In this document: one piece after another, positions 1 through 44,649 of the stretch | Numbering within the stretch: position 1 is the stretch's first letter | How the letters are laid out: each line of letters starts with the position of its first letter | Sequence record: OZ035774.1 | Direction: 5' to 3' (one strand) | Source of the DNA: Vectrevirus T147P9 | Length of the DNA stretch: 44,649 bases | Program-made: the position numbers and the translations under genes | The notes under the pieces: model-generated | The model's database searches: none | What the model was told of the DNA's origin: nothing | Seen by the model: only the letters and a program-made list of their open reading frames with translations

Positions 1-29
1 TAATAAGTTCAAGATTTGGAGGGAGAAGC

Positions 30-329
30 GTGAGCGTACACAATAAACATGCAGCTACAGAGGACGAGGTTGGCATTCTGCATGGTGCTATTACCAAAAT
101 CTTCAATAAGAAAGCACAGGCAATACTGGACACTATAGAAGAAGACCCTGATGCAGCATTACATTTAGTGTCTGGTAAGGATATTGGTGCGATGTGTAAG
201 TGGGTTCTTGATAACGGCATTACCGCCACACCTGCTGCACAGCAGGAAGAGTCCAAGTTATCTAAGCGCCTCAAGGCTATCCGAGAGGCATCCAGTGGCA
301 AGATTATTCAGTTTACAAAAGAGGAGTGA
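30..329 (+). CDS. putative terminase small subunit (DNA maturase A-like)
   Basis: 99-aa ORF, GTG start at 30 with GGAGGGA RBS at 18-24; lies between the gp17.5-like holin and the terminase large subunit, i.e. the T7 gene 18 position. Call is by synteny and size only; no motif recognised. Confidence 0.5.
   Translation: MSVHNKHAATEDEVGILHGAITKIFNKKAQAILDTIEEDPDAALHLVSGKDIGAMCKWVLDNGITATPAAQQEESKLSKRLKAIREASSGKIIQFTKEE
121..143 (+). promoter_or_regulatory. phage RNAP promoter-like sequence (variant) inside terminase small gene
   Basis: caatactggacactatagaagaa; matches the window consensus ATTTACTGGACACTATAGAAG except at 2 upstream positions. Confidence 0.4.
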
Positions 330-330
330 T

Positions 331-774
331 ATGCATAGATGGTGTGAATCTCAAGGTTATACCATCTTACCTTCTGGTGTCATCCTTTCAAAGGGTGGCA
401 CCCCTCTCAAACCATTCAAGGCGGGTAGGGGTTATTTAGCAGTTAAAATTAAAAATAAAGAAGGTAAATGGCGTAATGTCTATGTTCATCAATTAGTGGC
501 TTATAAGTATTTACCTAAAACTAATAATGAAGTAAACCACAAAGACGGCGATAAGCACAACAATGATGTTAGCAACTTGGAGTGGGTAACAAGAAGCGAG
601 AATAACTATTTAAAATGCAATGGAAATGATAGGAGTGCCTTAAATAGCTATTTAGCAAGATTAAAAGATTGCTTCTTGCAAGGTAAGGGTGTAGCAGAAA
701 CCGCTAGACTTACTGGTAAAAGTGAACCAAGAGTTTCTTCTCTCTTTAAGGAGTGGCGAAATGGCAAAGGCTAG
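331..774 (+). CDS. HNH homing endonuclease
   Basis: ATG at 331 preceded by GAGGAG RBS (321-326); translation contains VHQLVAYKYLPKTNNEVNHKDGDKHNNDVSNLEWVTRSEN, the His-Asn-His/N-x-x-N pattern of phage HNH endonucleases; paralogous to the ORF at 18554..19033. The track ORF 184..774 is an unsupported N-terminal extension overlapping the previous gene. Confidence 0.75.
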   Translation: MHRWCESQGYTILPSGVILSKGGTPLKPFKAGRGYLAVKIKNKEGKWRNVYVHQLVAYKYLPKTNNEVNHKDGDKHNNDVSNLEWVTRSENNYLKCNGNDRSALNSYLARLKDCFLQGKGVAETARLTGKSEPRVSSLFKEWRNGKG

Positions 775-2659
775 AGAATCACAGGCAGAGGCATTAAAGC
801 GGTGGGAAAACCTTAAAGAACTACAAGACACTTTTAAATATACAGCGGAAGGTTTGCTTCTCTTTGCAGATACAGTTATCCATAACTTGATTGCAGGCAA
901 CCCTCATCTGATTCGTATGCAGGCTGATATCTTGAAGTTCCTATTCTACGGACATAAGTATCGCCTCATCGAAGCGCCTCGTGGTATCGCTAAGACAACA
1001 CTATCAGCAATCTACACGGTATTCCGTATTATCCATGAACCGCATAAGCGTATCATGGTTGTATCCCAAAACGCTAAGCGAGCAGAGGAAATCGCTGGTT
1101 GGGTGGTGAAAATCTTCCGTGGCCTAGACTTCCTTGAGTTTATGCTGCCGGATATCTACGCAGGGGACCGTGCATCCGTTAAAGCATTTGAGATTCATTA
1201 CACCCTACGTGGTAGTGATAAGTCTCCTTCTGTATCCTGTTACTCAATCGAAGCAGGTATGCAGGGTGCTCGTGCTGATATTATTCTAGCGGATGACGTA
1301 GAGTCGATGCAGAATGCTCGTACGGCAGCGGGCCGTGCCTTGCTTGAGGAACTGACTAAGGAGTTTGAATCTATCAACCAGTTTGGGGATATCATTTACC
1401 TTGGTACGCCTCAGAACGTAAACTCTATCTACAACAACCTACCTGCTCGTGGTTACTCTGTTCGTATCTGGACTGCGCGTTATCCTTCAGTAGAGCAAGA
1501 GCAATGTTATGGTGACTTCCTTGCACCTATGATTGTTCAAGATATGAAGGACAACCCAGCACTTCGCTCAGGGTACGGGTTGGATGGTAATAGTGGTGCA
1601 CCTTGTGCCCCTGAAATGTATGATGATGAAGTCCTGATTGAGAAGGAAATCTCTCAGGGTGCGGCTAAGTTCCAGCTTCAGTTCATGCTTAACACTCGCA
1701 TGATGGATGCAGACCGCTACCCACTACGCCTGAACAACCTCATCTTTACTTCGTTCGGTACAGAGGAAGTACCTGTAATGCCTACGTGGAGTAATGACTC
1801 TATTAACATCATTGGCGATGCCCCGAAGTATGGCAATAAACCTACAGACTTCATGTATAGACCTGTGGCTCGCCCGTATGAATGGGGTGCTGTTACACGC
1901 AAGATTATGTATATTGACCCTGCTGGTGGTGGTAAGAATGGGGACGAAACAGGCGTGGCTATAGTCTTTCTGCACGGCACATTCATTTACGTGTATCAGT
2001 GCTTCGGTGTGCCAGGCGGATACCGTGAATCGTCCCTGAATCGCATTGTGCAGGCCGCAAAGCAGGCGGGTGTTAAAGAGGTATTCATTGAGAAGAACTT
2101 TGGTCATGGCGCGTTTGAGGCCGTTATAAAGCCATACTTTGAACGAGAGTGGCCTGTAACTCTGGAAGAGGATTACGCCACAGGACAGAAAGAGTTGCGT
2201 ATCATTGAGACGCTGGAGCCACTCATGGCGGCACACAGGCTCATCTTTAACGCAGAGATGGTGAAATCGGACTTTGATTCGGTACAGAACTATCCGCTTG
2301 AGCTACGCATGTCCTACAGCCTTTTCAATCAAATGTCGAACATCACGATTGAGAAGAACAGCCTCCGGCACGATGACCGCTTAGACGCTCTGTATGGCGC
2401 TATACGGCAATTAACTTCTCAGATAGACTATGACGAGGTTACACGGATTAATCGCCTCAGAGCGCAGGAGATGCGCGATTACATCCATGCTATGAACACA
2501 CCTCACCTCCGCAGGGCGATGCTCTATGGAGATTATGGCACTGAGCGAAGAGTAACCAACACTTCCGTGGCTATGCAGCAAAGAGTGTACGGTCAGAATT
2601 ACAGGAGTAAATCGGCAAATCGAAATACACTTTCTGCAAGGATTTCAAGGACTTATTAA
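761..2659 (+). CDS. terminase large subunit (DNA maturase B)
   Basis: About 630-aa ORF; Walker-A-like segment (LIEAPRGIAKTT), C-terminal nuclease-like segment (YIDPAGGGKNGDETG); size and position match T7 gp19. Start taken at ATG 761 (RBS AAGGAGTGG 748-756); in-frame alternative at 722. Confidence 0.9.
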   Translation: MAKARESQAEALKRWENLKELQDTFKYTAEGLLLFADTVIHNLIAGNPHLIRMQADILKFLFYGHKYRLIEAPRGIAKTTLSAIYTVFRIIHEPHKRIMVVSQNAKRAEEIAGWVVKIFRGLDFLEFMLPDIYAGDRASVKAFEIHYTLRGSDKSPSVSCYSIEAGMQGARADIILADDVESMQNARTAAGRALLEELTKEFESINQFGDIIYLGTPQNVNSIYNNLPARGYSVRIWTARYPSVEQEQCYGDFLAPMIVQDMKDNPALRSGYGLDGNSGAPCAPEMYDDEVLIEKEISQGAAKFQLQFMLNTRMMDADRYPLRLNNLIFTSFGTEEVPVMPTWSNDSINIIGDAPKYGNKPTDFMYRPVARPYEWGAVTRKIMYIDPAGGGKNGDETGVAIVFLHGTFIYVYQCFGVPGGYRESSLNRIVQAAKQAGVKEVFIEKNFGHGAFEAVIKPYFEREWPVTLEEDYATGQKELRIIETLEPLMAAHRLIFNAEMVKSDFDSVQNYPLELRMSYSLFNQMSNITIEKNSLRHDDRLDALYGAIRQLTSQIDYDEVTRINRLRAQEMRDYIHAMNTPHLRRAMLYGDYGTERRVTNTSVAMQQRVYGQNYRSKSANRNTLSARISRTY

Positions 2660-2680
2660 TTACTGGACACTATAGAAGGA
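2658..2680 (+). promoter_or_regulatory. phage RNAP promoter
   Basis: aattactggacactatagaagga immediately 3' of the terminase large stop; SP6-like core CACTATAGAAG. Confidence 0.7.
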
Positions 2681-2813
2681 AGGCCCAGATAATAAGAGAA
2701 ATAACAAGGATAATATAGGTTAACCTAGGTTATATAGGTATGCCTTAGTATGGGTGTACTCCTGTACACCCTATTCCTTACTTCCTTACTATACTTACAT
2801 AATAGGAGAGAGA

Positions 2814-3092
2814 ATGTCTAATAGTTATAGTACACAACCCCTTACCGGTAAGTCTGCTCGTAAGCAGATACAACCTGTGAGTGAAGCCCTGATGCTTCCT
2901 GTAGTTTACGAGGACACTGTTGAGAAGAAAGGTGATGTTATTAATGATGCCACCAAATCAGGTAAGCAGAAAGGCGCCATGGTGTGTCTTGATACACATG
3001 ATACACTGGTTATTGCTATCGCAGTTGATGGCAAAGAAGATTCCAATTGGCTGACCACGTTATTAGCGGTCACTACTATTACCCCAGCTTAA
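2814..3092 (+). CDS. hypothetical protein (tandem paralogue A)
   Basis: ATG 2814 after AGGAGAGAG RBS; shares SGKQKGxMVxxxxxDxxLxIAIA with the next ORF. Confidence 0.6.
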   Translation: MSNSYSTQPLTGKSARKQIQPVSEALMLPVVYEDTVEKKGDVINDATKSGKQKGAMVCLDTHDTLVIAIAVDGKEDSNWLTTLLAVTTITPA

Positions 3093-3104
3093 GAGGAGAA
3101 TTAC

Positions 3105-3392
3105 ATGTCTAATTATGGAAACGCAGGTACTGTTACTGGTCAAGCTTTTCGAGTAAAAACTGTACAAACCACTGCAACGGCAATCCCTTTGCCTATTGTT
3201 GCTGAAGCAGACCTTAAGAAGAAAGATCACCCTATCAACATTAAACACCTATCTGGCAAACAGAAAGGCTCCATGGTTGCTGTAGAGAAAGCAGACAACT
3301 CCTTGTACATCGCTATTGCACGTGGTAGTGAACCAACTGACCCTTGGGATGCAACCACTATGGAGGAGACACCTGTAACCCCTGTAGCTTAA
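3105..3392 (+). CDS. hypothetical protein (tandem paralogue B)
   Basis: ATG 3105 after AGAGGAG RBS; both paralogues start MSN and share a conserved core. Confidence 0.6.
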   Translation: MSNYGNAGTVTGQAFRVKTVQTTATAIPLPIVAEADLKKKDHPINIKHLSGKQKGSMVAVEKADNSLYIAIARGSEPTDPWDATTMEETPVTPVA

Positions 3393-3413
3393 TTGTAACA
3401 GATGAGGTCGGTG

Positions 3414-3758
3414 ATGCTTAATAAATACTTCAAGCGACGCGAGTTCGCTTGCCGTTGTGGGTGCGGTACATCCACTGTTGATGCTGAATTACTACAGGTA
3501 GTAACAGATGTGCGTGAGCACTTTGGTTCTCCTGTAGTTATCACTTCGGGGCATCGCTGTGCTAAGCACAATGCTAATGTAGGAGGAGCTAAGAACTCCA
3601 TGCATCTTACTGGTAAGGCTGCTGACATTAAGGTACGAGGCATCTTACCTTCTGATGTACATAAGTATCTTACTGATAAGTACCAAGGCAAATATGGGAT
3701 TGGTAAGTATAACTCCTTTACTCATATTGATGTACGTGACGGGTGTGCACGATGGTAG
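3414..3758 (+). CDS. endolysin, peptidase M15 family (zinc D-Ala-D-Ala carboxypeptidase-like fold)
   Basis: SGHRCAKHNANVGGAKNSMHLTGKAADI and FTHIDVRD give the His/Asp/His zinc-ligand pattern of M15 peptidases; start at ATG 3414 (GAGG upstream), alternative ATG 3402. Confidence 0.8.
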   Translation: MLNKYFKRREFACRCGCGTSTVDAELLQVVTDVREHFGSPVVITSGHRCAKHNANVGGAKNSMHLTGKAADIKVRGILPSDVHKYLTDKYQGKYGIGKYNSFTHIDVRDGCARW

Positions 3759-3866
3759 GTTGTGTTGCATGGTGTGAACGCATGGTTGCTAAGGCTTCAG
3801 AGGAAGGCAACTATGAAGATTGGCAGAACTACTCAACTTTATTAGCTCAATGGAAAGGGAGATGCA

Positions 3867-4016
3867 ATGAAAAAGCTGTTCAAATCTAAGAAGGTTGTAG
3901 GTGCACTAGTTGCATTGGCAATTGCTCTTGTTTCTGTAGGTCTTGGTGTAGACCTTGGCTCTGGCACGGAATCCTCTGTGACAGACGTGGTCTGCCAAGT
4001 GATCACCTGTGAATAA
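3867..4016 (+). CDS. small single-TM membrane protein (possible holin/antiholin-like lysis protein)
   Basis: 49-aa ORF MKKLFKSKKVVGALVALAIALVSVGLGVDLGSG..., basic N-terminus plus one hydrophobic helix, sited between endolysin and spanin genes. Not in the ORF track (<60 aa). Confidence 0.35.
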   Translation: MKKLFKSKKVVGALVALAIALVSVGLGVDLGSGTESSVTDVVCQVITCE

Positions 4017-4230
4017 GTTTCTAGAAGTGCTGGCAGGTCTTATTGGCCTGCTTGTCTCTGCTAAGAAGAAACAAGAAGAGAAGGAGGCACAAAGTGAAGC
4101 GAATCATGTTAGTGACAATCCTGCTGATTGGTTCGCTGACCACTTCCGGGTGTCAGCAGGCGTTACCAGAGAAAGCAATGGTGAAACCTCTGAGGCCGAC
4201 GCTGACGGCAGTTTACGAGGTAGACGATAA
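4009..4230 (+). CDS. putative i-spanin (Rz-like)
   Basis: GTG start; N-terminal TM helix (FLEVLAGLIGLLVSA) followed by a charged soluble domain; contains the o-spanin-like ORF in another frame, as with T7 18.5/18.7. Confidence 0.55.
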   Translation: MNKFLEVLAGLIGLLVSAKKKQEEKEAQSEANHVSDNPADWFADHFRVSAGVTRESNGETSEADADGSLRGRR

Positions 4231-4303
4231 AGTCTGCTTCAGTAAGCCTGATGCTACAAAATTAGGTTTGTATATTCTTTCGCTAGAACGCGGATATAAT
4301 TAA
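4106..4303 (+). CDS. putative o-spanin (Rz1-like lipoprotein), overlapping the i-spanin gene
   Basis: MLVTILLIGSLTTSGCQQ is a signal peptide with a lipobox-like Cys; ORF starts inside the Rz-like gene in a different frame and extends past its stop. Alternative GTG start at 4094 with AAGGAGG RBS at 4081-4087. Confidence 0.55.
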   Translation: MLVTILLIGSLTTSGCQQALPEKAMVKPLRPTLTAVYEVDDKVCFSKPDATKLGLYILSLERGYN

Positions 4304-4332
4304 TACATAGCTTTATGTATCAGTGTCTTACG

Positions 4333-4356
4333 ATTTACTGGACACTATAGAAGAGG
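4333..4356 (+). promoter_or_regulatory. phage RNAP promoter (consensus copy)
   Basis: atttactggacactatagaagagg upstream of the first tailspike gene. Confidence 0.75.
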
Positions 4357-4434
4357 TAAGATAGCGCCGTTCTTTTGAGCGGCCTATTACTAGCCAATCT
4401 TCATGGTGAGGGTTGGAAAGTAATAGGAGGTTTA

Positions 4435-6327
4435 ATGGCAAGATTAACTCGCCCTGTTAGTGTATTTAATAGTCTGATGGATATTACTTACCCATGCTCC
4501 ACTGATGGTGGTAAAGCGGAACTACTACAGGTTATACCCGGACGTATGTCTGGTGGTGGTATCCTACTTTGGGACGCCAGTATGCCTCAGTCCAATCATA
4601 ATGGTATTACCATCCTCAGCCCTGAAGCTAAATGGGATGGTACTCTAGAAGGTTTTAAGGCCTATAGGGAAAGTGGAGGGACTGGCAATGGTTGCTGGGT
4701 TCGACCACGCAAAGGTACTGATCTGATGGCATCTTGGGCTGGTGTTGACACAGACGGGGACTGGATTGCGGATGAGCCACTTATGGCGCTGTGTCAGATT
4801 GCACATACACAACGTCGTAATATACGCATAGACTCTGGTGCTGTCATTCGTTGCGGTTTCACAACTCCGATTTTTCAGCAAGACAAGCACAACATTCTAT
4901 CTCAAACATCTTTTGTATTACGTGGTTTAAAGAACTTCTCCATATATGCTGAGCAAGATGCAGAGATAATCACAGACCACCCTGTACATCGTGAGCGTAC
5001 AGTATTCTTCTTGGACGGTTGCGATAAGGTTACAATTTCTGGTCTTAAGTTTAATTCTGATTTCAGCGATTATTCTTTCGAACCTAATAGTCCCTATGAG
5101 CACCATATCAATGAACACTGGTTAGGTGTAGTTGCAGAGGCTTGTGGTACTGTTGAGGTTCGCAGATGTATGTTCAATGCACCTCAGTTTGCTGTAAAGG
5201 CCGACTGTTTTAATAGAACAGACGGTAGGTGGAATGACACAGTTGCAGTAAAAGATTGTTTCTTCCAGTATGCTACAAACTATTGCTTTTTATCACGTAA
5301 GTTACGACATTACATCTTCTCTGATAATGAAGTAAGATTTAATGGACGTAAGTGGCATACATATGGAGAGGCTTGTGCTCCTACTACCTATACTGAGAAT
5401 CAGATTATCACTCGTAACCGTTTCATAGATCAGATTGCTGGTCAAAGCTGTATAACTCCTGGTTCTTATGCTAAGCAAGTACTTATTTCAGATAACTTCT
5501 GTCAACGTAGTAATGGTATCTTTGTTGAGATAGGCAGTGCTAGTAATATTAATATTCTTAACAACGTCTCCAAATCTACAGGTGAACGCATCGTCCACGG
5601 AAGTGATAAGTATGCAGGAACTACACACATCCTTCTAGTATCTGGGGCAGTTGATGATGAACCTGCTGGTGGGCTAAGTAATATCTTGATTCAAGGTAAT
5701 AACTTCCAAGGCGGTGGTTATGCTTTACAAGAGTACAATACAGGCATCCCTATTCGTCGCGGGTTGGATATTCTTAATAACCACCTTGTAGACTGTATTC
5801 CACCAGCCTGTACTAACCAATCCTTTAAGTATATTAGGGTAGAAGGTAACTACATCCAAGCACCGGATGATTACCCAGATATGGCTATTGCAGGTCAACA
5901 CCCTATTATCAAGGATAATGTCCTTATCGGTGTGCGATTGAGGGCTAGAGATTTAGGTTATACTGTTGTAGGGTTAAAAGTAATAGGTAATACTTTTACT
6001 GCAAATAGTGTAGCATCTAAGTTCCCTGCACTGATAGACTACACTGATCTAGAAGATCTTGAAGCTTATGACAACGCAGCAGGTATTCAGGCATCTTATG
6101 ATAGCTTTATAGTAGCACCTGATAACTGTAATAAAATTAGCTTTATGAAAGTCGGTATGGTTGAAGGTTTTACACAGACACCAGCAGTGGTTTATGGTAG
6201 TAAGTTGCAAGAACAGAAGGCAGGTGCGATTATTGGCAATAGTGCACCTGGGTCTGTACATGGTTGTGCTGCATTCGTGAGTACTTCTAGTGGTGGTTGG
6301 GGTTTTATAAACTACGTTCCCGCATAA
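4435..6327 (+). CDS. tailspike protein 1 (putative capsule depolymerase with beta-helix-like repeats)
   Basis: About 630 aa; ATG 4435 after AGGAGG RBS; repetitive segments (ISGLKFNS, ILNNVSKS, IQGNNFQGGG, RVEGNYIQ, IGNTFTANS) suggest a parallel beta-helix; right-end position as in K1-5/SP6 tailspikes. Track start 4375 lacks an RBS. Confidence 0.65.
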   Translation: MARLTRPVSVFNSLMDITYPCSTDGGKAELLQVIPGRMSGGGILLWDASMPQSNHNGITILSPEAKWDGTLEGFKAYRESGGTGNGCWVRPRKGTDLMASWAGVDTDGDWIADEPLMALCQIAHTQRRNIRIDSGAVIRCGFTTPIFQQDKHNILSQTSFVLRGLKNFSIYAEQDAEIITDHPVHRERTVFFLDGCDKVTISGLKFNSDFSDYSFEPNSPYEHHINEHWLGVVAEACGTVEVRRCMFNAPQFAVKADCFNRTDGRWNDTVAVKDCFFQYATNYCFLSRKLRHYIFSDNEVRFNGRKWHTYGEACAPTTYTENQIITRNRFIDQIAGQSCITPGSYAKQVLISDNFCQRSNGIFVEIGSASNINILNNVSKSTGERIVHGSDKYAGTTHILLVSGAVDDEPAGGLSNILIQGNNFQGGGYALQEYNTGIPIRRGLDILNNHLVDCIPPACTNQSFKYIRVEGNYIQAPDDYPDMAIAGQHPIIKDNVLIGVRLRARDLGYTVVGLKVIGNTFTANSVASKFPALIDYTDLEDLEAYDNAAGIQASYDSFIVAPDNCNKISFMKVGMVEGFTQTPAVVYGSKLQEQKAGAIIGNSAPGSVHGCAAFVSTSSGGWGFINYVPA

Positions 6328-6412
6328 TCACAAGGCAGTGCGTAAGCACTGCTTTTCACGCAACTTTTCTTAAAGGTTATCATGGTGGTAGCCTTTCAGA
6401 AAAGGAGGTTAC

Positions 6413-8125
6413 ATGCTTCAAAGATTAAGTGCTTACTTGGTGAAGTACAAGAGTAAACTAACAGGTACTATTGAGCGCCTGCTATCTGATAAACTATCGG
6501 ATACAATAGATGTTGCGGATTTTGGAGTTAATCCATCTTCTAATGACAACAGGCAAGCCCTTCAAGCTGCATTCAATGCGGTCAGATTTCTAGGCGGAGG
6601 TACTGTATCAGTCACTAAAGCTGGCGAATATAAACTCAGTGGTACTGTTGAGATATTTGCTAATACACACTTCAAGGTTGCTAAAGGTGTAACATTTGTA
6701 CGTGACTACGAAACAGGAGATACGCTATTCAGATTATCACAAGGGCAAGCTAGTAATGTAACAGTCAGTGGAGGTGTCTATGAAGGCAATGGTCACATTA
6801 AAGGAGATACACCTTTTGTAGTATTTGCATCTACTAGTAATAATGATTTGAAGTTTGAAGGCATAACAGTTAACAATGTAGTGGACTACCACGCCATAGA
6901 TTTAGCAGATTGGAACAACGTAGTTATTCGTGATTGTAAGTTCCTAGGGTTTAAGAATACAGGCAGTCGTAACTTCTCAGAGGCTATACAGTTAGACCCA
7001 GGACTTATTACAGTAGGTCGCTATGTGCAGTCTAGTGGTTTACTGGTAGAGAATTGCTATGCTGGCCCAAACCTTGATTCTGGATTTGGCGGGTATGGTG
7101 CTCTAGTAGGAAATCATGCATCAGCTTATGGTGTTCAAGATAACAACATTAGAATCCTAAATTGCACTACAGATGGTGCACTCTTTGCAGGTGTACGTGT
7201 ATTCAACTGGAAAAACTGGATAGTACGTGGTTGCACATTTAGAAACTCTAATGCAAGAGGTGTTCATGTTACACCTGTCTCCTCTCAAACTAAACCGCAA
7301 GGAACCCGACAAGGTAGTGTTGTAGATTGTACTTTTGATGGCGTAAGAACACCAGTGCTAATTGCTGCACCATCTTGGCCTTTTACCGATATTAGTGACA
7401 TTTGGCATGACCATATTGAAATTTCTAATAATACTATGATCCTCACAGAGGATGTATCCTATGGTGTAGATGCAAGGTGGTGTAAGAATTTAATTGTAAA
7501 AGGTAATACAGGCTCTGGTGGCTTAGGGTTAATCGGTTTACGCTTTGGGACAAAATACCACATCGAAGGTAATACTTGGGAAAATGGAAGAGGTAGTGGG
7601 ATTTGGTTAGGTGAGTCTGATGCTACTACATTCATTGGTACTGGCTTATCGGGCGAAGGTATACTTAGTCGTAATATCCTCTCTAAATTAGGGCAATATG
7701 GTATTCATGTAAACTGCAAGGTTGGCGGTCTAGTGATTAAGGCTAATAATATGAAGGAAGTATCTACAGCTGAAGCAGGTAGGCACTTCATTAGCATAGA
7801 CACAGGAGCTAACAACATCCTAGTAGAAGGTAATATTGGAGTAGATGGAGAAAGCCCTAACAAGCCAAGCCTTGGTATTCGTGTTACTTCTTCTTGCTCC
7901 AATATTAAACTAATTGGCAATGATTGCTATGGTACACAGGCGCCTCAGAATAACCAAGGAGTCGGTTCTAGTACGGTGATTGTTTATGGACTAAATGGCA
8001 ATCCTACAACTTTAGGCGTAGGTGCACCTGTAGGCTCTTTAGCAACTGATATCAATGGGTCTGGTGGTGGTACATTGTACGTTAAAGAATCTGGTACATC
8101 TGCTCAAGGTTGGGTTGCAAAGTAG
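6413..8125 (+). CDS. tailspike protein 2 (pectate-lyase-superfamily-like depolymerase)
   Basis: 570 aa; AAGGAGG RBS 6402-6408; N-terminal VADFGVNPSSNDNRQALQAAFNAV...GGGTVSVTKAGEYKLSGTV resembles the pectate-lyase-3 opening of phage depolymerases, followed by Gly/Asn-rich beta-helix-like repeats. Confidence 0.7.
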   Translation: MLQRLSAYLVKYKSKLTGTIERLLSDKLSDTIDVADFGVNPSSNDNRQALQAAFNAVRFLGGGTVSVTKAGEYKLSGTVEIFANTHFKVAKGVTFVRDYETGDTLFRLSQGQASNVTVSGGVYEGNGHIKGDTPFVVFASTSNNDLKFEGITVNNVVDYHAIDLADWNNVVIRDCKFLGFKNTGSRNFSEAIQLDPGLITVGRYVQSSGLLVENCYAGPNLDSGFGGYGALVGNHASAYGVQDNNIRILNCTTDGALFAGVRVFNWKNWIVRGCTFRNSNARGVHVTPVSSQTKPQGTRQGSVVDCTFDGVRTPVLIAAPSWPFTDISDIWHDHIEISNNTMILTEDVSYGVDARWCKNLIVKGNTGSGGLGLIGLRFGTKYHIEGNTWENGRGSGIWLGESDATTFIGTGLSGEGILSRNILSKLGQYGIHVNCKVGGLVIKANNMKEVSTAEAGRHFISIDTGANNILVEGNIGVDGESPNKPSLGIRVTSSCSNIKLIGNDCYGTQAPQNNQGVGSSTVIVYGLNGNPTTLGVGAPVGSLATDINGSGGGTLYVKESGTSAQGWVAK

Positions 8126-8134
8126 TAGGATTGC

Positions 8135-8284
8135 ATGCCAATAATCAAATCAGTTAAGCAAAGTGCTGTACGCCAGAACACAGAAGAGCTTATTCAATCA
8201 GGCCGTGACCCTAAGCAAGCTTATGCCATTGCCAAGGGTGTACAACGTCGTGCCTTGAAGAAACCTTCTGCATCTTCTGCGTAA
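8135..8284 (+). CDS. hypothetical small basic protein (last gene before the genome-end region)
   Basis: 49-aa ORF MPIIKSVKQSAVRQNTEELIQSGRDPKQAYAIAKGVQRRALKKPSASSA; weak RBS; not in track. Confidence 0.3.
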   Translation: MPIIKSVKQSAVRQNTEELIQSGRDPKQAYAIAKGVQRRALKKPSASSA

Positions 8285-9115
8285 GCAGGTTAATATCTTA
8301 GTGTACACAAGGGCAGACCTAGGTTTGCTCTTAGTGTATTTACAATGGAGGTCTTATGTATATACCTATTGAAGCAATAGTAGGTTGCCTATGTTTGTTG
8401 ATAGGTTTCGTTATAGGCGTAATAGCAAAGCCTTAGTACTGTACAAGGATTAACCAAAGTCAAAATTTTGATATAGGCGTGTGTCAGCTCTCTCGCCCTC
8501 GCCCTCGCCGGGTTGTCCCCATAGGGTGGCCTGAGGGAATCCGTCTTCGACGGGCAGGGCTGATGTACTCCTTCGCTAGTACAAGGGAGGCGGAGTGAAC
8601 GCCTGGGACGGCCTAGGGAATGGCTTAGTGGTGGACAAGGTGATTACCTTAGTGAAGCCTCTTAGTGCATTCCTTAGGCCATTCAGGGCGTTTATGAGGG
8701 ATTGACAGGGTGGGTGTGGGTGGGCTATCTGTTCGTTTCGCCTAGCGGCTACACTCACTGGCTAGCTTGCGCTACGTTCACTCGCTCACGTGTACCTTAT
8801 GCTATTACTTGATGGATAGCTTAGGTTAACCTTAGTGGACTGCCTTAGTTAAAGCCTTAGTGCTTATCTTAGTATAGCTTAGTATTGTACCTTAGTAAGT
8901 CTTAGTGTCTTCTCTTAGTGATTGCACATGCAAGCATGTAAGATGCCATTAGGTCGCGGTCGGTAGACCGCTAAAGAAAGAGAACAGTAATAAGATGCAG
9001 TAGGAGGAACACCAGAAGCCTAGCCAACCTAGCCTATCCTAGCTCTGTATCTATTGCTTTTCCTTAGTCTCACATGTTAGACAACCTATCTTATTCTTAG
9101 TGATGATAACTTAGT

Positions 9116-9144
9116 GTTGACAAGATAATCTTAGTGTAATACTA
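9116..9144 (+). promoter_or_regulatory. candidate host sigma70 early promoter
   Basis: TTGACA (9116-9121), 17-bp spacer, TACTAT; lies upstream of the early genes in the expected place for host-RNAP early promoters. Sequence match only. Confidence 0.3.
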
Positions 9145-9217
9145 TGCATCACGTAGGCGGTGCTGAGGCACCTAGTAGCCAGCTAGTAAGGCATACGAAG
9201 AGACTAGCGCTTACATT

Positions 9218-9230
9218 GCTCTTTAACAAT
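9218..9230 (+). promoter_or_regulatory. RNase III site-like conserved element (copy 1)
   Basis: GCTCTTTAACAAT occurs three times in the early region; the same string is recalled from the T7 early RNase III site upstream of gene 0.3. Confidence 0.4.
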
Positions 9231-9288
9231 TTGCTTAGTGTAACCTATGTATGCCGTGGTTAATTACTTATTGAATGAGGGATTAACT

Positions 9289-9468
9289 ATGACATTAAAC
9301 AACCGTGAACTATCCGTTCTCTTCACTCTGTTGTGCTACATGATTCGTAACAACGAATTGCTTACAGACGATGAGTTAGCCTTGTATCACCGCTTTCTTA
9401 ACGAAGGTTGGACCGATACAGTTAATCAATACCGTAACATGATAGATGAGTTGAGGGAGGGTAAATAA
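9289..9468 (+). CDS. hypothetical early protein
   Basis: ORF with ATG 9289 after GAGGGA RBS; track start 9247 is an in-frame alternative; no recognisable motif. Confidence 0.45.
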   Translation: MTLNNRELSVLFTLLCYMIRNNELLTDDELALYHRFLNEGWTDTVNQYRNMIDELREGK

Positions 9469-9692
9469 TGTATCAACATGAGGTATTCTTTGAATCAGCT
9501 AGCGAAGCTATTCGCTTCCGTGATGATATGATGCAAGCTGGTGTAGGCGTTGATGTGTATCACTATTTGATAGATTACGACACTGAATATCACCGAGTTA
9601 CCTTAGTGTCTGAGTATGACAACCAAGTCATTACTGAGTATCTAGGCAGTGAAGATTACGATTACGATGAAGTAATCACGACAAATCTCTAA
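9468..9692 (+). CDS. hypothetical early protein (acidic)
   Basis: 74-aa ORF whose ATG overlaps the previous stop; acidic, Tyr/Asp-rich C-terminus. Confidence 0.5.
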   Translation: MYQHEVFFESASEAIRFRDDMMQAGVGVDVYHYLIDYDTEYHRVTLVSEYDNQVITEYLGSEDYDYDEVITTNL

Positions 9693-9761
9693 ATTAACTG
9701 TTGACAGCCACGGCATACAAGGTTACATTAAGCATCAAGACGGCGACGTCTTTAAACACCC

Positions 9762-9774
9762 GCTCTTTAACAAT
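9762..9774 (+). promoter_or_regulatory. RNase III site-like conserved element (copy 2)
   Basis: GCTCTTTAACAAT, between early ORFs. Confidence 0.4.
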
Positions 9775-9820
9775 ACGGTTTGTGTCTTGATAGGCTAACT
9801 AACTAACTAAGGTAATTATC

Positions 9821-9931
9821 ATGAAAGGGTTAATTTGTGTAGAACGTATGGTCAATGGTAAACTTGAAATATTACCACTGGAAAACCAATCTAGCTTCAA
9901 AGAGTGGTATGGCTGTTTCTCACTGATTTAA
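9821..9931 (+). CDS. hypothetical small early protein
   Basis: 36-aa ORF MKGLICVERMVNGKLEILPLENQSSFKEWYGCFSLI; weak RBS; not in track. Confidence 0.25.
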   Translation: MKGLICVERMVNGKLEILPLENQSSFKEWYGCFSLI

Positions 9932-9973
9932 GGTAAAGGCTGGCACTAGTCAGCCTATCAAGGCGCAAACCAA

Positions 9974-9986
9974 GCTCTTTAACAAT
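9974..9986 (+). promoter_or_regulatory. RNase III site-like conserved element (copy 3)
   Basis: GCTCTTTAACAAT, about 95 bp upstream of the ocr-like gene. Confidence 0.4.
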
Positions 9987-10080
9987 TTGGATGGTAGCTT
10001 CTTAGTCTGGATAGGTTAAACCTAGGGTATTCTTTTGAGTACCCTATAATGTAACCTAACTAGCTAATGAGGATTAAATA

Positions 10081-10410
10081 ATGGAACGCAATGCTAACGC
10101 TTACTACAACCTTCTGGCTGCAACTGTTGAAGCATTCAACGAGCGTATTCAGTTTGATGAGATTCGCGAAGGTGATGATTACTCTGATGCACTACATGAG
10201 GTTGTAGACAGCAATGTTCCAGTTTATTACAGCGAAATCTTTACAGTGATGGCTGCTGATGGTATTGATGTTGATTTTGAGGATGCTGGTTTGATTCCTG
10301 ACACGAAGGATGTAACCAAGATTCTACAAGCTCGCATCTATGAAGCTCTTTATAATGATGTACCAAATGACAGCGATGTAGTTTGGTGTGAAGGCGAAGA
10401 AGAGGAATAA
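10081..10410 (+). CDS. ocr: Ocr-like DNA-mimic anti-restriction protein (T7 gene 0.3 homologue)
   Basis: 109-aa very acidic protein; [45 protein letters not shown] aligns closely with remembered T7 Ocr ([45 protein letters not shown]); early-region position. Confidence 0.85.
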   Translation: [109 protein letters not shown]

Positions 10411-10518
10411 TAAGATGGAAAGGCAATATAACTTCATATTTTCAGACGGTGTGACCTTAAAATGTTCCTTGCGATTTGCGCAGATTCGTGAGGAAGTACT
10501 AGGAACTACATACAAGCT

Positions 10519-10543
10519 ATTTAGCTGACACTATAAGAGAAGG
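10519..10543 (+). promoter_or_regulatory. degenerate phage promoter-like sequence
   Basis: atttagctgacactataagagaagg; upstream half resembles SP6 ATTTAGGTGACACTATAG but the initiation region is TATAAG rather than TATAG. Confidence 0.25.
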
Positions 10544-10604
10544 CTTAACAAGGCGTTGCTACGGTAGCGCCTGATTAAACTTTCACTTACTAGAGGTTAA
10601 AATT

Positions 10605-10730
10605 ATGAAACTATCGCCATCCGCTAAAGGCCTCATTGCAGAACTTAAAGACTCTTTGAGGAATCCAATCATTTGGGCACTTATCTACATACCTTATGGT
10701 ATCTACCTATTTCACCTCATCACTGAGTAA
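10605..10730 (+). CDS. hypothetical small membrane protein
   Basis: 41-aa ORF MKLSPSAKGLIAELKDSLRNPIIWALIYIPYGIYLFHLITE with GAGGT RBS and one hydrophobic helix; not in track. Confidence 0.35.
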   Translation: MKLSPSAKGLIAELKDSLRNPIIWALIYIPYGIYLFHLITE

Positions 10731-10793
10731 ATAGCCTATAGCCTACCTGAGTGGGCTATGTGATATTTACTTACACTATATAAGGTGACTATT

Positions 10794-11717
10794 ATGACTA
10801 CTGAAAACACCCTCCTGTCTGTCCGTGAAGCTGCAACTGCTGAGATTAAGCAGCATTTGGATAATATCGGCACTTCTTACATCAAAGTTGGCGCTTGTCT
10901 GAATGAATTACGCGGTGATTTCGAAGGTCAAAAAGATTTTTTAGCTTATGTAGAATCAGAGTTCGGCATCAAGAAAGCACAATGCTACAAGCTGATGAGT
11001 GTAGCCCGTGTCTTTGAAGGAGACGAACGCTTTAAAGGTGTGGCTATGCGTGTAATGCTGGCGCTTGTTCCTTTCGCTGATGAAAATATAATCATGGAGA
11101 AGGCCGCAGAACTCGCCGCAGAGGGCAAGCTGGACACTAACGCCGTAAACGCTCTGATTGATCCTAAGAAAGAGACAAAGGCCGAGACGGTACAATCTAA
11201 GGCTGAGACAGTAAAACCGCAGGAGAACGCGACTGAGGCCGCAGAAACTATGCAAGGACATGCAACCTTTGAGGATTTCATCTTAGAGAAGGCGAAAGAG
11301 GATTTACAAAGTGTGCCGCCAGTAAGTGAGTCGGGTAACGACGAATCCGCACCGTGGGAAGAGGAAAGCAAACCGGAAGAGCCAAAGGCAGCTCCGATGG
11401 ATAACACGGCTAATACTGAGAATGCCGCTATTGCTGGTCTGCTGGCACAAATTAAAGCACTGACTGAGCAATTACAGGCAGCCAATGACCGCATCGCCTC
11501 CTTAAGTAGCGCACGCGAAAGCAAGAAGGCAGCCGCGCCTATGCTGCCGCAATTCAAATCTTCCTGCTTCTATGCTCGCTTAGGTTTAAGCGCTGAGGAG
11601 GCAACGAAGAAAACAGCAGTTAACAGGGCACGCCGCGAACTGGTTAAGCTGGGATACGGTGAAGGCCATGAGGCATGGCCCTTAATCTCTGAGGCAGTAG
11701 AAGAATTAACTAAGTAA
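10794..11717 (+). CDS. hypothetical early protein with low-complexity acidic linker
   Basis: 307-aa ORF (ATG 10794, AAGGTG RBS; track GTG 10785); about 110-aa N-terminal domain, Glu/Lys/Ala/Thr-rich linker, C-terminal domain; directly upstream of the RNAP gene. Confidence 0.6.
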   Translation: MTTENTLLSVREAATAEIKQHLDNIGTSYIKVGACLNELRGDFEGQKDFLAYVESEFGIKKAQCYKLMSVARVFEGDERFKGVAMRVMLALVPFADENIIMEKAAELAAEGKLDTNAVNALIDPKKETKAETVQSKAETVKPQENATEAAETMQGHATFEDFILEKAKEDLQSVPPVSESGNDESAPWEEESKPEEPKAAPMDNTANTENAAIAGLLAQIKALTEQLQAANDRIASLSSARESKKAAAPMLPQFKSSCFYARLGLSAEEATKKTAVNRARRELVKLGYGEGHEAWPLISEAVEELTK

Positions 11718-11780
11718 CCTTATCGGTGGCATCTTCTTAGGTGTCACCTATTAAGGTTTCTTTCACTAGGAGTACACAAG

Positions 11781-14408
11781 ATGCAAGATTTACACGCTAT
11801 TCAACTTCAACTTGAAGAAGAAATGTTTAACGGCGGTATCCGTCGCTTTGAAGCGGACCAACAACGCCAGATTGCATCCGGTAATGAATCAGACACGGCA
11901 TGGAATCGCCGCTTATTGTCCGAGTTAATCGCGCCAATGGCTGAAGGTATTCAGGCTTATAAGGAAGAGTACGAAGGCAAGCGCGGTCGTGCACCACGTG
12001 CATTGGCTTTCATTAACTGCGTAGAAAATGAAGTGGCAGCGTATATCACGATGAAGATCGTAATGGATATGCTTAACACTGATGTAACCTTGCAAGCTAT
12101 CGCTATGAATGTAGCTGACCGCATCGAAGACCAAGTGCGCTTCAGTAAACTAGAAGGCCATGCAGCTAAATATTTTGAGAAGGTCAAGAAGTCACTTAAG
12201 GCAAGTAAGACTAAATCATATCGCCATGCGCACAATGTAGCGGTCGTGGCTGAGAAGTCAGTAGCTGACCGTGACGCTGATTTCTCTCGCTGGGAAGCGT
12301 GGCCTAAAGATACCTTGCTACAAATTGGTATGACCTTGCTAGAAATACTGGAAAATAGTGTATTCTTCAACGGGCAGCCTGTTTTCATCCGCACCTTGCG
12401 TACTAATGGCGGCAAACACGGTGTTTACTACTTACAGACTAGTGAACACGTTGGCGAGTGGATAACCGCCTTCAAAGAGCACGTAGCGCAACTAAGCCCT
12501 GCATATGCACCTTGCGTTATTCCTCCGCGTCCGTGGGTTTCACCTTTCAACGGTGGGTTTCATACTGAGAAAGTAGCAAGCCGTATCCGCCTTGTTAAAG
12601 GCAACCGTGAGCACGTCCGTAAGTTAACTAAAAAGCAAATGCCAGCGGTCTATAAGGCTGTTAACGCCTTACAAGCTACTAAGTGGCAGGTTAACAAGGA
12701 AGTATTGCAGGTAGTAGAAGATGTTATTCGTCTAGACCTCGGTTATGGTGTACCTTCCTTTAAGCCGCTCATTGACCGCGAGAACAAACCAGCTAACCCT
12801 GTTCCTCTTGAGTTCCAACACCTGCGAGGCCGTGAACTGAAAGAGATGCTTACGCCAGAACAGTGGCAAGCTTTTATAAACTGGAAAGGAGAATGTACCA
12901 AGCTGTATACCGCTGAAACTAAGCGCGGAAGCAAGTCGGCGGCGACCGTTCGCATGGTTGGACAGGCCCGTAAATACAGCCAGTTTGACGCAATTTATTT
13001 TGTGTATGCACTGGACAGCCGTTCACGCGTTTATGCGCAATCTAGCACGCTCTCGCCGCAATCAAACGACTTAGGCAAGGCATTGCTCCGTTTTACCGAA
13101 GGGCAGCGTCTTGATAGCGCTGAGGCGCTTAAGTGGTTTTTGGTGAACGGGGCGAATAATTGGGGTTGGGATAAGAAAACTTTTGACGTGCGCACCGCTA
13201 ACGTGCTGGATGGCGAATTTCAAGACATGTGCCGCGATATTGCAGCCGACCCGCTGACCTTCACTCAATGGGTAAATGCTGATTCCCCTTACGGCTTCCT
13301 TGCATGGTGCTTTGAATATGCGCGTTATCTGGATGCACTGGATGAAGGCACGCAAGACCAATTCATGACGCACCTACCCGTCCATCAAGACGGTAGTTGC
13401 TCTGGTATCCAGCACTATAGCGCGATGTTACGCGATGAAGTAGGTGCGAAAGCAGTAAACCTTAAGCCTTCTGACTCCCCTCAAGATATTTATGGCGCGG
13501 TTGCGCAGGTTGTTATCCAGAAGAATTACGCCTACATGAATGCAGACGATGCAGAGACTTTCACATCTGGAAGCGTCACACTTACAGGTGCAGAACTGCG
13601 TAGCATGGCTAGTGCGTGGGATATGATAGGAATCACTCGCGGATTGACCAAAAAGCCCGTAATGACACTACCTTATGGCAGCACACGTCTAACCTGCCGT
13701 GAATCAGTGATTGATTATATCGTTGATTTGGAAGAAAAAGAGGCCCAACGAGCTATTGCGGAAGGGCGTACCGCCAATCCTGTACATCCTTTTGATAATG
13801 ACCGTAAGGACAGCCTGACACCTAGCGCAGCTTATAACTATATGACAGCTTTAATCTGGCCTTCTATTTCGGAAGTGGTTAAAGCCCCTATAGTGGCAAT
13901 GAAAATGATTCGTCAGCTTGCCCGTTTCGCAGCTAAAAGGAATGAAGGCTTAGAGTATACCTTGCCTACTGGCTTCATCTTGCAACAAAAGATAATGGCG
14001 ACAGATATGCTCCGCGTATCTACTTGCTTGATGGGAGAAATCAAGATGAGTCTACAGATTGAAACGGACGTAGTGGATGAAACGGCTATGATGGGCGCTG
14101 CTGCTCCTAACTTTGTGCATGGTCATGATGCCAGTCACCTTATCTTAACAGTCTGCGACCTTGTTGATAAAGGGATTACATCTATCGCAGTCATTCATGA
14201 TTCTTTCGGTACTCACGCAGGCCGTACAGCCGATCTACGTGATAGTCTAAGGGCAGAAATGGTGAAGATGTATCAAGGCCGTAATGCCCTGCAAAGCCTG
14301 TTAGATGAGCATGAAGAACGCTGGTTAGTAGACACCGGAATCCAAGTGCCAGAGCAAGGAGAATTTGACCTTAACGAAATCTTAGTATCTGACTATTGCT
14401 TCGCATAA
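11781..14408 (+). CDS. T7/SP6-type single-subunit DNA-directed RNA polymerase
   Basis: 875 aa; catalytic motifs [13 protein letters not shown] (motif A) and VIHDSFGTH (motif C) as in T7 RNAP; length close to SP6 RNAP. Confidence 0.95.
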
Positions 14409-14416
14409 TATTAATA

Positions 14417-14447
14417 GGCCATTCCTTCGGGAGTGGCCTTTTCTTTT
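14417..14447 (+). terminator. intrinsic terminator after the RNAP gene
   Basis: ggccattcc-TTCG-ggagtggcc hairpin (9-bp stem with one G-U, UUCG tetraloop) followed by ttttctttt. Confidence 0.65.
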
Positions 14448-14481
14448 ACCTACTACCGGTAACATTTCATTAACATAAAGT

Positions 14482-14497
14482 GTCTCACATGTGAGAC
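14482..14497. repeat. 16-bp perfect palindrome GTCTCACATGTGAGAC (copy 1 of 6)
   Basis: Exact palindrome, 2 bp upstream of the promoter at 14500. Confidence 0.9.
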
Positions 14498-14499
14498 TT

Positions 14500-14523
14500 A
14501 TTTACCGGACACTATAGGATAGC
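14500..14523 (+). promoter_or_regulatory. phage RNAP promoter (CCGG variant)
   Basis: atttaccggacactataggatagc. Confidence 0.6.
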
Positions 14524-14664
14524 CGTCGGAGACGGGAAAGAAAGGGAAGATAAAGGATATAAAAGGAAGTAATAGGTATTAAAGGTTATATAGGTTTACC
14601 TAGGAATACCTATTACCTTCTTCCTTCCTCTTATTACTACTTAGAGGAAGGGCAGACCTAAGTT

Positions 14665-14680
14665 GTCTCACATGTGAGAC
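14665..14680. repeat. 16-bp perfect palindrome GTCTCACATGTGAGAC (copy 2 of 6)
   Basis: Exact copy, 5 bp upstream of the promoter-like sequence at 14686. Confidence 0.9.
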
Positions 14681-14685
14681 TTCGT

Positions 14686-14709
14686 ATTTACCGGACAGTA
14701 TAGATAAGA
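14686..14709 (+). promoter_or_regulatory. phage promoter-like sequence (degenerate)
   Basis: atttaccggacagtatagataaga; CAGTATAG instead of CACTATAG; upstream of the gp1.1-like gene. Confidence 0.35.
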
Positions 14710-14733
14710 CTAACTTACTTTGGAGATTTAACC

Positions 14734-14862
14734 ATGCGTAACTTTGAGAAGATGACCCGTAAAGCTAACCGTTTTGACATGGAAGAAGGGCAGACTAAAG
14801 GCAAGAAGCTTAATAAACCTGTCCGCGACCGTGCATCTAAACGCGCTGCGTGGGAGTTCTAA
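14734..14862 (+). CDS. T7 gene 1.1-like small basic protein
   Basis: 42-aa ORF MRNFEKMTRKANRFDMEEGQTKGKKLNKPVRDRASKRAAWEF; recalled T7 gp1.1 begins MRNFEKMT and shares KGxKLNK...RDR; not in track. Confidence 0.7.
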   Translation: MRNFEKMTRKANRFDMEEGQTKGKKLNKPVRDRASKRAAWEF

Positions 14863-14865
14863 GTT

Positions 14866-15087
14866 ATGGCTAAATACAGGATTAAGACGTGTTTAAACAA
14901 TCAGGGGCATGAGTGCTATATAGTACAGCGTAAGGTTCTACTGGGCTTGCTGTGGGTTACTTGTATGATGCCTATTGGCTACACTGACACTGAAGCCATC
15001 TTTGGCACGGAAGATGATGCCTACAGATTCATCGCTAAACGTAGAAAAGTAGAACGTTATAAACACAGAATTATTAAGGTAAACTAA
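14866..15087 (+). CDS. hypothetical protein
   Basis: 73-aa ORF abutting the primase-helicase start; no motif recognised. Confidence 0.5.
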   Translation: MAKYRIKTCLNNQGHECYIVQRKVLLGLLWVTCMMPIGYTDTEAIFGTEDDAYRFIAKRRKVERYKHRIIKVN

Positions 15088-17075
15088 TGGCTATAATCAA
15101 TAACATTCAATGCCCTGCTTGTGCTAAGAACGGGCATGATAAATCCTCTAATCATCTCATGATATTTGATGATGGTGCTGGCTACTGTAATCGTGGACAC
15201 TTTCATGATAATGGTAGACCCTACTACCACAAGCCGGAAGGTGGCATCGAAATCACCGAGCTACCCATCACTGGCAACATCAAATATACACCTTCTCAAT
15301 TCAAAGAAATGGAGAAGGAAGGGAAGATAAGCGACCCTAAGCTACGCGCCATCGCACTTGGTGGTATGCGTATGAAAGACCGTTGGGAGGTTATGAATGA
15401 GCAAGAAAGGGCAGACCAAGAAGCAGAGTGGAAGCTTGATGTTGAATGGTTCCTCACGCTTAAGCGTAAGAACCTTGTATCCCGTCACATTCGAGGTGAC
15501 ATCGCAGCAATGTACGATGTGCGCGTTGGACACGATGAAGAGGGAAGAGTCAACCGTCACTATTATCCACGATATGAAAAGGGTGTGCTTGTTGGAGCAA
15601 AATGCCGGACGTTGCCGAAGGATTTTAAGTTCGGACACCTAGGTAAACTCTTTGGTATGCAAGATCTTTTCGGTATGAACACTTTGTCTCACGTGTTAGA
15701 CAAGGGGAGACGAAAGGATTGCTTGCTTATTGTAGGCGGTGAACTTGATGCACTAGCAGCGCAGCAGATGCTCCTTGATTCTGCCAAGGGTACTAAGTGG
15801 GAGGGTCAGCCATACCATGTATGGTCTGTCAACAAAGGTGAGTCTTGCCTTGAAGAGATAGTGCAGAACCGTGAGCATATCGCCCAATTCAAGAAGATTA
15901 TATGGGGTTTTGATGGAGATGAGGTAGGGCAGAAGCAGAATCAGCAAGCGGCTCGCCTGTTTCCTGGCAAATCCTATATCCTTGAATACCCCTCTGGTTG
16001 CAAAGATGCTAACAAGGCATTGATGGCTGGCAAGGCTAAAGAGTTTGTAGATGCATGGTTTAATGCCAAGTCATCTGATGAAGTCTTTGGTAGCCAGATT
16101 AAATCTATCGCATCTCAAAGGGATAAGCTCAAGGCTGCACGTCCAGAGCAAGGACTATCATGGCCTTGGCCTAAGCTGAACAAGGTAACGCTAGGTATTC
16201 GTAAGAATCAGCTTATCATTGTAGGTGCAGGGTCTGGTGTAGGTAAGACTGAGTTCCTTCGTGAAGTAGTTAAGCACCTCATTGAAGAACACGGTGAATC
16301 TGTAGGCATCATTTCTACAGAAGACCCGATGGTCAAGGTGTCCCGTGCTTTTATCGGCAAGTGGATTGATAAGCGTATTGAGTTACCGCCAACCAACGAC
16401 CCGAAAGAAGATGGATACCGTGAGGTGTTCGACTACACCGAGGAAGAAGCTAACGCCGCCATTGATTATGTAGCTGATACAGGTAAGCTGTTTGTGGCTG
16501 ACCTAGAGGGTGACTATTCGATGGAAAAGGTAGAGCAAACTTGCCTAGAGTTTGAGGCTATGGGCATTTCTAATATCATCATTGATAACTTAACGGGAAT
16601 TAAATTAGATGAGCGTGCTTTTGGTGGGAAGGTTGGTGCACTTGATGAATGCGTCAAGCGGATTGGTACTATCAAAGACCGACACCCGGTTACTATATTC
16701 CTTGTATCACACCTTACACGTCCTCCGGCAAACCGTACCCAACACGAAGAAGGTGGCGAAGTTATCCTTTCTGACTTCCGAGGCTCAGGCGCTATCGGAT
16801 TCTGGGCATCTTACGCCTTGGGGATTGAGCGTAATACAAGAGCTGAAACGCTTGACGAAAGGACTACCACGTACATCTCATGTGTCAAAGACCGCGACCA
16901 AGGTATCTGGACTGGAACCAAGGTCATGCTTAAGGGTGACATTCAAACCGGACGTTTAATGGAACCACAAGCCCGTACTAAGTCATTTGATACAGGTGAA
17001 GCAAGGCAACAAGAAGTGCCGGATTTACCGGACACTATAGAAGAGACAACCTTTGACGATGAACAGGAGTTTTAA
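15087..17075 (+). CDS. DNA primase/helicase (T7 gp4-like)
   Basis: N-terminal Cys4 zinc ribbon (CPACAKNGHDKSSNH...CNRGH), central TOPRIM-like region, Walker A VGAGSGVGKTEF of DnaB-family helicases; acidic C-terminal tail ending EQEF like T7 gp4. Confidence 0.9.
   Translation: MAIINNIQCPACAKNGHDKSSNHLMIFDDGAGYCNRGHFHDNGRPYYHKPEGGIEITELPITGNIKYTPSQFKEMEKEGKISDPKLRAIALGGMRMKDRWEVMNEQERADQEAEWKLDVEWFLTLKRKNLVSRHIRGDIAAMYDVRVGHDEEGRVNRHYYPRYEKGVLVGAKCRTLPKDFKFGHLGKLFGMQDLFGMNTLSHVLDKGRRKDCLLIVGGELDALAAQQMLLDSAKGTKWEGQPYHVWSVNKGESCLEEIVQNREHIAQFKKIIWGFDGDEVGQKQNQQAARLFPGKSYILEYPSGCKDANKALMAGKAKEFVDAWFNAKSSDEVFGSQIKSIASQRDKLKAARPEQGLSWPWPKLNKVTLGIRKNQLIIVGAGSGVGKTEFLREVVKHLIEEHGESVGIISTEDPMVKVSRAFIGKWIDKRIELPPTNDPKEDGYREVFDYTEEEANAAIDYVADTGKLFVADLEGDYSMEKVEQTCLEFEAMGISNIIIDNLTGIKLDERAFGGKVGALDECVKRIGTIKDRHPVTIFLVSHLTRPPANRTQHEEGGEVILSDFRGSGAIGFWASYALGIERNTRAETLDERTTTYISCVKDRDQGIWTGTKVMLKGDIQTGRLMEPQARTKSFDTGEARQQEVPDLPDTIEETTFDDEQEF
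17023..17046 (+). promoter_or_regulatory. phage RNAP promoter inside the 3' end of the helicase gene
   Basis: atttaccggacactatagaagaga. Confidence 0.6.
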
Positions 17076-17236
17076 TGGAAATTATTAAACCAGTATTGAA
17101 TATCGGTATTGAGATCCTATTCATGCTTGTGATCGCAGATTATGCTGCACGATATGGATTCAAGAAAGCTGTGAAACTTATCGTTGCATCTGGTTTTCTT
17201 ATGTCAATGTTCTTTATTGTAACACGCCTTATCTAG
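17075..17236 (+). CDS. hypothetical small membrane protein (two predicted TM helices)
   Basis: 53-aa ORF MEIIKPVLNIGIEILFMLVIADYAARYGFKKAVKLIVASGFLMSMFFIVTRLI; ATG overlaps the helicase stop; not in track. Confidence 0.35.
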   Translation: MEIIKPVLNIGIEILFMLVIADYAARYGFKKAVKLIVASGFLMSMFFIVTRLI

Positions 17237-17253
17237 TGTATTTATCAGGGCTT

Positions 17254-17269
17254 GTCTCACATGTGAGAC
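17254..17269. repeat. 16-bp perfect palindrome GTCTCACATGTGAGAC (copy 3 of 6)
   Basis: Extended context ggcttgtctcacatgtgagacaggctcttatt forms an 11-bp-stem hairpin followed by a U-rich tract. Confidence 0.9.
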
Positions 17270-17308
17270 AGGCTCTTATTAAGTACATTAAATAACTGGA
17301 GATTGATT

Positions 17309-18031
17309 ATGTATAAATTAGTATTGAATGTAGGTGATTATGTTCGTAACATCAATGAAGCCTCACGTCGTTATCGTTGCCGTGGTGTAGTGGCTCGTGT
17401 AAGTGAGAACATGTATCATGTAGAATATGAGGATGGTATTAAGGCTTCTTACCACAAGAAAACAGCACATAAATATCTTGAAAAGATTGTAGAGATAAAC
17501 AATCAATGTAAGTGCATACATGATGAGGTTTGCGATAAGTGTGCACGTCAGGCAGTTAAAGCCTTTACCTTTGCTCAACGTTATGGTTCTATGTATGGCG
17601 CTGGTCACAAGACCCTTGCAGAAGCAGCTTGGAAGACATTACAGTTTGAGCGTTCAAATGGACGACGCACCACAATTAAGAAAGAGCGCCGCAATGTAAT
17701 CACTGGTAAGACTCAAAGTGAAATGATTAAGCAATGTGGCACTGCACTAGGTGTTACGCAGTTTAACACTCGTGCTCTTGGTAAATCCACAGGACAAGCT
17801 ATGGTAAAGATTGGCGAAGCCATGATGCATCCAAATGTACCTGTACGAATCAGGGATGTTGACCATGCAATCACAGAACACGGTACGCAACGACGTGTAA
17901 TTAATAAGCATTTTGCCGACACTATAGAAGGTATTATTCGTAAGCAAGGGTTGAAAGGTCTTCACATCTTGAATGATGAAGAGTTACTGTACCTCCCTAT
18001 TGTTACTGAAGAAACCTACGTGAATATCTAA
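17309..18031 (+). CDS. hypothetical protein
   Basis: 240-aa ORF (ATG 17309; track TTG 17303); Cys cluster CKCIHDEVCDKC; contains an internal promoter-like sequence. Confidence 0.6.
   Translation: MYKLVLNVGDYVRNINEASRRYRCRGVVARVSENMYHVEYEDGIKASYHKKTAHKYLEKIVEINNQCKCIHDEVCDKCARQAVKAFTFAQRYGSMYGAGHKTLAEAAWKTLQFERSNGRRTTIKKERRNVITGKTQSEMIKQCGTALGVTQFNTRALGKSTGQAMVKIGEAMMHPNVPVRIRDVDHAITEHGTQRRVINKHFADTIEGIIRKQGLKGLHILNDEELLYLPIVTEETYVNI
17910..17933 (+). promoter_or_regulatory. phage promoter-like sequence (variant) inside a CDS
   Basis: attttgccgacactatagaaggta. Confidence 0.4.
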
Positions 18032-18041
18032 GGAGTTAATC

Positions 18042-18260
18042 ATGACTAAAGTATTAATTTATATGCGTGGACCTCATAAATGCTATGCAGTTGTAGCACC
18101 AAATGGTGTTAAGCCCTATAGTACTTCAAAAGGATTGGCATTAATAGGTGCTAGTAGTAGTGCAAGTTTCCAAATGGAACTTTTTGGTCATTGGAATGAA
18201 AGGCAATTCCGTGAGGATTTTAAAGTCATTGGCAGCTTCATGGTGAAACATGCAGAATAA
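18042..18260 (+). CDS. hypothetical protein
   Basis: 72-aa ORF with AAGGAG RBS. Confidence 0.5.
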   Translation: MTKVLIYMRGPHKCYAVVAPNGVKPYSTSKGLALIGASSSASFQMELFGHWNERQFREDFKVIGSFMVKHAE

Positions 18261-18426
18261 ACATAGTCTTAAAATGTTCGATGGTCATGAAGACCTGCAA
18301 GCCAAGATTACTAACCAAGCCTTCCTGTTTGCACAGTTAACCATGGCTGAAGCAAAGAAGAATAGCCTGACGCGTGAACAGGTTATCAAGGAAAGTGAAG
18401 TGAAACGTAAGATTCGCAGTCGATAA
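18250..18426 (+). CDS. hypothetical protein
   Basis: 58-aa ORF MQNKHSLKMFDGHEDLQAKITNQAFLFAQLTMAEAKKNSLTREQVIKESEVKRKIRSR overlapping the previous stop; not in track. Confidence 0.3.
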   Translation: MQNKHSLKMFDGHEDLQAKITNQAFLFAQLTMAEAKKNSLTREQVIKESEVKRKIRSR

Positions 18427-18436
18427 GTCAAGGGTT

Positions 18437-18452
18437 GTCTCACACGTGAGAC
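18437..18452. repeat. 16-bp palindrome variant GTCTCACACGTGAGAC (copy 4 of 6)
   Basis: One symmetric change (ACGT centre) keeps it palindromic; context gggttgtctcacacgtgagacagcctttc. Confidence 0.85.
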
Positions 18453-18553
18453 AGCCTTTCATCATATTGATTGGAGGATTAACTTTATGAATAACTACGA
18501 CTCTGATTGGGATTTCTACGATTCAATGCAATCTAAACCAGAAAGGAGGGAGG

Positions 18554-19033
18554 ATGAGTTCGAAACAGATCAAATGTACGAGGATTTTTACTAACTACAT
18601 CCTCTACTCTGATGGTCGAGTTCTTAACGAGAAAACCGGACAATATCTAAGAGGTTACTTAGATAAAGATGGGTATCATATTATGAATATTAAAGGGAAA
18701 CACCTTAAAGTTCATCGATTAGTTGCTATCCATTTCATACCTAACCCTAATAATTTACCTGAAGTTAACCATAAAGATCATGACCGTCTAAACAATAATG
18801 ATTGGAATCTAGAGTGGTGTACTCATCAAGATAACAATAAGCATAGCTTACATTTAGTAATAGCTTCTTGTGCTAAACGCTATGACTTTATATCACCACA
18901 AGGTGTCCATGTAGAAGTCTATAACTTACGTGAGTTTTGTAGGAATAACAACCTACAGCAATCTCATATGGTTAAGGTGGCTAAAGGTAAAGTAAGACAT
19001 CATAAAGGTTGGACTAATTATGCTAGATGTTGA
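18554..19033 (+). CDS. HNH homing endonuclease
   Basis: VHRLVAIHFIPNPNNLPEVNHKDHDRLNNNDWNLEWCTHQDNN is an HNH motif paralogous to the ORF at 331..774; immediately upstream of and overlapping the DNA polymerase start. Confidence 0.75.
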   Translation: MSSKQIKCTRIFTNYILYSDGRVLNEKTGQYLRGYLDKDGYHIMNIKGKHLKVHRLVAIHFIPNPNNLPEVNHKDHDRLNNNDWNLEWCTHQDNNKHSLHLVIASCAKRYDFISPQGVHVEVYNLREFCRNNNLQQSHMVKVAKGKVRHHKGWTNYARC

Positions 19034-21530
19034 TTGGAAAGAATTTGGAAAGAATCGCATACTTGTCATGGATGCTGAAAGTAAAGGTTTGCTTGATGCC
19101 ATACGCTATGGTCATCGTGAAGATGTGCACATCATTTGCTGCATGGACTTGCTCACCACTGAGGAGTTCCTATTCTTCGACCCGTATGAGATGCGTGACC
19201 CTGAAGCAAGAGAACGCCTAAAAGAATGGGAAGGCCATCAAGATGGAACATTGGTTGACGGTGTTAACTTCCTTAAGCACTGCGAAGCCATCGTCTCACA
19301 GAACTTCCTAGGGTACGACGGCCTTCTATTTGAGAAAGCATTCCCTGATATATGGAAAGGCTTTAATTATACAGAGAAGCGTGGCAAGGGCAGGCTCCGT
19401 GCCGACCTGTGTCCTGTGCGAGTCATGGACACGCTGGTGATGAGCCGCCTGTTAAACCCTGATAGACGCCTCCCTCCGCAAGCATACGCCAAAGGCATGG
19501 GTAACGTCGCCCCTCACTCAATTGAGGCGCACGGCATCCGTATAGGCCGTTATAAGCCGGAGAATGAGGACTGGTCTAAGCTAACTGACCACATGGTTCA
19601 CCGTGTACGGGAGGACGTGGCGATTGGTCGTGACTTGTTCCTCTGGCTCTTTAACGGGGAATGGATGGAGCACAAACGCCGTGGCGTGAATAAACGCACT
19701 GGCCTAGGTATTGAGACAGCCTTCCACATGGAGTCCATTGTGGCGCTGGAGATGAGCCGTCAGGCCGAGCGCGGGTTCCGTCTGGACATCGACAAAGCTT
19801 TGGCCCGATGCGAAGAATTGGACGCTAAGATTGACGAGACAGTCGCAGCGTTCCGCCCTCACATGCCTATGCGTATCAAGTCTAAACCTTTTAAACCGGA
19901 AGAAAAGAATGAAGTATGCCAACGCGCAAATGAGTATGGAGCTAGCAACAATATACCTACTGTCCTTGACCCCTCACACTTTCTTCATGCCGAGAGACGA
20001 GGAGATCGCAAGACAGTATGGAGTGTCACTACTAAGTCTGGTGATTGGTCGGCTAGTGTCAAGAAAGACTTTCCTCACCTTAGAGGAAGCCGTAATGACA
20101 CGCCAAGCATCAAGTGGATTGGCGCTTACTCGCCTGTTACTTTCGAAGAGATTCCCTTGGGTAACAGGGATACAGTTAAGCAAGTACTCTATGATTATGG
20201 ATGGAAAGGTGTTGAATTTAACGATACCGAGCAAGCGCATCTCGATGAGCACGGAGTGTTACCCAAACCTTGGAGTGGTAAGATAAATGAAAAGTCCCTT
20301 ACTTTATGGCAAGAAAGAGCCGCACGTGAAGGTAAAACAGTCCCTGATTGGTGCTTGGGTATCGCTGCATGGTACATACTCGTATCCCGTCGTGGTCAGA
20401 TACTCAACCGTGGTGACGTTGAAGCCTTCAACGAGAAGGGAACGTGGCCCTCGCAGGCTGGTGTACGAAAGTGTCGCGGCCTTGTACCTGTAGCATTCAA
20501 CAAGGAGCTAGGAATCAATGCGCAGCAATACTACGAGAGGTACGGATGTTGGCCTACGTCTGACAAAGATGACGGAGAGTGGCGTGTGCCAGGCAATGCT
20601 GTTACTATTGGCACTAATACGTTCCGTATGCGTCATCGTAATATTGTTAATATCCCTTCCCGTGGATTGTATCCTCTGCGTGATTTATTCATAGCTAGCA
20701 AGGGTAAAATGATACTCGGATGTGATGGAGCGGGGCTTGAGCTTCGCATCTTAGCCCATTTCATGGGTGATCCTGAGTATATTGATATTGTCTTGAATGG
20801 CGATATTCACTCGCACAACCAAGCGAAGGCTGGATTGCCCTTACGTGACACTGCGAAAACATTTATCTACGCTTTTCTCTACGGTTCTGGCATACCAAAC
20901 CTTGCTGCGGTATGTGGCATGACTGAAGCACAGATGAAAGAATGTGTCGCTCGCTTTGAAGTAGAGCTACCTCACTTAGCTAAACTTAAGGAGGGAGTGG
21001 AATCTGCTGCTTCACAATTTGGGTACATGCACGCGGTAGATGGGCGCTGGGGTCGTGTACGCGTTAGCAATGGTGAGATTAAGATTCACACTTGTCTAAA
21101 CGTATTACTTCAGATGACTGGCTCCCTCACTATGAAGTACTCAAAAGTGAAAGCACTGGCTACCATGCGTAAAGAGGGCGTAGCCCTTGATGCAAATGGT
21201 AATCCAGCAATGCTTGTTGACTACCATGATGAATGGCAGATGGAAGTACCTGAAGACGAAGTGTTAGAAATTCGCTACTCTATTCCTTCCTCTGAATGGA
21301 AAGAAGAAGAGAAAAGACAGTATCGTGACAGTGATGGACGCATGTGGTCTGCACCTAAGGTTGTGGAAGGTAATCCTAAAGAAGACGAGACGATCACAGT
21401 ACGTCGTCGTTACCATCGTGCAGGTGAGATTTTAGCTGAATCTATTACATGGGCTGGAGAATACCTCAAGCTACGTATTCGAATGGATGGTGAATATATG
21501 CTTGGATATTCATGGGCTGAAACGCACTAA
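19020..21530 (+). CDS. DNA polymerase (family A, T7 gp5-like)
   Basis: 836 aa; motif A DGAGLELRILAHF, motif B RDTAKTFIYAFLYGSG, motif C HDEWQMEV; N-terminal 3'-5' exonuclease-like region. Confidence 0.9.
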   Translation: MLDVDWKEFGKNRILVMDAESKGLLDAIRYGHREDVHIICCMDLLTTEEFLFFDPYEMRDPEARERLKEWEGHQDGTLVDGVNFLKHCEAIVSQNFLGYDGLLFEKAFPDIWKGFNYTEKRGKGRLRADLCPVRVMDTLVMSRLLNPDRRLPPQAYAKGMGNVAPHSIEAHGIRIGRYKPENEDWSKLTDHMVHRVREDVAIGRDLFLWLFNGEWMEHKRRGVNKRTGLGIETAFHMESIVALEMSRQAERGFRLDIDKALARCEELDAKIDETVAAFRPHMPMRIKSKPFKPEEKNEVCQRANEYGASNNIPTVLDPSHFLHAERRGDRKTVWSVTTKSGDWSASVKKDFPHLRGSRNDTPSIKWIGAYSPVTFEEIPLGNRDTVKQVLYDYGWKGVEFNDTEQAHLDEHGVLPKPWSGKINEKSLTLWQERAAREGKTVPDWCLGIAAWYILVSRRGQILNRGDVEAFNEKGTWPSQAGVRKCRGLVPVAFNKELGINAQQYYERYGCWPTSDKDDGEWRVPGNAVTIGTNTFRMRHRNIVNIPSRGLYPLRDLFIASKGKMILGCDGAGLELRILAHFMGDPEYIDIVLNGDIHSHNQAKAGLPLRDTAKTFIYAFLYGSGIPNLAAVCGMTEAQMKECVARFEVELPHLAKLKEGVESAASQFGYMHAVDGRWGRVRVSNGEIKIHTCLNVLLQMTGSLTMKYSKVKALATMRKEGVALDANGNPAMLVDYHDEWQMEVPEDEVLEIRYSIPSSEWKEEEKRQYRDSDGRMWSAPKVVEGNPKEDETITVRRRYHRAGEILAESITWAGEYLKLRIRMDGEYMLGYSWAETH

Positions 21531-21539
21531 GGAGGTTTA

Positions 21540-21905
21540 ATGAGAACGGAACGCAAAGCAGCTAACTACCGGAAAAGGTGCGAAGACATGCCGTTCCATA
21601 TGTACAATATTGCTAAACGTAGTGATGCACGTAAGAAGTGTATACCTTATAACTTAGACTCTACCTATTTAGAAAGCATCTGGACAGGGATATGTCCTGT
21701 GTTCGGTATTCCTCTTAATGTACCATTGAAAGAGGCTAAAGGGCGAGGATCTTGTCATACGGCACACCTTGACAGAATTAACCCTAAGTTGGGTTATGTG
21801 AAAGGTAATGTAGCATGGTTAAGTGGACGAGCTAATCGCATCAAATATGATGCTAGTCTGGAAGAGTTGGAGGCACTTCTTCTTTGGATGAAATCACAGC
21901 ATTGA
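21540..21905 (+). CDS. HNH endonuclease
   Basis: 121 aa with CPVFGIPL...SCHTAHLDRINPKLGYVKGNVAWLSGRANRIK (His-Asn-His pattern); directly after the DNA polymerase gene. Confidence 0.7.
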   Translation: MRTERKAANYRKRCEDMPFHMYNIAKRSDARKKCIPYNLDSTYLESIWTGICPVFGIPLNVPLKEAKGRGSCHTAHLDRINPKLGYVKGNVAWLSGRANRIKYDASLEELEALLLWMKSQH

Positions 21906-21962
21906 GTTATACTCAAGGTCACTTACGAGTGGCCTTTATGAATAACTTAACTGGAGAGTATT

Positions 21963-22223
21963 ATGATTAAATCACAGAAGTATTTCTCAACTAAAGATCG
22001 TAAGGTAGGTTTTGAAATCAAAGTTTGGGAAGACGGACACATTACTATTATTTACGAAGGTAAAGGTTCTAATGGTATGATGCTACGTAGATTCCGTACT
22101 TTCACAAAGAAAGAATGTATGCATATGTCTGAATGCATGTTTCTTTACATCATTGCTGATGATATTAAAGGTATGAAGCTAATTGTATCTCTACCTTTAA
22201 TACCTAAATCTTTGTTAGGTTGA
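21963..22223 (+). CDS. hypothetical protein
   Basis: 86-aa ORF with GGAGAG RBS. Confidence 0.5.
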   Translation: MIKSQKYFSTKDRKVGFEIKVWEDGHITIIYEGKGSNGMMLRRFRTFTKKECMHMSECMFLYIIADDIKGMKLIVSLPLIPKSLLG

Positions 22224-22246
22224 TTTACTGGACACTATAGAAGGAA
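22223..22246 (+). promoter_or_regulatory. phage RNAP promoter (consensus copy)
   Basis: atttactggacactatagaaggaa. Confidence 0.75.
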
Positions 22247-22310
22247 AGCCTAGGTAAATATAGGCTTATAAGGTAGTATAGGTAATTAAGTAAATATAGG
22301 AGAGATAAAT

Positions 22311-22688
22311 ATGTCTATGGTAACTACTCTGGTATTCGTAGCTCAATACTTTCGTGGTTTGGCTAACAAGTTCAAAGCTAAGGCTATCAAAGCTATTGAG
22401 TCTCGCATTGAAGCAGTACATGCAGAGCAGTTTGAAGTTGAAGAACATCGTAGTTCTCAAATGATTGACTGCCACAATCGCTACTATGCATCTCGTGATG
22501 ACCTTAATGCACGCCAAGTCAAAGAGGTTGAAGAGATGCTGGCACGTCACCAGCAAGAGCGCGACAGCCTGAAAGCTGAATTTGAAGAGAACAAGGCATC
22601 CATCGCCCTTGTACATCAAGCCGCATCTGACAGCCTGAAGAAAGAGATTGTTATGCTGGAGATTGAGTTAGACAATCTTACCAAATAA
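22311..22688 (+). CDS. hypothetical protein (predicted coiled coil)
   Basis: 125 aa, AGGAGAG RBS; charged heptad-like C-terminal half. Confidence 0.55.
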   Translation: MSMVTTLVFVAQYFRGLANKFKAKAIKAIESRIEAVHAEQFEVEEHRSSQMIDCHNRYYASRDDLNARQVKEVEEMLARHQQERDSLKAEFEENKASIALVHQAASDSLKKEIVMLEIELDNLTK

Positions 22689-22710
22689 TTACTGGACACT
22701 ATAGAACAAT
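22687..22710 (+). promoter_or_regulatory. phage RNAP promoter
   Basis: aattactggacactatagaacaat overlapping the previous stop. Confidence 0.65.
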
Positions 22711-22765
22711 AGGTCGGCTTAGTTCGGCCTATGATTGTGTAGTGTAACAATAGGAGACTAAATAA

Positions 22766-23572
22766 ATGGCACGTGGTGATTTTGATTTTGGTGCTCAGGT
22801 TACTAAAGCTGAAGGTAAGGTTTTTAAGAACCCTGAAGTTGGTGATCATGAAGCAGTAATCTCTGGCATCATTCATGTGGGTTCCTTCCAAGATATCTTT
22901 AAGAAAGGCAATACCACTGAAGTTAAGAAGCCAGCAAACTTTGTTCTTGTTAAGATTGTCCTGATGGGTGACGATGACAAGAACGAAGATGATTCTCGCA
23001 TGGAACAGTGGATGGCTGTGCCTCTGAAGTCTGGTGACAAGGCAACCTTGACTAAGTTCCTGAATGCAGTTGATCCTAAAGAACTGCTGGGTGGCTTCGA
23101 TGACTTCATCGGTGAATGCCTGACTGCAACTATGGTTGGCTCTGGTGACAAGAATGACGATGGTTCATTCAAGTATGTTAACTGGAAAGGATTCGGTGGT
23201 ATGCCTGACAAGCTTAAGAAACTTGTCATTGCTCAGGTTGAAGAAGAGGGTCTGTCTATGACAGGTCACATCACCTTCGACAAGCTGACCAAAGAAATCC
23301 TTGATGACATTCCTGCTAACTTGGTACGCCAATACTTCCTGAATGAAACGCCTCGTGGTAAGAACCTGTCTGTTGCTGGCTCTCATGTAGAAGCAATCAT
23401 TAAATCTGCTCGTGAAGAAGACCCAGAGTGGAAGAAGGCCAAGAAGAAAGATGATGAGGATGCCACTCCAGCTAATCGTAAATCTCTGGACACTGGTGAG
23501 TCTGTTCCGCAGGAAGTACCTGAAGCAGAAGATACGCCTGCACCGGAGATGGATGAGGACGCAGAATATTAA
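22766..23572 (+). CDS. putative ssDNA-binding protein (gp2.5-like acidic C-terminal tail)
   Basis: 268 aa, strong RBS and promoter, codon usage of an abundant protein; acidic C-terminal tail ending in Tyr (EMDEDAEY) as in T7 gp2.5. Function inferred, not shown. Confidence 0.4.
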   Translation: MARGDFDFGAQVTKAEGKVFKNPEVGDHEAVISGIIHVGSFQDIFKKGNTTEVKKPANFVLVKIVLMGDDDKNEDDSRMEQWMAVPLKSGDKATLTKFLNAVDPKELLGGFDDFIGECLTATMVGSGDKNDDGSFKYVNWKGFGGMPDKLKKLVIAQVEEEGLSMTGHITFDKLTKEILDDIPANLVRQYFLNETPRGKNLSVAGSHVEAIIKSAREEDPEWKKAKKKDDEDATPANRKSLDTGESVPQEVPEAEDTPAPEMDEDAEY

Positions 23573-23581
23573 GGAGAACTG

Positions 23582-23800
23582 ATGAAAGTACAAATCGTAA
23601 CTCTGCATTGCAAGAAAGGAATCACCACGCTTGGCGGCAATACTTTCCACTCCTTCTCCGAGGGGGAGGTTTATTCTGACCTGCACTACATCTGGCGCGA
23701 TGGACAGCACGTGGTGAACTACAGCGACCCAGCTACGGGGAAACGCCACGGCGTATCGCTTCCGGCGCATGACATTGCTCAGGTGAACACAGTTTTATAA
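23582..23800 (+). CDS. hypothetical protein
   Basis: 72-aa ORF with AAGGAGAA RBS. Confidence 0.5.
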   Translation: MKVQIVTLHCKKGITTLGGNTFHSFSEGEVYSDLHYIWRDGQHVVNYSDPATGKRHGVSLPAHDIAQVNTVL

Positions 23801-23801
23801 A

Positions 23802-23817
23802 GTCTCACATGTGAGAC
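23802..23817. repeat. 16-bp perfect palindrome GTCTCACATGTGAGAC (copy 5 of 6)
   Basis: Exact copy, 15 bp upstream of the promoter at 23833. Confidence 0.9.
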
Positions 23818-23832
23818 AAATCGGTGTCCGGT

Positions 23833-23856
23833 ATTTACTGGACACTATAGAAGAGA
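23833..23856 (+). promoter_or_regulatory. phage RNAP promoter (consensus copy)
   Basis: atttactggacactatagaagaga. Confidence 0.75.
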
Positions 23857-23904
23857 AGAATTTTAATCGGCGATAATGCCACAACTAACAAAGGAGAATT
23901 TAAT

Positions 23905-24282
23905 ATGTTCAAGATTGAAACTATCGTAAACCGTGTTGTTAAAGGTGCTGCTCTGGTATCCGTTGAGTCTTTCATTATCGTCGATGAAGCTGATCAACTG
24001 GTAGCTGGTACTAAGGCTTACGATACCCGTGAAGAAGCTCAGGCTAAGATTGACAGCATGGGTAACTTCGCTGCTGGTCTGGAGTTCGCTCGCGCTTGCT
24101 TCCCTGAGCAGGCTGACAAAGCTCAGATTGGTAAGGCTAATATCGTAGCTGAATATCTGGATTGGATTGCTGCTGGTAAGCCGGTGAAAGAAGTTAAGTC
24201 TGCTGAAGAAGCTGAAGCTCAGGAAGCAGAAGAAGTAGCTGCACCGGTAGATGCTCCGGTAAGCGAAGAAGAAGAGTTTTAA
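23905..24282 (+). CDS. hypothetical abundant acidic protein with C-terminal EEEEF tail
   Basis: 125 aa; strong promoter, AAAGGAG RBS and highly biased codon usage; C-terminus SEEEEF resembles the polymerase-binding tails of T7 gp2.5/gp4. Confidence 0.55.
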   Translation: MFKIETIVNRVVKGAALVSVESFIIVDEADQLVAGTKAYDTREEAQAKIDSMGNFAAGLEFARACFPEQADKAQIGKANIVAEYLDWIAAGKPVKEVKSAEEAEAQEAEEVAAPVDAPVSEEEEF

Positions 24283-24287
24283 TTGAT

Positions 24288-24321
24288 GCCCTGTCTGCCT
24301 TAGTGTAGGCAGGGTCTTTTG
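24288..24321 (+). terminator. hairpin plus U-tract terminator
   Basis: ccctgtctg-ccttagtg-taggcaggg followed by tcttttg, directly after the 23905..24282 stop. Confidence 0.55.
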
Positions 24322-24346
24322 CGTAATAGTTATTGGAGAATGAATT

Positions 24347-24652
24347 ATGCCGACTATTAAATCTCGTTTAGTAGCAGACTATGTGTATGGTCGTGACTTA
24401 AAGTTAATGCAAGATTACTTTAAAGTAATCATCCTGCTGGATGGAGAAGTGTTTCACACTAAAACATTCACCCTTCCTGAATTGTTTGATTTAGGTTATT
24501 GGGTTTATACATATCAGGCCATAGCAGACAAGGTGCTACTCAGTGTATTAGAGGAGTGGCCTACATGCGACCAAACTTCGACTTCGGAGCTACAGTATCG
24601 GAAGACAATAATCTCATCTTGTGGCCAACTGAAGGTAATAGAATCGCTTTAA
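24347..24652 (+). CDS. hypothetical protein (3' extent uncertain)
   Basis: 101-aa ORF overlapping the exonuclease start by about 90 nt in another frame. Confidence 0.35.
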   Translation: MPTIKSRLVADYVYGRDLKLMQDYFKVIILLDGEVFHTKTFTLPELFDLGYWVYTYQAIADKVLLSVLEEWPTCDQTSTSELQYRKTIISSCGQLKVIESL

Positions 24653-25593
24653 TAGATGCTGATATGCTACCCTACATCGTAGCTTATACAATCAGTGACA
24701 TGACTTATGTGCGAGCCACAACTCGTGTTAAGTCAGGACAAGTCCCATCAATCAAAGATACACCTGAGTGTAAGCAAGCGTGTGACCGTGTGAACTCCTT
24801 GCTCAACTCTTGGGTGTATGCAGCAGAGTGTGATGCAGCTAAGTTATTCATGACGAAATCAGAAGCTAACTTCCGTGTTCGCCTAGCCTTCACCAAGCCT
24901 TATAAGGGTCAACGTAAGACCGAGAAGCCTCCGTTCTTCTATGAATTGCGAGAGCATCTCTTAGAGGTTCATGGTGCAATCTTGGCAGATGGAGAAGAGG
25001 CTGATGACCTCATGAGCATTGCACAATGGGACAGCCACCGCCGCTTCCAGCAAGATACAGGTAACGAGTTCCCTATCGGTAGTCCAGAGCATAAAACATT
25101 CTCTGATACTTGCATCGTTTCCTTAGATAAGGATTTGATGATTGTTCCCGGTTGGCATCTTCAGCCGGGTCAAGAGAAGAAATGGGTAGAGCCTATGGGT
25201 TGGCTTGAGTTACGCCGTAAGGCTAATGGTCAGGTTAAAGACCTTAAAGGTGCTGGCCTCATGTTTCATTATGCACAGATGATTATCGGTGATGATATTG
25301 ATAACTATGCTGGCATACCTGGACGTGGTGCTAAATACGCCTATGATCTTCTCAAAGATTGTAAGACAGAGAAAGAGTTGTACATGGCAGTGCTTGGTGC
25401 TTACAAGGCTAAGTTCGGACATGGACAAGTTAAGATTAAGAATTACCGAGGTGGTTATCGTATCGGCAAGGCCTTTGACCTGATGCTCGAATGTGGTCGC
25501 CTAGCTCACATGGCAAGATTCAAAGGTGATATATGGCGAGCCGATAAGAACCCAATCTTGTGGGGAGATGATGCGGAATGGTTAGCAAATTAA
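24565..25593 (+). CDS. 5'-3' exonuclease (T7 gp6-like, FEN family)
   Basis: IALIDADMLPYIVAY, VSLDKDLMIVPGW and GDDIDNYAGIPGRGAKYAYDLL correspond to T7 gene 6 exonuclease segments; start at ATG 24565 with GAGGAG RBS (track start 24499). Confidence 0.85.
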   Translation: MRPNFDFGATVSEDNNLILWPTEGNRIALIDADMLPYIVAYTISDMTYVRATTRVKSGQVPSIKDTPECKQACDRVNSLLNSWVYAAECDAAKLFMTKSEANFRVRLAFTKPYKGQRKTEKPPFFYELREHLLEVHGAILADGEEADDLMSIAQWDSHRRFQQDTGNEFPIGSPEHKTFSDTCIVSLDKDLMIVPGWHLQPGQEKKWVEPMGWLELRRKANGQVKDLKGAGLMFHYAQMIIGDDIDNYAGIPGRGAKYAYDLLKDCKTEKELYMAVLGAYKAKFGHGQVKIKNYRGGYRIGKAFDLMLECGRLAHMARFKGDIWRADKNPILWGDDAEWLAN

Positions 25594-25988
25594 AATCATC
25601 GGAGGTAGCAGCTTATAAGAGGGAATTGCTAGAGAAGCAAGGATGGAAGTGCCCACTATGTGGCGGCAGTCTCAAGGCTGTTACTCCTATAAACCGTGTA
25701 CTTGACCATGACCATGAGACAGGATTCTGCCGTGCTGTTGTATGCCGAGGCTGCAATGGTGCAGAAGGAAAGATTAAGGGTGTTATCTCTGGTTACGGTA
25801 AGGCTGGTAACAACCGTTACTTCCAGCTTCAATGGTTAGAGCGGCTATATGAATACTGGAAGTTACATAGTACGCCTCAGACAGATAAGTTATATCACAA
25901 ACACCAAACGGAGGCAGAGAAGCGCGAGGCTAAGAACCGTAAGGCACGCCTTGCTTATGCAAGAAAGAAGGAGGTTAAAGTTGGGTAA
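25578..25988 (+). CDS. endonuclease VII-like Holliday-junction resolvase
   Basis: CPLCGGSL...VLDHDHETGFCRAVVCRGCNGAEGKIKG...WLERLYEYWK parallels remembered T4 gp49 (CLICQREL...HLDHDHEL...LCNLCNAAEGQ...WLENLLTYLK). Confidence 0.8.
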   Translation: MVSKLKSSEVAAYKRELLEKQGWKCPLCGGSLKAVTPINRVLDHDHETGFCRAVVCRGCNGAEGKIKGVISGYGKAGNNRYFQLQWLERLYEYWKLHSTPQTDKLYHKHQTEAEKREAKNRKARLAYARKKEVKVG

Positions 25989-26988
25989 GCTTCGCAGCTT
26001 GTACAAAGACTCCGAGGTACTTGATGCAATCGAGCAAGCTACCGACGAGAAAGGTAATGTTAATTACAATGAGATGGCACGTGTATTATCGTGTCACCCT
26101 GTGGGTAAGAAGATTACCCGCCAGTTGGCTCGATACTGGCATGGTCAATTCAAGAAGACCAAGAAGAATGGTGATTATTACCAGACCCTTCTGCAAGAAG
26201 ATAAGCGTATCAAAGAAGAGCGTAAGCTCAGGACTCCTGACCGCTACGAGGATTTGGCTATTGTACCATTGCCTGACTCGCCTCATCGAAGTGTACTGGT
26301 AATCCCTGATACTCATGCACCTTATGAGCATCCAGATACCTTAGAGTTCCTTGCAGCAGTCGCGGCACGTTACCGTCCAGATACAGTGGTTCACTTAGGA
26401 GATGAGGCAGATAAACACGCCCTCTCCTTCCATGACTCTGACCCGAATCTGGATAGTGCTGGCATGGAGCTAGAGAAGGCTCGTGTCTTCATGCACAAGT
26501 TGCACAAGATGTTCCCTGTGATGCGCCTGTGTCATTCTAATCACGGCTCTATGCACTTCCGTAAGGCAAGCGCCAAGGGTATTCCAGTGCAATATCTTCG
26601 CACCTACCGTGAAGTCTTCTTCCCAAATGGAGGTGGCGACCAGTGGGATTGGCAGCATACACATGTTCTTGAGTTGCCGAATGGCGAACAAGTGGCATTC
26701 AAGCATCAACCTGCTGGCTCTGTCCTAGCAGATGCAGCGCATGAGCGTATGAACCTAGTGTGTGGTCACTTGCACGGTAAGATGTCTGTGGAGTACGCAC
26801 GTAATACACATGAACAGTATTGGGCTGTGCAAGGTGGCTGCTTAATTGATGAGTCATCCCGTGCATTTGCCTATGGTCGTGAGTCTAAATACAAGCCAGC
26901 ATTAGGTTGTGTGGTCATTCTGGAGGGTGTGCCTCACATTGTCCCGATGCAAACCAATAGCGACAACCGTTGGATTGGCAAGATTTAG
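25981..26988 (+). CDS. calcineurin-like metallophosphoesterase
   Basis: Phosphoesterase signature series VIPDTHAP, LGDEAD, HSNHG, GHLHG; start proposed at TTG 25981 with AAGGAGG RBS; track start 25849 overlaps the previous gene; first ATG at 26074. Confidence 0.65.
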   Translation: MGKLRSLYKDSEVLDAIEQATDEKGNVNYNEMARVLSCHPVGKKITRQLARYWHGQFKKTKKNGDYYQTLLQEDKRIKEERKLRTPDRYEDLAIVPLPDSPHRSVLVIPDTHAPYEHPDTLEFLAAVAARYRPDTVVHLGDEADKHALSFHDSDPNLDSAGMELEKARVFMHKLHKMFPVMRLCHSNHGSMHFRKASAKGIPVQYLRTYREVFFPNGGGDQWDWQHTHVLELPNGEQVAFKHQPAGSVLADAAHERMNLVCGHLHGKMSVEYARNTHEQYWAVQGGCLIDESSRAFAYGRESKYKPALGCVVILEGVPHIVPMQTNSDNRWIGKI

Positions 26989-27006
26989 TTGACACTATAG
27001 AACAAA
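26983..27006 (+). promoter_or_regulatory. phage RNAP promoter (SP6-like variant)
   Basis: atttagttgacactatagaacaaa; closest of all copies to SP6 ATTTAGGTGACACTATAGAAG. Confidence 0.55.
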
Positions 27007-27088
27007 GGGCTAGGTAAGACTTTATCGGCTGGCGTATCCAAATGATATTGCACTAGCCCTTGATTGTATAGTGAATGGAGGGTTCAAT

Positions 27089-27592
27089 ATGTCACACTAT
27101 GAATGTAAGAAGTGTCATAAGCGTTATGATTACTGTACTTGTGGTCAAGAGAAAACATCTTTTAAAGTTGGAGACAAGGTATTTCGTAATGAAAAAGATT
27201 CGATTCCTTGGAATCAATACTGCAAAGAAGCGGGTATCGACCCTGATAGCCCTGTAACCATAGATGATATTGATGGCATTAACTTGTGCTTTCGTGAGGT
27301 GAGGGGTACAGGTTGGGATTCCAAAAAATTCAAACTTGCATCTGATAAGTTAGACAACAATATGGTAACTAAGCCTAAGCACTACGAGTTCTTTGATGGC
27401 GTAGAGGCAATCACTATCATTGCCCGCAGTATGACCGAGAAGCAATTCGCTGGCTATTGCATGGGTAATGCTTTGAAGTACCGTCTACGTGCAGGTAAGA
27501 AGTTCAACACTGAAGAAGACCTGAAGAAAGCAGATTACTACAAAGAGTTATTCCAGAAGCATCGTCACGAATGTATTGATGAGGATATTTGA
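27089..27592 (+). CDS. hypothetical protein with N-terminal Cys cluster
   Basis: 167 aa (ATG 27089, GGAGG RBS); CKKCHKRYDYCTC zinc-finger-like cluster and conserved-looking C-terminal KPKHYEFFDG...GNALKYRLRAGKK. Confidence 0.55.
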   Translation: MSHYECKKCHKRYDYCTCGQEKTSFKVGDKVFRNEKDSIPWNQYCKEAGIDPDSPVTIDDIDGINLCFREVRGTGWDSKKFKLASDKLDNNMVTKPKHYEFFDGVEAITIIARSMTEKQFAGYCMGNALKYRLRAGKKFNTEEDLKKADYYKELFQKHRHECIDEDI

Positions 27593-27593
27593 T

Positions 27594-28541
27594 ATGAATA
27601 TCTTTGAGTTCCTAGGTCTTCCAGAAGACCACCGCAATCACCCATTCATGCTGGTGAAGCATCGCGGTGAAGTTCCTGAGAAGAAATTAACTTTTCCATG
27701 TTATGCACAGGTGAAACGAGATGGTATCTTTTCTGCTGTTGTTGTTCGCACTGATGGTGTCGTTGGCATTTTTGGTCGCACTGGTAAGAAATTGGCAAAC
27801 ACTGAAGGCCTCGAACAAGCATTTGCTACCTTTCCGGTTGGCATTTATCTTGGTGAGCTTCAGTCTATGGCCATTGATATCTACCTTGAGGCAATCTCTG
27901 GGGTTGTGAACCCCAATCGCACTGAGCCACTTGATTTCATAGGCCAGCAGATTAAAGACAACCTGTATATCGACTTCTTCGATATGTTAACTATTAAGGC
28001 ATTCCATGATGGATTCACTGATGTTTCTTATCTCAAACGTTACGATGCTTTACATCGCCGCATCGGCGCTCATCTTAGCGGGTACAACGCTATCCTTCCT
28101 ATTACCCCTTGCCATAATGAGCGAGAAGTTGAAGCGTTTGCGCAAGAGCAGATAGACGCAGGCCGAGAGGGTGCTGTGTTTAAACTGGACTGTGATTATG
28201 AAGCAGGACATAAAGGTTATCGTCAGACTAAAGAAGTCCGTAAGGTAACTTATGACCTTACTTGTATTGGCTTTGAAGAAGGTAAAGGCAAATACAAAGG
28301 TAAGGTAGCTAACCTCATTTTCAAATGGAAAGGAGGCAAGACAATCAAAGCTATGTTAGGTAAGGGGTGGACTCATGCAGATGCAGAACAGATGTTCCAC
28401 GACATTAAACATGGTGGACGATTGAATGTCATTGGTAAAATCTTTGAAGTCAAAGGTCTTCAGGATTCAAGCAAGGGCAACATTCGTCTGCCCAAAGCGG
28501 GGGAATTAAGACATGACAAAGATGAACCAGATTTCTTTTGA
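27594..28541 (+). CDS. ATP-dependent DNA ligase
   Basis: Adenylation motif I KRDG (AQVKRDGIFSAVV), EGAVFK motif IV-like, Lys-rich motif V-like region; size close to T7 ligase. Start at ATG 27594; in-frame alternatives TTG 27576 and ATG 27579. Confidence 0.7.
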   Translation: MNIFEFLGLPEDHRNHPFMLVKHRGEVPEKKLTFPCYAQVKRDGIFSAVVVRTDGVVGIFGRTGKKLANTEGLEQAFATFPVGIYLGELQSMAIDIYLEAISGVVNPNRTEPLDFIGQQIKDNLYIDFFDMLTIKAFHDGFTDVSYLKRYDALHRRIGAHLSGYNAILPITPCHNEREVEAFAQEQIDAGREGAVFKLDCDYEAGHKGYRQTKEVRKVTYDLTCIGFEEGKGKYKGKVANLIFKWKGGKTIKAMLGKGWTHADAEQMFHDIKHGGRLNVIGKIFEVKGLQDSSKGNIRLPKAGELRHDKDEPDFF

Positions 28542-28728
28542 TAGCATGAAGGCAACTCGTGCAGTTGAGGTAGCAGAAGCTATCTTTGAAACTTTATCCT
28601 GTGGCATGGAAGTGCCCTATACTTTACTTGCTGATGCAGAAGAACTTGGTCTTTCTGTAGAAGCTATCCAAGAGAAGGTTGACGAATTATATGGTACAGA
28701 CGAAGAAGAAACCGACGATTTCATTTGA
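28513..28728 (+). CDS. hypothetical acidic protein
   Basis: 71-aa ORF with acidic C-terminus. Confidence 0.45.
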   Translation: MTKMNQISFDSMKATRAVEVAEAIFETLSCGMEVPYTLLADAEELGLSVEAIQEKVDELYGTDEEETDDFI

Positions 28729-28732
28729 AGGA

Positions 28733-28861
28733 ATGGAGATGCTTGAGATGATTCTCAAGCCTTCTTCTCCGAAGGTGACTAAGACTCATGAAGAGTTAAT
28801 CGTTGATGAAGTGAAGCGTTACATCATGGATTGTGTCAGAGCACAACTGGTGGTTCAATGA
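28733..28861 (+). CDS. hypothetical small protein
   Basis: 42-aa ORF MEMLEMILKPSSPKV... with GAAGGA RBS; in-frame part of track ORF 28679..28861. Confidence 0.3.
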   Translation: MEMLEMILKPSSPKVTKTHEELIVDEVKRYIMDCVRAQLVVQ

Positions 28862-29319
28862 TACGTCCAGCTTCCTTCCTAGATATTCCTGAGATTATAA
28901 ACCTTGGGAATAAATATGTGGAAGAGGAAGTCAAGGTAGTGGCCCATCACTCAGCCTCATGGAATGCAGAACAAAGTGCACATAACCTTTGTGCATCTCT
29001 TAGTAGAGAAGATTTATTCCTATGGGTGGCTGTAGATGAAGGGAAGATTGTAGGGTTCCTGTGGGCTGGCTATCACGAGTTAGCCCCTTGGACACCTGTA
29101 AGGGTTGCCTCTGACATTCTCTTTTACATTATACCAGAGAAGCGAGGGACACTACTAGGTATGCGTCTTATCAAGGCTCTTAAACAATGGGCTAATGAAA
29201 ATGAATGCTCTGAGGTTCGCCTGTCTATCGCCTCTGGTATTAATGAAGAACGTGTCGGACGTATGTATAAGCGACTTGGCTTTGAACCGTTTGGCACTGT
29301 GTACAACCTGAAGTTCTAA
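28858..29319 (+). CDS. GNAT-family N-acetyltransferase
   Basis: EKRGTLLGMRLIKALKQWA fits the acetyl-CoA-binding motif A of GNATs; start at first ATG 28858 (track TTG 28831). Confidence 0.65.
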   Translation: MIRPASFLDIPEIINLGNKYVEEEVKVVAHHSASWNAEQSAHNLCASLSREDLFLWVAVDEGKIVGFLWAGYHELAPWTPVRVASDILFYIIPEKRGTLLGMRLIKALKQWANENECSEVRLSIASGINEERVGRMYKRLGFEPFGTVYNLKF

Positions 29320-29328
29320 GGAGATAAC

Positions 29329-29538
29329 ATGGGTGTTGTAAAGAAAGCATTTAAGGCTATCGGTCTTGCTCAAGATGCACCACGTATTGAAGCCAAAGTC
29401 CCAGCACAGCAGCTTGAGCGTAAGCCTGAGACTGAAGCTGAAGATATTCAAATTGGTGCAGGTGGTGATGATGCGACTGCATCTGCAAAAGGTAAGCGCG
29501 GCCTTGTCCGTCCGGTAGCTTCTAGCTTGAAGGTGTAA
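29329..29538 (+). CDS. hypothetical small protein (possibly gp6.7-like virion protein)
   Basis: 69 aa, AAGGAG RBS, immediately upstream of the portal gene; assignment by position only. Confidence 0.35.
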   Translation: MGVVKKAFKAIGLAQDAPRIEAKVPAQQLERKPETEAEDIQIGAGGDDATASAKGKRGLVRPVASSLKV

Positions 29539-29539
29539 T

Positions 29540-31090
29540 ATGAAACAGAGCACAGATTTGGAGTATGGAGGTAAGCGGTCTAAGATACCTAAGCTATGGG
29601 AGAAGTTCTCCACTAAACGTAGCTCTTTCCTTGATAGGGCGAAGCATTACTCCAAATTAACCTTGCCCTATCTGATGAATGACAAAGGTGATAACGAGAC
29701 TTCGCAGAATGGATGGCAAGGTGTAGGTGCTCAGGCAACTAATCATCTAGCCAACAAGCTAGCGCAAGTACTATTTCCTGCACAGCGTTCCTTCTTCCGT
29801 GTAGACTTAACTGCACAAGGTGAGAAGGTTCTTAATCAGCGTGGCCTGAAGAAGACAGAGCTAGCTACCATCTTCGCTCAAGTGGAAACACGGGCAATGA
29901 AAGAATTAGAGCAACGTCAATTCCGGCCTGCTGTAGTGGAAGCATTCAAGCATCTTATTGTTGCTGGTAGCTGTATGCTATACAAGCCGAGCAAAGGTGC
30001 AATCAGTGCTATCCCAATGCATCACTATGTAGTTAACCGTGATACCAATGGCGACCTGTTAGACATTATCTTACTGCAAGAGAAAGCCTTACGCACCTTT
30101 GACCCAGCTACACGTGCTGTAGTAGAGGTTGGCCTGAAAGGTAAGAAGTGCAAGGAGGATGACAGCGTTAAGCTGTACACACATGCTAAGTATCTTGGTG
30201 ATGGATTTTGGGAACTCAAGCAATCTGCTGATGATATCCCTGTGGGTAAGGTGAGTAAAATCAAATCAGAAAAGCTACCTTTCATCCCATTAACTTGGAA
30301 GCGAAGCTATGGTGAGGATTGGGGTCGCCCTCTTGCAGAGGATTACTCCGGTGATTTATTCGTTATCCAATTCTTATCTGAAGCGGTTGCCCGTGGTGCT
30401 GCGCTGATGGCAGATATCAAGTACCTGATTCGTCCGGGTGCTCAAACTGATGTTGACCACTTTGTTAACTCTGGCACTGGTGAGGTTGTCACTGGTGTAG
30501 AAGAAGACATCCATATTGTACAGTTAGGTAAGTACGCAGACCTCACACCTATTAGCGCGGTTCTAGAGGTATACACTCGCCGTATCGGTGTTGTCTTCAT
30601 GATGGAGACAATGACACGCCGTGACGCCGAACGTGTTACTGCTGTAGAAATCCAGCGAGATGCGTTAGAGATTGAGCAGAACATGGGTGGTGTATACTCC
30701 CTCTTTGCTACTACTATGCAATCGCCAGTAGCGATGTGGGGTCTGCTGGAGGCAGGGGAGTCCTTCACTAGTGACTTAGTGGACCCTGTGATTATCACAG
30801 GTATTGAAGCTTTAGGACGCATGGCTGAGTTGGATAAACTGGCTAACTTTGCTCAGTATATGTCACTGCCATTACAATGGCCTGAGCCTGTCCTAGCTGC
30901 TGTGAAATGGCCTGACTATATGGATTGGGTGCGTGGTCAAATCTCTGCTGAACTGCCGTTCCTTAAATCGGCTGAAGAGATGGCACAAGAACAGGAAGCA
31001 CAGATGCAAGCACAGCAAGCACAGATGCTTGAAGAAGGTGTGGCTAAGGCCGTGCCGGGTGTAATTCAACAAGAACTTAAGGAGGCGTAA
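29540..31090 (+). CDS. portal (head-to-tail connector) protein, T7 gp8-like
   Basis: 516 aa; GWQGVGAQATNHLANKLAQVLFPAQ and RVTAVEIQRDALEIEQNMGGVYSLFA parallel remembered T7 gp8 segments. Confidence 0.9.
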   Translation: MKQSTDLEYGGKRSKIPKLWEKFSTKRSSFLDRAKHYSKLTLPYLMNDKGDNETSQNGWQGVGAQATNHLANKLAQVLFPAQRSFFRVDLTAQGEKVLNQRGLKKTELATIFAQVETRAMKELEQRQFRPAVVEAFKHLIVAGSCMLYKPSKGAISAIPMHHYVVNRDTNGDLLDIILLQEKALRTFDPATRAVVEVGLKGKKCKEDDSVKLYTHAKYLGDGFWELKQSADDIPVGKVSKIKSEKLPFIPLTWKRSYGEDWGRPLAEDYSGDLFVIQFLSEAVARGAALMADIKYLIRPGAQTDVDHFVNSGTGEVVTGVEEDIHIVQLGKYADLTPISAVLEVYTRRIGVVFMMETMTRRDAERVTAVEIQRDALEIEQNMGGVYSLFATTMQSPVAMWGLLEAGESFTSDLVDPVIITGIEALGRMAELDKLANFAQYMSLPLQWPEPVLAAVKWPDYMDWVRGQISAELPFLKSAEEMAQEQEAQMQAQQAQMLEEGVAKAVPGVIQQELKEA

Positions 31091-32010
31091 TGTCTTTCTC
31101 ATTTACTGAACCGTCAACCACTCACCCTACTGCTGAAGAGGGTCCGGTAGAAACCAAGGAGGTAACAACTGATGCTGCTACTACTGATGCTCCTGCTGAC
31201 GCTGGCACTGCTGTACAAGATGACAATGCTGGTGCACAACCTACTGAAGACACCGGAGGAGAAGCTTCTGGACAGCCTTCAGAAGAAGGAGACAATGGCG
31301 GAGAGAATGGTGAATCTAAGCCAGATGATACCGCGACCGACACTGAGGAAGTGCAATACTTCTTCGGAGAGCATGAAGTAACAGTAGACATCCCACAGGA
31401 TGTAACTGATAGTCTTAAAGAGAAAGGCATTGATGCTAAGCAGGTTGCCAAGGAACTCTATGCCAAAGATGGCAAGTTTGAACTGTCCGATGCAACCAAG
31501 CAGAAGCTATATGATGCCTTTGGCAAGTTTGCAGTAGATGCCTACCTGTCTGGCCTTAAGGCACAGAATGAAGCTTTCTTCCTGAAGGAAGCTAACGCAG
31601 CTAAGGAACTGGAAGCAGCTAACACTCAGCGCTTCTCTGATGTTTCTAAGGAAGTTGGTGGCGAAGAAGGCTGGTCCCGTCTTGAGGCATGGGCGCTTGA
31701 AGCGCTGTCCGATGATGAACTAACGGCATTCAATGCGGTGATGGAATCTGGCAACCAGTACCTCCAGCAGTATGCTGTGCGTGAACTGGAGAGCCGCCGT
31801 AAGGCTGCACAAGGTGATGACAAGCCAAACCTGATTGAACCCTCTGCACCTGCTGCTGCATCTGAAGATAACGGCCCCCTCTCGCGGGAGCAATACCTGC
31901 GTGAGATGATGACCCTTAGCTCTCGCTTCGGCACAGACAAGAAAGCTGCTGCTGAGTATCAGGCTAAACTGGATGCTCGCCGCCGCGCTGGTATGGCTCG
32001 CGGATTATAA
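31090..32010 (+). CDS. capsid assembly scaffolding protein
   Basis: 306 aa, acidic and Ala/Glu-rich, between portal and major capsid genes (T7 gene 9 position). Confidence 0.8.
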   Translation: MSFSFTEPSTTHPTAEEGPVETKEVTTDAATTDAPADAGTAVQDDNAGAQPTEDTGGEASGQPSEEGDNGGENGESKPDDTATDTEEVQYFFGEHEVTVDIPQDVTDSLKEKGIDAKQVAKELYAKDGKFELSDATKQKLYDAFGKFAVDAYLSGLKAQNEAFFLKEANAAKELEAANTQRFSDVSKEVGGEEGWSRLEAWALEALSDDELTAFNAVMESGNQYLQQYAVRELESRRKAAQGDDKPNLIEPSAPAAASEDNGPLSREQYLREMMTLSSRFGTDKKAAAEYQAKLDARRRAGMARGL

Positions 32011-32016
32011 TCAGTA

Positions 32017-32040
32017 TTTACTGGACACTATAGAAGGGAG
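32017..32040 (+). promoter_or_regulatory. phage RNAP promoter (consensus copy) driving the capsid gene
   Basis: atttactggacactatagaaggga, about 47 bp upstream of the capsid ATG. Confidence 0.8.
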
Positions 32041-32086
32041 AAATGTCTCCCTAAATTATCAATTTGATTTATAAGGAGGTTTATTA

Positions 32087-33292
32087 ATGTCTACGCCGAA
32101 TAACCTGACCAACGTTGCAGTCTCCGCTTCCGGTGAGGTAGACAGCCTGCTCATTGAGAAATTCAATGGTAAGGTAAATGAGCAGTACCTGAAAGGTGAG
32201 AACATCATGTCCTACTTTGATGTTCAGACTGTTACTGGTACTAACACTGTAAGCAACAAATACTTGGGTGAAACAGAGTTGCAGGTTCTGGCACCGGGCC
32301 AGTCTCCGGCTGCAACCTCTACTCAGGCCGATAAAAACCAGCTGGTAATTGATGCCACTGTTATCGCCCGTAACACCGTTGCACACCTGCATGATGTACA
32401 GGGTGACATTGATAGCCTGAAGCCGAAACTGGCAACCAACCAAGCTAAGCAACTGAAGCGTATGGAAGATGAAATGCTGATTCAGCAGATGCTGCTGGGC
32501 GGTATTGCTAACACTCAGGCTAAGCGTACCAATCCGCGTGTGAAAGGTCATGGCTTCTCTATCAACGTAGAGGTCAATGAAGGGGAAGCGCTGGTTAATC
32601 CGCAGTATGTAATGGCTGCTGTAGAGTTCGCTCTGGAACAGCAGCTTGAGCAGGAAGTTGACATCTCCGATGTAGCCATCCTGATGCCGTGGCGCTATTT
32701 CAACGTACTGCGTGATGCGGATCGTATCGTTGACAAGAGCTACACCATTAGCCAGTCTGGTGCAACCATTCAGGGCTTCGTACTGTCTTCCTACAACTGT
32801 CCAGTTATCCCATCTAACCGATTCCCGAAATTTGCTCAAGGTCAGAAGCATCACCTGTTGTCTAACGAAGACAACGGCTACCGCTATGACCCTATTGCAG
32901 AAATGAACGGCGCGATTGCTGTACTGTTCACTGCCGATGCACTGTTGGTGGGACGCTCCATTGATGTTACTGGCGATATCTTCTATGAGAAGAAAGAGAA
33001 GACCTACTACATCGACACCTTTATGTCTGAGGGTGCAATCCCTGATCGTTGGGAAGCAGTTTCTGTTGTGACCACTAAGCGTAATGTCACCACTGGTGCT
33101 GCTGACAGTACCGCTGCTGCACAGCATACTCAGGTTCTGAACCGTGCACAGCGCAAAGCTGTATACGTCAAGAATGCTGCTCCGGCAGGTGATGCCGCTG
33201 CTGCTACTCTTTCTGCTGAAGACTTGGTTGCTGCTGTCCGTGCTGTAATGGCAAATGACATTAAGCCGACTGCAATGAAACCTACTGAGTAA
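32087..33292 (+). CDS. major capsid protein (T7 gp10-like)
   Basis: 401 aa; strong promoter and RBS, highly biased codon usage; C-terminal half parallels remembered T7 gp10A; followed directly by a terminator. Confidence 0.9.
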   Translation: MSTPNNLTNVAVSASGEVDSLLIEKFNGKVNEQYLKGENIMSYFDVQTVTGTNTVSNKYLGETELQVLAPGQSPAATSTQADKNQLVIDATVIARNTVAHLHDVQGDIDSLKPKLATNQAKQLKRMEDEMLIQQMLLGGIANTQAKRTNPRVKGHGFSINVEVNEGEALVNPQYVMAAVEFALEQQLEQEVDISDVAILMPWRYFNVLRDADRIVDKSYTISQSGATIQGFVLSSYNCPVIPSNRFPKFAQGQKHHLLSNEDNGYRYDPIAEMNGAIAVLFTADALLVGRSIDVTGDIFYEKKEKTYYIDTFMSEGAIPDRWEAVSVVTTKRNVTTGAADSTAAAQHTQVLNRAQRKAVYVKNAAPAGDAAAATLSAEDLVAAVRAVMANDIKPTAMKPTE

Positions 33293-33300
33293 TACCTATG

Positions 33301-33333
33301 CCCTATCTACCCTGCGTAGGTAGGGTTCTTTTT
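33301..33333 (+). terminator. late terminator after the capsid gene (T-phi analogue)
   Basis: ccctatctac-cctgc-gtaggtaggg (10-bp stem with one G-U) followed by ttcttttt, 9 bp after the capsid stop. Confidence 0.7.
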
Positions 33334-33346
33334 GTTAGGAGGGTTC

Positions 33347-34084
33347 ATGCCTGTAATTAGACAAACCAGTAAAGTAGGACATATGATGGAAGATGTGGCC
33401 TTCCAGATTATTGATAGTAAGCTGGAAGCGGTAAACTTGTGTATGCGAGCTATTGGTCGTGAGGGTGTGGATTCTCTCGACTCAGGTGACTTGGACGCAG
33501 AAGACGCAAGCAAGATGATCGACATCGTATCCCAGAGGTTCCAGTACAACAAAGGAGGTGGCTGGTGGTTCAATCGTGAACCAAACTGGCAGATTGCACC
33601 TGATACCAATGGTGAAGTCAACTTACCTAACAACTGCCTAGCAGTGTTGCAGTGTTACGCTTTGGGCGAGAAGAAAGTACCAATGACTATGCGAGCAGGT
33701 AAGCTCTACTCTACTTGGAGTCACACCTTTGATATGCGTAAGCATGTGAATGCTAATGGTATGATTCGTCTTACCTTACTCACCTTACTTCCATATGAGC
33801 ATCTACCTACAAGTGTAATGCAGGCTATTGCCTATCAAGCTGCTGTAGAGTTTATTGTGTCTAAGGATGCAGATCAGACTAAGTTAGCCACTGCACAGCA
33901 GATTGCCACTCAGCTTCTTATGGATGTGCAATCAGAACAAATGTCACAAAAACGATTGAATATGCTTGTGCATAATCCTACGCAGCGTCAGTTCGGTATT
34001 ATGGCGGGTGGTTCTCAGAATGCACCTGCTTACTCTCATTCACCCTATGATAGTTGGACCCTTCGTCCGTGGGAGGATCGGTAA
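33347..34084 (+). CDS. tail tubular protein A (gp11-like)
   Basis: 245 aa (ATG 33347 after GGAGGG RBS; track TTG 33332); first gene after the capsid terminator. Confidence 0.75.
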   Translation: MPVIRQTSKVGHMMEDVAFQIIDSKLEAVNLCMRAIGREGVDSLDSGDLDAEDASKMIDIVSQRFQYNKGGGWWFNREPNWQIAPDTNGEVNLPNNCLAVLQCYALGEKKVPMTMRAGKLYSTWSHTFDMRKHVNANGMIRLTLLTLLPYEHLPTSVMQAIAYQAAVEFIVSKDADQTKLATAQQIATQLLMDVQSEQMSQKRLNMLVHNPTQRQFGIMAGGSQNAPAYSHSPYDSWTLRPWEDR

Positions 34085-36486
34085 TGGAAGTACAAGGTTC
34101 ATTAGGGCGGCAAATACAAGGGATTAGCCAGCAGCCGCCAGCGGTACGCTTGGATGGTCAGTGCACAGCTATGGTTAATATGATACCTGATGTAGTGAAT
34201 GGTACTCAATCACGCATGGGTACAACTCATATTGCAAAGATACTTGATGCGGGGACTGATGACATGGCTACTCATCATTATCGCAGAGGTGATGGTGATG
34301 AAGAGTATTTCTTCACGTTGAAGAAAGGACAAGTTCCTGAGATATTTGATAAGTATGGGCGCAAATGTAATGTGACTTCACAAGATGCACCTATGACTTA
34401 CTTAACTGAAGTAGTCAACCCAAGGGAAGATGTGCAATTTATGACTATTGCAGATGTAACCTTTATGCTTAATCGAAGAAAGGTAGTTAAAGCTCGTACT
34501 GATAAATCACCAAAGGTTGGAAATAAGGCGATTGTCTTCTGCGCCTATGGCCAATATGGGACTACTTATAAAATTATAATTGATGGCAATGTAGCAGCTA
34601 CACGTACCACCCCTGACGGTGGTGAAGCGGGTCAAGTTGTAAATATAAGAACAGAAGACATTACAAACCACCTTTATGATAGTTTACAGCAATGGAGTGG
34701 TATTAATGCCTACAACATCCAGAAAGATGGAACAAGTATCTTTATTGAAAAGAAAGATGGTAGCTCTTTTAATATTACTACAGAAGATGGTGCAAAAGGT
34801 AAGGACTTAGTAGCCATAAAGAACCGTGTAGCCTCTACCGACCTTCTACCCTCCCGTGCACCTGAAGGTTACAAAGTGCAAGTATGGCCTACTGGAAGTA
34901 AACCGGAGTCACGTTATTGGCTGGAAGCAGAGCCAAAAGAGGGGAATTTAGTATCATGGCAAGAGACAGTAGCGGCGGATGTTTTACTTGGCTTTGATAA
35001 AGGGACCATGCCGTATATTATTGAGCGTACAGGTATCATTGATGGTATTGCTCAATTTAAGATTAGGCAGGGTGACTGGGAAGACCGCAAGGTGGGGGAT
35101 GACCTCACTAACCCTATGCCGTCTTTCATTGATGAAGAAGTTCCTCAGACAATTGGCGGAATGTTCATGGTGCAGAACCGTTTATGCTTTACAGCAGGTG
35201 AAGCTGTCATTGCATCACGCACTTCCTACTTCTTTGATTTCTTTCGTTATACGGTTATCTCTGCATTGGCAACTGACCCATTTGATATTTTCTCAGATGC
35301 TAGTGAAGTCTACCAGCTAAAACATGCAGTGACCTTAGATGGCGCTACCGTGTTGTTCTCTGATAAGTCACAATTCATACTGCCAGGCGATAAGCCTTTA
35401 GAGAAGTCAAATGCACTGCTTAAGCCTGTTACAACATTTGAAGTGAACAATAAAGTGAAGCCAGTAGTAACTGGTGAATCGGTAATGTTTGCCACTAATG
35501 ATGGTTCTTACTCTGGTGTACGAGAGTTCTATACAGACTCTTATAGTGACACTAAGAAGGCACAAGCAATCACAAGTCATGTGAATAAACTCATCGAAGG
35601 TAACATTACCAACATGGCAGCAAGCACCAATGTCAACAGGTTACTTGTCACTACCGATAAGTATCGTAACATAATCTACTGCTACGATTGGTTATGGCAA
35701 GGAACAGACCGTGTACAATCAGCATGGCATATATGGAAGTGGCCTATAGGTACAAAGGTGCGAGGTATGTTTTATTCTGGTGAATTACTTTACCTGCTCC
35801 TTGAGAGAGGAGATGGCGTATATCTGGAGAAGATGGACATGGGTGATGCACTAACCTACGGTTTGAATGACCGCATCAGAATGGATAGGCAAGCAGAGTT
35901 AGTCTTCAAGTATTTTAAAGCAGAAGATGAATGGATGTCTGAACCTCTTCCTTGGACCCCTACTAACCCAGAGCTTTTGGATTGCATCTTAATAGAAGGA
36001 TGGGATTCATATATTGGTGGTTCTTTCCTATTCAAATACAACCCCGGTGATAACACCTTGTCTACAACCTTTGATATGCATGATGATAGCCACGTAAAAG
36101 CGAAGGTTATTGTTGGTCAGATTTACCCTCAAGAGCTTGAACCAACACCTGTAGTTATCAGAGATAGGCAAGACCGTGTATCCTATATTGATGTACCTGT
36201 TGTGGGATTAGTTCACCTTAATCTTGATATGTATCCTGATTTCTCCGTGGAGGTTAAGAATGTGAAGAGTGGTAAAGTACGCAGGGTGCTAGCGTCAAAC
36301 CGTATAGGTGGTGCTCTCAACAATACAGTAGGTTATGTTGAACCAAGAGAAGGTGTCTTCAGATTCCCGCTGAGAGCTAAGAGTACGGATGCTGTTTATC
36401 GTATTATTGTAGAATCACCTCACACATTCCAGCTTCGTGATATTGAGTGGGAAGGGAGCTACAATCCAACCAAAAGGAGGGTCTAA
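34084..36486 (+). CDS. tail tubular protein B (gp12-like)
   Basis: About 800 aa (ATG 34084 overlapping the previous stop, GGAGGA RBS); size and position match T7 gp12. Confidence 0.75.
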   Translation: MEVQGSLGRQIQGISQQPPAVRLDGQCTAMVNMIPDVVNGTQSRMGTTHIAKILDAGTDDMATHHYRRGDGDEEYFFTLKKGQVPEIFDKYGRKCNVTSQDAPMTYLTEVVNPREDVQFMTIADVTFMLNRRKVVKARTDKSPKVGNKAIVFCAYGQYGTTYKIIIDGNVAATRTTPDGGEAGQVVNIRTEDITNHLYDSLQQWSGINAYNIQKDGTSIFIEKKDGSSFNITTEDGAKGKDLVAIKNRVASTDLLPSRAPEGYKVQVWPTGSKPESRYWLEAEPKEGNLVSWQETVAADVLLGFDKGTMPYIIERTGIIDGIAQFKIRQGDWEDRKVGDDLTNPMPSFIDEEVPQTIGGMFMVQNRLCFTAGEAVIASRTSYFFDFFRYTVISALATDPFDIFSDASEVYQLKHAVTLDGATVLFSDKSQFILPGDKPLEKSNALLKPVTTFEVNNKVKPVVTGESVMFATNDGSYSGVREFYTDSYSDTKKAQAITSHVNKLIEGNITNMAASTNVNRLLVTTDKYRNIIYCYDWLWQGTDRVQSAWHIWKWPIGTKVRGMFYSGELLYLLLERGDGVYLEKMDMGDALTYGLNDRIRMDRQAELVFKYFKAEDEWMSEPLPWTPTNPELLDCILIEGWDSYIGGSFLFKYNPGDNTLSTTFDMHDDSHVKAKVIVGQIYPQELEPTPVVIRDRQDRVSYIDVPVVGLVHLNLDMYPDFSVEVKNVKSGKVRRVLASNRIGGALNNTVGYVEPREGVFRFPLRAKSTDAVYRIIVESPHTFQLRDIEWEGSYNPTKRRV

Positions 36487-37208
36487 TGGCTATAGGTTCA
36501 GCCGTTATGGCTGGTATGTCTTCTATTGGTAGTATGTTTGCAGGCAGCGGTGCAGCAGCCGCTGCTGGAGGTGCTGCCGCAGGTGGCGGAGGCTTGCTAG
36601 GTTCTCTAGGTGGCTTCCTAGGCGGCTCTACTGCTGGCTTCTCTAATGCTGGGCTTCTTGGTGCTGGCCTTCAAGGTTTAGGCTTGATTGGTGATCTCTT
36701 TGGTGGAAGTGATGAAGCCAAGGCAATGAAGAAAGCACAAGAAGAACAGTGGCGGCAGCAACTTATTGCTACACAAGAAGCATACAAAACAGTAGCAGAT
36801 GCAGAGCGTTCTGCTGCTAAACAATATCATGCAGATGCAATAAGCAATCAGGCTTCACTACTACAGCAGCGAGCACAGGTTGCATTACTAGCAGGTGCTA
36901 CTGGTACTGGTGGTAACTCTGTATCTTCTATGCTGAATGACTTAGCAGCAGAGGGCGGGAGGAACCAGAGTACAATTATTGATAACTATGAGAATCAGAA
37001 GATTAACTTCACCAATCAGCTTAAGTCTATCCAGCGAGGTGGACAGATGCAGATGCGTGAGTTTAAGAAGCCTTCTGCCGTAAGTACCTTGGTGCAAGGT
37101 ATTCCAAGTCTGGCTTCTGCTTATGTAACTGGTAGCAAGTCGGGCATGGCTTTAGGTAAAGCTCTAACGGATTCTCGTACATATTCATCTGGAACAAGAG
37201 GTATTTAA
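36486..37208 (+). CDS. internal virion protein (Gly/Ala-rich, gp13/gp14-class)
   Basis: 240 aa (ATG 36486, AAGGAGGG RBS); Gly/Ala-rich N-terminal segment typical of small internal core proteins. Confidence 0.6.
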   Translation: MAIGSAVMAGMSSIGSMFAGSGAAAAAGGAAAGGGGLLGSLGGFLGGSTAGFSNAGLLGAGLQGLGLIGDLFGGSDEAKAMKKAQEEQWRQQLIATQEAYKTVADAERSAAKQYHADAISNQASLLQQRAQVALLAGATGTGGNSVSSMLNDLAAEGGRNQSTIIDNYENQKINFTNQLKSIQRGGQMQMREFKKPSAVSTLVQGIPSLASAYVTGSKSGMALGKALTDSRTYSSGTRGI

Positions 37209-40156
37209 TGGCAATTGAGCGACAAGCAGTACAAGGCCTGCCACAAGTGCAGGCCACTTCTCCTAATGTCATGACCTTTGCACCTCAGCAAGTTGGAGGT
37301 GTGGAGGCTGGCGTAGCTTCTACCTCCGGTAGTCGATTTATCGAAGACCTTATTCGAGCAGCCAGTAGTGTAGCTGATGTTACCACGGGTATCCTTAATC
37401 AGAAGATTGAGGAGGATAAGGTTGTTCAAATGGAACGGGCATATAATGGATTAATGCCTTCTGAGGATGCAACTCGTGGTGGCGCTCGTGCTAACATGCT
37501 TGTCAAAGCTCAACTGCTAGCTAATGATGAAGCAGCACGAATGAAAGACATGGCTACTCGTTTCCAAGGAACAGATGACGAGTGGACACAACTCATGGTT
37601 GACTCTCGTAATGAGATGCAGAATAAACTGTTCCAGCAATACCCTGAGTTGCAAGGTGACAAAGATACTATGCGTATGGTCACTAATGTCTTCCAAGAAC
37701 AGCAGCCTCAGATTTGGGCTACACGAACCCAGCATAAACTTGACCGCGAACAAGCAGACCGTGAGGATACCTTTGACGGGCGAGTGGCTTCTACTTGGGA
37801 TTCTAGTATTGACCCCGAAGCTTCTGGTTATGCCCTACAGGAGCGAATCCGCGAGGGATTTACTCAAGGACTATTACCTGAGCAGATGCATAAGAAGCTG
37901 GTAGAGCGAGCTATTTCACTTGCTCAGGGTGGTGATATTAGCATGGCTGAAGCCTTGAAGTACGTGAAGGACGATAAGGGTGTTTCTGTCTATGCTAAGA
38001 ATCCGCAGCTTATCACAGCTATCACTAATGGTAATGCAGTTTGGGCTAGGAATAATGTTGCTGATGTGACTCGCATGTCTTTTGAAGTCAAAGAGTCCTA
38101 TCTTGCAGGTGACTTGACGGATGAAGAATTACTGGAGCGAGCACAGCACATTAATAGCCTGACAGGAAACTCTGTCTTCTCTAATCCAGAACTAGAAGCA
38201 CTGATGCGCCAACGAGCTAAGCAGAATGCAGAGCTAGGTGCAATGCAGGATATGCGACGTGAACTTTACTCTGATCGCATGACTGGCTTCCAAGGTAAGA
38301 CAGATAAAGAGAAGAAAGCCTACATTGATGTTATCAAACAGGATAGCCAACTATATGCAGACCAGCAAATCAAACAACGTGGCTTGGACCCTTACAGTCA
38401 AGAGGCTGAAGCTATTCGTGGTGCAGTGGAAGTGCAGCGCCTGCAATTCATGAACTCCAAAGGCTTAGTGGATGACACCTTTGAGTCTCGTATCAAAGCC
38501 ATGGAGTCTATGCTATCACCTGAGCACTTCGCTAAAGGAGAACCACAGGAGTTAATGACTATTCGTCAGTTGTGGGAACAGTTACCAGAAGAAAGCCGAG
38601 GTGTCTTTGGTGATACGGTGAATGGCTATATGGATAACTACAACACTGCATTACAAATGGGAGAGACGCCCTTGCAGGCTGCAAGGTTTGCCCGTGAAGC
38701 ACAGCAGAAATTCTCTCGTACTGAGAAAGAAACCAAGAAGTTCAACTCAGCTATTGGAGATGCACTGGATGAGGTATCTGGTGCTGGCTGGTTTGATGGT
38801 AAAACCGAAGTGTCCGACTTAGGTAAAGCTATTGCAGAAGAAGAGTTACGAGCTAAGGCCAATATGCTGTGGTCTAGCGGTATGCGTAACATGGATTCCA
38901 TCAAGAAGGCTTTAATTACTTGGGGCAATAAACGCTACACTCAATCAGAGGATGCAAAGACTTCCGGTGGTTATTTCATTAAAGGTGATTACACTTCTGC
39001 ATCTGACATGCTTATGTCTGTTGGGAAAGGTGTAAACCCTACCGATGTACCTCTGGCGCTTGGTAGGTATGTAGAGACACAAATGCCAGAATTGAAGAAG
39101 GAACTTCAAGAGTGGGAAACTAAGGATGATGTATACATTGATTACAATGAGCAGAAAGGTACTTTCGTGATTCGTGCTGGTGCAGCAGGTCGCCCTCTTT
39201 CTGGAGTAATCCCTGTCACCTCTTTAGATACCACTTCACTACTAGACTCTGCCTATCAGAAGAAAGTAGAAGAACGAGATAAAGGTGAATATGTTCACCC
39301 ATATCGTACAGATATCGGTGCACAAGAACCTATGCCAGCTAAGCCAACTGCCAAGGATATTGGTAAATTTGGACTAGCTAATTTCCTCATGTCTTCTGCC
39401 TTTGCTTCTGGTGAGAATCTACCTTCTAACTTCGAGATTAACTATAGAGGCAACATGCAACAATTCTATGACAAGCTAGCTATGGATGAGAATGGCGATA
39501 AGCTGGGCTTCAACAAAGCCACAGGAACCTTCACACCGTACAAAGATGCACATGGCGAGTCTGTAGGCTACGGTCACTTCCTTACGGAAGAAGAAAAGAG
39601 AAATGGGTACATTAAGATTGGTGACGAACTAGTTCCGTATCGCGGCTCTATGTCTCAGCTCACTGAGAGTAAGGCCCGTGCTCTTATGGAACAAGATGCC
39701 AAGAAGCATGTACCTCCAACTCGTGATTGGAAAATCCCATTCGACCAGATGCATCCGGCACAGCAGCGCGGTTTAATGGATTTAACCTATAACTTAGGTA
39801 AAGGTGGAATCCAGAATGCACCGCGTGCTCTTGCTGCATTCAAGGCAGGTAAGCTTACAGAAGGCTTTATCGAAATGCTGGGTACTGCATCCAGTGAAGG
39901 TAAGCGTATTCCTGGTTTACTGAAGCGACGCGCTGAGGCTTACAATATGGCATCTGCCGGTGGTGTACCTAAGATTACCGAAGTAGAGACTCGTGAAGAT
40001 GGGTCTATGTGGGTTAAGTTCGGCGGACCTATGCCAGCAGGTTCTGTATCTGCATGGACTCATAAACGTATTGGCGCTGATGGCTGGTATCAGGTTTATG
40101 AGGCTGCACCTACCAAGTTAGCTAAAGGCTCTAAGGTAGGTAAAGTTAAGTTGTAG
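37208..40156 (+). CDS. internal virion (ejectosome) protein with C-terminal T4-lysozyme-like (GH24) domain
   Basis: 982 aa; C-terminal TPYKDAHGESVGYGHFL and QRGLMDLTYNLGKGG...GKRIPGLLKRRAEAYNM resemble T4 lysozyme segments (YKDTEGYYTIGIGHLL; ALINMVFQMG...RAKRV). Confidence 0.75.
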   Translation: MAIERQAVQGLPQVQATSPNVMTFAPQQVGGVEAGVASTSGSRFIEDLIRAASSVADVTTGILNQKIEEDKVVQMERAYNGLMPSEDATRGGARANMLVKAQLLANDEAARMKDMATRFQGTDDEWTQLMVDSRNEMQNKLFQQYPELQGDKDTMRMVTNVFQEQQPQIWATRTQHKLDREQADREDTFDGRVASTWDSSIDPEASGYALQERIREGFTQGLLPEQMHKKLVERAISLAQGGDISMAEALKYVKDDKGVSVYAKNPQLITAITNGNAVWARNNVADVTRMSFEVKESYLAGDLTDEELLERAQHINSLTGNSVFSNPELEALMRQRAKQNAELGAMQDMRRELYSDRMTGFQGKTDKEKKAYIDVIKQDSQLYADQQIKQRGLDPYSQEAEAIRGAVEVQRLQFMNSKGLVDDTFESRIKAMESMLSPEHFAKGEPQELMTIRQLWEQLPEESRGVFGDTVNGYMDNYNTALQMGETPLQAARFAREAQQKFSRTEKETKKFNSAIGDALDEVSGAGWFDGKTEVSDLGKAIAEEELRAKANMLWSSGMRNMDSIKKALITWGNKRYTQSEDAKTSGGYFIKGDYTSASDMLMSVGKGVNPTDVPLALGRYVETQMPELKKELQEWETKDDVYIDYNEQKGTFVIRAGAAGRPLSGVIPVTSLDTTSLLDSAYQKKVEERDKGEYVHPYRTDIGAQEPMPAKPTAKDIGKFGLANFLMSSAFASGENLPSNFEINYRGNMQQFYDKLAMDENGDKLGFNKATGTFTPYKDAHGESVGYGHFLTEEEKRNGYIKIGDELVPYRGSMSQLTESKARALMEQDAKKHVPPTRDWKIPFDQMHPAQQRGLMDLTYNLGKGGIQNAPRALAAFKAGKLTEGFIEMLGTASSEGKRIPGLLKRRAEAYNMASAGGVPKITEVETREDGSMWVKFGGPMPAGSVSAWTHKRIGADGWYQVYEAAPTKLAKGSKVGKVKL

Positions 40157-40173
40157 TACCTAACTCAAGGCTT

Positions 40174-40189
40174 GTCTCACATGTGAGAC
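40174..40189. repeat. 16-bp perfect palindrome GTCTCACATGTGAGAC (copy 6 of 6)
   Basis: Context ggcttgtctcacatgtgagacaggtctttatg is near-identical to copy 3 including the U-rich tail. Confidence 0.9.
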
Positions 40190-40220
40190 AGGTCTTTATG
40201 ATAGGCACTATGGAGGAACT

Positions 40221-43200
40221 ATGGAACAAGATATTAATACTAATTGGGCTGGTTATGTCCAGTCTACTCCTGAGCCGTTTTCTATTGAGGCGGCTCCGGT
40301 ATCGGCTCCTACGATACGCCAGCGTAATGAGCTACAAGAGCAAGTCCTTGAAGCTAAAGCAGACGCGGATATCTTAGGTGCTGTAGGTGCTGCCTTCCAG
40401 AATGAGTGGTTGGCATTCGGAGGTAAGAGATGGTATGACCGTGCCACTGCTGACTTCACACCCCAACCTGACTTTGAAATCCAACCAGAGCAACGTGAAG
40501 CTCTTCGCTTCAAATACGGAACGGATATGATGCAGACAATCACTGAGGGTGTTAGGTCTGAGGATGAATTAAACTTCCGTATTCAGAACGCTGATGAAGA
40601 CCTTGAGCGTAATAAACGTATTGCGCAGGCTGGCTGGGCTGGCTCTGTGGCAACGATTGGCGCTGCTGTGCTTGACCCAGTGGGTTGGGTTGCCTCTATC
40701 CCAACTGGCGGTGCAGCCAAAGTCGGCCTCGTAGGTCGTGCCGTGCGTGGCGCTATCGCCGCTGGCGTGAGCAATGCCGCTATTGAATCCGTGTTAGTAC
40801 AAGGCGACATGACTCGTGATTTAGATGACATTATGGTAGCACTAGGCTCCGGTATGGCTATGGGTGGCGTTATTGGCGCTGTAGCGCGTGGTAGGGCCAC
40901 TAAGCTCAGCGAGCAAGGGGATGACAGGGCTGCGAGTGTTGTGCGCAGTGCAGATGCAGGGGACCGCTATGTTCGTGCCGTTGCCGATGACAGTATAGGT
41001 GCGATGCGTGTTAAGGGTGAAGAGGTACTCACTGAGGGCGCATTTGATATATCTAGTAAAGGTGAAGACTTGCTGAAAACATTGCAGAGGGAAGGGAACG
41101 CTATTGACATGACCCCTCGCCGCTGGGCCGGAACTTTGTCTGCCCTTGGTACTGTCGTACATTCCTCTCAGGATGCAAGTGTACGCGGTCTTGGTGCTCG
41201 CCTGTTTGAGTCCCCGCAAGGCTTAGGTGCACAGAAGGCATCGGCTAGTCTCATGCAGAATACTAACTTGAACCGTCTGAAATCTGCTGATATGAATCGT
41301 TTCAACGATGGGTTCGATTTATGGCTCAAAGAGAATAATATCAATCCGGTTGCAGGTCATACTAACTCTCACTATGTGCAGCAATATAATGAGAAGGTAT
41401 GGGAAGCTGTACGCATCGGTATGGATGAGTCTACGCCTAAGTCTATCCGTATGGCAGCAGAGGGGCAGCAAGCTATGTATCGTGAAGCATTAGCATTACG
41501 TCAACGCTCTGGTGAAGCTGGGTTTGAAAAGGTTAAAGCAGATGATAAGTACATGCCTGATATTTTTGACAGTATGAAGGCTCGTCGTCAATTCGGTATG
41601 CACGATAAAGAGGACATCATTGAGCTATTCTCTCGTGCATACCAGAATGGTTCTCGTAAGGTTCCAAAGGAAGTGGCTGATGATATTGCACGTGCACAAG
41701 TAAACCGCGTTGCTGATGCCACCTTGACCGGACAGCTTAGCTTTGAAAAGGCTATGTCTGGTCAAACCAAAGCAGAATATGAAGCACTCATGCGCAAAGC
41801 AGGCTTTAGTGATGAAGAGATTGAAAAGATGGTAGAAGCTCTGGATAATAAAGAAACCAGAGATAATATCTCTAACCGAGCTAAGATGAGTTTAGGCTTA
41901 GATGTTACTCAAGAGTACAATGGCATTCGTATGCGTGACTTTATGAACACTAACGTGGAAGAGTTAACAGATAACTACATGAAGGAAGCGGCAGGTGGTG
42001 CTGCCTTGGCTCGTCAAGGTTTCTCTACCTATCAGGCTGCACTTAGTGCAATTGACCTTGTAGAGCGAAATGCACGAAATGCAGCTAAAGATACAAAAGC
42101 ACACGCACAATTTGAAGCGGAGTCTGCTAAGATTCGTCAATCAGAGCCTGATTACAAGAAGGCACAAGAGAAGATTGAAGAGTTAAAGAAGAGACTTAAA
42201 TTGAAAGAGAAAGATGAAGCAGCAGGTCTGGCTGTTGATGAAGAAATCCGTCAGATGCGAGAAGGGCTTCGCTTAATTATGGGTAAATCTATCGATGCAG
42301 ACCCACAGACTTTGTCTAATAAAATGCTGCGTCGTGGTCGTGACATCACAGGCGTACTTCGCTTAGGTCAGATGGGCTTCGCACAGCTAGGTGAACTTGC
42401 TAACTTCATGGGTGAGTTTGGTATTGCTGCAACCACTATAGCTTTAGGTAAGCAATTCCGCTTTACATCTAAAGCTTTGCGGAGCGGGGATGGCTTCTTC
42501 CGAGATAAGAACTTGGCAGAAGTAGAGAGGATGGTAGGTTACATTGGTGAGGATAACTGGCTAACAACCAAGGGTGCACGTCCAGATGAGTTTGGTGATG
42601 TAACCACAGTAAGAGGGATGATGGTTCACTTTGACCAATCCATGAACTCAATACGTCGTGCTCAGACCAACCTATCGCTCTTCCGCATGGCACAGGGTTC
42701 TCTGGAGCGAATGACTAATAGGCAAATAGCCTTGTCTTTCATTGACCACCTTGAAGGCAAGAAGATTATTCCTCAGAAGAAACTGGAGGAACTTGGTCTT
42801 ACTCAGGGGTTCATGACTAACCTACAGAAGCACTATGATGCTAACTCTAAAGGTTCTGGCTTGCTTGGATTTGATACAATGCCTTATGCCATGGGTGAAA
42901 CTTTAGCTAATGCTATTCGTCGTAAGTCAGGTCTAATTATCCAACGTAACTTCATTGGTGATGAAGGGATCTGGATGAACAAAGCGCTTGGTAAAACTTT
43001 TGCACAGCTTAAGTCTTTCTCTTTGGTATCTGGTGAGAAGCAATTTGGTCGAGGTATTCGCCACGATAAGATTGGTCTTGCTAAGAAGACAGCCTATGGG
43101 TTTGCTTTAGGTTCCATAGTATATGCAGCGAAAGCTTATGTGAACTCTATTGGACGAGAAGACCAAGATGAATATCTGGAAGAGAAACTATCCCCTAAAG

Positions 43201-43529
43201 GGTTGGCTTTTGGTGCTATGGGTATGATGAGTACAACTGCTGTGTTTAGCTTAGGTGGAGACTTCTTAGGCGGCCTAGGTGTTCTCCCTTCTGAGTTAGT
43301 ACAATCCCGTTATGAGGCTGGCTTTCAGACTAAGGGTTTGATAGACCAAATACCACTAGTAGGTGTTGGTCAAGATGCATATCGTTTAGCAGATTCTATA
43401 ACTAAATATGCAGAGGGTGATACAGAAGGTGTAGATGTGGCACGTAGGGCTTTACGCTTAGTGCCTCTAACTAATGTAATAGGAATCCAGAACGCATTGC
43501 GTTATGGCTTAGATGAACTGGAGGATTGA
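40221..43529 (+). CDS. large internal virion/core protein (gp16-class)
   Basis: 1102-aa ORF after two other internal virion protein genes; Gly/Ala-rich hydrophobic segment near residues 130-200; call by size and synteny. Confidence 0.7.
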   Translation: MEQDINTNWAGYVQSTPEPFSIEAAPVSAPTIRQRNELQEQVLEAKADADILGAVGAAFQNEWLAFGGKRWYDRATADFTPQPDFEIQPEQREALRFKYGTDMMQTITEGVRSEDELNFRIQNADEDLERNKRIAQAGWAGSVATIGAAVLDPVGWVASIPTGGAAKVGLVGRAVRGAIAAGVSNAAIESVLVQGDMTRDLDDIMVALGSGMAMGGVIGAVARGRATKLSEQGDDRAASVVRSADAGDRYVRAVADDSIGAMRVKGEEVLTEGAFDISSKGEDLLKTLQREGNAIDMTPRRWAGTLSALGTVVHSSQDASVRGLGARLFESPQGLGAQKASASLMQNTNLNRLKSADMNRFNDGFDLWLKENNINPVAGHTNSHYVQQYNEKVWEAVRIGMDESTPKSIRMAAEGQQAMYREALALRQRSGEAGFEKVKADDKYMPDIFDSMKARRQFGMHDKEDIIELFSRAYQNGSRKVPKEVADDIARAQVNRVADATLTGQLSFEKAMSGQTKAEYEALMRKAGFSDEEIEKMVEALDNKETRDNISNRAKMSLGLDVTQEYNGIRMRDFMNTNVEELTDNYMKEAAGGAALARQGFSTYQAALSAIDLVERNARNAAKDTKAHAQFEAESAKIRQSEPDYKKAQEKIEELKKRLKLKEKDEAAGLAVDEEIRQMREGLRLIMGKSIDADPQTLSNKMLRRGRDITGVLRLGQMGFAQLGELANFMGEFGIAATTIALGKQFRFTSKALRSGDGFFRDKNLAEVERMVGYIGEDNWLTTKGARPDEFGDVTTVRGMMVHFDQSMNSIRRAQTNLSLFRMAQGSLERMTNRQIALSFIDHLEGKKIIPQKKLEELGLTQGFMTNLQKHYDANSKGSGLLGFDTMPYAMGETLANAIRRKSGLIIQRNFIGDEGIWMNKALGKTFAQLKSFSLVSGEKQFGRGIRHDKIGLAKKTAYGFALGSIVYAAKAYVNSIGREDQDEYLEEKLSPKGLAFGAMGMMSTTAVFSLGGDFLGGLGVLPSELVQSRYEAGFQTKGLIDQIPLVGVGQDAYRLADSITKYAEGDTEGVDVARRALRLVPLTNVIGIQNALRYGLDELED

Positions 43530-44491
43530 TGAGTTATACTTTCACAGAACATATAGCCAACGGTACGCAAGTAACCTATCCCTTTAGCTTTGCTGGTAGG
43601 GATAAAGGTTATCTTCGTGCCTCAGATGTGATAGTGGAATCTCTTCAAGGTAACACTTGGATTGAGGTTACATCTGGCTGGCAATTAACTGGCACGCACC
43701 AGATTACTTTTGATGTAGCACCAGTTGCAGGTTTGAAGTTCCGTATTCGAAGGGAAGTACAAAAGGAATATCCATACGCTGAGTTTGACCGTGGTGTTAC
43801 CTTGGATATGAAGTCTTTAAATGGTTCTTTCATTCATATACTGGAGATTACACAGGAGTTACTTGACGGGTTTTATCCAGAAGGATACTTCATTAAACAG
43901 AATGTAAGCTGGGGCGGCAATAAGATTACTGATTTGGCTGATGGCACAAATCCGGGAGATGCAGTAAATAAAGGGCAGCTTGATGCCATTGACAAGAAGC
44001 ATACAGATTGGAACACCAAACAGGATATTGAGATTGCTGGCCTTAAAGCAGGTATGACTTCTGGTATTGCGCACAGAACTATCCCTTGGTACACGATCGC
44101 CCAAGGAGGTGAGGTTTCCGTAAAACCTCCTTATGAATTTCAAGATGCACTAGTTTTCCTTAATGGGGTCTTGCAACACCAAATCGTAGGCGCATACTCT
44201 ATAAGCAGCAACACTATCACTTTCGCAGAGCCACTTGTGGCTGGCACAGAGGTGTATGTGCTGATTGGCAGTCGTGTGGCTACATCTGAACCTAATATTC
44301 AGTTAGAGTTGAACTTTGACTTAGTAGAAGGCCAACAAGTAGTACAGATTGGCTCTGCATTTAAGTACATTGAGGTCTACCTTGATGGATTATTACAACC
44401 TAAACTTGCTTATCAGGTAGACGGTGTCATTGTTACTTTCTCAGAAAGAGTACCAGAATGCCGGATGACTGCTAAGATTATCACAGCATAA
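43526..44491 (+). CDS. tail fibre adaptor protein (homologue of the T7 gp17 N-terminal tail-attachment domain)
   Basis: 321 aa; TYPFSFAGRDKGYLRASDVIVESL and IRREVQKEYPYAEFDRGVTLDMKSLNGSFIHILEITQE parallel the N-terminus of T7 gp17 but the protein lacks a long fibre shaft. Confidence 0.75.
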   Translation: MMSYTFTEHIANGTQVTYPFSFAGRDKGYLRASDVIVESLQGNTWIEVTSGWQLTGTHQITFDVAPVAGLKFRIRREVQKEYPYAEFDRGVTLDMKSLNGSFIHILEITQELLDGFYPEGYFIKQNVSWGGNKITDLADGTNPGDAVNKGQLDAIDKKHTDWNTKQDIEIAGLKAGMTSGIAHRTIPWYTIAQGGEVSVKPPYEFQDALVFLNGVLQHQIVGAYSISSNTITFAEPLVAGTEVYVLIGSRVATSEPNIQLELNFDLVEGQQVVQIGSAFKYIEVYLDGLLQPKLAYQVDGVIVTFSERVPECRMTAKIITA

Positions 44492-44500
44492 GGAGGTAGG

Positions 44501-44649
44501 ATGATTAACTCCGAACTGGTAGATAGTGGTGTGAAGCTTGCGCCACCTGCACTCGTATCAGGTGGGTACTTCCTCGGTATCAGTTGGGATAATTGGGTGT
44601 TAATCGCAACATTCATTTATACCGTGTTGCAAATTGGGGACTGGTTTTA
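44501..44649 (+). CDS. class II holin, T7 gp17.5-like (3' end beyond window; continues in frame at position 1-46)
   Basis: MINSELVDSGVKLAPPALVSGGYFLGISWDNWVLIATFIYTVLQIGDWF resembles remembered T7 gp17.5; AGGAGG RBS; no stop before the window end; reading on from position 1 gives a basic tail and a stop at 44-46. Confidence 0.75.
   Translation, partial: MINSELVDSGVKLAPPALVSGGYFLGISWDNWVLIATFIYTVLQIGDWF

Follow-up and report, generated by a model that had tools for sequence, protein, structure and literature searches.

In the 44,649-nt window of Vectrevirus T147P9 (OZ035774.1), the window being the whole stretch of DNA analysed, positions 9,289 to 11,717 carry a gene for an Ocr-like protein among several small open reading frames (ORFs). 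The question raised by this locus is whether it is a cluster of anti-defence and host-takeover genes, as a first-pass annotation proposed, or an operon with a broader early role. The region is probably the early (class I) operon of a Vectrevirus of the K1-5 type, in which conserved and exchangeable genes are set amid RNA signals. Its genes and their downstream neighbours are as follows.

9289..9468, + strand: gp1, 59 aa, helical and acidic (phrog_9275 at 2.4e-40; Shine-Dalgarno GAGGGA)
9468..9692, + strand: gp2, 74 aa, pI 4.05, 17 D/E, with an acidic-aromatic tail
9821..9931, + strand: orf36, 36 aa, MKGLICVERMVNGKLEILPLENQSSFKEWYGCFSLI, unannotated
10081..10410, + strand: Ocr (gp3), 109 aa, by family a DNA-mimic inhibitor of type I restriction-modification
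10415..10528, + strand: gp4, 37 aa (phrog_11746 at 5.7e-30)
10605..10730, + strand: gp5, 41 aa, with a C-terminal hydrophobic segment (IIWALIYIPYGIYLFHLI)
10794..11717, + strand: gp6, 307 aa from ATG (310 aa from a GTG at 10785)
11781..14408: RNA polymerase gene, downstream of the early block
14416..14439: intrinsic terminator, directly after the polymerase gene

The source phage is a Vectrevirus, a K1-5/SP6-type E. coli phage with 96% identity to sequenced phages; sequenced Vectrevirus genomes align with 84-98% coverage at 92-96% nucleotide identity, and gene order is kept. The block lies between sigma70-like promoters just inside the left genome end and the RNA polymerase gene, which confirms the early position first proposed for it. 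Judged by this sequence context, it is the early region that precedes the phage's RNA polymerase gene. As such, it would enter the cell ahead of the remaining phage DNA and would be transcribed by the host RNA polymerase. The early leading region of Autographiviridae genomes is variable and rich in anti-defence genes (PMC12455610).

Early regions with the same gene order are found in K1-5 (NC_008152, genes 1-6), K1E, and SP6 (genes 1-7). T147P9 gp1, gp2, Ocr, gp4, and gp6 correspond one-to-one with K1-5 gp1, gp2, gp3, gp4, and gp6, while the SP6 counterparts of Ocr, gp4, and gp6 are gp5, gp53, and gp7. The two K1-5-like phages differ in gp5, which has 62 aa in K1-5 and is a 41-aa variant in T147P9, and T147P9 gp6 carries a 13-residue linker insertion (307 aa versus 294 aa). 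At least five ORFs had been reported to flank ocr, and six are present at those coordinates (gp1, gp2, orf36, gp4, gp5, and gp6), each with a Shine-Dalgarno-like motif 6-10 nt 5′ of it and homologues in related phages. The lack of homology ascribed to them was therefore overstated, since every ORF has phage homologues and gp6 has remote DUF3102 and J-domain relatives; that their functions are unassigned stands. The early ORFs are thus conserved genes, and not conserved genes of known function.

Ocr is a strongly acidic protein (28 D/E versus 6 K/R, pI 4.05) that, by analogy with its well-known family, would block type I restriction-modification by mimicking DNA; the family is also linked to inhibition of BREX and to triggering of PARIS. 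Its initial identification from sequence is borne out by matches to Pfam ocr PF08684 (E=9.3e-31, 106.7 bits against a curated cut-off of 25 bits, profile positions 5-97 of 101), to phrog_2568 ‘ocr-like anti-restriction’ (6e-51), and to the T7 Ocr structure 1S7Z (E=2.6e-27, residues 7-102), together with 50% identity to T7 gp0.3 over 98 residues. T7 gene 0.3 has the same placement, with early promoters, boxA, and a hairpin ahead of it. However, T7 Ocr has 117 aa and the T147P9 protein 109 aa; the N-terminus of the latter is different, and it carries a short poly-Glu tail. Two Ocr alleles (~60% identical) circulate at this slot in Vectrevirus, and the second is closer to T7 Ocr than that of T147P9.

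The RNA signals that surround these genes include predicted promoters, boxA motifs, and conserved structures.

9078..9107: weaker sigma70-like promoter
9117..9145, + strand: predicted sigma70-like early promoter, TTGACA-17-TACTAT, 10/12 consensus matches
9218..9233, + strand: boxA-1, rrn-type boxA plus spacer, GCTCTTTAACAATTTG
9701..9729, + strand: second predicted sigma70-like promoter, TTGACA-17-TACATT, 10/12 consensus matches
9762..9774, + strand: boxA-2, GCTCTTTAACAAT, invariant in 10 relatives
9777..9801 and 9947..9971, + strand: 5′ and 3′ arms of a long-range stem around orf36
9974..9989, + strand: boxA-3 plus spacer, GCTCTTTAACAATTTG
9998..10072, + strand: 29-bp hairpin upstream of ocr, candidate RNase III site (z = -4.5 versus shuffles)
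10519..10541, + strand: phage-RNA-polymerase promoter-like site, ATTTAGCTGACACTATAAGAGAA, with A, not G, at the predicted +1
10526..10599, + strand: long hairpin between gp4 and the gp5 slot, candidate RNase III site (z = -5.7)
11718..11756, + strand: hairpin between gp6 and the RNA polymerase gene, candidate processing site (z = -4.2)

The promoter at 9117..9145 lies ~600 nt inside the K1-5 left end, and the one at 9701..9729 does not vary among 10 relatives, including those with another gene upstream of it; these two sigma70-like promoters would drive early transcription. The rrn-type boxA motif GCUCUUUA(ACAA), a binding site for NusB/NusE, occurs in three exact copies, at 9218, 9762, and 9974, only on the + strand, and copies 1 and 2 have promoter-like sites 33-73 nt 5′ of them. 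In E. coli, the rrnG boxA-spacer reads ugcucuuuaacaauuua (PMC2724277 Table 1), and boxA-1 is identical to it over 15 nt. The boxA-1 13-mer is also found in the early leaders of SP6, PM116, VEN, EV136_1, and T7. The three rRNA-type boxA motifs probably load Nus factors, which would confer resistance to Rho termination over long untranslated leaders.

The resemblance to the E. coli rrn leader comprises the exact 15-nt match of boxA and spacer and the placement of each boxA downstream of a promoter. It extends to the RNase III stem, which flanks 16S rRNA in the rrn leader, while here a 25-nt stem brackets a whole cassette after boxA. In contrast to the rrn leader, the T147P9 signals flank protein-coding phage cassettes, and boxB was not identified here. 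The presence of rRNA-type boxA from T7 to Vibrio phages suggests that host ribosomal antitermination is borrowed for early transcription, which, if true, would affect the speed of genome entry and expression.

The two 25-nt arms of the orf36 stem are 88% complementary, and as RNA 24 of the 25 positions pair, with two G-U wobbles. The stem is paired in all 10 sequences compared, with two one-sided compatible changes and zero double changes, and both arms are retained in K1E-type phages where other ORFs substitute for orf36. The 3′ arm of the 9998..10072 hairpin abuts the ocr ribosome-binding site, and its consensus structure contains 2 compensatory pairs (8 phages). It follows boxA, as R0.3 reportedly does in T7, where a boxA was also found here. 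The hairpin at 10526..10599 has seven pairs with compensatory changes among K1-5-like phages and SP6. An Rfam match to the same segment, palindromic and present on both strands, reflects the hairpin shape only. The conserved hairpins and the orf36 stem probably guide RNase III cuts that divide the transcript into separate messages.

The site at 10519..10541 scores 23.0 bits in a weight matrix built from 12 promoter sites of the window; true sites score 18-38 bits when left out, and the next background site 7.5. Its core is conserved in SP6, and it may provide additional transcription, by the phage polymerase, of gp5, gp6, and that polymerase's own gene. SP6-type polymerases disfavour A at +1, which counts against a promoter at this position.

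The genes set between these signals fall, as compared across genomes, into swappable slots (gp1/gp2, orf36, the Ocr allele, and the gp5-slot membrane protein) and conserved genes (gp4 and gp6). gp1 is homologous to SP6 gp3 and shows 69-100% identity in relatives including SP6, and the predicted model of gp2 has a generic ferredoxin-like fold. gp4 is present in 133 records at 67-100% identity, from phages of Escherichia, Klebsiella, Salmonella, Proteus, and Citrobacter, and always lies directly 3′ of ocr, within a few nucleotides of either Ocr allele. gp5 of the T147P9 type occurs in 12 phage records (97.6-100% identical), and its match to DUF5976 in Pfam is weak and below threshold (E=0.012). 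The gp5 slot has conserved flanks and a middle that is replaced in most relatives, with at least five unrelated small membrane proteins as alternatives. K1-5 gp5, AAPEc6 gp05, 101118B1_060, and SP6 gp6 are among these alternatives, and all have a transmembrane or signal-like segment.

Exchangeable cassettes at fixed slots between conserved RNA signals are, by position, plausible host-specific counter-defence or takeover factors. Cassette variability could instead be neutral mosaicism and not selection by host defences. Searches that included Pfam and PHROG matched no ORF of the block beyond Ocr to known anti-defence or host-shutoff families. Anti-defence or host-takeover roles of the other ORFs would thus be guilt by position, Ocr's being the one supported role.

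orf36 is a micro-gene that is present and unannotated in reference K1-5-like records, including K1-5, 6949, AAPEc6, and VEc3, and is called in few records. The two very small ORFs of the first-pass annotation, 9821..9931 and 10605..10730, both exist, and the latter is annotated in phages 6949 and VEc3. The orf36 product has 100% amino-acid identity across 33 Vectrevirus records, and 10 phages compared carry just 3 nucleotide variants, each of them synonymous and at a third codon position; variants within its cluster alter conservative positions only. Kayfunavirus EV136_1, a T3-like Enterobacter phage, encodes a 75%-identical homologue just upstream of a SAM hydrolase gene (68% nucleotide identity, codon-position differences 10/6/19), and Ralstonia phage P-PSG-11 has an annotated homologue at 49% identity.

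These comparisons indicate that orf36 is a real conserved protein gene. The opposing view, that orf36 and gp5 are not genes and that their conservation reflects RNA or regulatory sequence only, draws on the high conservation of all of 9693..10080, non-ORF parts included, on the location of orf36 inside the conserved long-range stem, and on the 12 near-identical gp5 copies, in which protein-level selection is not measurable. It is very improbable, given that a homologue from another subfamily, 68% identical in nucleotides, has kept the orf36 frame intact and differs in excess at third positions, that the Ralstonia homologue is annotated at 49% identity, and that all gp5-slot alternatives are ORFs with a ribosome-binding site and a hydrophobic segment.

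gp6 is the last and largest protein of the block and has a multidomain layout.

Residues ~8-125, nt 10815..11168: predicted DUF3102/ParB-KorB-like helix-turn-helix (HTH) domain
Residues 126-204: acidic linker, predicted disordered, with an APWEEE motif at nt 11349..11366
Residues 205-244: coiled coil
nt 11544..11555: invariant LPQF
Residues 255-307, nt 11556..11714: J-like domain without HPD

The acidic linker noted at the outset in this 307-aa protein corresponds to residues 126-204 and contains 20 D/E versus 8 K/R. The protein had been counted among the likeliest sites of new anti-defence or host-shutoff functions, but it is no variable accessory gene product: gp6 adjoins the RNA polymerase gene in 212 phage records from two subfamilies (Molineuxvirinae and Colwellvirinae), has recognisable domains, and on this synteny reads as a core early protein, not a variable anti-defence gene. 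The AF2 model of gp6 is confident for both the N and C domains. The predicted N-domain fold matches ParB/KorB-like HTH proteins and also the Raf1 alpha domain, a likeness drawn from a predicted structure with a shallow alignment (24 sequences, most >75% identical), and a profile of the N domain found no solved relative, ParB/KorB included. DUF3102, itself an uncharacterised family, is matched at E<=1 by 23 of 49 gp6 family members (best 1.1e-6), with T147P9 gp6 itself below the reporting threshold, and structural neighbours in BFVD are named DUF3102 proteins. The nearest described counterparts of the predicted N-domain fold are the DNA-binding domains of ParB/Spo0J, KorB, and SopB; gp6 lacks the CTP-binding (ParB/Srx) domain found N-terminally in ParB, and the early region contains no gene for ParA/IncC or another partition partner.

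In sequence and fold alike, the C domain shows clear homology to J domains (PF00226). Its profile matches ~36 PDB J domains, hhalign against DnaJ gives 94% probability, and gp6-family members also give DnaJ Pfam matches. Its loop is GYGEGH and lacks HPD, which occurs in 1 of 129 family representatives (the distant P0243); NPD, TPE, KPE, and YTAA/TAA take its place in other family loops. Since HPD is absent, gp6 is J-like and by definition not a functional J-domain protein, and canonical stimulation of DnaK is not expected from it. Tim16/Pam16 are likewise J-like proteins without HPD. Unlike DnaJ, CbpA, and RB43 Rki, gp6 carries its J-like domain at the C-terminus, after an invariant LPQF that is foreign to J domains. 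Some records label gp6 homologues ‘protein kinase’, a label without support; gp6 has no kinase domain.

Like T7 gp0.7, gp6 is encoded by the final large early gene ahead of that for RNA polymerase, and this shared position makes a host-takeover role more likely than a strain-specific anti-defence role. The analogy is positional, as gp6 has no sequence or fold similarity to T7 gp0.7, a protein kinase with a DNA-binding shut-off domain. In T7 gp0.7 an effector is joined to a DNA-binding domain, and the protein serves in host takeover as well as broadly against defences (PMC13645617). Among the genes that follow the polymerase gene as a block, none was recognised as encoding a protein like T7 gp0.7 or gp2. 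gp6 is most likely a coiled-coil dimer that its predicted ParB/KorB-like HTH domain would place on DNA; contact with a host protein would be made through the acidic linker motif and the J-like domain. By analogy with Tim16/Pam16, the J-like domain more likely serves to bind or to block. A joint and speculative proposal, which we consider improbable as a whole, is that gp6 represents a class of core early proteins for host takeover, so far undescribed, in Autographiviridae of the SP6-like and Vibrio/Pseudomonas groups. It would be a DNA-tethered dimer that captures a host factor on DNA through its degenerate J domain and an internal acidic P[FW]D motif, which resembles the C-terminal tip of SSB (DDDIPF); DnaK/DnaJ or an SSB-interacting enzyme are candidates for that factor, and gp6 would replace the role of the unrelated gp0.7 kinase of T7-like phages. 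In the same proposal, orf36 would be an overlooked, widely spread micro-protein accompanying anti-restriction genes.

Other accounts of gp6 distribute its domains differently. It may modulate the Hsp70 system by binding either DnaK or the DnaJ/CbpA J domain while leaving ATPase activity unstimulated, much as Tim16 restrains Tim14, and so retune heat shock or chaperone availability like RB43 Rki, with the N domain serving merely for localisation or dimerisation. The clear J homology of the C domain, the basic (A/S)(Y/F)RxLxK pattern retained in helix II, and the HPD still present in one distant family member suit this account, as does the precedent of Rki, an early phage J-domain protein that acts on DnaK and requires HPD (PMC3486835). 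HPD is essential for functional Hsp70 contact, however, and is lost in essentially the whole gp6 family; nor is any dependence on DnaK known for T7-like phages. The account is unlikely. Equally doubtful is that gp6 is a phage-directed DNA-binding regulator or organiser without a direct host target, which could bind the left-end CTTAGT repeats or repress the early promoters in an early-to-middle switch. KorB, whose HTH fold it is predicted to share, is a repressor; the coiled coil suggests a dimer, the core gene is linked to the polymerase gene, and many CTTAGTG-type repeats lie at the left end close to the early promoters. However, the analysis identified no inverted-repeat operator; short terminal repeats of a similar kind occur in T7, whose early region has no gp6 homologue; and the conserved linker motif together with the J-like domain suggests that the partner is a protein.

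The widest alternative takes the whole block as an anti-defence island in which each uncharacterised ORF, gp6 included, inhibits a specific bacterial immune system. The location beside Ocr in the leading region is a known Autographiviridae hot spot (PMC12455610), slots are swapped between close relatives, a SAM hydrolase or methyltransferase sits at the equivalent slot in other phages, and gp2 and several neighbours are very acidic and DNA-mimic-like. Conservation of gp6 and gp4 across genera with very different hosts is nevertheless not the pattern expected of inhibitors that each target a defence of patchy distribution. Ocr alone among the ORFs matches a known anti-defence family, and the gp2 model is generic. 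This alternative has a small share of the probability. The anti-defence cluster first proposed for this DNA thus survives in Ocr, in the known variable location, and in several swappable slots, but not in gp6 and gp4, which are conserved.

An early operon of mixed conserved and exchangeable genes bears on therapy with K1-5/K1E/SP6-type phages, which are used against capsulated E. coli and Salmonella. Their early genes, Ocr excepted, have no assigned function, and sorting exchangeable slots from core genes directs the search for host-range and counter-defence determinants. gp6 is a testable candidate for the missing host-takeover function in phages without the T7 kinase and gp2, and would be a rare viral J-like domain without HPD.

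The early gene block at 9289-11717 of the window belongs to the early region of a known phage genus, an ordinary region that had been sequenced before and annotated in part. Sequenced Vectrevirus genomes (K1-5, K1E, 6949, T147P1, and others) match the surrounding 3.7 kb at 92-96% identity over 80-98% of its length, and the window is a circular permutation of a Vectrevirus-type genome with the following landmarks.

6413..8125, tailspike gene
~8493, physical left end, placed by the start of the K1-5 record
from ~9100, early region
11781..14408, phage RNA polymerase gene
14416..14439, intrinsic terminator directly after the polymerase gene

From the order of left end, early region, and polymerase gene, it follows that the block is the non-polymerase part of the early operon. 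Elsewhere in the genome, two small conserved ORFs follow the tailspike gene at the right end: 8135..8284 (49 residues, phrog_2423) and 8356..8436 (26 residues, hydrophobic, phrog_37692). The replication block contains an HNH endonuclease gene (18554..19033), probably a mobile homing element, just before the large ORF 19020..21530.

The first-pass annotation described this block as an Ocr homologue surrounded by uncharacterised small genes, and every ORF it listed is present in the window. Names for gp1, gp2, gp4, gp5, and gp6 come from comparison with K1-5 and SP6, while orf36, a 36-residue ORF, is without annotation in reference records.

9289..9468, gp1
9468..9692, gp2
9821..9931, orf36
10081..10410, Ocr (gp3)
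10415..10528, gp4
10605..10730, gp5
10794..11717, gp6, 307 residues

The 10081..10410 product is Ocr, as had been proposed. It matches Pfam PF08684 (106.7 bits, E=9.3e-31), phrog_2568, and the T7 Ocr structure 1S7Z (E=2.6e-27), with 50% identity to T7 gp0.3. Two Ocr alleles, approximately 60% identical, occupy this slot. All of the neighbouring ORFs have a Shine-Dalgarno-like motif, and searches of Pfam, PHROGs, and NCBIfam linked none of them to a functionally characterised family; gp1, gp2, orf36, gp4, gp5, and the alternative cassettes have no match in NCBIfam or Pfam. The literature collection searched yielded no paper on what the early genes of K1-5 and SP6 do.

Twelve early regions, when compared, show slots at fixed places, and the slot-by-slot map of exchangeable and core genes is an addition of this analysis. 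The gp1/gp2 slot is occupied by gp1 with gp2 in some phages and by an SP6-like trio in others. The gp1 type of protein is itself conserved, with 69% identity in SP6, and gp2 is only weakly related to SP6 gp4. A single-sequence model of gp2 has a generic ferredoxin-like fold with matches to CutA/PII, which were rejected as a guide to function. The gp5 slot has conserved flanks and at least five unrelated inserts, all of which carry a hydrophobic transmembrane or signal-like segment; the 41-residue version in the window is found in only 12 of 68 matching records. gp4 is conserved in 133 records across five host genera and abuts ocr in all cases.

The conservation pattern of orf36 shows that it is a gene, a result that this analysis adds. 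Its protein is 100% conserved in 33 Vectrevirus records, and the ten aligned phages differ by three nucleotides in all, each a synonymous third-position change. A full-length homologue (75% protein and 68% DNA identity) lies just upstream of the SAM hydrolase anti-restriction gene in the T3-like Enterobacter phage EV136_1; 12 of the codon differences between the two are synonymous and 10 are not, and differences at the three codon positions number 10/6/19. Ralstonia phage P-PSG-11 carries an annotated 40-residue homologue, 49% identical, in its early region. The homologues share the pattern VNG-x4-LPL-x2-Q-x3-(Y/F)-x-EW-x-GCF, and variants in the protein collection differ at its variable positions only. 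In K1E-type phages, other small ORFs take the place of orf36 and both flanks are retained.

The early operon contains sigma70-like promoters, boxA motifs, and predicted RNA structures at the following positions.

9117..9145, sigma70-like promoter, 10 of 12 consensus matches
9218..9233, + strand, boxA, exact GCTCTTTAACAAT
9701..9729, sigma70-like promoter, 10 of 12 consensus matches
9762..9774, + strand, boxA, exact GCTCTTTAACAAT
9777..9801 with 9947..9971, 25-nt long-range stem
9974..9989, + strand, boxA, exact GCTCTTTAACAAT
9998..10072, hairpin, z = -4.5, two compensatory pairs
10526..10599, hairpin, z = -5.7, seven compensatory pairs, SP6 included
11718..11756, hairpin, z = -4.2

Two of the three boxA copies extend to GCTCTTTAACAATTTG, a 15-nt match to the E. 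coli rrnG boxA plus spacer (PMC2724277). The boxA 13-mer is found, on the coding strand throughout, in the early leaders of all K1-5-like loci, SP6 (656 and 926), Proteus PM116, Vibrio VEN, and Enterobacter EV136_1; coding-strand copies in the compared loci include L016 (545 and 1360), L013 (682), and L017 (714). The T7 copy (813..825) follows promoter A3 and precedes gene 0.3. Phages of at least three Autographiviridae subfamilies, T7 included, have exact rRNA-type boxA motifs in the early leader, and this distribution suggests that host-polymerase early transcription uses Nus-factor antitermination. The literature collection searched yielded no paper on boxA motifs of T7-like phages.

The long-range stem brackets the whole orf36 cassette and pairs in ten of ten phages. 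Owing to its G-U pairs, it pairs better as + strand RNA, and it is retained in K1E-type phages with other ORFs filling the loop. The layout resembles that of the rrn leader: there, an RNase III stem enclosing 16S rRNA comes after boxA, and here a stem enclosing orf36 does. The description of the operon as punctuated by rrn-type boxA motifs and hairpins is a further addition of the analysis. An Rfam microRNA-family match on both strands at 10528..10598 was rejected as a hairpin artefact. Many short CTTAGT(G/A) and CCTTAGT repeats occupy 8640..9250, the interval separating the terminal-repeat region from the early promoters; some lie directly against the -35 boxes (AACTTAGTGTTGACA). These repeats are comparable to the short repeat arrays beside the T7 terminal repeats.

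With a matrix derived from the twelve phage promoters of the window, a promoter-like site for the phage polymerase stands out at 10519..10541, inside the early operon and ahead of gp5, gp6, and the polymerase gene. The site scores 23 bits, compared to 7.5 for background and 18-38 for true sites, has A at the predicted start, and is conserved in SP6, where +1 is likewise A. It would, if active, provide positive feedback on polymerase expression. A second candidate at ~10764 was rejected, with 4.2 bits and a 1-nt deletion. A 16-nt palindrome, GTCTCACATGTGAGAC, occurs in two identical copies just past the early terminator, at 14482..14497 and 14665..14680, each directly upstream of a phage promoter (14500 and 14686).

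gp6 is present in 212 records, and a full-database HMMER search returned 129 representative clusters, most with the same two-domain layout. Its gene precedes that of the RNA polymerase, either directly or with one small gene in between, in Molineuxvirinae (Escherichia, Salmonella, Klebsiella, Proteus, Erwinia, and Pectobacterium phages) and Colwellvirinae (Vibrio and Pseudomonas phages). A profile from the diverse alignment (A1) returned near-identical Vectrevirus proteins almost exclusively, and one built from distant members alone returned 4 proteins; with so few distant relatives, the structure was predicted from a shallow alignment. Confidence in the AlphaFold2 model is high for the N-terminal domain (pLDDT 84-91) and the C-terminal domain (91-94), between which lie an acidic disordered segment (residues 126-204) and a helix of 40 residues. 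The domain assignment for gp6 is likewise new to this analysis.

The loop at the position of HPD, the J-domain tripeptide required for stimulating Hsp70, reads GYGEGH in the window and NPD, TPE, KPE, or TAA in other members, and HPD is kept by only one distant family member. gp6 is therefore described as J-like and not as a J-domain co-chaperone. A nearly invariant LPQF motif lies just before the J-like domain, and an acidic-aromatic linker motif occurs in 22 of 51 parsed members (APWEEE in the window; PPFDTG, VPFDMG, or IPFDVD in others). Neither a single-sequence search of the PDB with gp6 nor a PDB search with the N-domain profile gave a significant match, and a plasmid homologue of the N domain was not found. 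A BFVD structure search returned family members and DUF3102 proteins and nothing else; no paper on DUF3102 turned up in the literature collection searched. The labelling of gp6 homologues in some GenBank records as "protein kinase", "endolysin/andolysin", and "late transcription factor VLTF-4" was set aside, as no profile search backs any of these names.

The first-pass description of the block is accurate, and the proposal that it is an anti-defence or host-takeover cluster is supported in part. The proposal fits the known features of the Autographiviridae leading region (PMC12455610) and the cassette behaviour of the block's genes, but beyond Ocr it is an argument from position. Sequence comparison argues for treating gp6 apart from the cassettes and for a core role, because it is widely conserved and linked to the polymerase gene. 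Its genomic position matches that of T7 gp0.7, a kinase joined to a DNA-binding shut-off domain (PMC13645617), and the genes that follow the polymerase gene in the window include no recognisable counterpart of T7 gp0.7 or T7 gp2. In the preferred reading, gp6 would be a DNA-tethered dimer whose linker motif and J-like domain may engage a host protein, leading to host takeover or regulation. Rki of RB43 is a known early phage J protein that acts on DnaK and requires HPD (PMC3486835). Because of that requirement, a Tim16-like binding or blocking role would be more plausible for gp6 than chaperone activation.

In vB_EcoP_R, gp6 is annotated at 3767..4625 as two ORFs (138 and 140 residues) with the break within the linker. 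The split is due to a frameshift or sequencing error, or else the DNA-binding and J-like halves are naturally separate in this phage.

Follow-up and report, generated by a model that had tools for sequence, protein, structure and literature searches.

Why does a lytic phage carry the same short palindrome again and again along its genome, and what kind of molecule would read it? The question is raised by the Vectrevirus T147P9 record OZ035774.1, a K1E/K1-5-like genome of an SP6/K1-5-type phage, whose whole length of 44,649 nt is the window analysed here. The exact 16-nt sequence GTCTCACATGTGAGAC occurs in it at 14482, 14665, 17254, 23802 and 40174, while its chance expectation is 0.00 (100 dinucleotide-preserving shuffles), in keeping with the original prediction, which had judged chance recurrence negligible. 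That prediction had counted six exact copies, but there are five, the one at 18437 being a variant with an AC centre, GTCTCACACGTGAGAC; nor is this variant still palindromic, as had been supposed, since its reverse complement is GTCTCACGTGTGAGAC and complementarity is confined to the 7-nt arms. Two further degenerate copies, GTCTCACATGTTAGAC at 9067 and GTCTCACGTGTTAGAC at 15686, bring the sites in the window to eight. The latter sits inside the primase/helicase ORF (15087-17075), and therefore the claim that the palindrome is always intergenic holds for the six copies listed at that time and not for the family as a whole.

Distribution of the Sites

Six of the eight sites are found in the early region or within about 4 kb downstream of the end of the RNA polymerase gene. 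Three exact copies, here called class A, adjoin plus-strand phage promoters: 14482-14497, whose flanks have no complementarity, lies 2 nt 5′ of the promoter ATTTACCGGACACTATAGGATAG at 14500-14522; 14665-14680 lies 5 nt 5′ of the promoter at 14686-14708; and 23802-23817, located 2 nt past the gp17 stop codon, lies 15 nt 5′ of the promoter at 23833-23855. The three promoter-proximal copies had been correctly placed 2-15 bp upstream from the outset. Promoter adjacency concerns 3 of the 8 copies and no more than 3 of the window's 13 phage promoters; furthermore, the spacing differs among lineages, from 0 to 15 bp, which counts against a single precise contact with RNA polymerase.

The class B copies are plus-strand hairpins with 13-bp stems. 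The first (17247-17276, core 17254-17269, CAUG loop) occupies the gp9.5/gp10 gap, the second (18430-18459, core 18437-18452) has an inserted HNH gene and the gene for DNA polymerase downstream of it, and the third (40167-40196, core 40174-40189) separates two internal virion protein genes, gp35 and gp36. HNH endonuclease genes adjoin the palindrome both in the window (18554) and in L025.

The two degenerate copies have settings of their own. The left-end copy (9067-9082), composed of one perfect GTCTCAC half-site and one GTCTAAC, lies between the terminal repeat (8493-8727), which is 340 nt to its left, and the first recognisable sigma70-like early promoter, a strong plus-strand TTGACA-17-TACTAT at 9117-9145 whose -35 element is 35 nt downstream of the copy. 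The coding copy (15686-15701) spans the codons L-S-H-V-L-D of the primase/helicase gene, in a frame where a perfect palindrome would introduce a TGA stop codon.

Hairpins and Terminators

At 17254, 18437 and 40174 each side of the palindrome is lengthened by 7 bp, confirming the flanking complementarity first noticed there, and the resulting stems reach -17.6 to -19.7 kcal/mol (z -4.9 to -6.4). The copies at 14482, 14665 and 23802 form a 6-bp stem only, of about -7 kcal/mol (z about -1.5 to -2.0; -2.0 for 14482), and 9067 folds weakly as RNA, at -2.7 kcal/mol. The extended hairpins present 97% pairing, with compensatory double changes at six pairs, and they contain G.U pairs on the sense strand where the opposite strand would have A.C. 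These three copies are clearly under RNA-level selection, which assigns an RNA role to part of the palindrome family; the terminator or attenuator hairpin named among the candidate roles in the original prediction is supported for these three alone.

Could the whole family consist of ordinary intrinsic terminators or attenuators, alike because a single hairpin was duplicated and its stem evolved slowly or by gene conversion? A simple terminator scan does flag 14482 and 14665, and only these, in a loose pass that joins the hairpin to promoter-derived TTATTTA/ATTTA; the class B hairpins have stable stems and moderately U-rich tails (UCUUAUUAAG, UUUCAUCAU, UCUUUAUGAU); and in SP6, for which seven RNA polymerase terminators are counted, start sites come as near as 14 bp (PMC11347151), which would fit a palindrome abutting a promoter. 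We nevertheless regard this explanation as improbable. An uninterrupted U-run right behind the stem is absent from these tails and from the tail AAAUCGG, the U-rich tract originally described is a moderate one, and most copies have no U-tract; copies are also placed inside ORFs and before the first promoter. Moreover, the flanking extension covaries freely and the core does not; the core would be redundant in five distant relatives (L004, L012, L015, L044, L110) in which it precedes a separate conventional terminator; and new copies of identical sequence appear at non-orthologous places. The copies are not typical intrinsic class I terminators for phage or host RNA polymerase; a stable G+C-rich hairpin exists at 17254, 18437 and 40174 and not at 14482, 14665, 23802 or 9067. 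Some of the seven SP6 terminators may be these hairpins; t5, the sole one tested, is a conventional hairpin and a different element.

In T7, RNase III sites form hairpins that contain internal loops and pair over some 20 bp or more. The window palindromes resemble them, and Tphi, in being intergenic hairpins that often adjoin phage promoters, but they lack Tphi-type U-runs and their stems, of 6 or 13 bp, are regular, capped by a tetraloop and too short for processing of this type. The RNA processing role envisaged in the original prediction consequently finds no support in its RNase III form, for which the long hairpins found elsewhere in the window (10528-10598 and about 14563-14650) are more suitable candidates. 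No Rfam covariance model matched any copy (cmscan, whole window, E up to 10), and the palindrome is undescribed in Rfam and in the searchable literature, to which the SP6 and K1-5 genome papers do not belong; within that scope the first impression of an unrecognised element is upheld.

Conservation of Sequence and Independence of Half-Sites

A search of related phage genomes, recommended at the outset, finds all eight sites at orthologous positions in K1E, K1-5, ACG-C91 and SP6 (the left-end copy at 632 in K1E, 559 in K1-5 and 493 in SP6; the SP6 counterparts of 23802 and 40174 at 14255 and 30569). Distant SP6-supergroup contigs, with RNA polymerases about 40% and helicases 44-55% identical, carry the same core at non-orthologous places, and other copies are found within RNA polymerase genes. 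Neither the motif nor a gp6-like protein is present in T7.

In these copies the sequence is conserved beyond structural requirement. The arms are maintained while the two central nucleotides vary (AT, AC, GT, GC), a pattern expected when a dimer reads DNA and the reverse of typical RNA recognition, in which the loop is read. The arms have, in addition, lineage-specific versions, GTCTCAC in Vectrevirus and GTCTAAC or GTCCAAC in SP6-like phages, and lineage L136 carries at three of three sites a 17-nt version, GTCCAACA[C/G]TGTTGGAC, with the central base in either orientation; to judge from these versions, the copies are evolving in concert. An SP6-type core appears occasionally in Vectrevirus and then at class B sites only (K1-5 9570, ACG-C91 31564, L124 3222), which implies either that the reader tolerates both versions or that it is dispensable there. 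Class B sites are also sometimes exchanged between lineage types.

Half-site hybrids occur both ways round (T4..G13 and C4..A13). Of 68 distinct contexts (class A, coding and left-end), 14 carry a hybrid incompatible with RNA pairing (C5/T12, C4/A13, A5/G12), as against 0 of 33 extended hairpins (Fisher p = 0.004), and by this measure the two halves of the palindrome are behaving as independent half-sites. In the coding copy, compared over 23 diverged genes, no variation is seen at the third-codon positions that fall on motif positions 1, 7, 10 and 16, and motif positions 4 and 13 vary only in step with the motif of the lineage; gene-wide, 8.9% of conserved degenerate codons are invariant and mean third-position entropy is 0.88 bits. 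This pattern of substitution indicates that the coding copy is under selection at the nucleotide level.

An RNA reading of the whole family supposes that the hairpin GUCUCA-CRYG-UGAGAC either binds a sequence-specific RNA-binding factor or signals the phage RNA polymerase itself to pause or terminate, with consequences for the read-through, processing or stability of phage mRNAs. It draws on the pairing, the six compensatory pairs and the strand-specific G.U of the extended copies, on the ease with which a hairpin tolerates a 1-nt loop insertion such as that of L136, on the position of every intergenic copy, which closely follows a stop codon or closely precedes a promoter, an RBS or a true terminator, and on the conservation throughout the group of the polymerase as a candidate reader. 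We consider it unlikely. A conserved stem with a variable loop centre is the reverse of usual RNA-protein recognition; the hybrids break the 6-bp stem in those 14 of the non-extended contexts that carry them; class A hairpins are weak and that at 9067 weaker still, besides preceding the first recognisable promoter; synonymous sites are frozen in copies within translated ORFs; and bacteria lacking a single-subunit RNA polymerase have the palindrome next to ParA genes and to genes for homologous HTH-like proteins.

A Putative Dimeric Reader

The lineage versions, the half-site hybrids, the frozen coding positions and the site located before the first promoter together indicate a reader that recognises a specific sequence in double-stranded DNA, and does so symmetrically. 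With somewhat more confidence than doubt, we propose that the 16-bp core is a site read symmetrically by a phage-encoded dimer, putatively the protein encoded at 10794-11717, within a dispersed operator or parS-like system. The idea of an operator for a dimeric DNA-binding protein was among the three roles of the original prediction, and it is the best supported of them for the 16-nt core because of the half-site behaviour, the selection on the coding copy, the site before the first promoter and the existence of a candidate cognate protein.

The candidate is a plus-strand early ORF that immediately precedes the RNA polymerase gene and belongs to the previously uncharacterised K1E gp6 / SP6 gp7 family (PHROG 4571). 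Its N-terminal domain, which is helical and includes the HTH-like segment FGIKKAQCYKLMSVARVF, is followed by an acidic linker and then by a long helix predicted at residues 207-250 (counted from the ORF start at 10785), which could mediate dimerisation; the AF2 model of the protein is of low to moderate confidence. Genes of this kind are present in every motif-bearing SP6-supergroup contig that includes the region. We infer the binding, the dimeric state and the regulatory consequence of this protein.

The core GTCTCAC-NN-GTGAGAC would thus be recognised half-site by half-site, and the reader would occupy about eight sites across the genome: the left-end site before the first host-type early promoter, a pair that abuts the tandem phage promoters behind the RNA polymerase gene, a site that abuts the 23833 promoter, the copy in the primase/helicase gene, and three sites at gene ends. 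Such a dispersed system would operate in the manner of KorB-OB or ParB-parS. At promoter-proximal sites the bound protein might modulate initiation or block read-through; alternatively, it might organise the DNA or mark it for replication. Built around the operator, the sense-strand 13-bp hairpins of the three lengthened sites would terminate transcription weakly, attenuate it or stabilise 3′ ends. Against a dimeric HTH reader stands the shift of half-site spacing by 1 bp, in concert, in lineage L136, which is unusual for such a protein.

The Same Site in Bacterial Elements

In two of the unrelated bacterial elements that carry it, L027 and L091 (Bailinhaonella), three to four copies of the identical palindrome flank a ParA-type ATPase gene and a partner ORF. 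The partner proteins match the N-terminal domain of the gp6-like family (BLASTP E 4e-6 and 5e-4), the two families align with 94.9% probability over 107 columns (hhalign, E 4.6e-8), and reciprocal HMM searches of 8290 ORF segments gave cross-matches among gp6-like and partner proteins alone. In L027 the ParA-type gene lies beside the gp6-like homologue and has an AAA_31/CbiA/ParA match; in L091 the ParA-like match is weak and partial (VirC1, E 0.012, under the Pfam cut-off). Among 120 bacterial loci with the palindrome, the gp6-like family matched just two, from Streptomyces (L229) and Deltaproteobacteria (L239), where the palindrome lies at most 100 bp from the gp6-like gene. Some multi-copy arrays of the palindrome, in Patescibacteria (L197) and Bacteroidaceae (L181), have no detectable family member nearby, which counts against the proposed reader.

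Relation to Known Systems

Among the systems closest to the proposed operator are KorB-OB of IncP plasmids and ParB-parS, which likewise combine a many-copy palindrome of 13-16 bp, promoter-proximal at varied distance as well as intragenic, with a dimeric HTH reader encoded on the same replicon. The window has such a short palindromic site in several dispersed copies, a selected intragenic one among them; the gp6-like protein would be the counterpart of the reader, and in L027, L091 and L229 its homologue shares an element with the identical palindrome. The differences are also clear. Comparison with the parS and OB consensus sequences suggests that the site is neither of these. ParB systems have a ParB/Srx CTPase domain, but no Pfam or NCBIfam ParB match was obtained for the candidate reader or its actinobacterial homologues; and they have a ParA partner, whereas a scan of the window ORFs against Pfam and PHROGs showed no candidate ParA-type ATPase, in a strictly lytic phage of the T7 supergroup with no obvious need for partition.

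A bolder proposal, which we hold only tentatively, is that gp6/gp7 constitutes a new family of orphan, ParB-like centromere-binding proteins, whose site was kept since actinobacterial partition cassettes and re-used in a lytic phage as a genome-wide early regulator or organiser. The cassettes would then belong to an actinobacterial phage or plasmid, and the site would have come almost unchanged through to enterobacterial podophages. On this proposal the sites cluster around the probable replication origin, placed by analogy with T7 at the tandem promoters behind the RNA polymerase gene, and the protein might mark DNA for the start of replication, silence or insulate particular promoters, or use its C-terminal domain to recruit host factors. 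To our knowledge, no genome-wide operator system of this kind is known in T7-like lytic phages; this phage would possess one if the proposed operator role is right.

Stoperators of mycobacteriophage L5 are repressor sites in many short intergenic regions, able to stop elongation. The window palindromes are similarly dispersed; however, stoperators are asymmetric, orientation-dependent and bound by the immunity repressor of a temperate phage, whereas the window sites are two-fold symmetric and the phage is lytic.

A further comparison is with the T4-type PeSL promoter/stem-loop cassettes, composites of a terminator and sigma70 early-promoter motifs thought to mediate recombination (PMC4122927). 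In both, a stem-loop can stand directly before a phage promoter, recur at module boundaries and move as a unit: a hairpin-plus-promoter cassette of about 65 bp has moved into lambdoid prophages. The window element, however, is found at a minority of promoters and also in promoterless or intragenic settings, is not confined to promoters or variable regions, and is conserved in sequence rather than in structure. That the palindromes are recombination or mobility hot spots at module boundaries, or sites for a host protein, rather than phage operators, would agree with the prophage cassette, with the neighbouring HNH genes and with the swapping of class B sites, yet we give it little credence. Phages of hosts as close as E. 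coli and Salmonella have differing versions of the site, one lineage altered the spacing at every one of its sites, HNH genes show no systematic proximity to palindromes, 16 bp is very short for homologous exchange, and neither idea explains the frozen synonymous sites.

The operators of the phiC31 repressor are reportedly conserved inverted repeats (CIRs). Their consensus, TACTCACGTGAGTA, is unmatched in the window, where the site adds a 2-bp centre and differs in its outer bases; phiC31 is temperate and the window phage lytic; tblastn found no homologue of the phiC31 c repressor in the window or related loci, and gp6-like HMMs had no match among phiC31 ORFs. The half-site core CTCAC/GTGAG is nonetheless the same in both. 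The phiC31 genome contains 16 copies of ccTACTCACGTGAGTAgg, which, like the window copies, stand directly before RBSs, beside promoters and on the apex of terminator-like hairpins (e.g., phiC31 34783).

Distribution and conservation of the palindrome

The window spans the complete genome, in circularly permuted form, of a K1E/K1-5-like Vectrevirus, of the SP6 group in the T7 supergroup; comparison with the K1-5 ends places its terminal repeat at 8493-8727. Five positions (14482, 14665, 17254, 23802 and 40174) carry the exact 16-mer GTCTCACATGTGAGAC, of which chance would provide no copy. The original prediction counted six perfect palindromes, always intergenic. Five are indeed exact; the sixth, at 18437 (GTCTCACACGTGAGAC), is complementary in its 7-nt arms but not in the AC centre between them, and it was wrong to call it still palindromic. 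Furthermore, two copies had been overlooked. One, at 9067 (GTCTCACATGTTAGAC), is placed after the terminal repeat and before the first early promoter that can be recognised, in an interval (8727-9110) that also holds a series of short repeats, CTTAGT(G/A), recalling those that flank the T7 terminal repetition. The other, at 15686 (GTCTCACGTGTTAGAC), is within the primase/helicase ORF 15087-17075, so that the intergenic rule does not hold throughout.

All 13 promoters of the K1-5 type in the window are on the plus strand. Only three of them, at 14500, 14686 and 23833, are associated with the palindrome, which lies 2, 5 and 15 nt upstream, as had been claimed. The palindrome sites are without regulatory annotation in the GenBank records of SP6, K1-5, K1E and ACG-C91, and an Rfam scan of the window gave no family match there. 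A search of the literature on palindromes of SP6/K1-5-like phages and on the sequence itself, with the original genome papers outside its coverage, returned nothing relevant.

Conservation in related phages, which the original prediction had left to be checked, extends to all eight sites, with orthologues in K1E, K1-5, ACG-C91 and SP6. In more distant relatives, whose proteins are only about 40-55% identical to those of the window, the same core is met again at places that are not orthologous: between the capsid gene and a true terminator, directly 5′ of ribosome-binding sites, within RNA polymerase genes, and abutting phage promoters of a quite different kind. The T7 genome has no copy at up to three mismatches. 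Moreover, lineages possess their own versions (GTCTCAC..GTGAGAC, GTCTAAC..GTTGGAC and GTCCAAC..GTTGGAC), and one of them (L136) shows, at each of its three sites, a 17-nt version whose central base is C or G. The arms of the core are conserved and its central two bases variable, and the two halves vary independently of each other.

Two structural classes of sites

In RNA folding, the 17254, 18437 and 40174 copies yield stems of 13 bp closed by a loop of 4 nt, with energies of -17.6 to -19.7 kcal/mol (z from -4.9 to -6.4), in agreement with the flanking complementarity originally noticed there. The promoter-proximal copies at 14482, 14665 and 23802 fold through the 6-bp core only (near -7 kcal/mol, z from -1.4 to -2.0), and the 9067 copy barely folds. 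When 33 distinct extended hairpins from relatives are aligned, 97% of the cells are paired, six pairs show changes on both sides, and the covariation score is 0.44 against 0.20 after shuffling, a value attained by none of 500 shuffles. G.U pairs predominate at two positions, in the sense strand only. Pairing, covariation and sense-strand G.U pairs thus show that the three extended copies are genuine RNA-level hairpins. Within them the 7-bp extension is free to covary, while the core retains its sequence. Among 68 distinct non-extended contexts, by contrast, 14 contain stem-breaking hybrids between half-sites, whereas none of the 33 extended hairpins does (p = 0.004).

The palindrome hairpins are too short and regular for RNase III sites of the T7 type. 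This role is better fitted by two long imperfect hairpins, at 10528-10598 and about 14563-14650, each just 3′ of a phage promoter (10519 and 14500, respectively). By analogy with T7 R1.1, which is located between phi1.1A and phi1.1B, both are candidate processing sites. The palindrome hairpins are also without U-runs. Seven terminators of SP6 RNA polymerase were counted in a 2024 paper, and t5, the one tested there, is a conventional hairpin 3′ of the capsid gene (PMC11347151). The remaining six may include some of the extended palindromes. Nevertheless, plain terminators, alike by descent, seem an improbable account of the element as a whole, since a purely structural hairpin fits the properties of the core poorly.

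A perfect palindrome in the helicase gene would create a TGA stop, hence the TTA of Vectrevirus at this place; SP6-like phages encode there the perfect version of their own lineage's motif. Synonymous positions at motif positions 1, 7, 10 and 16 are invariant in 23 diverged helicase genes, and positions 4 and 13 display only T/C and A/G variation, matching the motif's own, against a gene-wide baseline of only 8.9% invariant comparable codons.

Altogether, the non-orthologous recurrence, the lineage versions, the hybrids, the variable centre, the coding copy and the position of the 9067 site fit a reader of duplex DNA with two-fold symmetry. An RNA hairpin recognized by a protein or by the RNA polymerase, although it would suit the three extended copies, is unlikely for the core, to which a loop-reading RNA-binding protein is a poor fit.

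A candidate reader

IMG/VR was scanned for the palindrome, and two high-GC contigs unrelated to the phage were among the returns. The first (L027, 129 kb) bears three exact palindromes on long GC-rich hairpins, flanking the gene of a ParA-type ATPase and a partner ORF. The second (L091, Bailinhaonella thermotolerans) has three exact copies and a fourth near-copy of GTCTCACGCGTGAGAC just past its partner ORF, and the adjoining fragment gives a weak ParA-like (VirC1) match, below the cut-off. Pfam holds no family for either partner ORF. Both share an HTH-like segment with the window protein encoded at 10794-11717 (K1E gp6 / SP6 gp7, PHROG 4571; here gp6-like), with pairwise BLASTP E values of 4e-6 and 5e-4.

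Starting from the phage domain, jackhmmer on 8290 ORF segments recovered the phage family and then the L091 ORF alone. The L091 protein has 40 representatives among 1.8 billion proteins; the profile of this family matches the phage family over 107 columns (94.9% probability, E 4.6e-8) and, re-run on the 8290 ORFs, has gp6-like proteins as its sole matches. Among 120 palindrome-bearing bacterial loci, mostly chance singletons, two contain the family, in Streptomyces (L229) and in a Deltaproteobacteria MAG (L239), both with the palindrome less than 100 bp from the gene. A gp6-like gene is found in all motif-bearing SP6-supergroup contigs for which that region is available, and in one of them (L054) it is flanked by two palindrome copies; T7 has no such protein. 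A host reader, or a role as recombination hot spots, appears to us improbable.

The most likely reading, in which we have moderate confidence, is that the gp6-like early protein would bind the core, its operator or parS-like site, as a dimer; binding, stoichiometry and effect of the protein on the palindrome are what we infer. The AlphaFold model is weak (pLDDT 58), with a helical N-domain and a long helix, 207-250, that could be the dimerisation element. Pfam, NCBIfam and PHROGs give no function for the gp6-like protein or its actinobacterial homologues. The conserved C-terminal segment of the gp6-like protein (11480-11717, APMLPQFKSSCFYARLGLSAEEATKKTAVNRARRELVKLGYGEGH) resembles, by eye, a J-domain without the HPD motif, a likeness that Pfam does not support.

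Sites close to promoters would serve to modulate initiation or to block read-through. Those clustered around the tandem promoters 3′ of the RNA polymerase gene, a region that is the likely origin by analogy with T7, could be linked to replication, and three sites would have been extended into RNA hairpins at gene ends.

Two other window proteins were rejected as readers. In the gp16-like one (22766-23572) the C-terminal tail is acidic and its last residue aromatic (...EMDEDAEY), which suggests a single-stranded DNA-binding protein analogous to T7 gp2.5. The gp10-like one (17309-18031), with a conserved Cys4 motif (CxC-x6-CxxC) and a weak Tudor-like N-terminus, has no homologue in the sampled distant motif-bearing loci and evolves fast: Vectrevirus and SP6-like versions are 37-48% identical, against 76-91% for RNA polymerase and helicase.

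Some loci deserve mention on their own. In one distant contig (L074) the gp6-like gene, at 2459-3121, itself contains the palindrome (GTCTCACGCGTGAGAC at 2645). A Patescibacteria MAG has four palindromes within 700 bp (L197, 5020-5734), and several contigs of the same bins have one copy each; a Bacteroidaceae MAG has three in tandem, 22 bp apart (L181, 2108-2167). The gp6-like family was undetected near either cluster.

Known systems and significance

Dispersed palindromic sites with a cognate protein are a known type of system, as in KorB, ParB and the phiC31 repressor. Phage phiC31 (L119) carries 16 copies of ccTACTCACGTGAGTAgg, which have the CTCAC/GTGAG core in common with the palindrome and occupy like positions, before ribosome-binding sites and on terminator stems; the latter arrangement is shared by phiC31, L027 and the extended sites of the window. 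Homology to the phiC31 repressor was not found, and the high-GC loci are not phiC31 relatives. The known host sites of SlmA (SBS), DeoR and CRP, as well as matS and parS, differ from the palindrome in half-site arrangement. Type IIS GTCTC sites, primase GTC sites and MazF ACA were dropped as unsupported. An HNH endonuclease association was likewise discarded, an HNH gene adjoining the palindrome only in the window, 100 bp 3′ of the 18437 hairpin, and in one contig (L025). The HNH/endonuclease-type genes at 18554-19033, 184-774 and 21540-21905 are probably free-standing homing endonuclease insertions, because they are missing at the matching positions in K1-5 or SP6.

We know of no description of such a system in a strictly lytic T7-supergroup phage; this setting, the uncharacterised protein family and the sites inside essential genes would be the new elements of the putative system. 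T7-like phages are the textbook case of regulation almost wholly by promoters, RNA polymerase switching and RNase III. Dispersed sequence-specific operators would, if true, add a control layer hitherto unrecognised in them, with its own early DNA-binding protein, sites within essential genes and sites fused to hairpins. This would also provide a function for a conserved "hypothetical" early gene (PHROG 4571) and for the uncharacterised ParA partner of bacterial mobile elements. Moreover, a defined 16-bp site and its candidate protein constitute a directly testable pair, and possibly an orthogonal DNA-binding part.

Finally, the lambdoid prophages of 632 out of 5426 complete E. coli genomes contain a cassette between terminase/DUF1441 and iss(bor)/lysis genes, seen at 4750-4960 of L048 and at about 3560-3900 of L150 (E. 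coli MS 85-1 prophage). It comprises, in order, the hairpin ggcttGTCTCACACGTGAGACaagcc, 14 nt, a perfect K1-5-type promoter (ATTTACTGGACACTATAGAAGGACAG), a ribosome-binding site and a conserved 40-aa ORF (MFHSTSHQAVIMAASVCATDLFRFTLSLIHFYLTGSPLSF); its resemblance to the phage is limited to roughly 65 bp, hairpin and promoter. The cassette may be a prophage gene that an infecting Vectrevirus induces through its RNA polymerase, and the frequency of the cassette suggests that prophages may "listen" for the polymerase of these phages.

What the first reader, a model, noticed from the sequence alone, without database searches (positions are those of the whole stretch)
15087..24282. Three replication-region proteins end in acidic tails with a terminal aromatic residue
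Primase-helicase ends ...TFDDEQEF, the 268-aa protein (22766..23572) ends ...EMDEDAEY, and the 125-aa protein (23905..24282) ends ...VSEEEEF. In T7 the acidic C-terminal-Phe tails of gp4 and gp2.5 both dock on the DNA polymerase, so three such tails suggest an extra polymerase-binding accessory factor. The 125-aa protein has no assigned function and looks highly expressed.
Basis: inference. Interest (0 to 1): 0.5.

Follow-up and report, generated by a model that had tools for sequence, protein, structure and literature searches.

The report
Replication proteins sharing acidic aromatic-ended tails
In this SP6/K1E-like phage the helicase-primase, a previously unannotated single-strand-DNA-binding protein and a small, abundantly expressed protein of unknown fold all end in the same conserved acidic tail with a terminal aromatic residue, which suggests that a third, uncharacterised protein plugs into the docking site that in phage T7 organises the replication machinery.

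Summary
The window is a complete Vectrevirus (SP6/K1E-like) genome. The primase-helicase (…TFDDEQEF), the 268-aa protein (…EMDEDAEY) and the 125-aa protein (…SEEEEF) are the only 3 of 50 proteins that meet a strict acidic-tail/terminal-aromatic rule (0.02 expected, P about 1e-6).

The tails are conserved across two phage subfamilies, down to 30-35% identity.

The 268-aa protein (SP6 gp18 homologue, "hypothetical" in nearly every record listed) is predicted to have an OB fold, closest to the ssDNA binder PrgE. It has no sequence homology to T7 gp2.5, and no other protein scanned in the window matched a known SSB family. I read it as the phage's SSB.

The 125-aa protein (SP6 gp20 homologue) has a small fold with no known relatives. 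It has its own consensus phage promoter and a terminator that is conserved after the gene in 15 genomes. Its family occurs in the same phages as the SSB family.

Polymerase docking is only an analogy. The T7 "front basic patch" loop is deleted in these polymerases, and some gp20 homologues lack the tail.

Verdict: a genuine shared short linear motif and a new variant of the T7 tail system. The receptor and the role of gp20 are untested.

The parts
15087..17075 (+). Bifunctional primase-helicase (T7 gp4-like), 662 aa
   Evidence: PHROG 239 E=7e-188; Pfam DnaB_C E=1.4e-14; BLASTP to T7 gp4A 25% identity, E=4e-28.
17049..17072 (+). Primase-helicase C-terminal tip TFDDEQEF (acidic, terminal Phe)
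   Evidence: An aromatic residue is last or within 2 residues of the end in all 14 tabulated genomes and in 2 further contigs.
17022..17044 (+). Phage-RNA-polymerase promoter lying inside the coding sequence of the helicase tail, read as D-L-P-D-T-I-E-E
   Evidence: Promoter core match at 17025-17042 with 1 mismatch; reading frame read from the DNA. In SP6 the tail ..LGDTIEE equals the translation of the SP6 promoter consensus as I recall it; the SP6 DNA itself was not read.
19020..21530 (+). Family A DNA polymerase, 836 aa; the candidate receptor by analogy with T7
   Evidence: Pfam DNA_pol_A E=2e-21; PHROG 17. 35% identity to T7 gp5 over the palm and fingers, but the T7 front-basic-patch loop aligns with a gap.
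22689..22706 (+). Consensus phage promoter in front of the 268-aa gene; a further copy lies at 22225-22242
   Evidence: Exact matches to the 18-nt promoter core.
22766..23572 (+). 268-aa OB-fold protein, SP6 gp18 homologue; inferred phage SSB
22781..22792 (+). N-terminal FDFG peptide of the SSB (disordered in the model), shared with the exonuclease
   Evidence: Residues 1-18 have pLDDT below 50. The motif is present in the SSB of all 14 genomes and the exonuclease of 13 and in two further contigs.
23546..23569 (+). SSB C-terminal tip EMDEDAEY
23835..23852 (+). Consensus phage promoter dedicated to the 125-aa gene
   Evidence: Exact match; sequence read.
23905..24282 (+). 125-aa acidic protein, SP6 gp20 homologue. 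Beta-hairpin plus three helices (residues 1-90), then a roughly 30-residue acidic linker and the tip SEEEEF
24262..24279 (+). Tip SEEEEF of the 125-aa protein
   Evidence: 169 of 175 family representatives end in F/Y.
24288..24322 (+). Intrinsic terminator (11-bp GC-rich stem plus T-run) directly after the 125-aa gene
   Evidence: Top terminator-like site of the region. An equivalent hairpin plus U-run follows the gene in 15 related genomes.
24565..25593 (+). 5'-3' exonuclease (T7 gp6-like). Its N-terminus MRPNFDFGATV carries the same peptide as the SSB
   Evidence: PHROG 107 E=7e-74; N-terminal motif.
27576..28541 (+). ATP-dependent DNA ligase ending …RHDKDEPDFF; a fourth aromatic-ended tail, of a different type
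   Evidence: PHROG 114; Pfam ligase domains end at residue 312 of 321. The tail D-K-x-x-(P/G/A)-D-(F/Y) is present in 13 of 14 genomes and in L021; it is absent in T7 ligase.
28513..28728 (+). 71-aa protein ending …EEETDDFI
   Evidence: PHROG 5860 'unknown function'. Acidic tails are seen in 4 lineages, with aromatic residues in three (SP6 gp26 …EADYQY, Aeromonas MJG …DDFDEKFD); phiEa1H ends …GDEDE.

Best explanation
Shown from sequence.
- Three replication-module proteins of this SP6/K1E-like phage carry one short linear motif. It is a flexible acidic C-terminal segment that ends in Phe or Tyr, and selection has kept it across two Autographiviridae subfamilies.
- Two of the three reproduce the T7 arrangement: the gp4-like primase-helicase, and an OB-fold protein (SP6 gp18 homologue) that I take to be the phage's unannotated SSB.

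Inferred.
- As in T7, these tips are docking peptides for a basic site on a phage replication partner. The candidates are the DNA polymerase and the SSB's own DNA-binding groove.
- The third carrier, the 125-aa gp20 homologue, has a compact domain of novel fold on a roughly 30-residue acidic leash.
- It is made in SSB-like amounts. It lies in the SSB-gp19-gp20 cassette, which has three stacked promoters and one conserved terminator.
- It most likely uses the tip to occupy the same docking site. It would then act as a third ligand at the fork: either an adaptor that brings its folded domain to the polymerase or SSB, or a competitor that tunes the exchange of SSB and helicase tails.
- Its folded domain must also have a function that does not depend on the tail.
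For: 1. Non-random: 3 observed against 0.019 expected.
2. Conserved: the tip persists while the linker varies, in the 268-aa family, the 125-aa family and the primase-helicase.
3. The 268-aa protein has an OB fold. No other window protein scanned against Pfam matched an SSB family, although the virion genes were not scanned.
4. T7 precedent: the gp4 and gp2.5 tails end in DTDF and DGDF and bind gp5 (PMC12339929).
5. The 125-aa and 268-aa families have nearly identical distributions: 211 versus 214 phage records, with the same count in nine of the ten genera listed (Pseudomonas 12 versus 15). The genes are adjacent or near-adjacent in every complete genome examined.
6. Lineage-specific resemblance between the tips of the different proteins:
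   - Aeromonas MJG: GASY, EATY and DAAY.
   - Pseudomonas uligo: …ETFD, …EVFE and …AFEG.
   - Alpheus: SSB …EFGE and gp20 …SFEG.
   - Contig L021: helicase …EDFG and SSB …EDFS.
7. Core-gene behaviour: the family is present in phages of hosts from Vibrio to Pseudomonas to E. coli. It always lies in the DNA-metabolism block and is always followed by a terminator.
8. In this genome and in SP6, about 22 residues upstream of the tips of the helicase and the SSB are also alike (score 63 against 22±4.6 in shuffles, 0 of 20000 reaching it).
Against: - No binding was tested, and no complex could be modelled.
- The T7 front basic patch loop is absent from all eight SP6-like polymerases aligned, and the thioredoxin-binding domain has no detectable counterpart.
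- The co-variation rests on few, related lineages and is not statistically significant by my own hypergeometric estimates (roughly 0.03 to 0.14, without correction for relatedness).
- Four to six gp20-family members lack the aromatic tip, so the tail is dispensable in some lineages.
- High abundance is unusual for a polymerase accessory factor.
- Acidic tails are also typical of DNA mimics and of host-directed inhibitors.
Confidence: 0.5

Rival explanations
1. The 125-aa protein is directed at the host. It would be an abundant acidic inhibitor or decoy, for example a mimic of the host SSB C-terminal tip (…DDDIPF; my own knowledge) that titrates host SSB-binding enzymes, or a nucleoid or defence-protein inhibitor. 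Its position would then be analogous to that of the abundant T7 gp5.5. On this view its tail only resembles the helicase and SSB tails.
For: - It has very high expression signals and an acidic pI of 4.3.
- It sits between the polymerase and exonuclease genes, as T7 gene 5.5 does.
- It has no homology to any replication protein.
- Some homologues lack the tail.
Against: - It behaves as a core gene tied to the SSB family across phages of very different hosts, unlike typical host-takeover genes.
- The tips resemble the phage's own SSB and helicase tips lineage by lineage rather than …IPF.
- There is no homology to T7 gp5.5.
- The phage already has Ocr in its early region (10081-10410).
Confidence: 0.2
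2. The tails act within or between copies of the same protein and not as a shared docking code. Each acidic tail would fold back on its own protein: onto the SSB's DNA groove as in gp2.5, or onto basic surfaces of the helicase. The tail of the 125-aa protein would be a solubility or charge feature, or a DNA mimic, with no common receptor.
For: - The T7 gp2.5 tail also occupies its own DNA-binding groove (PMC12339929).
- The linkers are of low complexity and variable.
- The tail has been lost in some gp20 lineages.
Against: - The terminal aromatic residue is the most conserved position in three unrelated proteins, whereas the charge pattern drifts. That is typical of a pocket-binding peptide rather than a bulk charge effect.
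- The folded domain of gp20 is itself acidic (net -4), so self-binding of its tail is unlikely.
Confidence: 0.15
3. Coincidence of composition: acidic C-termini are common in phage proteins, and the aromatic ending carries no meaning.
For: Other proteins in the window end in acidic residues without an aromatic one: Ocr …GEEEE, the nucleotide kinase …CIDEDI, and 40221-43529 …DELED.
Against: The expected number is 0.019 against 3 observed. The terminal F/Y is conserved in 97% of 175 gp20 representatives and in nearly all SSB and helicase homologues at 30-40% identity.
Confidence: 0.02

Closest known systems
[quoted passage not shown]
   Same: [quoted passage not shown] It is encoded in the DNA-metabolism block under its own phage promoter. 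In T7 the tail binds the polymerase.
T7 gp4 primase-helicase C-terminal tail (…DTDF)
   Same: A homologous enzyme (E=4e-28) with an acidic tail ending in Phe.
   Different: The T7 docking loop on the polymerase is missing here. In this phage the tail-coding sequence also contains a phage promoter.
PrgE of plasmid pCF10 (PDB 8S4S)
   Different: 15% identity. PrgE is 144 residues (PMC11137577), comes from a plasmid, and is not described as having an acidic aromatic tip. No sequence-level relationship was detected.
E. coli SSB C-terminal tip (…DDDIPF) as an interaction hub
   Same: The same logic: an acidic tail with a terminal Phe that recruits partner proteins (my own knowledge).
   Different: The fold context differs (a monomer-type OB fold against a tetramer) and there is no I-P-F. 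Only the SSB of metagenomic contig L003 ends …NDDVPF.
T7 gp5.5 (abundant small class II protein, H-NS inhibitor)
   Same: A positional and expression analogue of the 125-aa protein: small, abundant (the abundance of gp5.5 is my own knowledge), and encoded between the polymerase and exonuclease genes.
   Different: No homology, and gp5.5 has no acidic tail ending in an aromatic residue after a run of Glu.

Membership tests
T7 gp4-type primase-helicase | DnaB-like helicase domain and homology to gp4 | tested here: met
   Pfam DnaB_C E=1.4e-14; PHROG 239 E=7e-188; BLASTP to T7 gp4A E=4e-28.
T7 gp4-type primase-helicase | Toprim primase domain | tested here: inconclusive
   Toprim_2 scores 21.4 bits, just under the 22.1-bit cut-off. 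The PHROG match does cover residues 2-646.
T7 gp4-type primase-helicase | Acidic C-terminal tail with terminal Phe that binds the polymerase | tested here: inconclusive
   The tail is present and conserved. Binding cannot be tested with these tools, and the T7 receptor loop is absent from this polymerase.
T7 gp2.5-like SSB family | Sequence homology to gp2.5 | tested here: not met
   hhalign of the family profile against T7 gp2.5: probability 0.1%. No Pfam family for any of the 34 members. No PDB sequence hit.
T7 gp2.5-like SSB family | OB fold | tested here: met
T7 gp2.5-like SSB family | Acidic C-terminal tail ending in an aromatic residue | tested here: met
   …EMDEDAEY; conserved in 45 of the 46 full-length homologues.
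T7 gp2.5-like SSB family | Binds ssDNA and the polymerase | not testable with these tools
   Needs EMSA and pull-down experiments.
Bacterial SSB (Pfam SSB, tetrameric, …DDDIPF) | Match to the SSB profile and an IPF tip | tested here: not met
   No Pfam hit. The tip is DAEY.
PrgE-like filament-forming OB proteins | N-terminal tail that contacts the neighbouring monomer | tested here: inconclusive
   A conserved, disordered N-terminal FDFG peptide exists. Its partner is unknown.
T7 gp5.5 (H-NS inhibitor), considered for the 125-aa protein | Sequence homology | tested here: not met
   hhalign probability 0.1%.
DUF1508 / YegP (UPF0339), considered for the 125-aa protein | Match to the DUF1508 profile or fold | tested here: inconclusive
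Ocr-type DNA mimic, considered for the 125-aa protein | Match to the Ocr profile | tested here: not met
   No hit. The Ocr homologue of the genome is a different gene, 10081-10410.

The most novel reading that the evidence does not exclude
The gp20 family is a new kind of replisome component. It would be an abundant small protein that carries a copy of the SSB and helicase docking tip on a long acidic leash. It would either compete with them for the polymerase, timing polymerase or SSB exchange at the fork, or tether its novel domain there as a phage-encoded accessory or processivity factor in place of the thioredoxin system of T7. Together with the N-terminal FDFG peptide shared by the SSB and the exonuclease, this would mean that the SP6-type replisome is wired by at least two short peptide codes, neither of which has been described.
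Probability: 0.25. Interest if true: 0.7.

Novelty: new variant of a known kind. Interest (0 to 1): 0.5.

Why it matters
SP6/K1E/K1-5-like phages are widely used (SP6 RNA polymerase, capsule-targeting therapeutic phages). Yet no SSB is annotated among the records examined here, and two conserved, highly expressed replication-block genes (gp18 and gp20) are listed as 'unknown' (PMC4837284).

Assigning gp18 as the SSB fills a gap in the replisome parts list.

A third protein with the docking tip would extend the best-understood model of replisome coordination. In that model the T7 gp4 and gp2.5 tails compete for the polymerase. The extension can be tested directly with peptides and tail-deletion mutants.

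The SP6-type polymerase lacks the T7 docking loop, so finding its receptor would show how such peptide-pocket interfaces move during evolution.

Tried and rejected
- Sequence searches of both unknown proteins gave nothing usable: Pfam and PDB sequences.
- hhalign of the family profiles against T7 gp2.5 and gp5.5 found no relationship.
- Searches for distant or fused relatives of the 125-aa family found only small proteins of about 110-130 aa in the listed hits. Where the contig was long it was a ~45-kb SP6-like contig. There were no informative domain fusions and no annotations. This covers an exhaustive phmmer search (25 clusters) and a profile search with the tail removed (303 clusters, of which the best 120 were listed).
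- I looked for a rival SSB. PP99 orf17, annotated 'putative ssDNA binding protein', is a YpsA/SLOG-DprA-like protein and has no counterpart in the window. No other window protein scanned against Pfam matches an SSB family.
- I tested whether the similarity of the helicase and SSB C-terminal linkers is general. It is significant only in this genome and in SP6 (z 7.5 and 3.9) and not in eight other lineages. The DNA alignment shows only scattered identical positions (56 of about 108 aligned bases), so a recent gene conversion is unlikely.
- A codon-adaptation test of expression failed because no reference index was installed.
- The SP6 genome paper (Dobbins 2004) is not in the held library.
- Literature searches for an SSB, or for gp20, in SP6-like phages found nothing relevant.

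Full report
**What the window is.** The 44.6-kb window is a complete, circularly permuted genome of a Vectrevirus (SP6/K1E/K1-5-like phages; Autographiviridae, Molineuxvirinae).
- The region of the finding is 95.7% identical to Escherichia phage ULINTec7 and 91-96% identical to the other 24 best records listed.
- All genes are on the + strand.
- The region 15-29 kb is the DNA-metabolism block. In order it holds the primase-helicase, small ORFs, an HNH gene, the DNA polymerase, an HNH-like ORF, small ORFs, the 268-aa protein, a 72-aa protein, the 125-aa protein, the exonuclease, endonuclease VII, a phosphoesterase, a nucleotide kinase and the ligase.

**The observation.**
- The three C-termini are exactly as reported.
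- Under a strict rule (aromatic last residue, at least 4 of the 7 preceding residues acidic, no K/R), internal octamers of the 50 called proteins predict 0.019 such C-termini. Three are observed, and they are exactly these proteins (P about 1e-6).
- A looser rule adds the DNA ligase (…DKDEPDFF).
- I verified the T7 comparison in the T7 record: gp2.5 ends …EADEDGDF and gp4 ends …DWSNDTDF. None of the other 20 T7 proteins tabulated from this part of the genome (genes 1.2 to 7.3) has such a tail.
- In T7 the gp2.5 tail anchors on the front basic patch of gp5 (K587, K589, R590, R591). A DTDF peptide that mimics the gp4 tail is seen bound to gp5 in PDB 6P7E (PMC12339929).

**The 268-aa protein.**
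- It belongs to PHROG 862 ('unknown function') and matches no Pfam family.
- It is the homologue of SP6 gp18.
- tblastn finds it in 214 phage records. Every annotated row listed but one calls it 'hypothetical protein'; the exception reads 'HNH homing endonuclease'. It is also 'Unknown' in a published SP6-like annotation (PMC4837284).
- An AlphaFold model built on 34 homologues (pLDDT 80, pTM 0.73) has three parts: a disordered N-terminus (residues 1-18), a beta-barrel core (26-144) followed by a helical subdomain (148-230), and a disordered tail.
- There is no sequence relationship to T7 gp2.5 or to any PDB chain.
- No other window protein scanned against Pfam matches an SSB family; the virion genes were not scanned.
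- The tail motif P-x-P-x-(M/L)-(D/S)-x-x-x-E-(Y/F) is kept down to 33% identity.
- I conclude that this protein is the phage SSB. It is functionally analogous to gp2.5 but is not a detectable member of that family.

**The 125-aa protein.**
- It belongs to PHROG 4429 ('unknown function') and is the homologue of SP6 gp20.
- The model (pLDDT 77) shows a beta-hairpin (residues 3-26) and three helices (42-51, 55-65, 71-90). An unstructured acidic segment follows.
- No structure in the PDB or in BFVD resembles it significantly. There is only a sub-threshold hint of a DUF1508/YegP-like beta-beta-alpha unit at the N-terminus.
- The family is small: 25 clusters at 50% identity among 1.8 billion proteins.
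- Members in the listings are about 110-130 aa. Where the contig was long it was a ~45-kb SP6-like contig.
- The family occurs in 211 phage records. Its genus counts match those of the SSB family in nine of the ten genera listed, and differ for Pseudomonas (12 against 15).
- The conserved core residues are K37, A45, G58, A64, K72, K77, A78, N79, A82, W87 and G91.
- The linker is variable, but 169 of 175 representatives end in F or Y. A few lineages have lost the tail, for example the 97-aa homologue in contig L021.

**Expression.**
- The 18-nt promoter core TTACTGGACACTATAGAA occurs 11 times in the genome, against 0.04 expected. Exact copies lie at 22225, 22689 (in front of the SSB gene) and 23835 (in front of the 125-aa gene).
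- The 125-aa gene has an AAGGAG ribosome-binding site.
- It is followed at once by the best terminator-like hairpin of the region.
- A GC-rich hairpin plus U-run follows the homologous gene in all 14 genomes examined and in contig L021. A terminator 'after a gene of unknown function' at conserved positions was noted for SP6 and UAB_Phi78 (PMC4837284).
- The SSB-gp19-gp20 segment is therefore a conserved, strongly transcribed cassette, and gp20 is probably made in amounts comparable to the SSB.

**Comparison across genomes.** I tabulated the C-termini in 14 genomes from Molineuxvirinae, Colwellvirinae, Gajwadongvirus and metagenomic lineages, and in two further contigs.
- The primase-helicase, the SSB and gp20 end in an aromatic residue, or have it within two residues of the end, in essentially all of them.
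- Tips often resemble each other within a lineage:
  - Aeromonas MJG: GASY, EATY and DAAY.
  - Vibrio D529: EQEF, EQEF and EEEF.
  - Pseudomonas uligo: ETFD, EVFE and AFEG.
  - Alpheus: SSB EFGE and gp20 SFEG.
  - L021: helicase EDFG and SSB EDFS.
- This is what a common receptor would produce. However, the lineages are few and related, and simple overlap tests are not significant, so I treat it as suggestive only.
- The ligase tail is a different motif: motif VI R-x-D-K, then x-x-(P/G/A)-D-(F/Y). It does not co-vary with the other three.

**The presumed receptor.**
- The polymerase is homologous to T7 gp5 only in the palm and fingers (35% identity over 211 residues).
- The T7 loop that carries K587, K589, R590 and R591 aligns with a gap in this polymerase and in seven relatives.
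- The thioredoxin-binding domain has no recognisable counterpart, although the thumb region carries a long insertion.
- Polymerase docking is thus an analogy and not a finding. The SSB's own groove is an equally plausible site, because the gp2.5 tail also binds its own groove.

**Other shared peptides.**
1. The SSB and the 5'-3' exonuclease both begin with M-x(1-7)-F-(D/N)-(F/Y)-G-(A/G)-(E/x)-(V/I). The motif is in the SSB of all 14 genomes and in the exonuclease of 13; in uligo my ORF call for the exonuclease showed none. It changes with lineage: FDFGA in phages of enterobacteria and FDYGG in Colwellvirinae. This stretch is disordered in the SSB model. PrgE uses an N-terminal tail to bind its neighbour on ssDNA (PMC11137577). 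The peptide may therefore mediate SSB-SSB contacts, and the exonuclease may borrow it.
2. The primase-helicase has an S-F-D-x-G element 30-40 residues before its end in six of the ten lineages compared.
3. In this genome and in SP6, the roughly 22 residues before the tips of the helicase and the SSB are significantly alike.
4. Part of the helicase tail (D-L-P-D-T-I-E-E) is encoded by a phage promoter that lies inside the gene.

**Interpretation.**
- Shown: the motif exists, is non-random and is conserved. gp18 has a predicted OB fold. gp20 is a conserved, strongly expressed core gene with no known fold relatives that is linked to the SSB gene.
- Inferred: the tips are docking peptides for a common site on a phage replication protein. 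gp20 is a third ligand of that site, acting as an adaptor or a competitor.
- The main rival is a host-directed role for gp20. Its core-gene behaviour across very different hosts argues against that, as does the resemblance of its tip to the phage's own tips. The rival is not excluded.

**Novelty.**
- The helicase tail is a new member of a known kind.
- The SSB is a new, sequence-unrelated carrier of a known device.
- A third, non-SSB, non-helicase carrier is a new variant.
- Nothing here is categorically new until the receptor and a phenotype are known.

Noticed in passing
window 22781-22792 and 24577-24588; also L003, L007, L010-L020, L021: The SSB-like protein and the 5'-3' exonuclease start with the same peptide, M-x-F-D-(F/Y)-G-(A/G)-E-V. 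It is present in every genome examined except one exonuclease (uligo), and it changes with lineage (FDFGA versus FDYGG). It is disordered in the SSB model. It may be an SSB-SSB contact peptide that the exonuclease borrows, or a second docking code.
   Followed up: partly
window 17022-17044: A phage promoter (ATTTACCGGACACTATAGAAGAG) lies inside the coding sequence of the primase-helicase acidic tail and is read as D-L-P-D-T-I-E-E. In SP6 the corresponding tail …LGDTIEE equals the translation of the SP6 promoter consensus as I recall it; the SP6 DNA was not read. The promoter sequence and the acidic tail therefore constrain each other.
   Followed up: partly
window 24288-24322; the equivalent site in L003, L007, L010-L020, L021: A strong hairpin plus U-run terminator directly follows the gp20-family gene in 15 genomes of two subfamilies, even in a lineage whose gp20 homologue has lost the acidic tail.
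   Followed up: yes
window 28515-28538 (end of the ligase gene 27576-28541): The DNA ligase ends R-H-D-K-D-E-P-D-F-F. A tail D-K-x-x-(P/G/A)-D-(F/Y) beyond ligase motif VI is present in 13 of 14 related genomes and in contig L021, but not in T7 ligase. It does not co-vary with the other three tails.
   Followed up: partly
window 28513-28728: A 71-aa protein (PHROG 5860, unknown function) encoded just after the ligase ends …EEETDDFI. SP6 gp26 ends …EADYQY, Aeromonas MJG ends …DDFDEKFD and phiEa1H ends …GDEDE. This may be another acidic tail; three of the four carry aromatic residues.
   Followed up: partly
window 16986-17048 versus 23480-23545: The roughly 22 residues before the tips of the primase-helicase and the SSB are alike (ARTKSFDTGEARQQEVPDLPDT against ANRKSLDTGESVPQEVPEAEDT). 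No one of 20000 shuffles reached the observed score. The similarity is seen only in this genome and in SP6, and the DNA shows only scattered identity.
   Followed up: yes
window 14482, 14665, 17254, 23802, 40174 (exact copies); 9067, 15686, 18437 (near copies): The 16-bp perfect palindrome GTCTCACATGTGAGAC recurs in intergenic regions. Three of the five exact copies sit 4-17 nt upstream of a phage promoter. It may be an RNA-processing or regulatory hairpin.
   Followed up: partly
window 18554-19033 and 21540-21905: An HNH homing-endonuclease gene (18554-19033, as annotated in ULINTec7; it overlaps the polymerase start) and an unassigned 121-aa ORF (21540-21905, no Pfam hit) flank the DNA polymerase gene. 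In the closest relative, ULINTec7, the primase-helicase gene is split by such an element, and in phiEa1H, RCIP0089 and WAG25P1 the polymerase gene is split.
   Followed up: no
window 24347-24652: A 101-aa ORF (PHROG 10319, labelled 'DNA repair protein') lies between the terminator and the exonuclease gene and overlaps the exonuclease start (24565) by about 88 nt in another frame.
   Followed up: no
L021 10105-10398; P0182, P0185, P0187: Some gp20-family members lack the aromatic acidic tip (for example one ends …KAKLAA) while keeping the conserved core. The folded domain must therefore have a function that does not depend on the tail.
   Followed up: partly
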